A stretch of DNA of 64,000 bases, from assembly GCA_030390025.1 (NCBI GenBank), contig CM059444.1:24676001-24740000 (forward strand), given 5' to 3'. A model generated the notes under the pieces. That model worked only from the letters and a program-made list of their open reading frames with translations, searched no databases and was not told the DNA's origin. The translations under genes were made by a program, and so were the position numbers. Below, in pieces: positions 1 to 64,000 of this stretch. Position 1 is the first letter of the stretch. Every line of letters starts with the position of its first letter. Source of the stretch: Squalus acanthias. Lineage: Eukaryota.

Positions 1-575
1 TCCTAGATCCCTTTCCTGTAGTCTATTGCCATTCATCTTGTATTCCATTGCTTATTCTCCTTTTCTCCACCTTGTATTTGTCCACATTAAATGGCATTTG
101 CCACTTGTCAATCCAATCTATTCGGCTCCCTCTGCACTTGGTCTGTTCGATATTTGCAGCCACCTCCACCCCACCTCACCCACAGTTTTATAAATTTTGC
201 AGCTGAAGAATGCTTTGTTTCTAACCCCACTTCCAAATCTTTTATTCACCGGCAGCTCGTGCAAAAAGAATTAATGAGGCCCGAGATTAAATTTTGGGCC
301 AGCCTTGGACCTCCCGGTTGGGACGAGTGCTGGCCGCAAGTTTCGGGCCAAACTTAGCCCGAAAATGGACCCAGACAAATGCCCAGTCCTTGGACTGGAT
401 TCCCAGCAAAACCAATTGAGGCTGAATCAATTTATTCCATCAAAATGAAGTTGGATGAATATATGTTTGAGAATGGGATTGGGTATAGACTGAGATATGA
501 ATCTACAAACATATGAAAAGCAGAGTAAAAAGAAATCAGGCTCATCAATTCTCACCCTCCCTGTTGGATGAGGCA

Positions 576-1135
576 CATAGAGTCATAGTCATAGAGTCAT
601 AATGGCACAGAAGGGGGCCATTCGGCCCATCGCGTCCATGCCGGCTCTCTGTAGAGCAATCCAGTCAGTCCCATTCCCCCGCTCTATCCCCGTAGCCCTG
701 CAAGTTTATTTCCCTCAAGTGCCTATCCAGCCTCCCCTTGAAAACATTGAGTTTCTCCGCTTCCACCACTTCCGTCGGCAACGAATTCCAGGTCCTCACC
801 ACTCACTGCGTAAAAAAGATTTTCCTCACATCCCCCCTGTATCTTTTGCCCAAAACCTTAAATCTGTGTCCCCTAGTCCTTGTACTGTACCATCAACTAA
901 TGGGAACAGCCTTTCCCTGTCTAGCCTATCCAAACCCGTCATAATCTTGTACACCTCTATCAAATCACCCCTCAACCTCCTTTGCTCTAATGAAAACAAA
1001 TCCAGCTTCTCCAACCTGTCCTTGTAGCTAAGATCCCCCATCCCCGGAACCATTCTGGTAAAGTGTGGTGACCAGAACTGGACACAATACTCCAGTTGTG
1101 GCCTAACCAGCGCTTTATAAAAGTTCAGCATAACA
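576..1135 (-). mobile_element. CR1 LINE 3' fragment
   Basis: ORF 826..1194 carries CR1 RT C-terminal motifs (LVRPQLEYCVQFWSPH, LEQRRLRGDLIEVYKI); CATAGAGT-type tail repeat at 576-601. Confidence 0.9.
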
Positions 1136-2013
1136 ACTCTACATGGTTGAACTACTTTCCCATCACTGGTGATGGTAAACCCTGGGGAGGCCAAAAAACC
1201 TGTGGAAAAATCTCTGGGAAATTCCTCTTAGTCAAAAGCAATAAAGCAAGCTTTGGGGGATCAATGTTCCCCATGTCCTATGGAATATATGATTGTACAA
1301 GATCGGAAAAGACCATTGGGAGTTGCAAAACTGCATGCCCCACTTTAGCGCTTGTACTCTTCAATAGCTCTTTCTGCCAAAATGTATTCATCACCCTCTT
1401 GAAATTTATAACATCATTTGCTTCTGTTACCTCCTAGGATAGGCTATTCTACATATTCAATTTGTCAAATACTCCACGCAGCATGATGGTCCTTGTGCTG
1501 GGGCAGGAAAGGCAGTGCTGTGTGTAGAGGGCAGTCAACTAGTGTTGAATCATGCAAAGAAAAAGATAAATGTATATCCTAGGGTTTTTCTCAATAATCT
1601 TTGGGGATCAGTAAATATTTATGCAAAGATTTATGAGATTAAATGGGTGGGGTAGAGTCCATTTAAAGTGTAGACTGTGCATGATCTGTGGAGGGATTGG
1701 ACTTACAGGGTCAAAGCCATTCCTTGTTGCATGCTTTCTCATGTTATATAAAAGGTGCCATGGTGCTCTTTTCCAAATACAGTCTTTGAAAAATTTTGAA
1801 TTGTTGCAGTAATTGGTATTTTCTATCGTAGAAGTGTTCCAAAGACCCAAACAATATACACAAAAGGTACAACCCTGTATTAGTTTACTTCTTGAAGATG
1901 GGAAGTAAAATCTGCTGCAGCAATTCATTCATACACATTCAGGTCTTAGATGTCTCCATAAAGATGTTGCATTTGACAGATGTGTTTTAACTTCCATTAC
2001 TCGTATGTTAGAC

Positions 2014-2054
2014 TCAGTCGAAAAAGATGGTCATTTCTGTTTTATCAGAGTCCT
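2014..2054 (-). CDS. Candidate terminal coding exon of an unidentified minus-strand gene ((K)DSDKTEMTIFFD*)
   Basis: Acceptor cattttgttacag|AG, phase 1, compatible with the candidate exon at 9607-9425; TGA at 2016-2014. No homology recognised. Confidence 0.25.
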
Positions 2055-2303
2055 CTGTAACAAAATGACTTGGATAGTGATCACTTTAAACGATGAAGCA
2101 GTTTAATAATAATTTTTTTTGATCTCTTTTTCTCAGCTCATTTTTATCTGTTGCTTGTAGGCATGTTTCAAAAGATGAAGGGTGGAATCAAACCCAATGT
2201 TGATTTTAATACGAAAATCAGAAATTTAGTGTAATAATTTTTCCCTGAACATGTACTTAGATGCATTCATTGTATATGCATGATTATGGATCAACAGCAA
2301 TTA

Positions 2304-2655
2304 TCATAGAATCATAGGATGGTTACAGCACGGAAGAAGGCCATTCGGTCCGTCGAGTCCGTGCCGACTCTCAGCTAGTCCCACTCCCCCGCCCTTTCCC
2401 CATAGCCCTGCAAATTTTTTTCCTTCAGATACTTATCCAACTCCCTTTTGAAAGATAAAATTGAGTCTGCCTCAACCATCCTTTCAAGCAGTGCATTCCA
2501 GATCTTAACCACTCGCTGTGTAAAAATGTTTTTTCTTACGTCGCCTTTGGTTCTTTTGCCAATCACCTTAAATCTGCGTCCTTTGGTTCTCGACACTTCT
2601 GCCAATGGAAACAGTTTCTCTCTATCTACCCTGTCCAGACCCCTCATGATTTTGT
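2304..2655 (-). mobile_element. CR1 LINE 3' fragment
   Basis: ORF 2375..2668 (FTQRVVKIWNAL...GYGERAGEWD), 3' UTR and CATAGAAT tail. Confidence 0.9.
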
Positions 2656-3213
2656 AAGAATAATGCAACTGGCTTTATATATCAGTGCATTATCAGGTTA
2701 ATAATGTTTACTGGAAATGTTTTGACAACCAAGTGTTCATATTTAAACAGTTTCCAATTTGAAAACAAATATTTGGAATGTAAAAATATTTACATGCCAA
2801 GTGTAGTGATGAATGCTATAGGGTATTTTTTTTGCTGTTGAACATCTGTTGATATCACAGCTGGCACTCCTTCCTCCATCAGCATAAATATCTCAATTTT
2901 TTAATATTTACGGTAATGTTCTTGAATACTAATGGCCCAATCAAAAAAAATCGGGGCATAATTAGTTACTATAAAGGTACATGTTCTGTAAATTAATGGG
3001 AATCAATGAGATAGCCATAATATTTAACAATACATCAAGTAGAGTAAAAAATAAGGCAGTATTTCTATTGTATACACCGTGTTGAAAAGATCATCATGAA
3101 GTCAGTGACAGAAAGATTGTAAAAACAGCAAAGACTTATGACTGCATGAAAATGTAGTGTTGCTGAGCGAATGGACTTCATACACAACAGACAATGACAA
3201 AACTAGACTTTAA

Positions 3214-5064
3214 GGGCTGGATTTTGCCAGCGCACAGAGGGCAGGTTTGGAGGCGGGTCCACTGTCAAAATAGCAAAGATTGACAGCGGGTAGGAAACCC
3301 ACCGTCAACCCACCTCCACACGAGTCTCCCAGGTTTCGGGTCTGTCTGCGCAGAACTGACCCAACACCAAGCGGCGAGGGAGACAATTGAGCTCATTAAA
3401 TGGTATTTTGAGGCTTCCTTCCAATTTTACATGCTCCCCCATGGTTTACCCACTGTTCGGGGAACACGCCAGCTCACCCTAGTGTGAGTTGATTCTGCTT
3501 TGATGTATCTGATAAGCTGACAGCTGCAGAAGTGGTATAAAGGATGCCATGTTGCAGATGGTCAGTTTCAGAGCGCAGAAACTGTTGGTTACTGCATTTG
3601 TAAGACATATAGAGATTTCTTTAGCTTGCAAGTGTTTTGAGCCAACTGTATGTCCAGTGCCACGTCATTGGAACAACCTCTCTCACCATTGACAGATCGC
3701 TTCTGTCATCTCACCTGCAGCTGACATCTATTGCAGCAAAATCGGTGCCATAGAAACTATCTCACCTTGCTCCTCTGATTCCTTCCACGCTCAGCCCCAA
3801 CACTAACATCACCAGGCACACCAACATCACCAACCTTCTCCGCCATCACCTGATGCTGCACTGGACACAGGGCATCATCCCCTGGCAACATTGCTGCCTG
3901 GGAGGCCAGCGATGGCATCACCATGGCCAGATTTACTTCACTTGACGCTGTACACCCTGGCTGCCACATGATGCGCCAGGTTGACACCATTCCACACCAG
4001 CACCGTGAAGCATCCCTTTAATGTCCAAGCCATTCCATGCGCACTCATCACTATAGTGGCGGGGGCGGGGGGGGAAGGTTATGTCTCAACATTCACTGGA
4101 ACTCAGTAAGACACTTTTCAAGGTGCGCACAGATCTGTCCAATGAGGGGCAGTGTTGAAAATATAGATTTCACTGTATGACAACACATTACCAGAAACTT
4201 CACATGGACATTGGCTAAACCTCTCAAGTGCCTACCCTTGTGTTGTTAGTTGGTATGCTTGCAGTAGGATGAGGGTGAGTGTGAGGGGTGGCTAGTGAGA
4301 TGGGGAAGTAATAAAGTAGATAGAGAGGGATGGGTGGAGGTGCAAAGTAAGTTGGTGTGAGTAAGGACGTGCAGGAGAAGGGTATGGAAGGCAGAGTGAT
4401 GGGGATGTGTTGAATGGCACAGCAGGGTGAGTTTGAGTGTGGCTTTGCAGTAACGTTTCGTGATCCACTGAGATCATTGAAAGGTTGGCACCACTGCAGC
4501 CAGGGACCCCTGACGACATCCCTGCTTTTGCCCTCCTGTCCAATGTACAACCAGGCTGCGTTGGTGTCCTGGGGAGGTCTCTTCTGCCCTTGGAAGAGAA
4601 GAGAACCTTCCTGCAGGCTGTGACTCACTTCATAAGCATATGGAGGGAGTCATTGGAGAACCTGAGTGCAAGCGTCCACCTTTGTGCAGTGCTTGTCAGT
4701 GTTTGCAGCACCTCAATGCTGTCAAACACTGACAGAACAACTATCAAACTCAATGTGGCTGGCCTGCTGAGTTTTTCCAGCGTTTTCTGTTGTTATTTCG
4801 GATTTCCAGCATCCGCAGTATTTTGCTATCGTATCAATGTGGCTGTGGTCCCTTTAAGGAAACCGACTGATGACGCATCATCAAATGATGTCATCAGACC
4901 CGCTTCATGTTAATTGGCTGGGAAGCCCGCAGGGCAGGCTTAACAAGGCCAATTAAGGGAAAATCCCGTTTACAGAGCGGCTGCAGCCGGGAGCGGGAGC
5001 AGGACCGGAACCCGGCAAACAGCTATCCCGTCACCATCCCGACACTGCTGAGAAAATCCAGCCC
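3214..5064. mobile_element. PIF/Harbinger DNA transposon, non-autonomous, with Myb/SANT-like gene remnant
   Basis: Perfect 12-bp TIRs GGGCTGGATTTT...AAAATCCAGCCC; TAA duplicated at 3211-3213 and 5065-5067; minus-strand remnant KRPPQDTNAAWLYIGQE...WLQWCQPFNDL resembles the Harbinger Myb/SANT protein. Confidence 0.88.
4762..4833 (+). mobile_element. Penelope-like family A, 72-bp 3'-terminal fragment
   Basis: Matches the terminus of the element at 26325-27403; flanked by 12-bp duplication TCAATGTGGCTG (4750-4761, 4834-4845). Confidence 0.85.
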
Positions 5065-5984
5065 TAAGTGTTTGTTTTTTTGTTGTTGTAATGGAATATA
5101 GGAGTGAATACTGGCTCTTAATTCTATGGTAAGAAGCTGCTGTTCCTCCATAATTTGGCTTGTGCCCTGCACTTGGCATTTAACTGAATAGAGTTTGCAT
5201 ACAAAATGATTCCATCGTAACCAAAGCATTCCTAGGCACCATGCATCTTATTATAAAAATATATTCATACTTCATGACTGAAACCAGAAAGGGAGAATTA
5301 ACACCAACAAAGAACACAGCGAGGGCAAATTAGATTTGTTGTGTAAACAAACAACTCTGTTAGAATCTGTTTTATTTTGCTGAATCTTGTGCCAAAACCT
5401 CATTTTATCGATATTGAATTACTCTGCAAGTGATATAAAAATGAGCGTCCACAGCAAGTATAACTATCGCAGAATTCTAGCATTAATAGTATGTGGGAGG
5501 GGGGGGAAACAAAGACTAATAATATAGTATTTTTCTTCATACATATTTCTTTTTCTCTTTGTTACACTTGTAGGAATGACCTGTATATCTCCCTTGTGGA
5601 ATGTAAATTGCATAAAACATAATCCCATGGGGTATTCTCTATTGACACAACACATGCCAGCCTGCAAAGTGCTGTATTAGGTGTGGTACAATATTTGTCC
5701 TCCAAGTGTTGATAATGCTGAGAATAGGATATGGTTACATACTCCCCAGAGACATAGATGAATTAAATGGGCACTGCCTTCATAGAAGAATGTTTGGCAA
5801 ACATTGTATGGGCACACAGGGAGTGAAAATAAAATAGAATTCATGTCATGCAGGCTGAGTTATTAGTTAGCTAGTTCTGCTGGATCAGAGAGAACCAGCC
5901 AGGGTCACTGCTCCTGATTGATAACCAATAATGCACTGACATTGTTTATCTCATTGCGTCAGATTTTGAAAATATATGAAAAAA

Positions 5985-6490
5985 GGATTTCAGTCTTTAT
6001 GATGCCCTAAACTCACTCTATCTAAAAAACCTCTGTGCAAAAATAAATCTAACGTCTTCCCTTTAAATTTATGCCCTCTAGATACCGACTCACTGATCAG
6101 TGAAAACCGTTTTTTCCAATTGACCTTATCAATGCCCTTCATAATTTTGAACATCTCTATCAGATCTCCTTTTAATCTTTTTTATTCTGATGCGAATAGC
6201 CCCAGTTTCTCCTCATAACTAAAACCTGTCATTCTTAGAAAATCTCCTTTATACCCTTTCTATGGCCTTGACATCTTTCCTAAAGTAGGGTGCCCAAAAC
6301 AATATATTAACTGCCTCTTGTACCATCTGCAAACTTAGATACCTTGACCCCTCTGCCCAAGTCCAGATAATTTATTTATATTTATCCTTAGAGAGAGAGA
6401 GAAGTAGTTATTCCAACACTGATCCTTGTGGGAACACCACAGTTTACAGCCAACGAGTCTGTGAAAACATCTATTAATCGCTATTCTCTG
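5985..6490 (-). mobile_element. Degraded CR1 fragment
   Basis: Patchy similarity to the CR1 RT 3' region (tctatcagatctcct, cttcctaaag, gatccttgtgggaacacc). Confidence 0.65.
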
Positions 6491-6541
6491 TTTTGTGTAC
6501 TTCAGGAAACTTCCAAGTTATGCTGTAATATTCATTTTAAT

Positions 6542-7279
6542 GGCCCTGAAATTGCGGTCAGCGGTGTAGTTAAGGAGGATGCCGCCAACATCCGAATGAA
6601 ATCCGCACTTTCCTGCTGTGAAGCCCCAAACGAAAACTTGCTTTGAAATATTGCAGAGTTGTGCACAGTGTAGTAGCCCATGGATCCCAGGGGCGCACCA
6701 TTGTGTGTAAGCATACCTGGGATCACGTGAGGCGGTGCGCCTTTCAGTCAGCCAATCAGGAAACAGAAATCTCTGATGTCCAACATCAAATTTTAAATTA
6801 AACGGTGTGAATATTTATTTGACAAGTGCAGTACTTGGCTTTAAAAAGCACAGGGAATACTTTGGAGTAAGTACAGTTATTTACTGGAAGACTCTGCAAG
6901 ATTTAAAAAAAAAATTAAAACATCTCATCCCTCAAACCGAGCCTTTACAGCTGCCTGGTAGGTTGTTCGTTTTAAATTATTTATACATTTTTCTCACCAC
7001 CCCCCCCCCTCACCATACACTGTGCAAACAGGCCCCTACGCCTGTTTGCACCAGCCATAAAATTTTCCAGCGTAATTACTGTGCTGTTGATGGGCAATTA
7101 GCCCAACTACTCACCAGCAATGAGGATTTGACAGTCACAGCAGATGATGTGTCTAGTTGGAACTTGACAGATTGCAAGTTCAGGATTTAGCGGAAATCCC
7201 GAACTTGTAGTCAATTTCAAAGGCGGTATGACGGCGCACTCTGAGAGTACGCCATCATACCGACCACAAATTCTGCCCC
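6542..7279. mobile_element. Harbinger-type MITE
   Basis: Imperfect TIRs GGCCCTGAAATTGCGGTC / GACCACAAATTCTGCCCC; AAT on both flanks; internal blocks shared with 34598-35358 (cccagggg...ctgggatcacgtg). Confidence 0.7.
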
Positions 7280-7608
7280 AATATGTTTAAGTGCTTGATA
7301 CAATGAAAAGTATTTGAAGTACAGTGACTTGTTGTTTAGGCAGTTAGCCTCTCTGGGTCACTGCTTCCAATTTATCCAGTGGCCTCTGAATGTCTGTGTT
7401 GTGAGATTGTTGAGCGAAGCCAGGATGAGGCTCAGCTGTGATATTCAAATGGTGGAATAACTCATCAAAGGTTAATGTTTGTGTTCACATATGGGGACTT
7501 AGGTGAGGTATCAGAGACTTTCTGGCACAACCAAAACCCCAGCCAAAGTTACACCTCCGGGACAAGGAGGGAAAATACTGCAATTTGGAAGTATACAGAA
7601 AATATAAC

Positions 7609-7794
7609 CGGAGTGAAATTGAACGTGGACTGGAACGCAAAACAAACGGAATTGCATTTGCTGCCCATTGTACAACATGCCTGATATTCAATTCTATTGA
7701 AGTCAATGGAACTGGATGTCGGGCGGAGCTTATAACAGGCGACTGGTGCAATACTGCCTGTTTCACATCAACGCCCTTGTCCAATTTCACCCCC
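7609..7794. mobile_element. Short palindromic MITE (GGGGGTGAAATTGG family)
   Basis: TIRs CGGAGTGAAATTG / CCAATTTCACCCCC; 3-bp duplication AAC; central attgaagtcaat. Confidence 0.78.
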
Positions 7795-9424
7795 AACATT
7801 TTGGAGTTGCACACAAAATAATACTGATATTTAAGATTATAGGCATCCTGACACCTTATGGTACAGATAGGAACCATATAAGAATATAATAAAATTGAAA
7901 TGGTTTACAGTAGCTTTTAATATACAGCTGTGGAGAAGTAGGTGCAAGGACTGAACTGTTTGGGAGTGATATTCTTCCACATATAGCCAACCTGTCGAGT
8001 GTTCCTTATGAAATGCAACACAGTTAATAACCTAATTAATAAAACCCTATTTTGTCACAAACAAAAGCATTTGATTATCACTGTTGATGGATTGATGAGG
8101 TATGATTTTATTAACAGGTGTTGTTGATGTCCATTCACATTTACACACACCTGTCTGAAAAACTATGGAGTTAAGGCCTGCTCTGGTACACAGTGGCACA
8201 ATTGCTTGGATTGCTCTTGTGTCGGAATAACTTCCAAATTTATGGCAGTTATGCAGGAACTTGCACTCAACTTCCTGCGAAGTAGCTACAACGAGATCAC
8301 ATGGTTTCATATAGTATTGCTGAATTGGACCAGTATTTATTTATTTTGATATATATATATACTTGCAATATCTCTCCTACCCAGTTCACCAATCACATAA
8401 TAATGAAGAAGTAAACGATTCGAAGAACTCTGCAGTTGTCCTTTACTTATTTACAAAATGTAAGTGATAAAATTAATCTTCATGACCACAGTTGTTTAGA
8501 AATGGCACATGTGCACAAATACAGTTCTATGGCGCATGCTCTTGATCTTGCATTTTATGAATTCAGGTTGAATGTTCATTTAAATAAGTTGATGATGCAC
8601 TGAAGGGGAACTTGAAGAGTATTTGACTCACTAGGGCAGACTCTGCAGTTTCTATTTAACAGTTAAAATTATTTATATAGGATATAAAAATGATATTTTT
8701 GAACAACAAAGTGTCAATAATTGTAAAAAGTCTTTTTCCTAAAAATTAAACCTTCAGACCTTAGAACTGCAGTTACTCCTCCAGTTACACTGACATCAGG
8801 TGACTCCAGGACTTGCTGCGCCTAAATTTTGGGGGGGGAAACGCTCATGAAGCGCCTTGGGACGTTTTACTACATTAAAGGCGCTATATAATTGCAAGAT
8901 CATAGAATCATAGAGATCATACCTGTGCTGGCTCTTTGAAAGAGCTATCCAATTACTCCCACTCCCCTGATCATAGCCCTGCAAATTTTTCCCCTTATGA
9001 GCAGAGTAATACATCCCCACTTCCCCATGTGACAAATATTGATTCATGCCCATAGAGAAAGTGGTTTACTGTAACACTTTGACAATGTTGCACTGTTCAC
9101 AATGTACTGTGCATAACTGCTGAGTAGTATTTCACATATTTTATCTGTGCTCTGTACCACAAGCACCCCTACAGTTCTACTCCACTATATTTAAATAGTT
9201 TAAGCAGAAAATATACAATCTCTACTGCTCTTATATCAAAAATAAAATTTAAGAAATGGTCTGTATAACTAACGATTTACCCTCTGAAGGTATTATACAA
9301 TACTAGTTTTAAGCGCCTTGGGACATGTTATTGCGTTAAAGACGCTATATAAATATAAGTTGTTGTTGTTGTTTGACTAGATTTTAAAATTCCAGAATGG
9401 TGTAGTATTTGTTTTATGCCTCAC

Positions 9425-9607
9425 TTGTCCATTCCTCACATGCCTTATTTTCTTCTCTGTTTTTAAACTCTTTCCTAATCTTCAAAATCAAACTCCTATA
9501 ATGTTGGCAACTTTGAAGCAAATCTGAAATGCTTCTTCTGCTTCTTGAAGTGGTATTGACAAGGAATATAGTTTTCATTAGTCGGTGGGCTCTCGACATC
9601 ACCTCTA
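9425..9607 (-). CDS. Candidate internal coding exon of an unidentified gene (VEVMSRAHRLMKTIFLVNTTSRSRRSISDLLQSCQHYRSLILKIRKEFKNREENKACEEWT)
   Basis: Acceptor tcaattttgacag|, donor ACAA|gtgagg, 183 bp, phase 1-1, open frame, non-repetitive sequence, RSRR furin-type motif. Confidence 0.42.
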
Positions 9608-9770
9608 CTGTCAAAATTGATGACAACACAGAAACTCTTTCTTATCATCTGAAATTAATTCCTTTATCTCTGCTTTTCTTTCATTTTAGGATCATTTTCT
9701 AATCTTCTTTACATTCCTGCACAATATTTGCCATACCTTGATTGAGATTTTAGGCAGTCAACCTGCTTTT

Positions 9771-9875
9771 ATGAATGAGTGTGTGTGTGTACATGGATGT
9801 GAATGTGTGCGTGTGTATGAGTGTGAATGTACGTGTGTGTGTGCGTGTGTATATGAATGAGTGTGTGTATGTAAA
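9771..9875. repeat. Imperfect (GT)n microsatellite
   Basis: GT runs interrupted by atgaatga and gc units. Confidence 0.9.
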
Positions 9876-9900
9876 TGACCACCACAGAAATGCAAGTTAG

Positions 9901-11915
9901 CTTATAGGATCATAGAATGATACAGCACAAAATGATGCCATTCAGCCCATTGTGCCTGTGCTTTGGTAGAGCTCTCCAATTAGTCCCACTCACTTGCTCT
10001 TTTCCCATAGCCCTGTAAATATTTTCTCTTCAAGTAGTTATCCAATTCTCTTTTGGAAGTTACTATTGAATCTGCTTCCACCATCCTTTCAGGCAGTGCA
10101 TTCCAGATCACAACAACTCGCTGTGTGAAGAAATGTTCCCTCACATCACATCTGGTTCTCTTGCCAATCATCCTAAATCTGTGTCCTCTAGTTACCAACA
10201 CTTCTGCCATTGGAAACAGTTTCTCCTTATTTACTCTATCAAAACCAATCATGATTTTGAACACCTCTATCAAATCTCCTCTTAACCTTCTCTGCTCTAA
10301 GGAGAACAACCCCAGCTTCTCCAGTCTCTCCACGTAACTGAAGTCCCTCATCCCTGGTACCATTCTAGTAAATCTCTTCTGCATCCTCTGCAAGGCCTTG
10401 ACATCCTTCCTAAAGTGCGGTGCCCAGAATTGAACACAATACTCCAGCTGAGGCCTAACCAGTGTTTTATAAAGGTTTAGCATAGCTTCCTTGCTTTTGT
10501 ACTCTATGCCTCTATTAATAAAACCAAGGATCCCATATGCTGTTTTAACAGCCTTCTCAACTTGTCCTGCCACCCTCAAAGATTTGTGTACATAGACCCC
10601 CAGGTCTCTCTGTTCCTGCACACCCTTTAAAATTATACCATTTAGTTCATATTGCCTCTCCTCATTCCTCCTATCAAAATACATCATTTCACACTTCTCT
10701 GCGTTAAATTTAATTTGCCATTTGCCATGTGTCTGCCCATTTCATCAGTCTGTCTATGTCCTCCTGAAGTCTGTTACTATCCTCCTCATTGTTTACTATA
10801 TTTTGGACTTTTGTATCATCTGCAAACTTTGAAATTATGCCCTCTATATCCAAGTCCAGATCATTAATATATATCAAAAAGTGCAGTGGTCCTAATACCG
10901 ACCCCTGGGGAACATCACTATGTACTTCCCTCCAATCTGAAAAACAATCACCACTACTCTCTGCTTCCTGTCCCTTAGCCAATTTTGTATCCATGCTGCC
11001 ACTGTCCCTTTAATCCCATGGGCTTTAATGTTGCTAACAAGTCTATTATGTGGTACTTTGTCAAATGCCTTTTGAAAGTCCATATACACAACATCAACCA
11101 CACTACCCTCATCAAACCCTCTCTGTTACTTCATCAAAGAACTCCATCAAGTTAGTCAAACATGATTTATCTTTAAAAAATCCATGCAGACTTTAATTTA
11201 TTAGCCCATACTTTTCCAAATGTCAATTAATTTTGTCCCGGATTAATGTCTCTAAAAGTTTCTCCACCACCAATGTCAGGCTGACGGGCCTGTAGTTGTT
11301 GGGTTTATTCCTCTCCCTTTTTTTAAACAGGGGTGTAACATTTCTAACCCTCCAGTCCTCTGGCACCACCCCCATTTTGAAGGAGGATTGGAAGATTGTG
11401 ACCAGAGCCTCCGCAATTTCCACCCTTACTTCCCACAGTAACCTAGGAGGCATCCCATCCGGACCGAGTGACTTTTCTACTTTGAGGACTGCCAACCTTT
11501 TAAGTACCTCCTCTTTATTTTTTTATCATATCCAATATCACTACTCCCTCCTCCTTTACTGCTACATTGGCAGCATCCTCTTCTCTAGTGAAGACAGATG
11601 CAAAGTACTCATTTAATACCTCAGCCATGCCCTCTGCCTCCACAAGAAGATCTCCTTCTTGGTCCCTAATTAGCCCCACCCTTCCGTTGACTACCCTTTT
11701 AATATTTATGTGTTTATAAAAGACTTTTGGGTTCACTGTCATGTCAGCCACTAATCTATTCTCATACTCTCTCTTCGCCCCTCATTCTCTTTTTTAGATC
11801 TCCTCTGTACTTTCTATATTCAGCTTGTTTCTCAACTTTACAATTGTCATAAGCCTCCTTTTTCTGTTTCATTTTAACCTCTATATCTTTAGTCATTCAG
11901 GGAGCTCTAGCTTTG
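9901..11915 (-). mobile_element. CR1 LINE, 5'-truncated and frameshifted
   Basis: Consecutive RT fragments in ORFs 11515..11751, 11223..11495, 10892..11101, 10710..10994 ([14 protein letters not shown]) and 9980..10687. Confidence 0.93.
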
Positions 11916-12550
11916 AATCATAGAATCATAGAATCTTACAACACACAAGGAGACTATAGAGCCTGTGCTGGCTCTTTGAAAGAGCAGCTGTGCTTAGTCT
12001 CGTCCCCCCTCCCCCCCCCCCCCCCCCACTTTTTCTCCGTAACCCTCTAAGTTCCTCATCCTCAAGTATCTGTCCAACTTCCTTTTAAAATTATTTATGG
12101 AATCAGCTTCCACCACCTTTTCAGGTACAGCGTTCCAGATCCCGACAACTCTCTGACTGAAAACATTTCTCCTCATCTTCCCGCTAGATCTTTTGCCAAT
12201 GATTTTGAATGTATGACCTCTGGTTATTGACCCACTCACCAGAGGGAATAGTTTTTCTCTACTCTATTAAAACTTCTCATCATCTTGAAAACCTTTATTA
12301 GGTCACCTCTTAACCTTCTCTGTTTCAAGGAGAACGGTCCTAATTTTTCCAACCTCTCCGCATAACTGAAATCCCTTATCCTTGGTAACACCCTGGTAAA
12401 CCTCCTCTGCACCCTTTCTAAGGCCTTTACATTTTTCCTGAAGTGTGGTGACCAGAATTGTCCACAATATTCCAGCTGAGGCCTAACCAGTGATTTATAA
12501 AATTCTAGCATGATCTCTTTGCTTTTATATTCTATGCCTCTATTTATAAA

Positions 12551-12750
12551 GTGGAGATGCCGGCGTTGGACTGGGGTGGACAAAAATGAGAAGTCGCACA
12601 ACACCAGGTTATAGTCCAACAGATTTATTTAATTTTACAAGCTTTCGGAGCAGTTCGCTCTAACTTACCTGACGAAGGAGCGAACTGCTCCGAAAGCTTG
12701 TAAAATTAAATAAATCTGTTGGACTATAACCTGGTGTTGTGCGACTTCTC
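12551..12750. mobile_element. Penelope-like family B, short fold-back insertion
   Basis: Duplication (CTC)TATTTATAAA at 12538-12550 and 12748-12760; about 12588-12660 is the reverse complement of about 12678-12750. Confidence 0.88.
12665..12703 (+). ncRNA. Minimal type I hammerhead ribozyme motif (family B)
   Basis: TTAC-CTGACGA-A-GGAGC(GAACT)GCTCC-GAAA-GC-TT-GTAA: intact core, stems I and II, palindromic AAGCTT in place of stem III. Confidence 0.8.
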
Positions 12751-14236
12751 TATTTATAAACCCAAGTAACCCAAATAGTACCTTATCAACTTGCCCTGTC
12801 ACCTTTAAGGATTTGTGTATATGGACACCAAGGTCTCTCTGCTCATCTACACTTTTCAAAATATGCCATTTATAGTATACTGTCTTTCCATATTAGTCCT
12901 CCCAAAGTGTATCACTTCACACTTCTCCGCATTGAACTCCATCTGGCATACTTCTTCCCATTTCACCATCTTGTCTATGTCAGCCTGAAGTCTACAACTA
13001 TCCTCATCCTGATCTATTACGTTGCCAAGTTTCATATCATCTGCAAACTATATATGCTGCTCCCTACACCCGAGTCTAAATTGTTTATAAAAATTGAACC
13101 CAAAACTGACTCTAGGGAACACCACTGCAAACCACCTCCCCGTCTGAAAAACATCCATCCATCCATCACCACTTTGCTTCCTGTTACTGAGCCAATTCCA
13201 TATCCATACCGCCACTTTTCCCTTAATTCCATGGGTTTCCATCTTCTTGATAAGCCTCCTGTGTGGCACTTTGTCAAATGTCTTCCGAAAGTCCATATAT
13301 ACAACATCTACTGCACTACCTTGATCAACTTTCTCTGTTACCTCATCAAAGAATTCAATCAAGTTAGTCAGACACAATTTGCCTTTAACAAATCCATGCT
13401 AGCTCTCCTTGATTTACCCATGCCTTTCAAAATGAAAATTTATTTTGTCCCTGATAATGGTTTCCAATAACTTCCCCACCACCAATGTTAAGCTGACTGG
13501 CCTGTAGTTTCCTGGTTTATCCCTCTCCCCTTTCTTGAATAGTGGTATAACATTAGTAACCCTCCAGTCCTCCAGTTTGGATGCCCTTCCTTTCCCCCTC
13601 ATGGAAATGTGTCTATTCTGTACCCGAACCATCTCCTCTTTGAAGGCCTCCCATTGTTCATTTAGTACCTCAGCCATGCCCTCTGTCTCCACAAGAATAT
13701 TTCCTTTTAGGTCCATAATCGGCCCCAACCTTCTTAGAGATTTCAAAATTGGTAAACTAAGTTTTTACTTTGATCTGGAGGCTCCCAAGACATGAGATAC
13801 AAAGGAGGGAGCTACAATCTACCACATTTTCTACACAAGCATTGTGAATCTTCCCAAATCCCGCTCTCCTCAAGAAGTGATTAGTCTTTTTCCTTTCTCA
13901 AGTGCTTGCCAATTCATTCCCTGGAGGTTTCATGTTATTATCATGCCTATAGGTTTTGCAGAAGCTTATTAATTGACAGTTGTCCAGTTTATCTCCTAGC
14001 CTCTTTACAGATGATCTTTTATTGCCTGTTTGTTGTTAGTATTTTTCTAAGAATCCCTTTATAATCAAATGCATCCATTTCTTGTGCAACAGGCATATGA
14101 ATTAAAAATGGGTTGTGTAAATCTGGTCGGAAAAGTACACTGATAATTCCAATTTCTTTAATGGTTACATTGTTATCAGAGAATATTGCATCATATCTAG
14201 TAATACTTAATTAGAGAAAAGTAGACCTAATAATAG

Positions 14237-14635
14237 GTGTCAGCCTTCACTCAGAGGTAGCAATCTCACCTCTTAAAGTCAGTAGGTCATGGATTCAAGC
14301 CCCACTCCAGAGACTACAGCACATAATCTAGGCTGATACTTCAGTGCACGACTGAGGCAGTGCTGCACTGTTGGAAGTGCCATCTTTCAGATGAGACAGT
14401 CAACTGAGGCCCCATAAAAGATCCTGTGGCACTATTCGAAGAAGAGCGAGGGAGTTCTCCCGGTGTTTGAGCTAATACTTATCCCTTAACCACCACCACT
14501 AAAACAGATTATCTGGTCATTTACCTCTCTGCGCAAATTATCTGTCACATATCCTACAGTCTTTACATTTAAAAAATATTTAATTGGCTGTGAAGTCCTT
14601 ATGTACATTCTGAGGTTGTGAAAGGCACTATAAAT
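14237..14635 (+). mobile_element. tRNA-derived DeuSINE (SacSINE1-like)
   Basis: tRNA-like head, Deu-type core (gtgccatctttcagatgag...ggcactattcgaagaagagc) and L2-like tail; multiple copies in the window. Confidence 0.85.
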
Positions 14636-14962
14636 CCAATGGGGAGGGGTAAGGTTTGGGGAGGAATATGACTTCCGTCCAAAATGGCACGAAGTCAGTG
14701 CTCCTCACTGCCCCACAAAATGCACCTGTAAAGTATTTCTGGGGCTTTCCAATAGCTGCCACCAGCAATCCCTTTAAGGACCACTGGTTAGGGTGCTCAC
14801 CACCGCGTACAAATGGACGGAACGTGCACAGTGCCCACTCTAAAATTTTGCCTGAAAATTACAATCGGGTGTCCTCTGGCGTAGGACACTGGTTTGCTAC
14901 TTAGGCAGCCTTGCGCCTGAAACCACGGGCATGCTGCTCTCGCATTTACAGACCCTCCTGAA

Positions 14963-16303
14963 AATAGCAGAGCACTTGGAAAACAGTGACAGGATCGGAC
15001 AAAGTCAACATGGATTTACAAAAGGTAAATCGTGCTTGACTAATCTACTGGAATTTTTTGAGGATGTAACTGGTAGAATAGATAAGGGAGAACCAGTGGA
15101 TGTGGTGTATTTGGACTTTCAGAAGGCTTTCGATAAGGTCCCGCATAAGAGATTAGCGTGCAAAGTTAAAGCACATGGGATTGGGGGTAAGGTACTGATT
15201 TGGATAGAGAACTGGTTGGCAGACAGGAAGCAAAGAGTTGGAATAAACGGGTCTTTTTCCGAGTGGCAGGCAGTGACTAGTGGGGTACCGCAGGGATCGG
15301 TGCTAGGACCCCAGCTATTCACAATATATATTAATGATCTAGACGAGGGAACTAGATGTAATATCTCCAAGTTTGCAGACAACACAAAGCTGGGTGGGCG
15401 TGTGTGCTGTGAGGAGGATGCAGAGAAACTCCAGTATGATTTGGACAGGTTGAGTGATTGGGCAGATGCATGGCAGATGCAGTATAATGTGGATAAATGC
15501 GAGGTTATCCACTTTGGTGGCAAAAACAGGAAGACAGATTATTATCTGAACGGCAATAGATTGGGAAAAGGGGAAGTGCAATGAGATCTGGGAGTCCTTG
15601 TGCACCAGTCGCTGAAGGTAAGCATGCAGGTGCAGCAGGCGGTTAAGAAGGCAAATGGTATGTTGACCTTCATAGCGAGAGGATTCGAGTACAGGAGCAA
15701 GGATGTCTTGCTGCAGTTGTACAAGGCCTTGGTGAGACTACACCTTGAGTATTGTGTGCAGTTTTGGTCGCCTTATCTGAGGAAGGATGTTCTTGCCATG
15801 GAGGGAGTGCAGCGAAGATTTACCAGACTGATACCTGGGATGGCAGGAATGACGTATGAAGAGAGATTGGGTCGATTAGGCTTATATTCACTAGAGTTTA
15901 GAAGAATGAGAGGGGATCTCATTGAAACTTATAAAATTCTAACAGGACTAGACAAACTAGATGCAGGAAGGATGATCCCGATGGCAGGGGAGTCCAGAAC
16001 CAGAGGTCACAGTCTAAGGATAAGGGGTAAGCCATTTAGGACTGAGATGAGGAGGAATTTCTTCACCCAGAGAGTGGTGAACCTGTGGAATTCTCTACCA
16101 CAGAAGGCAGTTGAGGCTAATTCATTAAATATATTCAAGATGGAGATAGATATATTTCTTAAGGCTAAAGGGATCAAGGGATATGGGGAGAAAGCAGGGA
16201 CAGGGTACTAAATTTGGATGATCAGCCATGATCTCATTAAATGGCGGAGCAGGCTCGAGGGGCCGAATGGCCTACTCCTGCTCCTATCTTCTTTGCTTCT
16301 ATG
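14963..16303 (+). mobile_element. CR1 LINE, 5'-truncated, young subfamily
   Basis: ORFs 14931..15584 and 15600..16211 are near-identical to the 920-aa ORF2; one CGA>TGA stop at 15582 and FADD>FADN. Confidence 0.95.
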
Positions 16304-16628
16304 CATCAGGCACACCTTGGACGTCAGTGGCGTGCCCGAGATGCCCCCCACCCCCTCCAAATGTTCAACTGCTGACAGCTTGTTTTTCAGGTGAGATGAG
16401 GCAGTCGGCAGTGGCCCAGACAATTAGAAATAATACAGTTTTGATGGACAGGCATGGGACAAGAAGTTCCTGAAACTCTAACAGGAGGAAAGCCAAGCTG
16501 TTTTAAGATCCCCATAAGCAGAGACCAGCTGGAGGAAAAGTACTGTTTCTGGCAAAAACTTAGTCACAAATAGTGTAGGCAGAATGAACTGCAGTTGTTA
16601 AAATGTTTGCAGACCAAGATATTTGTTT

Positions 16629-16928
16629 GGCCCAGAATTTCCTGCAGACCTGCACCATTGGAATGGCACATCTACGGCATTAGGTCCATTTGCCACCACG
16701 AAAGTCCCAGGAAGTTATGGCGTAAGTGAGTTACGCCATTATTCACACTGCACCATAAGTTCCTGGAACCTATGCCAGTACCCTTGCCTGAAACTGTGAA
16801 AAGTTGATTATCATAGCCCCGCATCCCAGGAAATTTTGGTGTAAATTTGCAATGGGAAGATTAATGCGAGAAACAGCTTAATTTACGGCACACATCATTG
16901 ATCGAGTCGTTTCAGGAAATTCTAGGCC
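16629..16928. mobile_element. Harbinger-type MITE
   Basis: TIRs GGCCCAGAATTTCCTG / CAGGAAATTCTAGGCC; no clean TSD. Confidence 0.65.
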
Positions 16929-17673
16929 ACATCAATAAAGGCATTATACAGTAAAGGGGCTTTAGAGTTGGGAAGCCTTATTAAGGGGACCATCCATTTG
17001 CTGGTGATCTGCTATGCTTTACTGGATGCCAGCATTTGACTGAATGTTCTGGGAGGATGAGGGTCTGTACTGCAGATTTACTGATAAGGTCCACTACTGA
17101 TAATTCAACTTCATTTTTTTTTTGCTCTGGGAAATTTTGAATGATCCAATACTTTGAATTAAGCAATGTAATTAACACCACAGTAGAAATGTTGTGCTAA
17201 AAAATTGAACTGACAGATCATTTGGAATTAAGACTGTATCCACCTGTTTTCTCATTGAAGTCAATGGAAAGAAAAATCTGCTGGGGTCTATAATGGGCTA
17301 TTGCCCGTTTTACGTCCACCCCCAAAAGTTGACTTTCTCCCTAGGTCTCAGCTGAAGTAAAATACTCAAATTTTTGATTATCCTCCTTAGCCATGTAGTT
17401 CTTCACTTTCTCAAGATTAGCCGTTAACAATGTTTTAATGGTATTATGGATTCTGCTTCCACCACTGTTTCTGCTGGTACATTCCGTGTCCTAAAAACCG
17501 ATCGTGTTTAAAAAAGAAATGGGCTTTATTCTGAACATTTTTCTTGTGATTGTTAATTCACATTTGGAGGGCTAAGAGCCGCACTAAATATGAATGAATA
17601 TTCAGGTAGCATTCATTACGGTTTGCTCCCGTCTACTTTTTCACTAAAATTAGTGAACAAAGGATAATATATA

Positions 17674-17858
17674 GGGGGTGAAATTGGACCTGGGCGGGTC
17701 GCAAAACAGGTGGTGTCACATCGGACGTTCGTTATACGGCCTGCCCCATATGCAGTTTCATTGACTTCAATAGATCTGAATATCGGGCGTGTGGTATAAT
17801 GGGCGGCAAAAGTGATTCTGCCCGTCTTGCGTCACCATCCATGTCCAATTTCACTCCC
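17674..17858. mobile_element. Short palindromic MITE (GGGGGTGAAATTGG family)
   Basis: TIRs GGGGGTGAAATTGGAC / GTCCAATTTCACTCCC; ATA on both flanks; central cattgacttcaat. Confidence 0.82.
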
Positions 17859-18439
17859 ATAGTCTTTAAAGTTCAACTTCTTACCAACTTTCTTTTGCTT
17901 ATATAATAAGATTTTTGTAGAAGACTAAATTTTAGCCAGCTCAATGTTACCTTCATATCCTTATGTTGCAAGCTTCACTCTTTTTTTTGAATCCTGGTCA
18001 TTTTTTTTCAACTGACACAATTCTTTTGATTTCAAAACATTTATTGTTAATCTGCCAATTTCCACTTCATGCCTGTCGCCAAATTTGTTTGTTTGATAAG
18101 TTGTCATGTTGCCTCGGGGTGTTTCATTTGCAGCAGCAGCAAATGTGTCGCTTCACAGCAGCTGCCAAATCACACTTTGCTTAAGAATTTTTTTAGGGTG
18201 TTTCTGTTTTTTACAATATCCCACTTTAAAAAAAAAACATTTTACAGAACAGGAGGGCATTTGAGCCATCCTGACTGTACCAACTCTCTTCAGAGTTTAG
18301 TCCTGTTCCCCTACCTTTGCCACATACCATTTTAAGTTTTTATTTTTCAAATGTTTATCCAATCCCCTTGTAAAAGTAATTATAACTTCTGCTTCTATCA
18401 GTGTTTCTGCTGGGACATACCCCATCCTAAAAACTCTCT

Positions 18440-18828
18440 GGCCGAGAAATTTGATCACGCCAGCTTGCACTCCTGCTCCATCCGGCTCTATATTCAGGTA
18501 AGTATTTTTTAAACACTTACCTCTTTGGTGGCGGCCTACTGGGCTGCATGTAGACCTGGTTTTCCTGAATGCAGCCAGCAATGTGCCGGCTGCATTCAGG
18601 GCAGCCCAATTTTGCACAGCGGGCCTGAAACAGGCATTAGGTTCCTTATTTGCATATGCAAAGGCCCTAATGCCTGTTTCGGGCTTGGGCACTGGACACC
18701 TATACCAATATGGCAGGCGGCATATGTCCAGCTCGGAATGAGCACGTGCTTCCTGATTACTACATTGGAAGCTTAGGCGCCCATTTAGTGCCTGAAAAAC
18801 AGGTGCAGTGCCATCAAATATCTAGACT
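18440..18828. mobile_element. Palindromic MITE inserted in a decayed CR1 fragment
   Basis: Imperfect TIRs GGCCGAGAAATTTGAT / ATCAAATATCTAGACT; TCT on both flanks; strong central hairpin around TTTGCATATGCAAA. Confidence 0.65.
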
Positions 18829-20261
18829 TCTCTCTGTAAAGTTCTCCAACCCTTTCTCCTTTTGTTTATTTGATGCAGATCTTAAATTTACGCCCTCTTG
18901 TTTTTGTCTCACCAACCAGTGCAGTTTTTCTCTGGTACAATATCCTCCAATTAATTCACACACTACCCAATACATGAACCTCGATGTATTCCACTCTCCG
19001 TCTTATCCTCTGACACTTTGCATGCTCAACCAGTGCAATTTTTTGACTTCCTGGTGTTTATGTTCTGGTTTGCTGTTAAACAGCATTGAAACTGATCAGG
19101 TTATCCATGGTTGCTGTTTGGATTTAAAAAACACATTTTTTAGATTACTGAGGGAGGAGGCCTCTCTGCATGTTGGATTTGACAATTGTTGAATAACGCA
19201 GCAGCCATGGATTAAAATTCAATTTTATATAAAATGTTTTTTTCTCACTGAAGAGATGTGCTGTGGATGAAAAACTGAGCATATGAAATAAAAACCCAAT
19301 CCGTGCTATCACTTTTGATCTATTAATTTATTATGTAAATAAGATGTAAATCGTAGTTTTACTGAACAAACCTCCACAAATAGTATTTATCACAAAATCT
19401 GACTGGCTGATAAATGACTGGTAATGATAATATAATGGCTGCACATTAGGATAGCGTAGATGTCTCCAAACAGCTGTGAAAACCATCTGTTAGACCACAT
19501 GACTTGCAGATATGTTCAATGTTTTTGCTGTAACTGTCCCATTATACCTCATTTTAAACCAATCATGACAGCAATTTTGTGTATTCTTCTTGAGAAGAAT
19601 TATTTGATTACATTTTAGCGATTAATGAAGAATGAGTGCCAAACTGGATAAAAGACCCAAAGTTGCTCCAACTCAGTTATTTTTGGTATATTGATGAAAA
19701 TGTAAATTTAACTTAAATTTTGACCCATTCAATTTTTAGCGTGCCTGTCCTTTTAATTATTGACAGCCTTCTATTGCTATTTTTGTTTTCCTGCTTTATA
19801 GACATACAAGTGCACACAGATGATCACGTGCTTTTCAATCACAGTGCCGCTGTCATTGTCTTGTCATCACAATGACCTGTTGTTCCTGTCAAATATTACA
19901 GCAGCAAAAGTAGGAGTCATGTTCACATTCATTTACAAATCCTTAATAACCTAGTGAGGCATATGCATCTTCTGGCAGAAATTGGAATCTATCCTATTTC
20001 AAATTATAACATTTCCATATTATATCTAGGCTAAAAGTAGTAAATTTGAACTAGATACTGTTATGTGCTTGATGGAACTGCTTTGTTTGTTCGCTTTGAG
20101 CAAATATGGGGTAGAGGAGCAAAGGGATCTGGGAGTACAAATACACAAATCACTAAAAGTAGTGATGCAGGTTAATAAGGCCATAAAAAAAGGGAACCAA
20201 GCACTAGGGTTTACCCATAGAGGTATAGAATTGAAAACGAGAGAAGCTATGCTAAATGTGT

Positions 20262-20742
20262 TGTAAGAAATTGTGAATTGGAAGAAATAACTTGAGACAA
20301 AAAAGTCTCTTCAGACTGGTGTTAGAATAACTGGATAGACGCTTAGAATTTGCTTGTGTTCTTGGTTCCCTGCGGATGTTATAACATTCTGCACCGTGGC
20401 GGTGACCTTGTTTCCAGACTAGCTGTCTGCTGTTTGTGTGCTAGAAAGGTTGTTGACTGTATCTTTGATAATCTACCCTGGGCCCACCCCTAAAAAGAGA
20501 GTAAAAGAGATTTCTAAAGAGCTTTTAGCACAGACGGTGAAGGGAAGGTAAGAGCTGTTCGCGCACGCCAGCCGTCTGTCCGATCGGGACCGATACCAGC
20601 TGCTTGTCACGGTCGTATGTCTACTATGTCTATCTTGATTGCATGTTGTACTTAACTTAAACTGCCGCTCCTTAATAAAATGCCTTACAACTCCTAAGAC
20701 CCTTTGGGTAATCTGTGTGTGACCTGTGAGCCAAATCTTACA
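20262..20742 (+). mobile_element. Solo LTR (Gypsy or ERV type)
   Basis: Termini TGTAAGA...TCTTACA; 4-bp duplication GTGT (20258-20261, 20743-20746); AATAAA at 20674-20679; host CR1 resumes exactly across it. Confidence 0.85.
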
Positions 20743-20930
20743 GTGTATTGAACCTTGGTTAGACCACACTTGGAGTACTGTTTACAGTTCTGGTCGCCAT
20801 ATTATAAAAAGGATATAGAAGCACCGGAGAGGATGTCAAAAAATATTTACAAGGATGATACCAGAACTGCGAGGTTATACCTATCAGGAAAGGATGAACC
20901 AGCTGGGTCTCTTTTATCTTGACCTAATAG

Positions 20931-21392
20931 AGAAAAGAAAAAAGAAGAACTTGCATTTATATAGCGCCTTTCATAACCTCAGGATGTCCCAAAGCGCTTT
21001 ACATCCAATGAAGTACTTTTTGCAGTGTAGTCACTGTTGTAATGTAGGAAACGCGGCAGCCAATTTGCACACAGCAAGCTCCCACAAACAGCAATGTGAT
21101 AATGACCAGATAATCTGTTTTTGTTATGTTGATTGAGGGATAAATATTGGCCAGGACACCAGGGATAACTCCACTACTCTTCTTCGAAATAGTGCCTTAG
21201 GATCTTTTACGTCCACCTGAGAGAGCAGACGTCTCATCCAAAAGATGGCACCTCCGAAGGTGCAGCGCTCCCTCAGCACTGCACTGGAGTGTCAGCCTAG
21301 ATTTTTGTGCTTAAGTCTCTGGAGTGGGACTATGAACGCACAACCTTCTGACTCAGAGGCAAGAGTGCTACGAACTGAGTCACGGCTGGTAC
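20931..21392 (-). mobile_element. DeuSINE (SacSINE1-like)
   Basis: Reverse complement of the SINE at 42562-43017. Confidence 0.88.
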
Positions 21393-21707
21393 TAATATCA
21401 ATACAGGTCTCTAAAATTATGAAAGGTTTTGATAGAGTAGACCCAGAAAGAGTGTTTCCACTTTTGGGGAAGAGCAAAACCAGAGGCCATTAATATAAGA
21501 TAGTCACCAAGAAATCAAATAGGGAATTCAGAAGAAACTTCTTTACCCAGAGTGGTGAGAATGTGGAACTTGCTACCACAGGGAGTAGTTGAAGCGAATA
21601 GTGTAGATGCATTTAAGGGGAAACATAGAAGATAGGAGCAGGAGTAGGCCATTCGGCCCCTCGAGCCTGCTCCGCCATTCGATGAGATCATGGCTGATCA
21701 TCCAAAC

Positions 21708-24470
21708 TCAGTACCTTGTACCTGCCTTCTCCCCATATTCCTTGATACCTTTAGCTTTAAGAAATATATCTAACTCATTCTTGAATATATTTAATGACTT
21801 GGCCTCAACTACCTTCTGTGGTAGAGAATTCCACAGGTTCACCACTCTCTGGGTGAAGAAATTCTTCCTCATTTCTGTCCTAAATGGCTTACCCGTTATC
21901 CTTAGATTATGACCCCTGGTTCTGGACTCTCCGACCATCAGGAACATTCTTCCTGCATCTAGTTTGTCCAGACCTGTCAGAATTTTATATGTTTCGATGA
22001 GATCCCCTCTCATTCTTCTATACTCCAGCGAGTATAAGCCCAATCGACCCAATCTCTCCTCATATGTCATTCCTGCCATCCCAGGTATCAGCCTTGTGAA
22101 TCTTCGCTGAACTCCTTCCATGGCAAGAACATCCTTCCTCAGATAAGGCGACCAAAACTGCACACAGTACTCAAGGTGTGGTCTCACCAAGGCCCTGTAC
22201 AACTGCAGCAGGACATCCCTGTTCCTATACTCAAACCCTTTCGCTATGAAGGCCAACATACCATTTGCCTTCTTCACCGCCTGCTGCACCTGCATGCTTA
22301 CTTTCAGCGACTGGTGCACAAGGACACCTAGGTCTCGTTGCACTTCCCCTTCTCCCAATCTATTGCCATTCAGATAATAGTCTGCCTTTCTGTTTTTGAC
22401 ACCAAAGTGGATAACCTCGCACTTATCCACGTTATATTGCATCTGCCACGCTTCTGCCCACTCACCCAACCTGTCCAAATCATCCTGGAGTTTCTCTGCA
22501 TCCTCCTCGCAGCACACACTCCCACCCAGCTTTGTGTCATCTGCAAACTTGGAGATATTACATTTAGTTCCCTTATCTAGATCACTAATGTATATTGTGA
22601 ATAGCTGGGGTCCAAGGACCGATCCCTGCGGTACCCCACTAGTCACTGCTTGCCACTCGGAAAAAGACCCATTAATTCCTACTCTCTGCTTTCTGTCCGC
22701 CAACCAGTTCTCTATCCAAGTCAATACCTTGCCCCCAATCCCATGTGCCTTAACTTTACATGCTAATCTCTTATGCGGGACCTTATCGAAAGCCTTTTGA
22801 AAGTCCAAATACACCACATCTACTGGTTCTCCCTTATCTATTTTCCCAGTTACATCCTCAAAAAATTCCAGTAGATTAGTCAAGCACGATTTACCTTTTG
22901 TAAATCCATGTTGACTTTGTCCGATCCTGTCACTGTTTTTCAAGTGCTCAGCTATTACATCCTTTATAATGGACTCTAGCATTTTCCCCAATACCGATGT
23001 CAGGCTTACCGGTCTGTAATTCCCCGCTTTCTCTCTACCACCCTTTTTGAATAGTGGGGTAACATTAGCTACCCTCCAATCCATGGGTACAGTTCCAGAT
23101 TCCATCGAATGTTGGAAGATGATCAGCAATGCATCTACTATTTCTAGGGCCACTTCCTTAAGTACCCTAGGATGTAGATTATCAGGCCCTGGGGATTTAT
23201 CGGCCTTCAATCCCGTCAATTTCCCTAACACCATTTCCCTGCAAATACTGATTTCTTTCAGTTCCTCCCTTTCATCAGACCGTATGTTCTCCAACATCTC
23301 TGGGAGGTTATTTGTGTCCTCCTTTGTGAAGACAGAACCAAAATATGCATTTAATTGGTCTGCCATTTCTTTGTTCCCCATTATAACTTCCCCCGCTTCT
23401 GACTGCAAGGGACCTACACTTGATTTCACTAATCTTTTTCTCTTCACATATCTATAAAAGCTCTTACAGTCAGTTTTTATGTTCCCAGCAAGCTTACTTT
23501 CATATTCTATTTTCCCCTTCTTAATTAATCCCTTTGTCCTCCTTTGTTGAATCCTAAACTGCTCCCAATCCTCAGGGCTACCGCTTTTTCTGGCCAATTT
23601 ATATGCCCTCTCCTTGGATCTTATGCTATCCCTAATTTCCCTTGTTAGCCACGGTTGAGTCACCCTTTTTGTTTTATTCTTATGCCACACTGGGATGAAC
23701 AAATTCTGTAGTTCATCCATGCAGTCTTTGAATGTTTGCCATTGCCTATCCACCGTCAACCCCTTGAGTGACATTCCCCAATCAATCCTACCCAATTCGC
23801 GCCTCATACCATCGTAATTTCCTTTATTTAAATTCAGGACCCTAGTCTCTGATTCAACGACTTCACTCTCCATCCTAATGAAGAATTCTATCATATTATG
23901 ATCACTCTGACCCAAGGGGCCTCGTACAACAAGATTGCTAATTAATCCTTTCTCGTTACATAATACCCAGTCTAAGATGGCCTGATCTCTGGTTGGTTCC
24001 TCGACATATTGTTCCAGAAAACCATCTTGTAAACATTCTAGGAATTCCTCCTCCACAGTATTTTTACTAATTTGGTTAGCCCAATCTATATGTAAATTAA
24101 AGTCACCCATGATGACTGCTGTGCCCTTACTGCATGCTTCTCTAATTTCCCTTTTAATGCCATCCCCAACCTCCGTATTACTGTTTGGAGGTCTATATAC
24201 CACTCCCACTAACGTTTTCTGCCCCTTGTTATTTCTCAGTTCTACCCATACAGATTCCGCATCATCAGAGCTAATATCCTTCCTTTCAATTGTGTTAATC
24301 CCCTCTTTAACCAGCAATGCTACCCCACCTCCCTTTCTTTTTTGCCTATCTTTCCTAAATATTGAATAACCCTGGATGTTGAGTTCCCAGCCTTGGCCAC
24401 CCTGGAGCCATGTTTCTGTAATCCCAATCAAATCGTATTCATTTACCTCTATTTGCGCAGCTCCTTGCAT
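21708..24470 (-). CDS. CR1 ORF2: APE endonuclease plus reverse transcriptase (920 aa; extreme N-terminus frameshifted off)
   Basis: GITETWL, GVVYRPP, MGDFN, SDHN (EN); [28 protein letters not shown] (RT); no internal stops. Confidence 0.93.
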   Translation of the reverse strand: MQGAAQIEVNEYDLIGITETWLQGGQGWELNIQGYSIFRKDRQKRKGGGVALLVKEGINTIERKDISSDDAESVWVELRNNKGQKTLVGVVYRPPNSNTEVGDGIKREIREACSKGTAVIMGDFNLHIDWANQISKNTVEEEFLECLQDGFLEQYVEEPTRDQAILDWVLCNEKGLISNLVVRGPLGQSDHNMIEFFIRMESEVVESETRVLNLNKGNYDGMRRELGRIDWGMSLKGLTVDRQWQTFKDCMDELQNLFIPVWHKNKTKRVTQPWLTREIRDSIRSKERAYKLARKSGSPEDWEQFRIQQRRTKGLIKKGKIEYESKLAGNIKTDCKSFYRYVKRKRLVKSSVGPLQSEAGEVIMGNKEMADQLNAYFGSVFTKEDTNNLPEMLENIRSDEREELKEISICREMVLGKLTGLKADKSPGPDNLHPRVLKEVALEIVDALLIIFQHSMESGTVPMDWRVANVTPLFKKGGREKAGNYRPVSLTSVLGKMLESIIKDVIAEHLKNSDRIGQSQHGFTKGKSCLTNLLEFFEDVTGKIDKGEPVDVVYLDFQKAFDKVPHKRLACKVKAHGIGGKVLTWIENWLADRKQRVGINGSFSEWQAVTSGVPQGSVLGPQLFTIYISDLDKGTKCNISKFADDTKLGGSVCCEEDAEKLQDDLDRLGEWAEAWQMQYNVDKCEVIHFGVKNRKADYYLNGNRLGEGEVQRDLGVLVHQSLKVSMQVQQAVKKANGMLAFIAKGFEYRNRDVLLQLYRALVRPHLEYCVQFWSPYLRKDVLAMEGVQRRFTRLIPGMAGMTYEERLGRLGLYSLEYRRMRGDLIETYKILTGLDKLDAGRMFLMVGESRTRGHNLRITGKPFRTEMRKNFFTQRVVNLWNSLPQKVVEAKSLNIFKNELDIFLKAKGIKEYGEKAGTRY

Positions 24471-24665
24471 TAAGACACAAAGCCTTCAGGCTTGTTTTTT
24501 TAACGCTCTCAGACCTATATGAATTATTATTTACTGTGACCATGTTTGATTTAAACCGTTGAGTTCTTTGCCTTCTACCTTTGTTTTTCTCCTTCCTGTC
24601 TTTAGCTTTTATCTTTGTTTCCCTTTCCTCTGTCTCCCTGCTCAGGTTCCCAACTCCTTGCCACT

Positions 24666-25217
24666 TTAGTTTAAACCCTCCCCAACAGCACTAGCAAACA
24701 CTCCCCCAAGGTCATCGGTCCCGGCCCTGCCCAGGTGCAGACCGTCCCATTTGTACTGGTCGCACCTCCCCCAGAACCGGTTCCAATGTCCAAGGAATTT
24801 GAATCCCTCCCCCTTGCACCATTCCTCTAGCCACGTATTCATTTGAAATATCCTCCTATTTCTACTCTGACTAGCACGTGGCACTGGTAGCAATCCTGAG
24901 ATTACTACCTTTGAGGTCCTCGTTTTTAATTTACCTCCTAACTCCCTATATTCTGCTTTTAGGACCTCATCCCGTTTTTTACCTATATCGTTGATGCCTA
25001 TGTGCACCACGACAACTGGCTGCTCGCCCTCCCCCTCCAAAATGTTCTGTAGCCGCTCCAAGACGTCCTTGACCCTTGCACCAGGGAGGCAACACACCAT
25101 CCTGGAGTCTCGATTGCGGCCGCAGAAACGCCTATCTATTCCCCTTACAATTGAATCCCCTATCACTATAGCACTTCCACACTTTTTCCTCCCAGCCTGT
25201 GCAGCAGAGCCACCCAT
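24666..25217 (-). CDS. CR1 ORF1 C-terminal SGNH/GDSL esterase domain (5'-truncated)
   Basis: IVIGDSIVRG, LPGA, VHIGINDIG and DGLHL blocks typical of CR1 ORF1 esterases. Confidence 0.88.
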   Translation of the reverse strand: MGGSAAQAGRKKCGSAIVIGDSIVRGIDRRFCGRNRDSRMVCCLPGARVKDVLERLQNILEGEGEQPVVVVHIGINDIGKKRDEVLKAEYRELGGKLKTRTSKVVISGLLPVPRASQSRNRRIFQMNTWLEEWCKGEGFKFLGHWNRFWGRCDQYKWDGLHLGRAGTDDLGGVFASAVGEGLN

Positions 25218-25559
25218 GGTGTCAGGAATTTGGCTGCTGCCGCCTTCCCCTGATAAGCTAGATAAGCATATGAGGGAGAAGGGAATATGTTGATAGAGTT
25301 AAATGAGGAAGCATGAGAGGAGGCTCGAGTGGAGCATAAACACTGGCATGGACTGGTTGGGCCAAATGGCCTGTTTCTATGCTGTATATATGATGTAATT
25401 CTATACACAATCTGACTGGGGGCTTTACATGATGGAAACAGAAATCAAGGTGCATTGTATTAAAGGGAATGTGGTGGCAGGGATAGAAAATGGCAAAAGG
25501 ACAGAAAACAGAGAGCGGTGGGTGATTTCTTTTGGACTGGAGGGATATAAACAGTCCTA

Positions 25560-26040
25560 AAAAATGTGGTATCCCAGTATTTATAAATAGATGCAAAAGA
25601 AAAGAGGTAATCCTGAATCTATTGTTTAGGCCAGTTTTGAGTGCTCTGCTTTAGAAAGGATGTCCAGATCAAGGTGAGGTTACAGAAGAGATTTATTGAG
25701 ATGATATCAATGGTGATAAGCCTTAGTGACAGCAGAAACTTGAGAAACTGGGGCTCTTTTCACTAGAACTAAGAAATTTAAAAGGTGAACTGATAGACAT
25801 GTTCAAAATTATCAGTGGTTTTGATGATGTAAATAGGGGAAACTATTTCCACTGGTTGTTGTGTCAGTAATTATAGGACATAAATTTAAGATCATGAACA
25901 AAAGAATAAAAGGAGAGTTCAGCAGAAATTTACTGCACAGAGAGTTGTTAGAGCATGGATTGCCTTACATGCAATGGTGGAAGTAGAATAGCTATTAAAG
26001 CGGAAGTGGATAAGTATTTGAAAAAAAAAAATCAAAGATA
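25560..26040 (+). mobile_element. Degraded CR1 3' fragment
   Basis: gagaaactgggctcttttcactaga..., cagagagttgttagagcatgga resemble the CR1 RT C-terminus. Confidence 0.7.
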
Positions 26041-26426
26041 CCTAATTCTGTGCCAGTAACATTATATGATCAATTCTCTCCTGACTGTGAAAATTTTTGA
26101 TTAACTCAATGACGTGGTAGCTTGGCTCCACTGGTAGCACTCTTGCCTCTGAGTCAGAAGACTTTGGGTTCATGTCTCACTTCAAGATTTAGGCATATAA
26201 TCTGGGCTAACACTTCAGTGCAGCATTGAGGGGGTGTTGTGTTGTCAGAGTTGCTGTTCAGATGGAATGAAAGATCACTTTTTGTCACGTTTCAAAGAAC
26301 AGTAGGCAGTGTCTCTCCAACATTAATACGATAGCAAAATACTGCAGATGCTGGAAATCCGAAATAACAACAGAAAACGCTGGTAAAACTCAGCAGGCAA
26401 GGCAGCATCCGTGGAGAGAGAAACAG

Positions 26427-26463
26427 AGTTAACGTTTCAGGTCGAAGACCTTTCATCAGAACT
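26427..26463 (-). ncRNA. Minimal type I hammerhead ribozyme motif (family A)
   Basis: AGTT-CTGATGA-A-AGGTC(TTC)GACCT-GAAA-CG-TT-AACT on the minus strand. Confidence 0.78.
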
Positions 26464-27300
26464 GGAGACAGCAGGAAATCAAATAGATTTAAAGCAAGGA
26501 TAAAGCTGGGGAAAGGGGGAGGGGATAAAAGAACAAAAGGAGACATTAAGAGATATTCAAGGCAAGAGGTGGTGTTAATGTGACAGGTTAAGGCTGAAAG
26601 AAGTGTGAAATGCAATGGCAGAATGAAGGACAGCTGCCAGCTTCTAGGAGGAAAAAAAAAGGGGGGGGGCAAATAAAAGGGTGGATGAGAAAATAAAATA
26701 TAAATCTGATGGGGCTGAGGTTATGATCTAAAATTGTTGAACTCGATATTGAGTCCAGAGGGCTGTAGCGTGCCTAAACGAAAGATGAGGTGCTGTTCCT
26801 CGAGCTTACGCTGCGCTTCCGTGGTCCGTAAGGGGGACCCCGAGCTCCCAGTCGCCTGTCACTTTAATTCACCGCTTCACTCCCACTCTGACCTCACCGT
26901 CCTCGGCCTATTACACTGTTCCACAGAAGCGCAGTGTAAGCTCGAGGAACAGTACCTCATCTTTCGTTTAGGCACGCTACAGCCCTCTGGACTCAATATC
27001 GAGTTCAACAATTTTAGATCATAACCTTAGCCCCATCACATTTATATTTTATTTTCTCATCCACCCTTTTATTTGCCCCCCCCTTTTTTTTTCCTCCTAG
27101 AAGCTGGCAGCTGTCCTTCATTCTGCCATTGCATTTCACACTTCTTTCAGCCTTAACCTGTCACATTAACACCACCTCTTGCCTTGAATATCTCTTAATG
27201 TCTCTTAATGTCTCTTAATCTCTCCTTTTGTTCTTTTATCCCCTCCCCCTTTTCCCAGCTTTATCCTTGCTTTAAATCTATTTGATTTCCTGCTGTCTCC

Positions 27301-27337
27301 AGTTCTGATGAAAGGTCTTTGACCTGAAACGTTAACT
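27301..27337 (+). ncRNA. Minimal type I hammerhead ribozyme motif (family A)
   Basis: AGTT-CTGATGA-A-AGGTC(TTT)GACCT-GAAA-CG-TT-AACT; palindromic AACGTT. Confidence 0.78.
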
Positions 27338-29249
27338 CTGTTTCTCTCTCCACGGATGCTGCCTCGCCTGCTGAGTTTTTCCAGCGTTTTCTGTTGTTAT
27401 TTCGTCTCTCCAACATTCCTTTCTCAGCCAACACCACCAACAGTAGATTAACTGGTTGTCTGTGTCATTTGCCATTTCTGGAAACTAGCTGTGTGTAAAT
27501 TGGCTGCTAGGTACATAACAACAGTGATTGCATTTCAAAAAGTAAATCATTGGATTTGAAGAGCTATATAAATGCAAAACCCTTTCTTTCAATGACTCTT
27601 GAACTATAGCTAACCAAATTATAGACATTTTCAAGGCAATGGTTATTTTATTTTGTAGGTTCCAGATAGATAGATGTCAGCAAATGCAAGCATGCAGACC
27701 AAATCATCATCCTTGATGGCTCAGCTAACAAAAATAAACTCTGCAGTATAAAGGCCAGGTGTTTTGATTTGGAAATCAGCCAGGTGCAGAATGCATTTTT
27801 CAAGACTAACACGATGACACCTCGTTAAGTTATTAATTGGGTATGACAGGCCTGGACGAGATGTGAGCTATTAATCAAATGGTGAGTGTTCACGATGCTC
27901 CATTGTATCTTTGAAGCTGGCTTGAATGTCAGCTTTCTGCTTCTAGACCACTTTAGGCTGTAATAAATACAAGAAGCGGCTGGCCAGTTCTTCCCCTTTT
28001 CTTCATCATGATTATCCAATTATCTCTTAAACATTATTGAGTCAATTTCAATAGCACTTGTGGTAATCCATATCACATTCTCATAACCCTTTGAGCAAAA
28101 AAATATTCATCTAACTCCCCCTTTGAAAGAAAGATGTGTCTATCTGCATTTCAGATCTCTCTGTTCCTTTGAACCATTAACATTTTTACCATTTAGGGTA
28201 TATTTCCATTCTCTGTTCTTTGTCCCAAAATGTACTACTTCACAGGGAGTGTTATTAGATACATGAAATGAGATCAGTGGGTTGCATCCGTCCACAAGGG
28301 CATGCAATTACACCAAAGTTATTCTCAAGCCATTTTTCTATTGCCTAAAGCCTGTTGTCAATTATGAGCATGAGGGTTCTTCTGCAGTACTGCCAGTGAC
28401 TAGTCCAGTCTCTTCAATACACCTGTGAGGGCATTCTCAGATGTGGAGAGTATTATACTGAGTTGTTATCCCTCCTAAAAGGCCAGTTAGTTATAAAAAA
28501 TCTTCATGGAGGATGGCAAGTTGGTGGAGTGAAAATCTATCCCATGCATTTTTTTGTATCATTCTCTGTTCCAGCACACTCCCCTTTATTAAAGCAGAAC
28601 ATTGTTTCGGTAATTTCAATGGATCTGATAATGCTACAGGAGAAATGTGCACAATCACCTTTAATACCATTTTCTAAGTAAAACAGTGTAATGGGAATTC
28701 AGTCCGATTGAAATGGATGAGTAACAAAATCTCTGCATCAACCAAACTTGCTCTGAAAATGACCTTGCAGTTATTAAGCTTGATTTTAACTCAGATAGTG
28801 CAGTGGTACAGTAGATCAGAGCACTAATGTACTGCAGCTTGGAATAGTTGGACATGTGTTTTCACCTCTGATTCCCTCACACAAGAGCATAATTCCGTTA
28901 GAGTGTAAACAATTACAGAAAATGTGAGGAAAGCTGATAGTTTTCACAGATTTTCAGCAAACTGCATTATTTACACCTGTAGTGGATTTTTCCCATTCAT
29001 GGAGTGCTGAGATGTAAATAATGAAACCAGAGAGGAAAAATAGCTTGTTAATGTTTCAAATGTACTCGCTGAGGTTATTTGCTTAGAAGCAGTTGTTTTT
29101 CTCTTTTCTCCATTCAGTTGGGGTAATATTCAAGCAGAGCTGAAGCTGCCAATGGGACACAGTATCTGGATCAGTCTGGTTACTTTCAGTGGGATGTAGG
29201 TGATGATCCTGTTGTCATTGTCACATCTGACCTGAACCCCATTCACACT

Positions 29250-30395
29250 TAGGAACATATGAACAGGAGTAGGCCATTCAGCCCCTCGAGCCTGCTCTGC
29301 CATTCAATGAGATCATGGCTGATCTGTGACCTAATTCCATATACCCACCTTTGGCCCATATCCCTTAATAACTTTGGTTAACAGAAAGCTATCAATCTCA
29401 GATTTAAAATTAACAATTGATCTAGCATCAATTGCCATTTGCGGAAGAGAGTTCCAAACTTCTACCACCCTTTGTGTGTAGAAGTGTTTCCTAATTTCAC
29501 TCCTGAAAGGTCTAGCTCTAATTTTTAGACTATGCCTCCTAGTCCAAGAATCCCCAACCAGCGGAAATAGTTTCTCTCTATCTACCCTAACTGTTCCCCT
29601 TAATATCTCGAAAACTTCGATCAGATCACCCCCTTAACCGTCTAAATTCTAGGGAATACAACCCTAATTTGTGTAATCTCTCCTCGTAACTTAACCCTTG
29701 AAGTCCGGGTATCATTCTGGTAAACCTACGCTGCACTCCCTCCAAGGCCAATATATCCTTCGTAAGGGGTGGTGCCGAGACTGCTCACAGTACTCCAGGT
29801 GTGGTCTAACCAGGGTTTTGTATAGCTGCAGCATAATTTCTACTCCCTTTTATTCTAGTCCTCTAGATATAAAGGCCAGTATCCCATTAGACTTTTTGAT
29901 TATTTTCTGTACCTGTTCATGACATTTTAATGATCTATGTACCTGGAGCCCCAAGTCTCTTTGGACCGCCACTGTTTATAGCCTTTTGCTATTTAGAAAG
30001 TACCCTGTTCTATCCTTTTTAGTTCAAAAGTGGATGACCTCACATTTGCCTACATTGAAATCCATTTGCCACAGTTTTGCCCAGTCACTTAATCTGTCGA
30101 TATCCCTTTGTAATTTTATGCTTCCATCTACACTGCCTATAATTCCATCTATCTTTGTGTCATCGGCAAATTTGGATGTATGGCTTTCTATGCCATCATC
30201 TAAGTCGGTAATAAATACGGTGAATAGTTGAGGCCCCAACACAGATCCCTGCGGGACACCACTAGTCACCTCCTGCCAATTTGAGTACCGACCCATTATC
30301 CCTATGGCCTGTCTCCTGCCGCTCAGCCAATTTCCTAACCAGGTCAATAATTTGCCCTCATTTCCATGGGCTTCTACCTTAGTTAACTGTCTCGT
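29250..30395 (-). mobile_element. CR1 LINE 3' fragment
   Basis: ORF 30024..30347 ([15 protein letters not shown]) plus CR1 3' UTR. Confidence 0.92.
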
Positions 30396-30397
30396 AT

Positions 30398-30880
30398 GTT
30401 GGACTGATCGTGGTTAGATTCTGAAGACCAAGGTGAGATTTTTTCAAGAGCACCAATGCTGATGGAATAGATGGCAAGTGAGGTTGAGATGACAGAAGCG
30501 ATCTGTCAATGGTGAGAGAGGTTGTTCCAATGAGGTGACACTGGATAGAGAGTTTGCTCCAAACACTTGCAACCTGCATAAAGTTCAATCTGTCTTCCAA
30601 ATGCAGTAAGCAACAGCTTCTGAGCTTGGAAAGTGAACACCTATGAAATGGGAGCTATAATAGACCATTTGTAGCTGTCAAGTAAAGAAATCATCACTTA
30701 CTGACACAACACCCGACCTCCTTACCTGACGTGATCCCCGAGCAGCAGGGAAGCCGTTGGCAAACTCTAAAAATCTAAAGGTAAGCATAAAAGACTAGTT
30801 AATTGCCTCTTAACAGTCTATCTAATGATCTAAATTGCCTCCCCCGCCGCTTGGTGTCGGGTCTGTTCAGCGATGACTCT
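30398..30880 (-). mobile_element. Fragment of the same Harbinger family as 3214-5064, in opposite orientation
   Basis: Reverse complement of about 45200-45670 and about 3330-3780 (gacagaagcgatctgtcaatggtgagagaggttgttccaatga). Confidence 0.8.
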
Positions 30881-30884
30881 CGTC

Positions 30885-32050
30885 AAGGGCGAGAGTGACT
30901 GCATTCGACATCAAGGCAGCATTTGACCGAGTGTGGTATCAAGGAGCCCTAGTAAAATTGAAGTCAATGGGAATCAGGGGAAAACTCTCCACTGGCTGGA
31001 GTCATACCTAGCACAAAGGAAGATGGTTGTAGTTGTTGGAGGCCAATCATCTCAGCCCAAGGACATCGCTGCAGGAGTTCCTCAGGGCAGTGTCCTAGGC
31101 CCAACCATCTGCAGCTGCTTCATCAATGACCTTCCCTCCATCATAAGGTCAGGAGTGGGGATGTTTGCTGATGACTGCACAGTGTTCAGTTCCATTCGCA
31201 ACTCCCCAGATAATGAAGCAGTCCATGCCCGCATGCAGCAAGACCTGGACGACATTCAGGCTTGGGCTGATAAGTGGCAGGTAACATTCACGTCACACAA
31301 GTGCCAGACAATGACTATCTCCAACAAGTGAGAGTCTAACCACTGCCCCTTGACATTCAACGGCATTACCATCGCCGAATCCCCCACTATAAACATCCTG
31401 GGGGTAACTACTGACCAGAAACTTAACTGGACCAGCCACATAAATACTGTGGCAACAAGAGCAGGTCAGAGGTTGGGTATTCTGCAGTGAGTGTCTCACC
31501 TCCTTACTCCCCAAAGCCTTTCCACCATCTACAAGGCACAAGTCAGCAGTGTGATGGAATACTCTCCACTTGCCTGGATGAGTGCAGCTCCAACAACACT
31601 CAAGATGCTCGACACCATCCAGGACAAAGCAGCCCATTTGATTGGCACCTCATCCACCACCTTAAACATTCACTCCATCCACCACCACGTACCGTGGCTG
31701 CAGTGTGTACCATCTACAAGATGCACTGCAGCAACTCACCAAGGCTTCTTCGGCAGCACCTCCCAAACCCGCGACTTCTGCCATCTAGAAGGACACAGGC
31801 AGCAGGCGCATGGGAACACCACCACCTCCAAGTTCCCCTCCAAGTTGCATACCATCCTGACTTGGAAATATATCGCCGTTCCTTCATCCTGAAACTCCCT
31901 CCCTAACACTATCGTGGGAGTACCTTCACCACACGGACTACAGCGGTTCAAGAAGGCGGCTCACCACTACCTTCTCAAGGGCAATTAGGGATGGGCAATA
32001 AATGCTGGCCTTGCCAGCGATGCCCACATCCCATGAACGAATAAAAAAAA
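30885..32050 (+). mobile_element. Second LINE family (CR1/Jockey group; DIKAAFDRVW, MFADD), 3' fragment
   Basis: ORFs 30933..31331 and 31491..31892; A-rich tail at 32040-32051; colinear with 59550-60690. Confidence 0.9.
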
Positions 32051-33399
32051 ATTGCAAAAATGTTTGTTTCTGGGCTGGCACGTAGTGCAAATAATGACAC
32101 TAGGTGGTCTGGTATACTGCCTTGCTCTGATTCTTGCTACAAACCATTGCTTCCTGCACCATCATCCATAAAGAGAGCGAGAGTTCATTTATAAGTGCAT
32201 TAATGCACTTCTTCAATTCACTATTTCCTTTAAAATTACTGAGCAGCCAAAAATGTTCTCAGTGTGTGAGCATAAAACATTGATGCTGTGGGTTCTGAAA
32301 ATCGGAAGAAGATAGCATGAACTTTGTATGTGGCAGCTGGTGTGCACCGCAATCCTACCCCTTCAAGAGGAGTGCCTTTGACCATCTCCATATCAGTGAA
32401 AGCCATAATTTTGTGTTCAAATGTTGCCATGGTCTTCAGTGATTTGAAGTCTCCGTTAGTGCCACTGTAAAGCATGCTATCGGGAATCATTACCATTATT
32501 TGATCATTACCAGGTAGGTGCACCTCTGCCTATGAATGCAGCTGTGAGGTTCCTGGTGGGTGACCACAATCTGTCTCTGATTTAGCTTGATCTCCCTGGC
32601 ATCCCTCCATTGCTCATCCTCTTCTGCCACCAAAAAACATAAGGGGCATTTCTACTGGTGAGGTCCACTATGCCAAACTCGTTGATGTACCAAAAATATT
32701 TGACACACAATCTCATTACCAACTAAGTCTAAACAAGAAAAGAAACCAAAAAAGGTTGAAAGACAGCCTCAAAATGCTGCTACAAATATTACTATGGGGC
32801 TCTTTAAATGCACTATAACCCTGGACATCTACGTTATGTGGGGAGGTAAATAGTTGCGTGCGAGTCCAGGGTAACCATCAGGAAATTGTGTGCACATCTC
32901 GACATCAGGGCTTAACTTTAATATAACTTACTGTAAACTGTTAGGTGCTTTCTAACAAGTGGAATAAAATTGTTCTTAGCCTGTGGAGAATTTTGGTACA
33001 GATTCAGTTCACATCTGGCTAATATGAATAGAATCCTTCTGCTATGAATAGTGTATTTTAGTTCGTGACCATTGAATCAACAGTAGACAAATGTTTATCC
33101 TTGGGCATGAGCTTGTATTATGTACAGATTTTGGGGGAGGGGTATCATCATCCAGGGAATGCGGTAGAAGTATTCAAAACAATAATTCAAATCTTTAAGT
33201 AAAGGTCCTTTATTTGTTGTCGGACCCTTTTGTGAAATTGGGCTGCTCTAGCACCTGACTCCCCATGTGATAAAATTGTTCAGCAAATCATGGCACTAAC
33301 ACACAGCAAGGACCTTTTAAGAGTGCAATTTAAAGGACACATCCACTACATACAGGTTAGTTGCTAGTTTGTCCTTTTTAGCTGCTGGTTAACTGTTGG

Positions 33400-33932
33400 G
33401 CATTCTTTGGCCTATTTTTCTCACTTCAACAACTGATTTCTGACTTCTGAGAAGAAGTGTTTGCTGGTGTTGCAATGTTTTTGGCTGCTTTCAGAACTAT
33501 TTTACTGCAGTTATGGGTGGTCTGGTAGGGTTGCCTTTGGGGCTGGAGGATTGGGCAAACAGCCAAAAAGACAGGAGAGAGCAGGAATAGCTGGGAGAAG
33601 AGGGAGGGGAAGGGCACTGCGCAGGGAGCACTTCAACTACCTGAACTTCTCTGAGGAGCAATGTGTGAGATGCTTTCTCTTCACAAAGGAGACTTATCAC
33701 TGAGCTATATCGCCTGCTGCAGCTGCAACTACAACTCGAGCATCGAGGCATGGCATGGACAGCACTGCTTGTGACTGTCAAGTTACCGTGGACCTTAACC
33801 TTTACGCAACGGGCTTCTTTCAGGCTGCAGCAGGTGACATCAGTGTCATATCCCAGTTTGCAGTCCAGCATTTTATCTGGGAGGTCACCAAGGTTCTCTA
33901 TGATAGGAGGAACACTTACATCTCTTTCCCCA
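33400..33932 (+). pseudogene. Harbinger (HARBI1-like) transposase relic, N-terminal part
   Basis: Frameshifted pieces YLNFSEEQCVRCFLFTKE and VTVDLNLYATGFFQAAAGDISVISQFAVQHFIWEVTKVLY match the HARBI1-type HTH region; cut by an L2 tail. Confidence 0.8.
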
Positions 33933-34122
33933 TATAGTGCTTTAACGTAGTAAAACATCCCAAGGCACTTCACACAAGCGTTATCAAACAAAATTTAACA
34001 CCGAGCTGCATAAGGAGATATTAGGGCAGATGACCAAAGCTTGGTCAAAGAGGTAGGTTTTAAGGAGCGTCTTAAAGGAAGAAAGAAAGGAAGAGATGCG
34101 GAGAGGTTTAGGGAGGGAATTT
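33933..34122 (-). mobile_element. L2-type LINE 3' tail
   Basis: Same sequence as 55221-55406 and 53862-54045. Confidence 0.78.
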
Positions 34123-34404
34123 TAAAAGAAAGGGTGTACAGTGCCTGAGGAGAGGGATCCATTTTCAACATTAACTAGCATAGGGCTCAGGAAGAGAAGG
34201 TTATGGTGGGGTCTTTTTCCTTGACTGACCTGCTAAGGTTAGTGAAATGCACACCATCACCTCTGGTCGATCTTACGCCCAATTGGAAAATCTAGGCTGC
34301 TGTTCTAGGGAGGCTAGTGGTGTTACACTTCCTTGAGTAAAATCTCTATGGTCGCATAGGAAAACCTTGCCCCTTTGTAGCCTATTCCACTTCTTCCAGA
34401 CATT

Positions 34405-34534
34405 GGGGGTGAAATTGGTCTTCGGTGGTAGCACAAAATAGGCAATGGTAAAGACAATCGAGCGGGAATGTAAAATAGGCTGCCAATTCACTATCACCCA
34501 TTTAGCGCTACCACCAAAGACCAGTTTCACCTGC
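34405..34534. mobile_element. Short palindromic MITE (GGGGGTGAAATTGG family)
   Basis: GGGGGTGAAATTGGTCTTCGGTGGTAGC / GCTACCACCAAAGACCAGTTTCACCTGC; ATT on both flanks. Confidence 0.82.
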
Positions 34535-34597
34535 ATTGTTTAGGGAAAACAACCTTGCTGCTTTGCAATTGCAAAAGTAATGGATATCAGCTTTTTA

Positions 34598-35358
34598 GGC
34601 CCGTAATTTCCGATAGGAAGCTTCCTGCGTGCAGATGCTCCTATCGGAAAAAAATCTACGAACTTACCTGAGGGCTCCCGAGGTGCGTACACTTCCGCTC
34701 CTGGGCCTCTCCACAGTCGAAATGCGCAGGGCCCACGTATCCCAGGGGTGCATGCAGTTCGCAAGCGTCCCTGGGATCACGTGGGCCAGGCAAACCAATG
34801 GGAGAAGGAAATCTCCCTTCATACTTTTGACAGATAGACCTGTCAAATATATGAATGGAGATCACTCCAAAAAGACACTAAAACATTAAATACATTTTTT
34901 AAAAACCATCACATTTTTAAAATGAGTTAAAATTACATTAAATTAAATATTTTAAACAAAAATTTAATTTTTTGAAAAAATAATTGAAGTTTTTTATGGG
35001 GCTAAAAATAAACTTACCTTTTTATAAAAGCATTTTTAAATTATAAATGAGTGAAAAAAAATTTTTTTATTACTTTTTTCCACTTTTATGCTGGTAAAAG
35101 CAGGCCTTACGCCTGCTTTTACCAGGCGTAAGATTTCTAAGGGTTTTCAGTGAGCAGAGGTTCAGCAGAAAGCGGAACTCTCCCCCCACAGAGGCCCTTC
35201 TCTAGGGCAGGCGTCCGATCTGTCAAGAGCATTCTTGACAGATCGAAAATGCCAGTTTTCAGCGCATGCACTTCGCATGCCTGAAACTGGCATTTCCGAT
35301 GTCCCTACGGGTGTGTACACAGCGCATACACACCCATAGGCATTGGAAAATATGGGCC
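34598..35358. mobile_element. Harbinger-type MITE
   Basis: TIRs GGCCCGTAATTTCCGAT / ATTGGAAAATATGGGCC; TTA duplication (34595-34597, 35359-35361); AT-rich core. Confidence 0.82.
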
Positions 35359-35915
35359 TTAATCTGCTGCTGGCTTTACATTCTGCAGCAGCGTGCAATT
35401 TCCCACCACCTGCAGGTGAACTCCCAATGAAAGGCTCGCCCATCATATTTAGATCATGTTGACCCCAGACATTTACACAGGGTCAGTGCACTATGGATCA
35501 GGTAGGTGCAAATTGCACAACACCTGACTGCTGGTTGATCCTCTGCCAATCGGAAAACCTAGGCTAGAATGGTGAGGTGCAACTGTAGATCCTATGTTTC
35601 AGGCATAAATGTTGCAATTTGACACTGGTTAGTTCATGACCTTGAAGATACTAATAGTCTAGATACAGCTCTGCAGTGTTACTGACGTGGGCTCTGATAT
35701 GGGTAGGACATTCACAGCCAATGCAGTGATCTTGACAACTTTGTATTGTATTGAGACTTTACCAAAAAAGGGTTGGTTATTCCACAGCTGCCACAGATTA
35801 CGTCACAGGATAGATATCAACTTTGTGTTGCATTGAGGTTTCTGATGCTGACAAGGTTTTTAAGGAATTCCCAAGGAGCTACCAGTTTTTATAGCCAAGT
35901 TTTTAACTAGTTTAC

Positions 35916-36053
35916 CCCAATGTAGATTGGATGTGAATACTGAGCCAAGTGCTGAATGTTGTAACTGAAAGGCATTCGCAATTCTTATAGCATCGAGGTG
36001 GATAGAGAACATCATGTTCCGTTTTTTCCCAGCAGAATCATGGGCTTGGTCTT
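35916..36053 (-). CDS. Candidate internal coding exon (DQAHDSAGKKRNMMFSIHLDAIRIANAFQLQHSALGSVFTSNLHW)
   Basis: Acceptor gttatcttcag|, donor TGGG|gtaaac, 138 bp, phase 1-1, inside non-repeat ORF 35860..36369; GKKR motif. Confidence 0.3.
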
Positions 36054-38095
36054 CTGAAGATAACATCACTTGTGTATACATTCTACCTACGTCAGCACAC
36101 AGTCTGTCTTGCAGATAGCAACTTAACCACCCTGAGGAGGAGAGCAACATTACTTTTGATGGCATCCAGCAGCTCGTTACTGAAAACAGCCAAACACATT
36201 TCCCCCAGAAGACCTTTTGAATTGGTGGTAGAATAGGATGATGAATGTCCATTATCACAACATGATATTTGTATCCTCTAAGTAAGTTCCATATCCAGTT
36301 CAATAGCACACTAAATAGGACACAAGAGATCAACCGCTCAGTGAGGCTTGGTTGCTCTAGAAATGTCAAGAGCTACTAATTAGACTTCACAGTGTTTATC
36401 AGGACAATCATTCCATTTCTGGCCCCTGAGATTGAGTTATCATCATTAGCTCTGAAGCCAAATTGATAACTACACAGCTGGTTGTTACTGTTCAAATGTG
36501 CAGCAGCTTGTCATTCACTGTAGTTTCCATAAACGCTGATATTCTCAGTAATAGGTATACTGGTCTGTAATTATTGAGGTCTGATTTTAACCCCTTCTTG
36601 TTGATGGGCAAAACGTTTGTTGCTTTTCATTAGAATGGGATGTTGGTTGGCAGGGGTAGTGGAAACGCATTAGCCAAGGTAGCAGGTGTTCGTAAGATAC
36701 AAATTCAATCACCTCTGGGATGTGAATAAGTAGTTGTTCTGGAATCCAACTTTTGAAGGAGATACTTAACTGAGTAAACTTCCTTTATCATAGAAGATCT
36801 ATGGTTACCACAAGAGAGGAGGCCTTCCTTTTTCCAATGGTGAACACCAATTCTTGTTCTCTAAATATTACTTCAGAATATCCACAATATAAACTAACTA
36901 CAAAATAAATAAATTCCTTGGGATACAAAACAAACAAATGATATTCCATCTGAGATATTGTTCCAAATCTACATAAATGGCCTGATACCAAAACCAAATG
37001 TAACCTTGTCAAATTTGCGAATGACACTAAAATGGGAAGTATAGTACAGCCAGATATTAAGCTAATGATTTGCAGAAGCCCAAGAAGGCTTAGAGTAGGG
37101 ACTGGCAGTAATAGTAGACTAAACACTTTTGATGTTTAGACAATGTCGAATAGCAATTTAAAACACTAATTAAATGCACAGCCAGAGGAGTAGAGGGGTA
37201 ATTTTCTCACTATATTTTGACAGTGAGGAGTCTTGCCCACCAGCAGTGCCTATCGAAAATTACCCAGACCACATCTGCAGTACTGTTTTCTGTTCTGGTC
37301 ATCACACCACAAACCAATGTGCAGGTATCAGAAAAGACGCACAATAAGACTGATCATAAATGTAAAGGTGATGACAAAAATTTAGCGAAGCTGAAGACCT
37401 ACAAGCTAAAAGAAAGCTGATAACAGGAAACATCGGTGAGATAAATAAAAATATCGAATAGCCAAACCTAGATTATTGCTACAAAGTAAACCCGGAAAGT
37501 AGGATCAGAACAAACAAATTGAAATGTGAATAAAGGAAGGATTTCTTTACTCAGAGAATGATAAATGAGGCTGCTGAGGATAACAGAGACAAAAACATTC
37601 AGGACATCAAACTGTATTTGGATATTAAGGTGGGAGAGTACAGGAAGGAAAAGCAATGGAGTGAATGACCTTTCCTTGTTTTTCTTATGTTATGTGTTAA
37701 ATGAACAGGGATTACATATTGCTGACATAGCAGCACCATGGCCAGTAGTCTGAGCGTTAAATTAGGTACATTCAATTAGTGGAGATGGCACATGACCCAG
37801 ATATTTAAAATGATAAGGATCAGAGATAATGTAGACGTGAACAAGTTATTTAAATTAGAATGTGAGCACAGAACTAGAGGACAGGAGTACAAAACTAACA
37901 AACCTCGAGCACGATTAGAATATAGAAGTTTTTTTCCAAACACACAGTGGTGAATCTGTGTAATGGACTCCTGGAAAAAGCACTTACTTAATGTCCGAGG
38001 ATTTCCCAGGATTAGCCATAATCCTGGGTTCACAGTGAGGTGCCAGACTCAATAGAGGCCAAGACTGGGAGCTCGCCAAAAAGGCAGAGTGGAAA

Positions 38096-38249
38096 NNNNN
38101 NNNNNNNNNNNNNNNNNNNNNNNNNNNNNNNNNNNNNNNNNNNNNNNNNNNNNNNNNNNNNNNNNNNNNNNNNNNNNNNNNNNNNNNNNNNNNNNNNNNN
38201 NNNNNNNNNNNNNNNNNNNNNNNNNNNNNNNNNNNNNNNNNNNNNNNNN
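38096..38249. other. Assembly gap (154 N)
   Basis: Run of N. Confidence 1.
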
Positions 38250-38653
38250 AACACCCATTCATACAACCTCAGGACATCCCAAAACACTTCACAGCCAATG
38301 ACGTATAGTCACTGTTGTAATCTGGGAAGCACCGCAGTCAATTTGCACAGGTCAATGTCCCACAAAACAGCTATGAGATGCACGATCAGATATTCTGTTT
38401 TAGTTATATTGGTTGAGGAATAAGTATTGACCAGGACACCAGGAGAATCCTCTGCTCTTCTTTGATTAGCACTATGGGATCTTTTATATCCACCTGAGAG
38501 GGTAGATGAGGCTTCAGTTTAACATCTCATCAAAAGACAGCACCCCCTCAGTACTATGCTGAAGGGTTATGTGTTCAACTCTCTGGAGTGGGACTTGAAC
38601 CCACAGCCTTCTAACTCAGAGGTGAGAGTGGTACCACTGAGCCAAGGTTAACA
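38250..38653 (-). mobile_element. DeuSINE (SacSINE1-like)
   Basis: Reverse complement of the SINE family; tail lost in the gap. Confidence 0.82.
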
Positions 38654-39781
38654 CTTGTAGAGGCAAAAAGAATCTTTAAAGATGCTATAAATGTTTGCAT
38701 TGTCATTTTCAGCCTTTCCGAAAGTTGCTTGGAACACAAACATAACCTTGGCTGGTAAAAGTAAATGTGGAGGCAAGAAGCAGAGTATACGGACAAGTGG
38801 TGGAGCAGTGCTGCACCTGAATCCCTGTTTAACGGCTGGTGACGTGGAGGTGCTATTGCGTGAGGTGGGCGCAAGGAGGGTTGCTCTGATTAGAACTCCA
38901 GTGCACACTCCGCTGGGGGATTAGCAGTGCAGCATGCCTGGCAGGAAGTCAAAGCCCCCCTGCACACCTCCCCACATCCCAGACCCACACTGCCAGCTGG
39001 CTGTGCGTGGCAGCTTTCCAATTTCCGGCCCTCCTACAACCAATGAGCCACACCTGGGCACATTTGGTGCCCACAGCTCGCCGGCAACATTTAAATGAGA
39101 CCCGAACCCCGATATGCTTCAAGTCTCCCAACACTGGCTTTGGGTGGGTGGGGCTGCCACTCTACTGACTTGGTACCCTCTTTGGGCAGGAGTCAAAATT
39201 CCTCCCCCCCGCCCCTCCCTCCCTCCCCCCGCCCCTTCCCTCCCCTCTCCGCCCCCCCTCCCCCCGCTCCGTCCCAGGGACTGAGCAGGCCCTTCTTTTA
39301 AGATAAAGCTTATCAGGTACTTAGCCTGCCAGCAGGGAAAGTGTGGTATGTATCATTATTTTCTATACAATGAGCAAGATAACTGAATTAAGTCAAAGTC
39401 CGGTGAGATTTACTAGAAATATTACGCTGTGGTCACTTAGGAACTATAAAATAGCCAGTTTGTTGATTTTTTTCATTTGACCTCACTAAAGTCAGTGCAC
39501 TTTTCTGCACTTTTCAGAAGATTAGAGAAGCATATGAAGGGGTTTGTGCGTGATTATGGTCTTCAGTTCATCTAGCCAGATGATTCATGTCACAACTCCT
39601 CAGTTCTTGCTATCATATGACCATATATTGGGCAGTAAAGGTAAACCCCTGATTGCACAAGACATGGAATCTGCTTACAGAAGATGCTGAATGGAAAGAA
39701 TATCTAGAGCAGACCTGAAACTATTGACCTCCCGGAGCTTGTTATATGCTCCTCTGCCACTTAGAGGCCAGAAGGTTTGAA

Positions 39782-40010
39782 GCAAAAAAGCAAAATACTG
39801 CAGATGTTGGAAATCTGAAAAGAAGAGAAAATGCTGGAAAAACTCAGCAGATCAGACAGCATCTGTGGAGAAAGAAAAAAAACTTAAAGTTTCAGGTCCT
39901 ATGATTCTTTGTTAGAACTGGAAGATATTACAGACCAACAGCTTATAAGGAGGAACAGAGCAAGGGAAAAGGGGTGGGGAAAAAAACCACCACATACACA
40001 GGAGAAAAAA
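39782..40010 (-). mobile_element. Penelope-like family A terminal repeat, degraded
   Basis: gcaaaatactgcagatgttggaaatctgaaa...ctcagcag...agcatctgtggaga matches 26334-26470; hammerhead core decayed. Confidence 0.75.
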
Positions 40011-40308
40011 AATGATCTGCAAAGTGATTGAGTGAAGAACAGGAGATGATTAAATGACAGAAGTGATAATAGCGTAAAGCAAAAAGAGGCATGATGAGAG
40101 AAATTAGAGAAATAAAAGATATATACAAGACCCAGAGGATGTCAATGATTAAAGTTGAGGGAGAAGGAAGCATGAAAAAACTGGCAAAGCATAGCAGGCT
40201 CCAGTGGCATGGAAGTCTGGTGGAAGAAAAGGGCACATAGACACCAGGGGTGCAGACCACTCCACCGGCCATGTACTAATAGGGCATCCCGATCCCAATC
40301 ATCAACTC

Positions 40309-41707
40309 ACATAAGAACATAAGAACATAAGAAATAGGAGCAGGAGTAGGCCATTCGGCCCTTCGAGCCTGCTCTGCCATTCAATGAGATCATGGCTGAT
40401 CTTCTGCCTCAACTCCATTCACTGGCCCTATCGCCATATCCCTTGATGCCCTTACTAGTCAGAAATCTATCGACTTCTGTTTTGAATATACCCAATGACC
40501 GAGCCTCCACAGCCCTCTGGGGTAGAGAATTCCAAAGATTCACCACCCTCTGTGTGAAGAAATTTCTTCTCATCTCAGTCCTGAATGGCCAACCCTTTAT
40601 CTTGAGGCTGTGGCCCCTGGTTCTAGACTCCCCAGCCAAGGGAAACATTCTCCCAGCATCCATCCTATCAAGCCCTGTAATAATTTTGCATACTTCAATG
40701 AGATCCCCTCTCATTCTTCTGAATTCAAGAGAATACAGGCCTAGTTTACTCAATCTCTTCTCATACGACAGTCCCGCCATCCCAGGAATCAATCTCGTGA
40801 ACCTTTGTTGCACTCCCTCTATGGCAAGTATATCCTTCCTTAGGTAAGGAGACCAAAATTGTACACAGTACTCCAGGTGTGGTCTCACCAAGGCCCTATA
40901 TAATTAGAGTAAGACTTCTTTACTCCTGTACTCAAATCCTCTTGTAATGAAGGCCAGCATACCATTTGCCTTCCTAATGGCTTGCTGCACCTGCACATTC
41001 ACTTTCAGTGACTCATGTACAAGGACACCCAGGCCCCTTTGAGCATCTGCATTCTCCAATCTTTCACCATTTAGGAAATACTCTGCCTTTCTGTTTTTTC
41101 TACCAAAGTGGATAACTTCACATTTATCCGCATTATATTCCATCTGCCATGTTCTCGCCCACTCACTGAGTCTGTCGAGATCCCCTTGAAGCCTCTTCAC
41201 ATCCTCTTCACAACTGACACTGACACCTAGCTTTGTATCATCAGCAAATTTGGAAATGTTTCATTTAGTCCCCTCATCCAAATCATTGATATAGATTGTG
41301 ATTAGCTGGGGCCCAAGAACCGATCCTTGCGGTACCCCACTAGTCACAGCCTGCCATCCTGAAAAAGACTCGTTTATCCCTACTCTTGTTTTCTGTCTGT
41401 TAACCAATTCTCAATCCATGCTAGTATATTACCCCCAATTCCATGTGCCCTAATTTTGTTCACCAACCTCTTGTGTGGGACCTTATCGAAGGCCTTCTGA
41501 AAATCCAAATACACCACATCTACCAGTTCCCCTTTGTCTACTCCACTAGTTACATCCTCAAAGAACTTCAATAGGTTTGTTAAACAGGATTTCCCTTTCA
41601 TAAATCCATGTTGACTCTGCCCAATCTTACTATTAGTTTCTAAGTGCCCAGTTATTACATCCTTTATAATAGATTCCAGCATTTTCCCAACTACTGATGT
41701 GAGGCTA
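40309..41707 (-). mobile_element. CR1 LINE 3' fragment
   Basis: ORFs 41380..41682, 40904..41200, 40409..40891; (ACATAAGA)3 tail. Confidence 0.93.
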
Positions 41708-41759
41708 CATCCTCCCCCATCCCTGGAAAAGCTGGTGCACCCATCCTACATTACAAGCA

Positions 41760-42020
41760 TCTACTGTCAGACAGAAAATGGGATCTCTGGTTAAGGCTGA
41801 AGTTGTCAAAGTCAATATTAATGCCAGATGGCTGTAAAGTGACGAGTAGAAAGATGAGGTGCTGTTCCTCAAACTTGCGTTGAGCTTCATTGGAACCGTG
41901 CAGGAGGCCAAGGAGAGAGTCGGAGTGGGATTGAGAATTGAAGTGACAAGTGACCGGAAGCTCAGGGTCACACTTGCAGACAGATCTAAAGTGTTCAGTA
42001 AAGGTGATCACCCAATCTGT
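41760..42020 (-). mobile_element. Penelope-like family A GIY-YIG C-terminal fragment
   Basis: DPELPVTCHFNS...EAQRKFEEQHLIFLLVTLQPSGIN aligns with the peptide at 26821-27024. Confidence 0.82.
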
Positions 42021-42449
42021 GATTGCCCTCTCCAAAAATGATAGACATAAATATTCTATGTTCCCTGGATGTGTTATCTGGAGAAACAATTGGCCGGACT
42101 TCAATCATGTGGATTGTAAGGTTGGTTTGATATTAGGGGGTTTTGATCAATTACCTTTGGAAGTTGGGGAGAAATTTCACAATACCTTATCTTCTTGAAG
42201 GTTTCTTCTGAGGTTGGTTGCCACCCTTTAGAGTCTAAGTGGTTTAGAACAGGGCAGATTATACATGGTTTATGGAAGGAATGGGTTTGATGGGCCAAAT
42301 AGTTTTTTTGCCATTACCTGTTTGAGCAAGCCTTTGGCTTAGGGTTAGCTTTACTGCCTCTGAATCAGAAGGTGCAGCGTTCAAACCTATTTGGTGCCTC
42401 TTCTGGTGTACTGCCTGATAAAACTGGATGGGGACATCCCAATAAAGTA

Positions 42450-42510
42450 AGAAGTCGCACAACACCAGGTTATAGTCCAACAGTCCAACGCCGGCATCTC
42501 CACATCATGA
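42450..42510. mobile_element. Penelope-like family B, 61-bp inverted mini-insertion
   Basis: 12-bp duplication CCCAATAAAGTA (42438-42449, 42511-42522); an inverted piece joined to the 3' tail at a gtccaac repeat. Confidence 0.85.
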
Positions 42511-42561
42511 CCCAATAAAGTACACAGTGCATGCACCAGCCAAATTGCAGTCGGGATCCTA

Positions 42562-43017
42562 TGTGTCAGCTGTGGCTCAGCGGATAGCACTCTCGCCTCT
42601 GAGTCAGAAGGTTGTGGATTCAGGTCCCACTCCAGAGACTTGCGTACAAAAATCTAGGCTGACTCTCCAGTGCAGTACTGAAGGAGTGCTGCACCGTCGG
42701 AGGTGCTGTCTTTCGAATGAGATGATAAACCAAGGCCTTGTCTGCTCTCTCAGGTGGACATAAAAGATCCCATGGCACTATTTCGAAGAAGAGCAGGGGA
42801 GTTATTCCCGGTGTCCTGGCCAATATTTATCCCTCAATCAACGTCATTAAAACAGATTATCTGGTCATTATCACGTTGCTATTTGTGGGAGCTTGGTGGG
42901 AACAGATTGGCTGCTGTGTTTCCTACATTACAACAGTGACTACACTTCAAAAAGTACTTCATTGGGATGTCCTGAGGTCGTGAAAGGCTCGATTTAAATC
43001 CAAGACTTTCTTTCTTT
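42562..43017 (+). mobile_element. DeuSINE (SacSINE1-like), best-preserved copy
   Basis: A box TGGCTCAGCGG, B-box-like GGATTCAGGTCC, Deu core gaggtgctgtctttcgaatgagatg...aaagatcccatggcacta, tail ending (CTTT)n. Confidence 0.9.
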
Positions 43018-45069
43018 AGGACCCTGATTTGCATAATAAAAGGACTTACTGCCTGAAACAGGTCGTCACTCCAGCTGCCCAGTGAAAGATCCCTTTGACG
43101 ATGAAGGCAGCTAGAACACCAGTGTAAACGAGACGGTAAGCCATTTTCCAGCCACTTACCGCCCTGCTAACACCAGGTGGCTCAGGTTAAAATCTACCAC
43201 ATGGCGCTTTACCTTCACCATTATTCTCTGATGTAGAACCTTGTCAAATGCTTGTTTGAAAATCTAACTCTATTTCACCCAGTGTTTTTCCTTTGGTAGA
43301 AGTATAATTGAACAGCTCCAGCAAGTCAGTAATGATCAAATCTTGCCTTTTGTATCCATCCTGGTTATTTGTTATCAAGCTGTACTTATCCAGAAATGAG
43401 ACCATTTTCTGGCCTTCACAAACTGCCCTTCCACTGTCACAGATCAAATAGGGCAGGGCTTCTTTTCTCAGTCTAAATCCAAGTTTCAGATATCTTTCAT
43501 GGCACAGAAAAAAATTAGCTTTTCACAATCTACCAAAGTGCTTGCTTATGAAATAATTTTGCAACTCGATGTGTTGAAAGAGATTTTTTTTTAACAATTT
43601 TATTCTATTCAATTTTGTGGTATTTCAATTTAAACAAAATGCTATAGGTCTATGAGATCAAGGCTGGTGCGATGCATCATGAGGCTTTCAGCTGCAGTAA
43701 CAGCTTTTATGGTCTTGCATGCTTTCATTGGACTATCTTGCTTTACACAATATGCTTTTGAAATAAATATCTGTTCTAATACTTGCCTGTAGGAGTATTC
43801 AAAAGCAATTCAAAATGCTATTCACTAACATTAGGTACATAATAAAACTATTAAACTTTTTATTAAGTAAAGGTTATAGTACAGAAATGCTACATAATCA
43901 GAGGAGCAATATACTAAATGATTTAATGCTGAGCAAAAACATCATTGTTATACCGTGTGTTTTTGTATAAACATTCCATAATATTCATGGATTTATAAAT
44001 AGATCTGCACAATCAGATCCATCCATAGTTTTCACTTCATCTTGTGCTGGAACTAGAGACCACATTGAAGAATGTAATGGATAGTATCAAATTACAGTTC
44101 CATTTTGGGGCTGCGGTGGGTGCAGCGAGAATCAAGCAAAGGGAGAAGGTCTAGGCTTGGGCTGTTCCCACCCGTTTGAATAAAGATCTATTTGTACCTG
44201 AGCCAGTTTTAAAATCGTATCAGAAGGCGGAAGATTGTGCTCCAAATAAACATTGGTGCACGTTAATAATGAACTTAAGTTCAGAATTGATGTAAATCCA
44301 GAACAAATCCAAATTAACAACTGTTAATGAAGTATCAATAGAGGATATGTCATGCCCGGCAATGAGTATGATAAATATTTCTATCACTGAAGCTGAGAAG
44401 ATGGCCTGCATTGTGAAATCATGAGTGAATTCGCGTCAGCGTCACATAGATGCATAACTCTCACTACTGAATTCATAACACTTATGGAATGTTTCCAACT
44501 GAAAAATTGCATAAAAAACATTTGTTTCATGTCGGTAACCCAAAAAAATCAAAGAAAAGTACTATGTGATGATCACACATTTGTCATTTTGATGTAATAA
44601 ATTGGGCTTAGAGCAAGCGGGCAATTTAGCAGACTTCATTGACTACATACTCTGCCTTCAAAATTTTGTTTTACATTCTTAAACAAAATTACAAGGACTT
44701 GACATATCTGTTTCCTTTGAATTAAATATACTTTTTATGGATTTTGCCAGAATATTTAAAAATGTCCTAAGTATTTTTTACTCTCCTTAGATGGGGGTGT
44801 CCAACAATTGTCACAAATGTGATGTGTTTTGATCTGGCCCATGAAGACCCTGCCAGTTCCTTTTTTCTTTGTACATTGGGACGCAAAACCGATTTTGACT
44901 TCATGCCTATTTCCCAGTTGTGGGGGACTGAGAAAGGCTTTTCCCAGCTTCTTTAACTCATCAAGGAGCAACCTTTACCCAACGCCCGGGCCTAGGAATG
45001 GAATGGAAGAAGGGAGGTTGGCTGAAAAGATGAGAAGGGGAGAGCCTGAATTTATTGTGTATGGGGGAG

Positions 45070-46560
45070 GGTGGATCTTGGAATTTTCTGGGGGGTCAGC
45101 GGGTGGGATCGGTGACAGGTCGGGTGGAAAGTGTTTTTTTTTGACAGGGGTTCGGGACCCTGCTGTCAACCCACTACCAAATGTCGGGTCTGTCAGCACT
45201 GAGCAAACCTGACAGGCAGCAGTGGGGGAGGTAATTCAGGTCATTATGTCGTTATTAACAGAGGATTAACAACAATTTTGAGCTCACCTTTAGAATTTAC
45301 CAGCTCGCCAGCAGGGTCCACGCTGCTCGGGGATCACGTCTGTTAAGCTGGGCGGGAGTTGAATGGCCATAAAATCATCTCATTACTTGACAGCTTGAAA
45401 TGTGCTATAAAAGCTCCCATCTCATAGCTGTTCACTTTCCAAGTTCAGAAGCTGTTGCTTACTGCATTTGGAAGACAGATTGAACTTTATGCAGGTTGCA
45501 AGTGTTTGGAGCAAACTCTCTATCCAGTGTCATCTCATTGGAACAAACTCTCTCACCATTGACAGATTGCTTCTGTCATCTCAAGTTCACCTGCCATCTA
45601 TTCCATCAGCGTAGGTACCGTTTATAATTTCTCACCTTGGTCCTCAGAATCTGACCATGATCAGCTGCAACACCATCATCACCAGGCACACCAGCAGCAC
45701 CAACAACCACACCAACTTTCTCCGCAATCACCTGATGCTGCACAGGACAGAGGACATCAGCACCCGACCACATTGCTGCCCAGGACCGCAGGGATGGCCT
45801 CACCATGGCCACATTTACTTCACTTGATGTTGCACACCCTGGCCGCTATATGATGCACCAGGTTGGCACCATCCCACATCAACACCATAAAGAATCCCTA
45901 CAATGCCCAAGCCTTTCATTTCACACTCATCAGCATTGTGGGGGATGTGTGTGGGGGGGGGGGGATACCGTTATGTCTCACCATTCACTGCAACTCACTA
46001 TGCCACTTCCAAAGGTGCACACAAATCTGTCCAAGAACAGAAAGTGTTGAAAATAAAGATTTCAATGTTTGACACCACATTAACAGAAATTTCACATGAA
46101 CATTGGCTAAAACACCCAAGTGCCTACCCTTGTGTGTTGTTAGTTGGTATAATTGGACTAGGATGAGGGTGGGTGTGAGGGGTGGCTAGTGAAATGGGGA
46201 AGTGATAATGTAGATAGAGAGGGATGGGTGGAGGTGCAAGGTAAGTTGGTGTGAGTAAGGATGTGCAGAAGTAGGGTAGGGAAGGCAGAGTTATGGGGAT
46301 GTGATGCGTGGCACAGCAGGATGAGGTTGAGTGTAGCTTTGCAGTAATGTTTTGTGATCTACTGAGATCATTGAAAGGTTTGCGCCACTGCAGCCTGGTC
46401 CTCCTGACGACATCCTTGCTTGTGTCCTCCTGTGCAATGTGTAACCAGGCTGCGTTGGTCTCCTGGGGAGGTCTCTTCCACCCATTGGAAGGGAAGAGAA
46501 CCTCCCTCTGTGCTGTGACTCCCTCCATAAGCAGGGATTGCCTGGATGCAGCCTTCTGTG
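45070..46560. mobile_element. Second copy of the Harbinger element with Myb/SANT remnant
   Basis: Colinear with about 3240-4650; ORF 46124..46645 contains VLFPSNGWKRPPQETNAAWLHIAQE...QWRKPFNDL; ends eroded. Confidence 0.83.
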
Positions 46561-48098
46561 TGTATCGGGCTTCAATTTTGTTAGCTTCCCCCATTGTGTA
46601 TTTGGGGTAGATGCTGCATTTTGTGTGTATTGGGGTCTTATACATGCGTATGAAAGCTCACATTTCTGCATAACCATATGGTGCTCACTCATTGCTTTTG
46701 ACACGTGTATCTGGCCCTCAGCTCCAAAGGTTGGACATGCTGCCTTCAGATATACAATAATGCGGTTATGAAACCTGATAGACATCGAATGAACATCACG
46801 CTGTACTTTTAAGGTGTTAAGCTAAACTGTGCAGATATCCACGGTCGGATGCATTCTCACAATATGACCCTATCAACTACAGATGGCTGCTGCATTAACA
46901 TTAGTTACTGTTATTGGCATACCTGCCAATGGAAGATAAGACAAAATGTAGTAGGTTAGTTAAATAACAATAAATATTGCAATGCAAAAAGAAAGACAAA
47001 AAAATTACATCAGGTCAATAGTGGAAAAGACAAAATACTGTCATTACATCATATATGTAAATAATAAATAAATAATTCCCTGAAAAGTACCCTTTGGCTA
47101 TTCCTTGATCTATTTAAATGTGCCTCAAATTGGATCACAAGAATGTCTATTCCAGCACATAAGGTGCATGTGATCCACTTACAGGGGAGCAGGTATCTAC
47201 GCCTGATCAAATTCAGAACAGCTACAGTCTCAGAATTTATGTCTCAATGGAGTAAAGTTGTTTGCTTTTAGTACTATACTTCAGTTACTTACACTAGATA
47301 AGTAAAGTGTTTTCTTCAACTTGTGTTCATTATCTACTTTCATTGAATGAACTGCTAGATTTTTGTTTCAAACAGAATTGGTTCAAGTATTTTGTAAACT
47401 AATCACTCCTGATATGTGTCCTGTTTAATTTAGTATGTTTATGTTTTTAAATTTGAAATTTTAATGTTTGCTATTTAGTTGTCAATTTTGTTGCACTTCA
47501 TGTGATTATGCATGTTTTTGGCATTTTCACTTAATCTATAATGGTTAAGCTGCCTGAAATTGGTGAAAAACTATTGGAAACAAATTTGAAGTTAAAAAAA
47601 TTCCATGAATCAAAGAATTGTACAAGTAGATTACTAATTGGGGCTGGTGGTTTGTGCAAAATAAGCTACTCCTTTTATGACCTTGGTAACTCATAACTCT
47701 CACATAGCGAAGGCATGGTGGGACTTGGCAGCCTATTCTGCATAAACCATTCATTGCTGCAGTGGATTTTCTATTACGACCTTCAAATTTAAACTATACG
47801 CATTTCAGACAGTGAATCATGGTGCGGTAGATATGGTCCCATTTATGAATGCTAATAATGCCTGAGGTCCACTATTTAGTAAGATTTGGAGTGATTTTAT
47901 TTGCATCTGAACAGCAATAACTAGCATTAGTGTCTAAGTTAAGGACAAGGAGACAATTTGACCTCCTGATAATGTCAGTGAATTCGTTTTTAAAAATGAA
48001 CAGTAACAAGTCTGCCAACCAACTGTACACTGCTACTTAGAGGAAAAAATTGAGAGGTCGCACAACACCAGGTTATAGTCCAACAGTTTTATTTGAAA

Positions 48099-48140
48099 TC
48101 ACAAGCTTTCGGAGCTATCGATTGCTCCTTCCTCAGGTGA
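48099..48140 (-). ncRNA. Minimal type I hammerhead ribozyme motif (family B)
   Basis: Inverted copy of 48818-48859. Confidence 0.78.
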
Positions 48141-48817
48141 AGTAAATTAGATACAGAATCGCCAAAGCCTATATAGATAGAAAACAAAGCATGTGTACCT
48201 TACAATTGCAGACCACGGCGAGACCATGCAGACACTGAGACAACGTATGAACGAGCACCGCGCAACAATCGCCAGGCAGGATTGTTACCTCCCAGTCGGG
48301 GAACACTTCAGCAGTCAAGGGCAGTCAAGGACATTCAGCCTCGGATCTGCGGGTAAGCGTTCTCCAAGGCAACCTTAGAAACACACGACAACGCAAAATC
48401 ATCGAGCAGAAACTGATAGCCAAGTTCCGCACTCATGAAGACGGTCTCAATCGGGATCTTGGGTTTATGTCACGATACATGACGTGATCCGGACTCGAGT
48501 CGTCGTTAGCTTGTTCACAGATGTGATTCCCAGTAAAAAAGTAAACATTTTCCCAGTAAAAAAGTAAAAATTTTAAAGCTTTTCGTTTTACATACAGACG
48601 GCAGCTTTTGACACGTTAGAACCCCTGCGACTACACCTCATTGTCTCAGTTGTATCTTGCTATGTCTTTGATGTGGTACCTTCCTGGCTGACTTAATTAA
48701 CTTTATTACACCTCGGCAGATAGTCAGGATGATTTAATTTAGTGGTCTGCAATTGTAAGGTACACATGCTTTGTTTTCTATCTATATATGCTTTGGCGAT
48801 TCTGTATCTAATTTACT

Positions 48818-48859
48818 TCACCTGAGGAAGGAGCAATCGATAGCTCCGAAAGCTTGTGA
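48818..48859 (+). ncRNA. Minimal type I hammerhead ribozyme motif (family B)
   Basis: TCAC-CTGAGGA-A-GGAGC(AATCGATA)GCTCC-GAAA-GC-TT-GTGA. Confidence 0.8.
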
Positions 48860-50406
48860 TTTCAAATAAAACTGTTGGACTATAACCTGGTGTTGTGCGA
48901 CCTCTCAATTTTGTCCACCCCAGTCCAACACCGGCATCTCCGCATCATGACCACTTAGAGGAAAGCCCATCCATTGTCATTAAATAGCAAATTGCATGTT
49001 TCATTACCAGGGCCATAATATATTAGCTTTGACTTTATCACCTTACCACTATTTAACACTGTGCCATGCCTCATCTTAGGTCTTTAAAGTTCAGGGACAA
49101 AATATGCAAGTCTTGCACGAACCAGCTTGCCAGTTTCAGTTTCTAATAGCACTTAAAATAGAACCGTCGCCAACATGAAACATTGTGAGTCTATGAGGGT
49201 GGAGGAGAAGAGAGAGGAGTTCTAAAAACTAATGTAGAACCTAAATTTACCTGATTTTTATTTTTTATTTGAACACTTCTTGGAATTAATTGTGAAATTA
49301 ATCTTATTAACTGGAATAATCTTTTATCCCAGGAAATACTTTGAAATCTCTGAAATAAAACCCAATCCTTCAAATGTTTCACGCCAGTACAATTAGACAT
49401 TTTAAAATATACAGGTTTGAATTCTAAGGAAATTGTGGCAACATTTATTTTTGATTTGGAAGGTCAATCTTTGCAGAATTCCCATAATTTCTTTGCTGAA
49501 AATCCCAATAATTATGAAAAATGTTAAGCTGTTTATCCAACTAACTGTCAGTAAGTGAACATTTCCACCATAACTAAACACAAACTAAGAATCTTGTGAA
49601 CTTTGCTCATGGTAAGTTGAATGATGTGCTGTTTTTAAATGACAGCAGCATTATACAATGTAAAACACAAAATTATTTTGCTGCTAAAATGAAGCTGTGT
49701 TAAACTGACCTGTCCTTTAAAATTCTAACTGCGGCTTGCAAATTGGAAGGTGCTGGTAATTTTTTGGCTCCAGGTCTGAAGAACTCAGCATGAAATTGAT
49801 AGCTTTCTTTCTCATTTATTTATGATTGTTTTTGCATCTATAACAAATCATGACAGCTGGAGTGTGGTGTTTGAAAAGTGATGACACACACTAAAAGCAA
49901 AACTTGGATATTAGTGGATCACCAGTGCCAGATATGCTGTTTTAGAAGGACAGTTTCATTATAACATGGAATGCTCAACACAGTATTCATCTGCTAAAGT
50001 GCAGCTCTGTGCAACTTGGCGTGTCACTTCAAGGTATAAATACTGCGACTGCCTGCGTTAATTAAAGGGTAATTGTTCTTAGATAAATTGTCTGGGTCGA
50101 TTAGAAGTCAATTTGGTTTCTCGGACCTTTTTAAAGTGTGACTCCTAAAGCAAATTAGAAGGTATTTTCTATTGGTGAGAAAGTTTATCTCTGCATTAGA
50201 AATGATTGGATTACTTTCTCACTTTTTAAATTATTTTATTCGGTGTAACAGAAATGTGTGCAACATCTGAAGTGAGTAGGGTGTAGTCAGAACTATATAT
50301 TTCCCGTGGCATTTCTCATGATAAGTAGGATGGTACACTGCTTTAGTAGGACAGCATTGTTATACCATGTAATACACAATGTAACATTCTGCTAAATAAT
50401 TAAGTT

Positions 50407-50990
50407 GTGTCAGCTATGGCTCAGAGGTAGCACTCTCACCTCTGAGTCAGAAGGTTGTGTGTTCAAGTCCCGCTCCAGAGACTTGAGCACATAATCTAGG
50501 CTGACACTTCACTGCTAGTACTGCGGGAGTGCTGAATTATTCAATGTGCCATCTTTCGGATGTGACGTTAAACCAAGGCCCCATCTGCCCTCTCAGGTGG
50601 ACGTAAAAAATTCTACAGCACTATTCGAAGAAGAGCAGGGGAGTTTTACCCGGTGTCCTGGCCAACATTTATCCCTCAACCAACATCTAAATCAGATGAT
50701 CTGGTTGTTTAGTTCATTGCTGTTTGTGGGAGCTTGCTGTGCATTTCTTACATCGCAACAATGACTACACTTCAAAAGCACTTCTGACGAAAGGTCATCG
50801 ACCTGAAACGTTAACTCTGTTTCTCTCTCCCCAGATGCTGCCTGAGCTGCTGAGTATTTTCTGTTTTTATTTCAGGTTTCCAGCGTCTGCAGTATTTTGC
50901 TTTTTTATTAGTGTTCAAAAGTACTTAATTGGTTGTAAAGTGCTTTCCTGAGGTCATGAAAGGTGTTCGATAAATGCAAGTCTGTCTTTC
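50407..50990 (+). mobile_element. DeuSINE carrying a Penelope-like insertion
   Basis: Full SINE sequence interrupted at ttcaaaag(c/t)actt. Confidence 0.88.
50784..50913 (+). mobile_element. Penelope-like family A 3' fragment beginning at the hammerhead core
   Basis: Duplication TTCAAAAG(C/T)ACTT (50771-50783, 50914-50926); starts CTGACGAAAGGTCATCGACCTGAAACGTTAACT. Confidence 0.85.
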
Positions 50991-51769
50991 ACAAAAGGTG
51001 TGCCCCATTATGGTAACTAAGTCTAATTGTTGTTAAGCAAACACAGATTAGGTAAACCGGAGCATAATTGCTCATTGGTCAGGGAAGTTTGAAAATTGGA
51101 CTGTGGCTTGTCAGTTTCAGGCTGCAACTCAAAAGCACCCAATATCATAACTTTGTTTTCTATCTGCTACAAAGTGTGATATCTATATATGCTAGATGTA
51201 CTTAAACATATTGATAGATAGAGATTATATTCAATTTCCTAATACACAAATAGCAATGGAGAAGCATTTGAAGGGTCCTTTTACCTGTGATGTGAAATAA
51301 TTATTGTTGGAAGATCTACATGCCAATAATTTTTTACAAAGCCAAAAAATTAGCATAAACATCACTAAAGATTGATTGTGGAATAACCCATAAGTGCCTC
51401 AGTATATTCATTGACTGTAAATAAACTGATGGAAGGTTTGCACTTTTTAAGCTTCTTAATGCAGCTATTTGTCTTAAAGTATTCATTTCCTTGTAATTGG
51501 ATGTTGGCAAGTATTAGCAGAGGTCGGAAATTACAGCACATACTGTCCTAACACCACTAACCTGAGTCCAAGCAATAAATTACTGTGCTCGCTCTTGAAC
51601 TTGCATTAGGAGAATGACCTTTCCAAGTTGATCACTGAGGTAGTCTTCAGTTATGTTTCAAAGTGCCCAGCAAATCTGGGGTTCTGGAAATAGTTAGCTT
51701 GTGAGACTGGCTGTGAACAGAGCTGGGACTGAGGCAGGGTACTGCTTGCATGTGCTTTGGGAATGTTGG

Positions 51770-52004
51770 AGCCGTAGTTGCTGCCGCTTTTTCCGTGTTT
51801 CGCGGAGTTTTGACAATCAGCAATGTGGCCGCAGCCTCTGATGAGTCATCTAGAGCTGAATGACAGATCGCCCCTCTGCTCAGGCTCCGTTATATTACAG
51901 CCGCTCAGGTTCAACAACGCACATCACTCAATCCGACAGAACGAGCAACCGGTATCACTACACCAGGGCGGGCAAAAAACCCAAAACTTTATCGAAAGGG
52001 CATC
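51770..52004 (+). promoter_or_regulatory. Candidate proximal promoter and 5' UTR of the prokineticin gene
   Basis: Local CpG enrichment; AP-1 palindrome GATGAGTCATC at 51840-51850; TATA-like TATATTA at 51891-51897; Inr-like CATCACTC about 30 bp downstream; repeat-free. Confidence 0.55.
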
Positions 52005-52076
52005 ATGAAGAGTCTTTCCTTCGCCCTCATCAGCTTTGCTGCCATCAGCTACGTTTACACTGCCGTAATTACTGGG
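52005..52076 (+). CDS. PROK1/PROK2: Prokineticin (AVIT family) first coding exon: signal peptide plus AVITG
   Basis: ATG with A at -3; MKSLSFALISFAAISYVYT (19-aa hydrophobic signal) then the invariant AVITG; phase-0 donor GGG|gtgagt at the position where vertebrate PROK exon 1 ends. The paralogue cannot be resolved from this exon. Confidence 0.9.
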
Positions 52077-52619
52077 GTGAGTTAAGGAATTTCTATTAGA
52101 ATTATTTCACCATTGGTTTGATTATGTCAACGTTTGAGCTACTAGGAGAAATAAATTAAATCACTGTTGCCCTGGATAAGGTTTATATTCTGTGCTTCGA
52201 GTTTAAATGCGCAATTAAAAAGTTTCCCGTCTGCTAAATAGACTGCAATCTATCTACCTGTTACAGTGACAATTCTCTGATGAGACATCATCTGCTGAGA
52301 CTCGGCCAGGCTTGATTTTAAAACGGCAATTGGATATAAAAATAGAACTAATATTTGCCATTTGAAACTTAGATTTTGTTTCCTTGTAGTTTGGGGGATG
52401 TATGAAAGATCTCCCTCTTCAGAGGCTGCAAAATTAAACAAAGCCGGTCAAATGTAATAACATTGCACCTTAGGTTGATTGCAGGAGTTGCTGGTATATT
52501 TGCCCTTAAACCAATTATCTAAGCTTCAAAAATAGGAAAACTGTTGATTTTGCAACAGTTCAGAACAGCACAGATTTCTGCATAATTATTGTTACTGCTA
52601 CTGTCCTGATAATTTAGAA

Positions 52620-52819
52620 TAAAAATAGAAAATGCTGGAAACACTCAGCAGGTCAGGCAGCATCTGTGGGGAGAGAAACAGAGTTCACGGTTCAGGTCGA
52701 TGACCCTTCGTCAGAACTGAAACGTCTGTTTCTCTCTCCACATATGCTGCCTGACCTGCTGAGTATTTCCAGCATTTTCTGTTTTATTTCAGACTTCCAG
52801 CATCAGCAGTATTTTGCTT
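52620..52819. mobile_element. Penelope-like family A, short fold-back insertion in prokineticin intron 1
   Basis: 14-bp duplication CTGATAATTTAGAA (52606-52619, 52820-52833); inverted arms; minus-strand hammerhead with GAAA changed to GAAC. Confidence 0.87.
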
Positions 52820-53351
52820 CTGATAATTTAGAAGACTGACTTGGATTTGTGCACTGTTTTAATCCTATTGTCATAATAAATCACCAGGCAACATCAGTAA
52901 ACTGAAAAATAAAGCAAGTGTGAGTCAAAGTGACATCATAGCATTTTGGTTTTGAAGTCACAGAACCCATTTTCAGCTGTGAAGTCAGTCATTTCAATTA
53001 ACTGTCTTACCCACCAACTGATCAACTAAAGATTTTGCACAAAATTTGCGCTCACAGAAAATCTCCCTGCTCACTATTTCACATAAGACATTTTATCTCA
53101 ACCGAAGAGTCTTTGAAGTCTGAAATACAGCTGTTTTGTCACAAGGCTGTGTTGCATCTGTGAGTTCCTACGGTGTTAATAGATCATTTGAACATCTGTC
53201 CTATGGTTTATCGTTCTCTCTGGATTACACATGTTGCAGCTTTCCAACATACTTCTACCCAAAGTGAAAATATCTGGAATAACAAGTGCTTTGGAAGGAA
53301 TAATTACATCACCATTGTTAGTCTCGCAATGTGATTGTGTTGATCCACTAA

Positions 53352-54800
53352 TAGAAACATGGGAAAGTACAATCAGAAAAGGCTATGCAGTCCATCTGCT
53401 GCTCCCAAAAACTAATACCTCTCAATTGCCCAGTTCTGCAAATATCTATTCAATTCTCCCATAAATCTTTCCATACGATCAGTCTCCACTGCCTTCCTGG
53501 ACAGTCCATTCAATACATTCACCACCCTCTGTGTAAAATAATTATACCTAAACTGTATACTCATCCTCTCTCTTCTAAGCTTGAGCTTGTGTCCCCTGGT
53601 TCTAGAGTTTGTGCCAATCTCGAACATATTATCCCGGTTCAATTTACCTATGCCCTTAAGAATCTTGAATATTTGAATAACATTTTCGCTGAGTCTTTTC
53701 TCCACAGTAAATAATGCCAGGCTCCTCGTGGTACAAATGCCTTAAGCTACAAATCGGTTTGGTTGCTCTTTTCTGTACTGTTACCAATGCCTGGATATCC
53801 TTGCTGTAATATGGTGACCAGATTTGTACACAGAAGTCTAGATGTAGCCATATCAGTGCCTTCACTCTCCTCCTTTAAGACACTCCTTAAAACCTAATTC
53901 ATTAACCGAGCTTTTGGTCACCTGTCCTAATATCTCCTTCTTTGGCTTGGTGTCAAATTGTTTTTGTTCAATTAAACTCCTGTGAAGCACCTTGGGACAT
54001 TTGACAATGTTAAATGTGCTATATAAATACAAGTTATTGTTGTTATACAGTCTCAATACTACCTCCTGGGATTTGTGCTCTATCCCTCTGGCTATAATCA
54101 CAATTTCCAGTTAGCTTTCCTTACTGCAGCAGCATACTGTGCTGCTGGTTTCAGTAAGCTAATCACCAATACCCCCGATCCCTCTCCTCTGTATTGTGTT
54201 CTGCAGCCTAGAACCATTTACTTTATATTCCTACTTTTTATTTCCAATCCTTATGTTGCATTTGTGCATGTTAAATGTTATTTCCCACTCAACAGCTCAC
54301 CTTCCCAAACTACCTCCCTTTGTATTATGTTTGCCTGTTCCCTATTGCTTCTGTTCCCTGTTCCAAATATACATAGCAATGTCTCCAGCATTGATCACTG
54401 TGGCACCTGCTAGTGATTTCTCACCAGTCAAGTGCAGCTCTTTTCACAATCATCTGGTGCTTTCTCTGATTTAGCCAATGTTCAATCCCCCTCAGGAGCT
54501 TGCCTCCTATTCCATTATCTTCCTACCTTGTGGACTAACTGTGCCGTGGTATTAAAAGCCTTGCTGAAGACTAAATGTATCACATCACAGAGTTTCTATT
54601 GTCAACAAAGCCTGTCATCTCCTCAAAGAACTCCAGTAAATTTGTTAGACAAGATCTCCCTTTCATAAATCCATGCTGACTCCCTCGTACCATACCTCAC
54701 ATATCATGGTTTTTCACTATCTCCTCTTTCAGCATGCCTTCCAATATTTTGCCCATAACAGATGGGCAACACATAGTTTCCTGAGTTGTCCCTTTCAAAA
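53352..54800 (-). mobile_element. Old CR1 fragment with a nested L2 tail (53862-54045, +)
   Basis: ORFs 53412..53705 (FTQRVVNVLN) and 53656..53865 (HLDFCVQIWSPY). Confidence 0.78.
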
Positions 54801-55220
54801 GATTGGTGTCATGTTAATATAATAAAACTTGCATTTATATAGCACCTCATCCCATTGAAATGTCTCAAAGTGTGTCAACAAGTAATTATTTTTGGAATGC
54901 TGTTATTAGGCAAATACAGCACCCATTTTGCAACAACAATGTCCCACAAATAGCAACAAGTTGAATGACCAATTAATCTTTTAGTCTGTTTAATACATTT
55001 ATGAAAACATCTTTTGGCATTTCCATGTTGCTGACCTTCCTCATCCTTTTTGTTCTTCAACCTGCCTCTTCAGAAGCTTCATTTTATGAGTTATGTCCCC
55101 ACCATTAACGTTCTTATGTTTTGGTAATGTGGCATGGAGTGCACTGAATCTGCATTAAAACCAATATAAAAATAATCTAAAAAGAGTGATTTCTAAGCTG
55201 TAAACTAATTTCATATTTGG

Positions 55221-56500
55221 AACAACAATAACAACTTGTGTTTATAAAGCGCCTTTAACATAGTAAAACTTATCAAACAAAATTTGACACAGAGCCACAT
55301 AAGGAGATATTAGGGCAGATGACCAAACACTTGGTCAAAGAGGTAGGTTTTAAGGAGTGTCTTAAAGGAGGAAAGAGAGGTAGAGAGGCAGGAGAAGTTT
55401 AGGGAGAAACATAGAAACATAGAAGATAGGAGCAGGAGTAGGCCATTCAGGCCCCTCGAGCCTGCTCCGCCATTCAATGAGATCATGGCTGATCATCCAA
55501 ATTCAGTACCCTGTCCCTGCCTTTTCCCCATATCCCTGATCCCTTTAGCCTTAAGAAATATATCTAACTCCTTCTTGAATATATTTAATGAATTGGCCTC
55601 CACTGCCTTCTGTGGTAGAGAATTCCACAGGTTCACCACTCTCTGGGTGAAGAAATTCCTCCTCATCTCTGTCCTAAATGGCTTACCCCTTATCTTTAGA
55701 CTGTGACCCCTGGTTCTGGACTCCCCGACCATCGGGAACATCCTTCCTGCATCTAGTCTGTCTAGTCCTGTTAGAATTTTATAAGTTTCAATGAGATCCC
55801 CTCTCATTTTTCTAAACTCCAGCGAGTATAAGCCCAATCGACCCAATCTCTCCTCATACGTCATTCCTGCCATCCCAGGTATCAGCCTGGTGAATCTTCG
55901 CTGCACTCCCTCCATGGCAAGAACATCCTTCCTCAGATAAGGCGACCAAAACTGCACACAATACTCAAGGTGTGGTCTCACCAAGGCCCTGTACAACTGC
56001 AGCAAGACATCCTGGTTCCTGTATTCGAACCCCCTCGCTATGAAAGCCAACATACCATTTGCCTTCTTAACCGCCTGCTGCACCTGCATTCCAGAGCTTG
56101 GGGCCTTGGCAGCTGAAGGCCCAGCCACCAATGGTGGAGCGATTAAAATCAGGCATGCTCAAGAGGCCAGAATTGGAGGAGTGCAGATATCTAGGAGGGT
56201 TATAGGGCTGGAGGAGGTTCGAGATAGGGAGGGGCAAGGCCATGGAGGGATTTGAAAACAAGGATGATAATTTTTAAATCGAGGCGTTGCTTAACTGGGA
56301 GCCAATGTAGGTCAGCGAGCACAGGGGTGATGGGGGAACGGGACTTGGTGCGAGTTAGGACACGGCAGCAGAGTTTTGGATGACCTCAAGTTTACAGAGG
56401 GTGGAAAATGGGAGGCTGGCCAGGAGTGCGTAGGAATAGCCAAGTCTAGAGGGAACAAAGGCATGGATGAGGGTTTTAGCAGCGGATAAGCTGAGGCAGG
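55221..56500 (-). mobile_element. L2-type LINE 3' end, split by a CR1
   Basis: 55221-55406 and 56088-56500 join at agggag..attccagagc; minus strand shows L2-like LHSSNSGLL...IGGWAFSCQGPKLWN. Confidence 0.8.
55407..56087 (-). mobile_element. CR1 LINE 3' fragment, young subfamily
   Basis: ORF 55493..56131 is near-identical to the C-terminus of the 920-aa ORF2. Confidence 0.94.
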
Positions 56501-57587
56501 AACCACATATAAAGCCTTACAAATATGGTTTAGATTCAACAAACTATTGCTTTATAATCTCCCTTATTCATAGTAAGTTAGTTAAAGTGAAAACTACAGA
56601 ATTCAATAGTGAGAAAATTAGGAAAATATCAATCCTCCTCATAAATGGTTTCACCTGTATAGTATTAAATTTGAATGGGTTGTGTTTTTTTCAATTTAAA
56701 ACTAATGCATGTGTTCTTTCAATAATTTTATTGAATTTTATGGAATCAGGGCAGATGATGTTTTTCTACTGTCCGTGAAGTTATGTGAGATGGTTTTCAC
56801 CTTTCTCTAGAAGTTATTACATTAGAAATCCTCCTAGATGAAGATTTGGATTAAAAATCTAAAATTGTATTATCAACACACAATGAGGAATTAGGTTTAA
56901 AGAACAAAAAGTTAAAATCGCTGTGAAAACCACATGAAAGAAAAAGAAAGACACATGATTAAAACTGGATCACCTACTTGACATATATTAAATCATGCTC
57001 CCAGCAGAGTTATACATAGGACAAATCTACTACATGAAAATTTACATTCCATTCAAGCACAGATCTCTTTTTCCTGTTAAGAGAGCAATGCGGCAGCTGG
57101 GCGTATCACATGGGCCTGCTTGCCATAAGTGTATCTAAACAGGTCTTTTAAAGGACCTGTAATATAGTGATGCACCTACTGCAAGACCTCAAGGGATTTG
57201 GTGAATGCATCACCACTAAAAGGATGCATCCCCCCTCCACCAGACTATCGGGGACCTTATATGCAGACATATACCACATGGCCACATATCACCATCCTCA
57301 CTAACCTACTATGGATCAGATATATTCTCTCTTTCTAGTCAGGAATTGGATATTCCCCACATTTTATTTTATGTTTTAACTCCTTTAAAGGGAAAGAACA
57401 GCATACCTATATTGTAGGAAACATCTTTGGTTTTGTTATTGATTTACCACCCCATGAAGACTTTCTGCTTTGGTCGCTGTCAAATCAATCTGTACATGAA
57501 CCCAATGGCCTGGATTCTGCAGTCAACGGTGCATGAACAACTTACACTTGACCACAGACTTTCTATGGGCTTTTGCACTGGAACTTG

Positions 57588-57802
57588 AGGGGAATGGTAG
57601 CATAGTGGTTATGTTACTGGACTAGTAATCCAGAGGCCTGGACTAATGATCCAGTTAGACGTGAGTTCAAATCCCTCCACAGCAGCTGCAGAATTTAAAT
57701 TCAGCTAGTTAAATAAATCTGGAATAAAAAGCTAGTAACAGTAATGGTGACCATGAAACTATCGGATTGTCATAAAAACCCATCTGGTTCACTAATGTCC
57801 TT
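57588..57802 (+). mobile_element. tRNA-derived (Pol III type 2 promoter) SINE-like head abutting a LINE
   Basis: A box TAGCATAGTGG 57598-57608; stem-loop CTGGA-CTAGTAA-TCCAG resembling a tRNA-Ser anticodon arm; B box GAGTTCAAATCC 57663-57674. Confidence 0.78.
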
Positions 57803-60690
57803 AAGAATAAAACCGGACGGACCACCCGGCATCAATCCTCGTCGCCGGCTTCGGACACAACAACGCACACTCAGCCCAGGTGCCCTGCAAAGTCCTCCTC
57901 ATTAACATCTGGGGACTTGTGCCAAAATTGGGCGAGCTGTCAAGCAACAGCCTGACATAATCATACTCACAGAATCATACCTATCAGCCAATATTCCAGA
58001 TTCCTCCATCACCATCCCTGGGTATGTCCTGACCCACCAGAGGTGGTGGCACAGTGGTATACAGTCTGGAGCAAGTGGCCCTGTGAGTCCTCAACATTGA
58101 CTCCGGATCCCATGAAGTCTCATGGCTTCAGGTCAAGCATGGCCAAGGAAACCTCCTGCTGATTACCACCTACTGCCCTCCCTCAGCTGATGAATCAGTA
58201 CTCCTCCATGTTGAACACCACTTGGAAGAAGCACTGAGGGTAGCAAGGGGCACAGAATGTACTCTGGGTGGGGGACTTTAATGTCCATCACCAAGAGTGG
58301 CTTGGGTAGCACCACTATTGACCGAGCTGGCTGAGTCCTGAAGGATGTAGCTGCCAGACTAGGACTGCAGCAGGTGATGAGAGAACCAACACAAGGGAAA
58401 AATCTACTTGACGTCCTCACCAATCTACCTGTAGCAGATGCATCTGTTCATAACAACATTGGTAGCAGTGACCACTGTACAGTCCTCATGGAGACGAAAT
58501 CCAATCATCACACTGAGGACACCCTCCATCGTGTTGTGTGGCACTTCCACCGTGCTAAATGGGACAGATTCAGAACAGATCTAGCAGCTCAAAACTGGGC
58601 ATCCATGAGGCACTGTGGGCCACCAGCAGCAGCAGAATTGTATTCCACCACAATCTGTAACCTCATGGCCCGGCATATCCCTCACTCTACCATTACCATC
58701 AAGCCAGGGGACCCTGGTTCAATGAAGAGTGCAGAAGAGCATGCCAGAAGCAGCACCAGGCATACCTAAAAATGAGGTGCCAACCTGGGGAAGCTGCAAC
58801 ACAGGACTACTTGAATGCTAAAAAGCGGAAGCAGCATGCTATAGACAGAGCAAAGCGATCCCACAATCAACAGATCAGATCAAAGCTCTGCAGTCTTGCC
58901 AGATCCAGTCGTGAATGGTGGTGGACAATTAAACAACTAATGGGAGGAGGAGGCTCCATGAATATCCCCATCCTCAATGATGGCGGAGCCCAGCACGCGA
59001 GTGCAAAAGACAAGGCTGAAGCGTTTGCAACTACCTTCAGTCAGAAGTGCCGAGTGGATGATCCTTTTCAGCCTCCTCCTGACGTCCCCACCATCACAGA
59101 AGCCAGACTTCAGCCAATTCGATTCATTCCACATGATATCAAGAAACGGCTGAGCGCACTGGATACAGCAAAGGCTATGGGCCCCGACAACATCCCGGCT
59201 GTCGTGCTGAAGACTTGTGCTCCAGAACTAGCCGCACCTCCAGCCAAGTTGTTCTAGTACAGCTACAACACTGGCATCTACCCAACAATGTGGAAAACTG
59301 CCCAGGTATGTCCTGTCCACAAAAAGCAGGACAAATCAATCCGGCCAATTACCATCCCATCAGTCTACTCTCAATCATCAGCAAAGTGCTGGAAAGTGTC
59401 ATCGACAGTGCTATCAAGCGGCACTTACTCACCAACAACCTTCTCACTGATGCTCAGTTTGGGTTCCGCCAGGACCACTCAGCTCCAGACATCATTACAG
59501 CCCTGGTCCAAACATAGACAAAAGAGCTGAATTTCAGAGGTGAGGTGAGAGTGATTGTCCTTGACATCAAGGCAGCATTTGACCGAGTGTGGCATCAAGG
59601 AGCCCTGGTAAAATTGAAGTCAATGGGAATCAGGGGGAAAACTCTCCACTGGCTGGAGTCATAACTAGTACAAAGGAAGATGGTTGTGGTTGTTGGAGGT
59701 CAATCATCTCAGCCCCAGGACATCGCTGCAAGAGTTCCTCAAGGCAGTGTCCTAGGCCCAACCATCTTCAGCTGCTTCATCAATGAACTTCCCTGCATCA
59801 TAAGGTCAGAAGTGGAGATGTTCGCTGATGATTGCACAGTGTTCAGTTCCATTCGCAACTCCTCAGATAATGAAGCAGTCCATGCCCGCATGCAGCAAGG
59901 CATGGACGACTTTCAGGCTTGGGCTGATAAGTGGCAAGTAACTTTTGTGCCACACGTGTGCCAGACAATGAATATCTCCAACAAGAGAGAGTCTAACCAC
60001 TGCCCCTTGACATTCAACGACATTACCATCGCCGAATCCCCCACCATCAACATCCTAGAGATCACCATTGACCAGAAACTTAACTGGACCAGCCACATAA
60101 ATATTGTGGCTACAAGAGCAGGTCAGAGGATAGGTGTTCTGCGGCGAGTGTCTCACCTCCTGACTCCCCAAAACCTTTCCACCATCTACAAGGCACAAGT
60201 CAGGAGTGTGTTAGGAATGCTCTCCACTTGCCTGGATGAGTGCAGGACAAAGCAGCCCGTTTGATCGACACCCCATCCACCACCTTAAACATTCACTCCC
60301 TCCACTACCGGCACACCGTGGCTGCAGTATGTACCATCTACAAGATGCACTGCAGCAACTCACCAAGGCTTCTTCGGCAGCACCTCCCAAACCCGCGACC
60401 TCTATCACCTAGAAGGACAAGGGCAGCAGGCGCATGGCAACACCATCACATGCAAGTTCCCCTCCAAGTTACACACCATCCTGACTTGGAAGTATATCGC
60501 CGATCCTTCATCATTGCTGGGTTAAAATCCTGGAACTCCCTCCCTAACAGCACTATGGGAGTACCTTCACCACACGGACTGCAGCGGTTTAAGAAGGTGG
60601 CTCACCACCACCTTCTCAAGGGCAATTATGGATGGGCAATAAATGCTGGCCTTGCCAGTGACGCCCACATCCCATAAACAAATTTTAAAA
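57803..60690 (+). mobile_element. Second LINE family, near full-length decayed EN-RT ORF
   Basis: EN pieces NIWGL, PDIIILTESYL, GDFN, SSDH; RT pieces [34 protein letters not shown]; many stops and frameshifts. Confidence 0.9.
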
Positions 60691-60776
60691 AATTGGAAAT
60701 CCTAAATCCTACAGGGGATCTGGAACCTGTGTGAACAGGGCAAGCAACTGTGTGTCTCCTGAACCAATTAAAGTGA

Positions 60777-60929
60777 TGATGTGGAGATGCCGGTGTTGGA
60801 CTGGGGTGGACAAATGTGAGAAGTCGCACAACACCAGGTTATAGTCCAACAGCTTTATTTGAAATCACAAGCTTTCGGAGCGCTGCTCCTTCGTCAGGTG
60901 AAGTCTGTGCAGAAGGAGCAGCGCTCCGG
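60777..60929 (-). mobile_element. Penelope-like family B terminal fragment with hammerhead (60865-60901, -)
   Basis: Duplication AAT(T/C)AAAGTGA; minus strand TCAC-CTGACGA-A-GGAGC(AGC)GCTCC-GAAA-GCTT-GTGA; short inverted piece at 60912-60928. Confidence 0.85.
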
Positions 60930-63439
60930 AATCAAAGTGAAGCAGTGTAGGTTAGAATATTTAATTTAATGTCAAATCTTGTACAGAAAACAAAATAAAG
61001 AGAGGGAGAGAAAGATGGGGTTAAGAGAGAGTGATAAAAGAGACATAAAGAAAAAGTTAAAATAAAATGATTTTAATGTTCTAATTTTTTTAAATCTCCA
61101 ACAATTAAAATCTGAAGGAATGAGACTCCACACTTATGAAAATTAATTTTCAGTGCCAGAGAGGTTGTTTGACAGTAATTAAGACTGGAATGGACAAGCC
61201 CTAACTTTTTCTGGCGTGTTTACTGGGTATCTATCATGTAAGTACAGCAATTTCACACAGTTCCATTTGTTTCAATGCTGAGTCTCTCGGTGAGATACCA
61301 TTATCACGCAGCTTTTGGTGTAGCAGAGCAACTCGGACAGCAACTTTATGATTTCTGCATTTAACTGCGCATGTGCGGTCGGCGGAAGTTGCTGTCTGAT
61401 TTACTCTTTAATAATGGTGAGCGCTGTTAGCCTCACCATTATTTTTGTCGCAAAATCTGGGCCCTTATATTCAACTTTCCCAACAAGACTTGCTGGAAGC
61501 CTTGTGGTTTAAATCAGTGTGGTTCTGAACTGCCAGTTAGAAAATAAAGTAGCATGTTTTTTAAGTCTAGCAAGGTAGATCTGGTTCTTCCTTTCTGGAC
61601 CTGTGGAATCAAACCTCACTGTTACAAATTGGTGACTCAATGGTGATTGAGATAGCGATATCTCATTCAGGGAAATAGATGGTGAGCAGTCTGCAGCTGT
61701 CGGTAATGGAGAGGGAGGGGAAATGTCTAGAAGAAGACCCCAGAGTAGAGAAAAACTCTTAACTCTCAACATACTATAGGAATCAGTCATACGCTTGCTG
61801 CTACATGTTAAGGATACTTTAAAAGGCAAGACAGCTCAATAGCAAATTAACAAAGTCTTGGCTGAGATGAATTCTCAGCAGTGAATTTGGCAAGCCTAAG
61901 GCAAGCTTCAACAAAATAATTGAGAACCAGTGCAGGAATGCAATATGTGATGAGTACTTGAATAGATCAGTGTTCTGAAATATTAAAGATGTTTGGACAT
62001 GTGCCTATAATCTTCAGATGAATTCAGATAGAAATTATGAAAATAGATAGTCTGTAACCAAAACAGGAAGTGGCAGGGAGAATGAAGACAGGAAATGCTC
62101 TCAATTTAAGGAAGAGTGGTCTAACAATAAGTTGGGAACTTCAGCTTCACAGGAAAATGTCACCTCTCCATTCATCCAGATGAAAGATTATTGAAAAATT
62201 AGAGGATGGGATGCTGGTTCAGGTATATAAAGAAGAATCACAGTGCAATATGTGGGCCCTGATCCAAAAGCAGCAATGAACAGCAATGAACAGATAGACA
62301 ATAACTAGTCTGTAACCCCATTCATAGAACTCTGAGCCCAAGTCATTAGAGTTGAGTCATGCCTTAAGCTACCTATATAATCATCAGAGAATTAGAACCC
62401 TCAATTCAAAACAGTGCATAGGCTCAAAGGAAAAAGCAGACAACAGCAATATATAAAACTAATGAACTTTCTGATTGGCACCTGAGTAATTATTAGACAG
62501 CTGGGATCCAGTGATTACAACAGGTTTTTTTAACTAAGGAGGCTGCATCTAGAAAATAATTAGGCATCTTCCATTTAAAGTAAAAGAATAAACAACTGAG
62601 CTTAGGTACTTGATTACAAATAAAAATGAAAACTCTATCTTTGAAGTTAAAGGGCAGGTTAATGTTTGGGTGGACCCTTCACCAAAAGAGTACTTGATCT
62701 TAAATTCAGCTGCATCAGGGCAAAGGATAGTTTACTCTTTACTTGTAACCTACAAAGCAGATATTTGCAGAAATATTGAAAATCCCTGACTTAAATTTTT
62801 AATCACTTGTCCAAAACAATATATGCATTGCCGGTGATCAGTTAAACTATTCACTGCGTATGCACTAGCACTGCAACACAGAACAGCATAAAAACACTGG
62901 AGTGGCACAGGTTGCTATTCTCGCTATTCCTTTCAAAGTTATTGATGCAATCTGCAGACTCAGTATTAACAAGAAAAGGGGAAAGAATAACAAAAGTGAA
63001 AAAATAACCCACCGCTCTTTGAATACTGACAAGACTCAATTATGCATAAATGGTAGCTGAGGTATGCACAAAGTTACAACAATTTGGAGACCACACTATA
63101 CTCCCCACAATGTCCAGTTGCTAACTAGCTCTGAATCTTAAGTGGAAAGAAACTAAACAATATTGCAGCGACTCAGCTAAAATCTTACCTGAATATCCTG
63201 CAGCAAAGTTTTACTAACTACAATGAGATAAAACTCACAGCAAGAAGAAATGGACTTGTTTTTGCAGACAGAAGGGAATCCATTAGTGGAAATTAGGCAA
63301 CCTAACAACTGGTGTTGCCTCGAAACATGAGAGCTGAAGTGCTTGATCAGCCATAATCACTGTTGATATGTCGACACCTAGCTATCTGGAAGACTGGTAA
63401 AATTATGTAACAACCATTACTGAAGTAGCTGTAGCTGAT

Positions 63440-63825
63440 ACAACAACATGCATTTATATAGTACCTTTAAAGTAGAAAAACATCCCAAAGTGCTCCACAG
63501 AGATGTAATCACGAAATGGACGCTGAGCCAAAGAAGGAGATATTCTAAAGGGTAACCAATAGCTGAGTTCTGACTAGCAGGGCTACGGGGAAAGGGCGGA
63601 GGAGTGGGACTAGCTGAAGTGCTCTTGCAGAGAGTCGGCATAGGCTCGACAGGCTGAATGGCCTCCTTCTGTGCTGTAACCATTCTGTGATTCTATTCTA
63701 TGATTCTATGAGTTTTAAGGACAGTTTTAAAGGAGGAGAAGGAGGGGGAGAGGTGGAGGGGTTGAGGGAAGGAATTCCAGTGCATGGGGCTTAGGCAGCT
63801 GAATGCACAGTCATCAATAATGAGC
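63440..63825 (-). mobile_element. L2-type 3' tail with a nested CR1 3' end (about 63585-63711, +)
   Basis: caacaacatgcatttatatag... L2 tail; inserted CR1 3' UTR ends in ATTCTRTG repeats. Confidence 0.75.
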
Positions 63826-64000
63826 CATGATGTGGAGATGCCGGTGTTGGACTGGGGTGGACAAATGTGAGAAGTCGCACAACACCAGGTTATAGTCCAA
63901 CAGTTTTATTTGAAATCACAAGCCTTCGGAGCGCTGCTCCTTCGTCAGGTGAAGACTTCACCTGACGAAGGAGCAGCGCTCCGAAAGCTTGTGATTTCAA
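63826..64000. mobile_element. Penelope-like family B fold-back insertion running off the window
   Basis: Palindrome centred near 63955; hammerheads at 63916-63952 (-, GAAA>GAAG) and 63958-63994 (+, intact). Confidence 0.88.

Follow-up and report, generated by a model that had tools for sequence, protein, structure and literature searches.

The 64,000-nt window analysed here, a stretch of Squalus acanthias DNA, holds short motifs that resemble minimal hammerhead ribozymes. Are they ribozymes, to which elements do they belong, and what does the hammerhead do when an element is copied into the genome? Ten core-bearing copies were found in the window, six of family B and four of family A. A strict descriptor (stem I of at least 3 bp, stem II of at least 4 bp, GAAA-NN-UH) is satisfied by seven of them, and 200 dinucleotide-preserving shuffles of the window gave 0 matches each; hammerhead families were absent among the 8 matches at E<=5 of an Rfam scan of the window. 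The coordinates and sequences quoted in the first-pass annotation all agree with the window. Its figure of about ten copies holds for cores, but there are only seven insertions, because each of the pairs 48099/48818, 63916/63958 and 26427/27301 represents the two inverted arms of one insertion. The hammerheads are:

12665..12703, + strand: family B, UUAC/GUAA stem I
48099..48140, - strand: family B, inverted arm
48818..48859, + strand: family B, UCAC/GUGA stem I, 8-nt loop II
60865-60901, - strand: family B
63916-63952, - strand: family B, core change
63958-63994, + strand: family B
26427..26463, - strand: family A, inverted arm
27301..27337, + strand: family A, AGUU/AACU stem I
50780-50816, + strand: family A, core at the insertion start; the upstream letters resembling stem I are part of the target duplication
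52682-52718, - strand: family A, damaged, core change

The host insertions and other element features of the window are:

12551..12748: family B fold-back mini-insertion whose tailed arm is on - and whose short arm is on +; 12-nt target duplications at 12539-12550 and 12749-12760
48047..48952: family B insertion, truncated at its 5' end and with an inverted arm; flanking 12-nt target duplication at 48035-48046 / 48953-48964
48205..48480, + strand: family B frameshifted C-terminal GIY-YIG endonuclease fragment, matching the end of the intact ORF at locus L215
48783..48789, + strand: TATA-like word kept across subfamilies, 32 nt above the putative start
48813..48819, + strand: initiator-like word, with junction pile-up and G excess
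48912..48949, + strand: tail, confined to one arm
60776..60931: family B mini-insertion, hammerhead on -, untemplated G before it at 60905
63827..64000: family B fold-back insertion interrupted by the end of the window, junction G at 63954
26325..27403: family A insertion, arms inverted, containing C-terminal fragments of the endonuclease; flanking 14-nt target duplication at 26311-26324 / 27404-27417
50780..50916, + strand: family A mini-insertion beginning at the hammerhead core
52618..52819: family A fold-back mini-insertion
39784..39985, - strand: family A copy, old and decayed
4756..4840, + strand: family A end fragment without hammerhead
42444..42510: family B end fragment without hammerhead

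Anatomy and conservation of the motifs

In a genome sample of 254 family B and 135 family A places, helices I and II close the motif's core of CUGANGA and GAAA..UH. Two features annotated at first were confirmed: the extra A after the core, between positions 9 and 10.1, is present at 253/254 B and 132/135 A places, and N7 varies freely across B subfamilies, as does H17, while the core is otherwise fixed there. U4C occurs in one subfamily. Position 17 is U or C at 250/254 B and 135/135 A places. Because it may be C (24/254 in B, 12/135 in A), the supposed 6-nt palindrome shrinks to a conserved one of 4 nt, AGCU in B and ACGU in A. Positions 15.2-16.2 are palindromic, without helix III (GC in 251/254 of B, CG in 118/135 of A). 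The 10.1-11.1 pair is G-C at 250/254 B places; among the 135 A places it is A-U in 87, G-U in 42 and G-C in 1. Stem II, described as fixed, has G-U variants and one compensated variant genome-wide. The covariation claimed for family B stem I stands for one base pair but no more, that is, for one or few events. Stem changes across subfamilies preserve pairing, and over 37 haplotypes 98.2% of cells are paired, a level reached by 0 of 500 shuffles; this too amounts to few events, because the contrast is mostly A versus B, and all covariation comes from this one genome.

Is the hammerhead under selection? In family B, 0/14 core columns have a shared variant, versus 27/41 upstream; against the downstream flank (7/28, p=0.075) the core is not clearly more conserved. 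In family A, CpG decay and deletions defeat the naive conservation test, with 9/14 core columns flagged. The first claim of selection thus holds for the B core against upstream sequence and for the pairing kept between subfamilies, but not for the B downstream flank or the naive test in A. These patterns support selection acting on the hammerhead between subfamilies. When two copies are co-folded, stem II and not stem III is paired between molecules, in a calculation that does not model the core.

The sequence evidence supports the reading of the motifs as minimal type I hammerheads in Penelope-like terminal repeats, in two families. The ribozyme class is already known, and the find itself is ordinary. 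According to the excerpted text of Cervera and De la Pena 2014 (PMC4209133), minimal hammerheads occur in the pLTRs of metazoan Penelope-like elements and were reported in fish Neptune elements. Likenesses to that description are the type I form, the short helix I, the extra base between 9 and 10.1, the palindromic 15.2-16.2, several families per genome, mostly truncated copies and opposite-strand pairs. Differences are a helix II of 5 bp here, A-U or G-U at 10.1-11.1 in family A, and about 84,000 exact motifs versus 4,000-9,000 in coelacanth and frog; sharks are unnamed in that excerpt.

Parent elements

Exact motifs number 41,304 (B) and 42,622 (A) genome-wide, and 0 in controls. Both families form intact units of hammerhead, a single ORF with reverse transcriptase (RT) and GIY-YIG endonuclease, and hammerhead, of about 3.05 kb (B) and 3.2 kb (A). 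A sense-strand hammerhead lies in both flanking repeats at loci L215, L149, L441-L444 and L446. The long direct runs of A motifs at L212-L214 were rejected as full elements; they are segmental repeats. The ORFs encode 891 aa (B, from ATG) and 971 aa (A, from the first ATG), and the two proteins are 32% identical. Pfam gives an RVT_1 match in both and a GIY-YIG match in A just under the cut-off; the CCHH motif of the C-terminal GIY-YIG and the DKG motif, as defined for EN+ Penelope-like elements (PMC8557442), are visible in the protein alignment. With RT and endonuclease ORFs upstream of both motifs, intact units and Pfam matches, the Penelope-like origin first proposed for both families is borne out. 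The linker before the endonuclease has CX4CxxC in both proteins; CX2-5CxxC is common to Neptune and Nematis and absent in Penelope/Poseidon (PMC8557442). Judged by sequence, then, both families are Penelope-like elements with a Neptune-type linker, and the 120 homologues listed include no named clade references. Partial tandems, an inverted 5' copy, a 30-40 nt tail at one end and target duplication are all present. The family B ATG sits about 125 nt past the core, where the tail ends (48947-48949, the tail's last bases in the window, are this ATG in full-length copies); a young A subfamily has its first in-frame ATG within the core (A6-U7-G8).

Non-LTR retrozymes, as described in an excerpt of bioRxiv 10.64898/2026.07.22.740005, likewise carry type I hammerheads associated with Penelope-like repeats, one of the hosts being a chondrichthyan, but they are tandem non-coding repeats, whereas the copies here are dispersed, truncated ends of coding elements. 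On this ground the copies do not fit a retrozyme; none of the 11 tandem-repeat rows of the window is a non-coding array with a hammerhead per unit.

The 5' ends of short copies

Where do the short copies begin? Their 5' ends cluster at the 5' edge of stem I and not at the cleavage site. We anchored junction samples on the 3' flank (126 B and 137 A arms, arms within one insertion not being independent). In B, 29 arms end in 11 positions (-13..-3), versus 12 in 47 positions upstream and 26 in 48 downstream; in A, 21 end in 6 positions, versus 12 in 52 upstream and 39 in 48 downstream. Exactly at the cleavage site end 0/126 B arms and 1/137 A arms. Genome-wide, purine-preceded junction motifs of family B number 4,575 at -7 and 643 at the cleavage site, and that site was rejected as the source of insertion 5' ends; true junctions were found at 30/30 and 22/30 loci checked, respectively. 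In the main B group the base before the junction, among the first 100 matches listed, is 82 G:18 A at -7 and 42 G:58 A at the cleavage site (Fisher p=7e-9), and G precedes 19/100 junctions at -6. The excess is modest in family A (38 G:30 A:32 U, p=0.009). About 18 of 24 inspected B junctions with G can also be read as 1-3 nt of microhomology with the other arm; at locus L253 the extra G lies outside the target duplication. Such an extra G has been described as a cap mark for L1 and SVA insertions. For the UUAC/CUAC subfamily of B (138 matches) we had set the expectation of a start at -13 with G excess, and the first 100 matches gave 26 G:32 A:42 U (p=0.32), contrary to it; the -7 control for this subfamily was swamped by another subfamily's matches. 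TATA-like words lie 30-32 nt above the pile-up in both unrelated families, and the A at 48815, at -7 from core C3, is the putative transcription start in the window. Public sequencing runs gave 21 rows, every one a contig (one recorded as RNA, with a small share), and the four compared told nothing of ends or of expression. A fly-like splice acceptor just before family A stem I was rejected: junctions peak at -5/-4 and not -2, with no shared upstream exon.

Inserted copies retain both sides of the cleavage site, and their ends show that the RNA copied into the genome is uncut. Because of the pile-up at the 5' edge and the untemplated G, the hammerhead likely begins the mRNA, at its capped start. 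We therefore favour, with a probability of about 0.68, the reading that these minimal type I hammerheads, which sit in terminal repeats of two Neptune-linker families, are probably the first structure of a capped mRNA that is reverse transcribed uncut.

Could the pile-up instead come from RT stalling or template switching at the folded motif, the G arising from microhomology or untemplated C addition? The scatter of junctions from -13 to +12 rather than at one base, the microhomology open to most G junctions, the failed expectation at -13 and several A copies with deletions across the hairpin all agree with this. However, the pile lies beyond the far (5') edge of the structure with a tenfold drop upstream, the G excess is specific to -7, and neither the TATA-like words in both families nor the extra G at L253 fit; we regard stalling as unlikely. 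Efficient cleavage defining the inserted RNA (unit-length or circular), as proposed in 2014, would account for core and stems kept across subfamilies; tandem units do place two motifs on one transcript, and religated circles would likewise keep both sides of the site. It is nevertheless improbable, for 5' ends do not pile up at the site, circular RNA would offer neither an end at -7 nor a cap G, and in the anole element cleavage is dispensable for insertion. Least credible is a motif that is catalytically nearly dead and kept as a folded 5' leader or protein-binding site. In its favour, the downstream leader is nearly as conserved as the core, family A is without G10.1-C11.1, the U4C variant exists, relatives have very low in vitro rates, and Naiad elements thrive without a hammerhead. 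Yet variation sits where the hammerhead mechanism tolerates it (N7, H17), and the C3/G8 rescue in the anole element reflects real catalysis.

Proposed mechanism and two-subfamily insertions

How might a capped, uncut hammerhead work? A TATA/initiator promoter in the upstream repeat would drive RNA polymerase II transcription that begins 7 nt ahead of the core in the main B group and 4-5 nt ahead of it in A. From two internal sites, about 90 and 130 nt downstream and corresponding to the tail ends as found in the anole element, the element protein would reverse transcribe the RNA past the intact ribozyme up to the cap, copying it as the extra G. Both target strands would prime cDNA synthesis, sometimes on two RNAs, and the products would be joined head to head. 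The predicted cut follows CUU or CUC in B and GUU or GUC in A. It would be slow and depend on two motifs pairing by way of the AGCU or ACGU palindrome, the element protein probably assisting; related motifs cleave slowly or need protein in the excerpts of PMC4209133 and PMC11167929. Cleavage would take off the cap together with about 35 nt, or release unit-length RNA from tandem transcripts, and would not be what fixes the ends of most insertions. The very large, young copy set of this genome makes the role of the hammerhead testable, with a single-base prediction for the RNA start and the expectation that the cut does not define insertion ends.

For Poseidon of Anolis carolinensis (PAc), the excerpted part of Frangieh et al. 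2024 (PMC11167929) describes, as here, a hammerhead close to where the ORF begins, a tail separating two ends by about 35-40 nt, and an uncleaved RNA template. There the internal start sites of RT match the tail ends, extension takes place on both strands, and cleavage, with C3/G8 rescue, needs protein and is unnecessary for insertion. Different here are the Neptune-type linker, the B ATG at the tail end and the young A ATG in the core; start site, cap G and two-template arms are unreported for PAc in that part. Drosophila virilis Penelope (PMC2377424) has its promoter, as proposed here, in the pLTR of an upstream partial copy. Unlike here, that promoter lacks a TATA box, and its start lies 46 nt above an intron ending at helix I; rotifer pLTRs (PMC3846280) share a putative TATA box and initiator.

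Then how do the inverted arms arise? Some single fold-back insertions flanked by target duplications combine arms of two different subfamilies (of 27 flagged pairs, 10 were removed by eye as junction-overlap artefacts), hinting at two template RNAs per insertion. A tentative joint reading, which we would put at somewhat worse than even odds, has the cap 4-7 nt from the hammerhead, reverse transcription that starts at internal sites, passes the uncut ribozyme and reaches the cap, and a dimer of the protein with two different RNAs, one primed per target strand; the tens of thousands of short insertions would be the in vivo record of this cycle, with trans-paired hammerheads acting as a decapping switch. 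If true, the two-RNA complex would bring two minimal hammerheads together in trans and would explain head-to-head inversions and the protein need for cleavage. Two-RNA insertions would also bear on the origin of the inverted structures typical of the whole Penelope-like class. Rotifer elements, in the excerpt of PMC3846280, share the inverted pLTR, tail and target duplication; palindromic junctions are read there as self-priming, which the two-subfamily arms here do not fit.

Hammerhead motifs and carrier elements

The motifs quoted in the first-pass annotation are present in the sequence at the positions it gave, and their identity as minimal hammerheads in Penelope-like repeats is near certain. 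Ten copies with a core occur in the window but represent only seven insertions, since six of them form three pairs, each made up of the inverted arms of a single insertion. A strict descriptor gave 7 matches for the window and none for any of 200 shuffles; an Rfam scan of the window found no model matching the motifs. In the 3.7-Gb source genome the exact patterns occur 41,304 times for family B and 42,622 times for family A, with 0 control matches for each, and 3' flank anchors number 100,328 and 79,685, respectively. According to the accessible text of Cervera and De la Pena 2014 (PMC4209133), the same architecture is found in metazoan Penelope-like repeats, Neptune in fishes included, with low, dimer-dependent activity; its supplements may include motifs from sharks.

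In the window, the A and the B motifs alike have C-terminal endonuclease fragments upstream of them. An intact B unit at locus L215 consists of a 919-codon open frame between two hammerheads 3,046 nt apart. For A, an intact frame of 1,004 codons was found repeatedly among 150 scored matches and in 6/6 loci retrieved, 5 of which carry a pair of hammerheads spaced by about 3,200 nt. The A and B proteins share 32% identity, and both have RT, DKG, CX4CxxC linker and CCHH GIY-YIG motifs, a set of Neptune/Nematis type by the definitions in the available part of PMC8557442. From these sequence motifs the elements are called Neptune-type, a label chosen over Nematis since, of the two, it is Neptune that has been reported in fishes. 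Among named homologues, shark proteins come closest, at 80-94% identity. The insertions have features already known for this class: an inverted copy, a tail on one side and target duplications of 12-14 nt. A large share of the window is occupied by LINE reverse transcriptase ORFs and fragments, presumably CR1-like and others, and many Penelope copies sit inside these LINE sequences:

14856-16211, LINE reverse transcriptase
21708-24485, minus strand, LINE reverse transcriptase
58335-60677, LINE reverse transcriptase

Conservation of the fold

Is the fold under selection? The survey covered 254 B and 135 A places, which are not a random sample since many were picked by patterns. N7, the free core position, is C, G or A in the B places. 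At the third position of stem I the pair is C-G 125, U-A 109, U-G 5 and C-A 3 times; the fourth is frequently unpaired (C-A 18, G-A 12). Stem II of B changes recurrently either to G-U wobbles (29, 18 and 9) or to one compensated pair (6). For the 37 haplotypes seen at least twice, out of 46 (9 were omitted because they seemed to reflect junction effects, CpG decay or point changes), 98.2% of cells are paired, a level reached by 0/500 shuffles, but two-sided stem changes are mostly just A versus B. The reading in the first-pass annotation stands, though less strongly than its wording of visible covariation implies. The 6-nt palindrome proposed in place of stem III is reduced to a kept 4-nt AGCU or ACGU, since the cleavage-site base H17 is U or C in the B and A places.

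A column was flagged if a variant was common to three copies. In 32 long B copies, 0/14 core columns were flagged versus 27/41 upstream (p=1e-5) and 7/28 downstream (p=0.075). By this rule the B core is more conserved than its upstream flank but not clearly more than its downstream one, and the test fails for A (9/14 core columns flagged, 66 copies) owing to CpG decay and to deletions carried by a few copies.

Some subfamilies carry U4C in the core (L018:73-110, L142, L124, L203), in B coupled to a compensated stem II pair. Differing deletions remove stem II and GAAA in 4/66 long A copies (L179, L200, L339, L345), possibly by reverse transcriptase skipping the hairpin.

Arms of head-to-head insertions

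Do both arms of an insertion derive from one template? The arms are identical in 52 of 116 head-to-head B pairs; 27 of the 116 were flagged as differing at sites where each version is common, and 10 of the 27 were junction artefacts. Each of the 12 pairs checked shows a target duplication and carries a tail on only one of its arms, and so represents a single insertion event. When the pattern was made stricter, the two arms disagreed in loop II in 5/17 short fold-backs and 0/15 long ones; the rates expected from random pairing are 0.51 and 0.78. Loop differences of a single base may reflect recurrent reverse transcriptase slips, and gene conversion is another possible source of arm differences; at L148, L257 and one L264 insertion the arms differ at no fewer than 2 linked diagnostic sites. 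Self-priming is proposed in the accessible portion of PMC3846280, and the arm differences fit better with two cDNAs joined head to head. For the anole element, the available part of Frangieh et al. 2024 (PMC11167929) describes internal reverse transcription starts that coincide with the tail ends, with both target strands extended.

Start of the short copies and the leader

Where do short copies begin? The 5' ends were sampled by anchoring on the 3' flank (126 B and 137 A arms, arms of one insertion being not independent). Counting back from core C3, 29 B ends fall at -13 to -3 (11 positions) versus 12 upstream (47 positions) and 26 downstream (48 positions), with the mode at -7; 21 A ends fall at -8 to -3 (6 positions) versus 12 over 52 and 39 over 48 positions. 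Genome-wide, a purine immediately precedes the -7 base 4,575 times, with 30/30 loci examined being true junctions, and the predicted cleavage product 643 times, with 22/30 being junctions. Among the first 100 of each, G precedes the -7 junction in 82 versus 42 at the cleavage site (p=7e-9); it precedes -6 in 19/100, where the alternatives are C and U. The base at -8 in long copies is C or U. TATA-like words begin 30-32 nt above the putative start points in both families, and we take these points to match an initiator-like word. For L1 and SVA, the source text available attributes to the cap the additional G seen where full-length insertions have their 5' junction.

We infer that the capped RNA begins at the base of stem I and that it is copied without having been cleaved. 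Three results count against this: most of the G junctions in B are also compatible with microhomology, the base before the A junction is G, A or U at 38:30:32, a small G excess, and a G-marked start predicted in advance at -13 in the UUAC/CUAC stem I subfamily of B was not seen. For the anole element, the accessible part of Frangieh et al. 2024 reports cleavage to be protein-assisted and dispensable for insertion. A literature search with limited coverage of subscription journals found no report for this class of a cap G, a stem I start or two-template arms; the start-site and two-template readings are both inferred.

At some junctions (L069, L075/L076, L125) the first 6-7 bases of the putative RNA start are present as short repeats, resembling reverse transcriptase stuttering at a template end. 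Leader features in the window are as follows:

26459 and 27305, A copies of a young subfamily (also L441-L446) with N7 = U
27334-27356, strong splice-acceptor-like tract after the A hammerhead, with AG in some subfamilies and GG in others
48864-48869, AAUAAA about 10 nt past the predicted B cleavage site
48872-48932, B leader 3' of the hammerhead (also L215, L149), a long predicted hairpin

Because N7 is U in the young A subfamily, its core spells the first in-frame ATG of a 971-aa ORF, 6 nt from the putative cap, and two more in-frame ATGs follow. In the B hairpin the short insertion end lies in the loop and the long one at the ATG, which in L215 is the extreme end of the tail; reverse transcription start sites of the anole element also lie within a stem-loop, as far as the available text on it goes.
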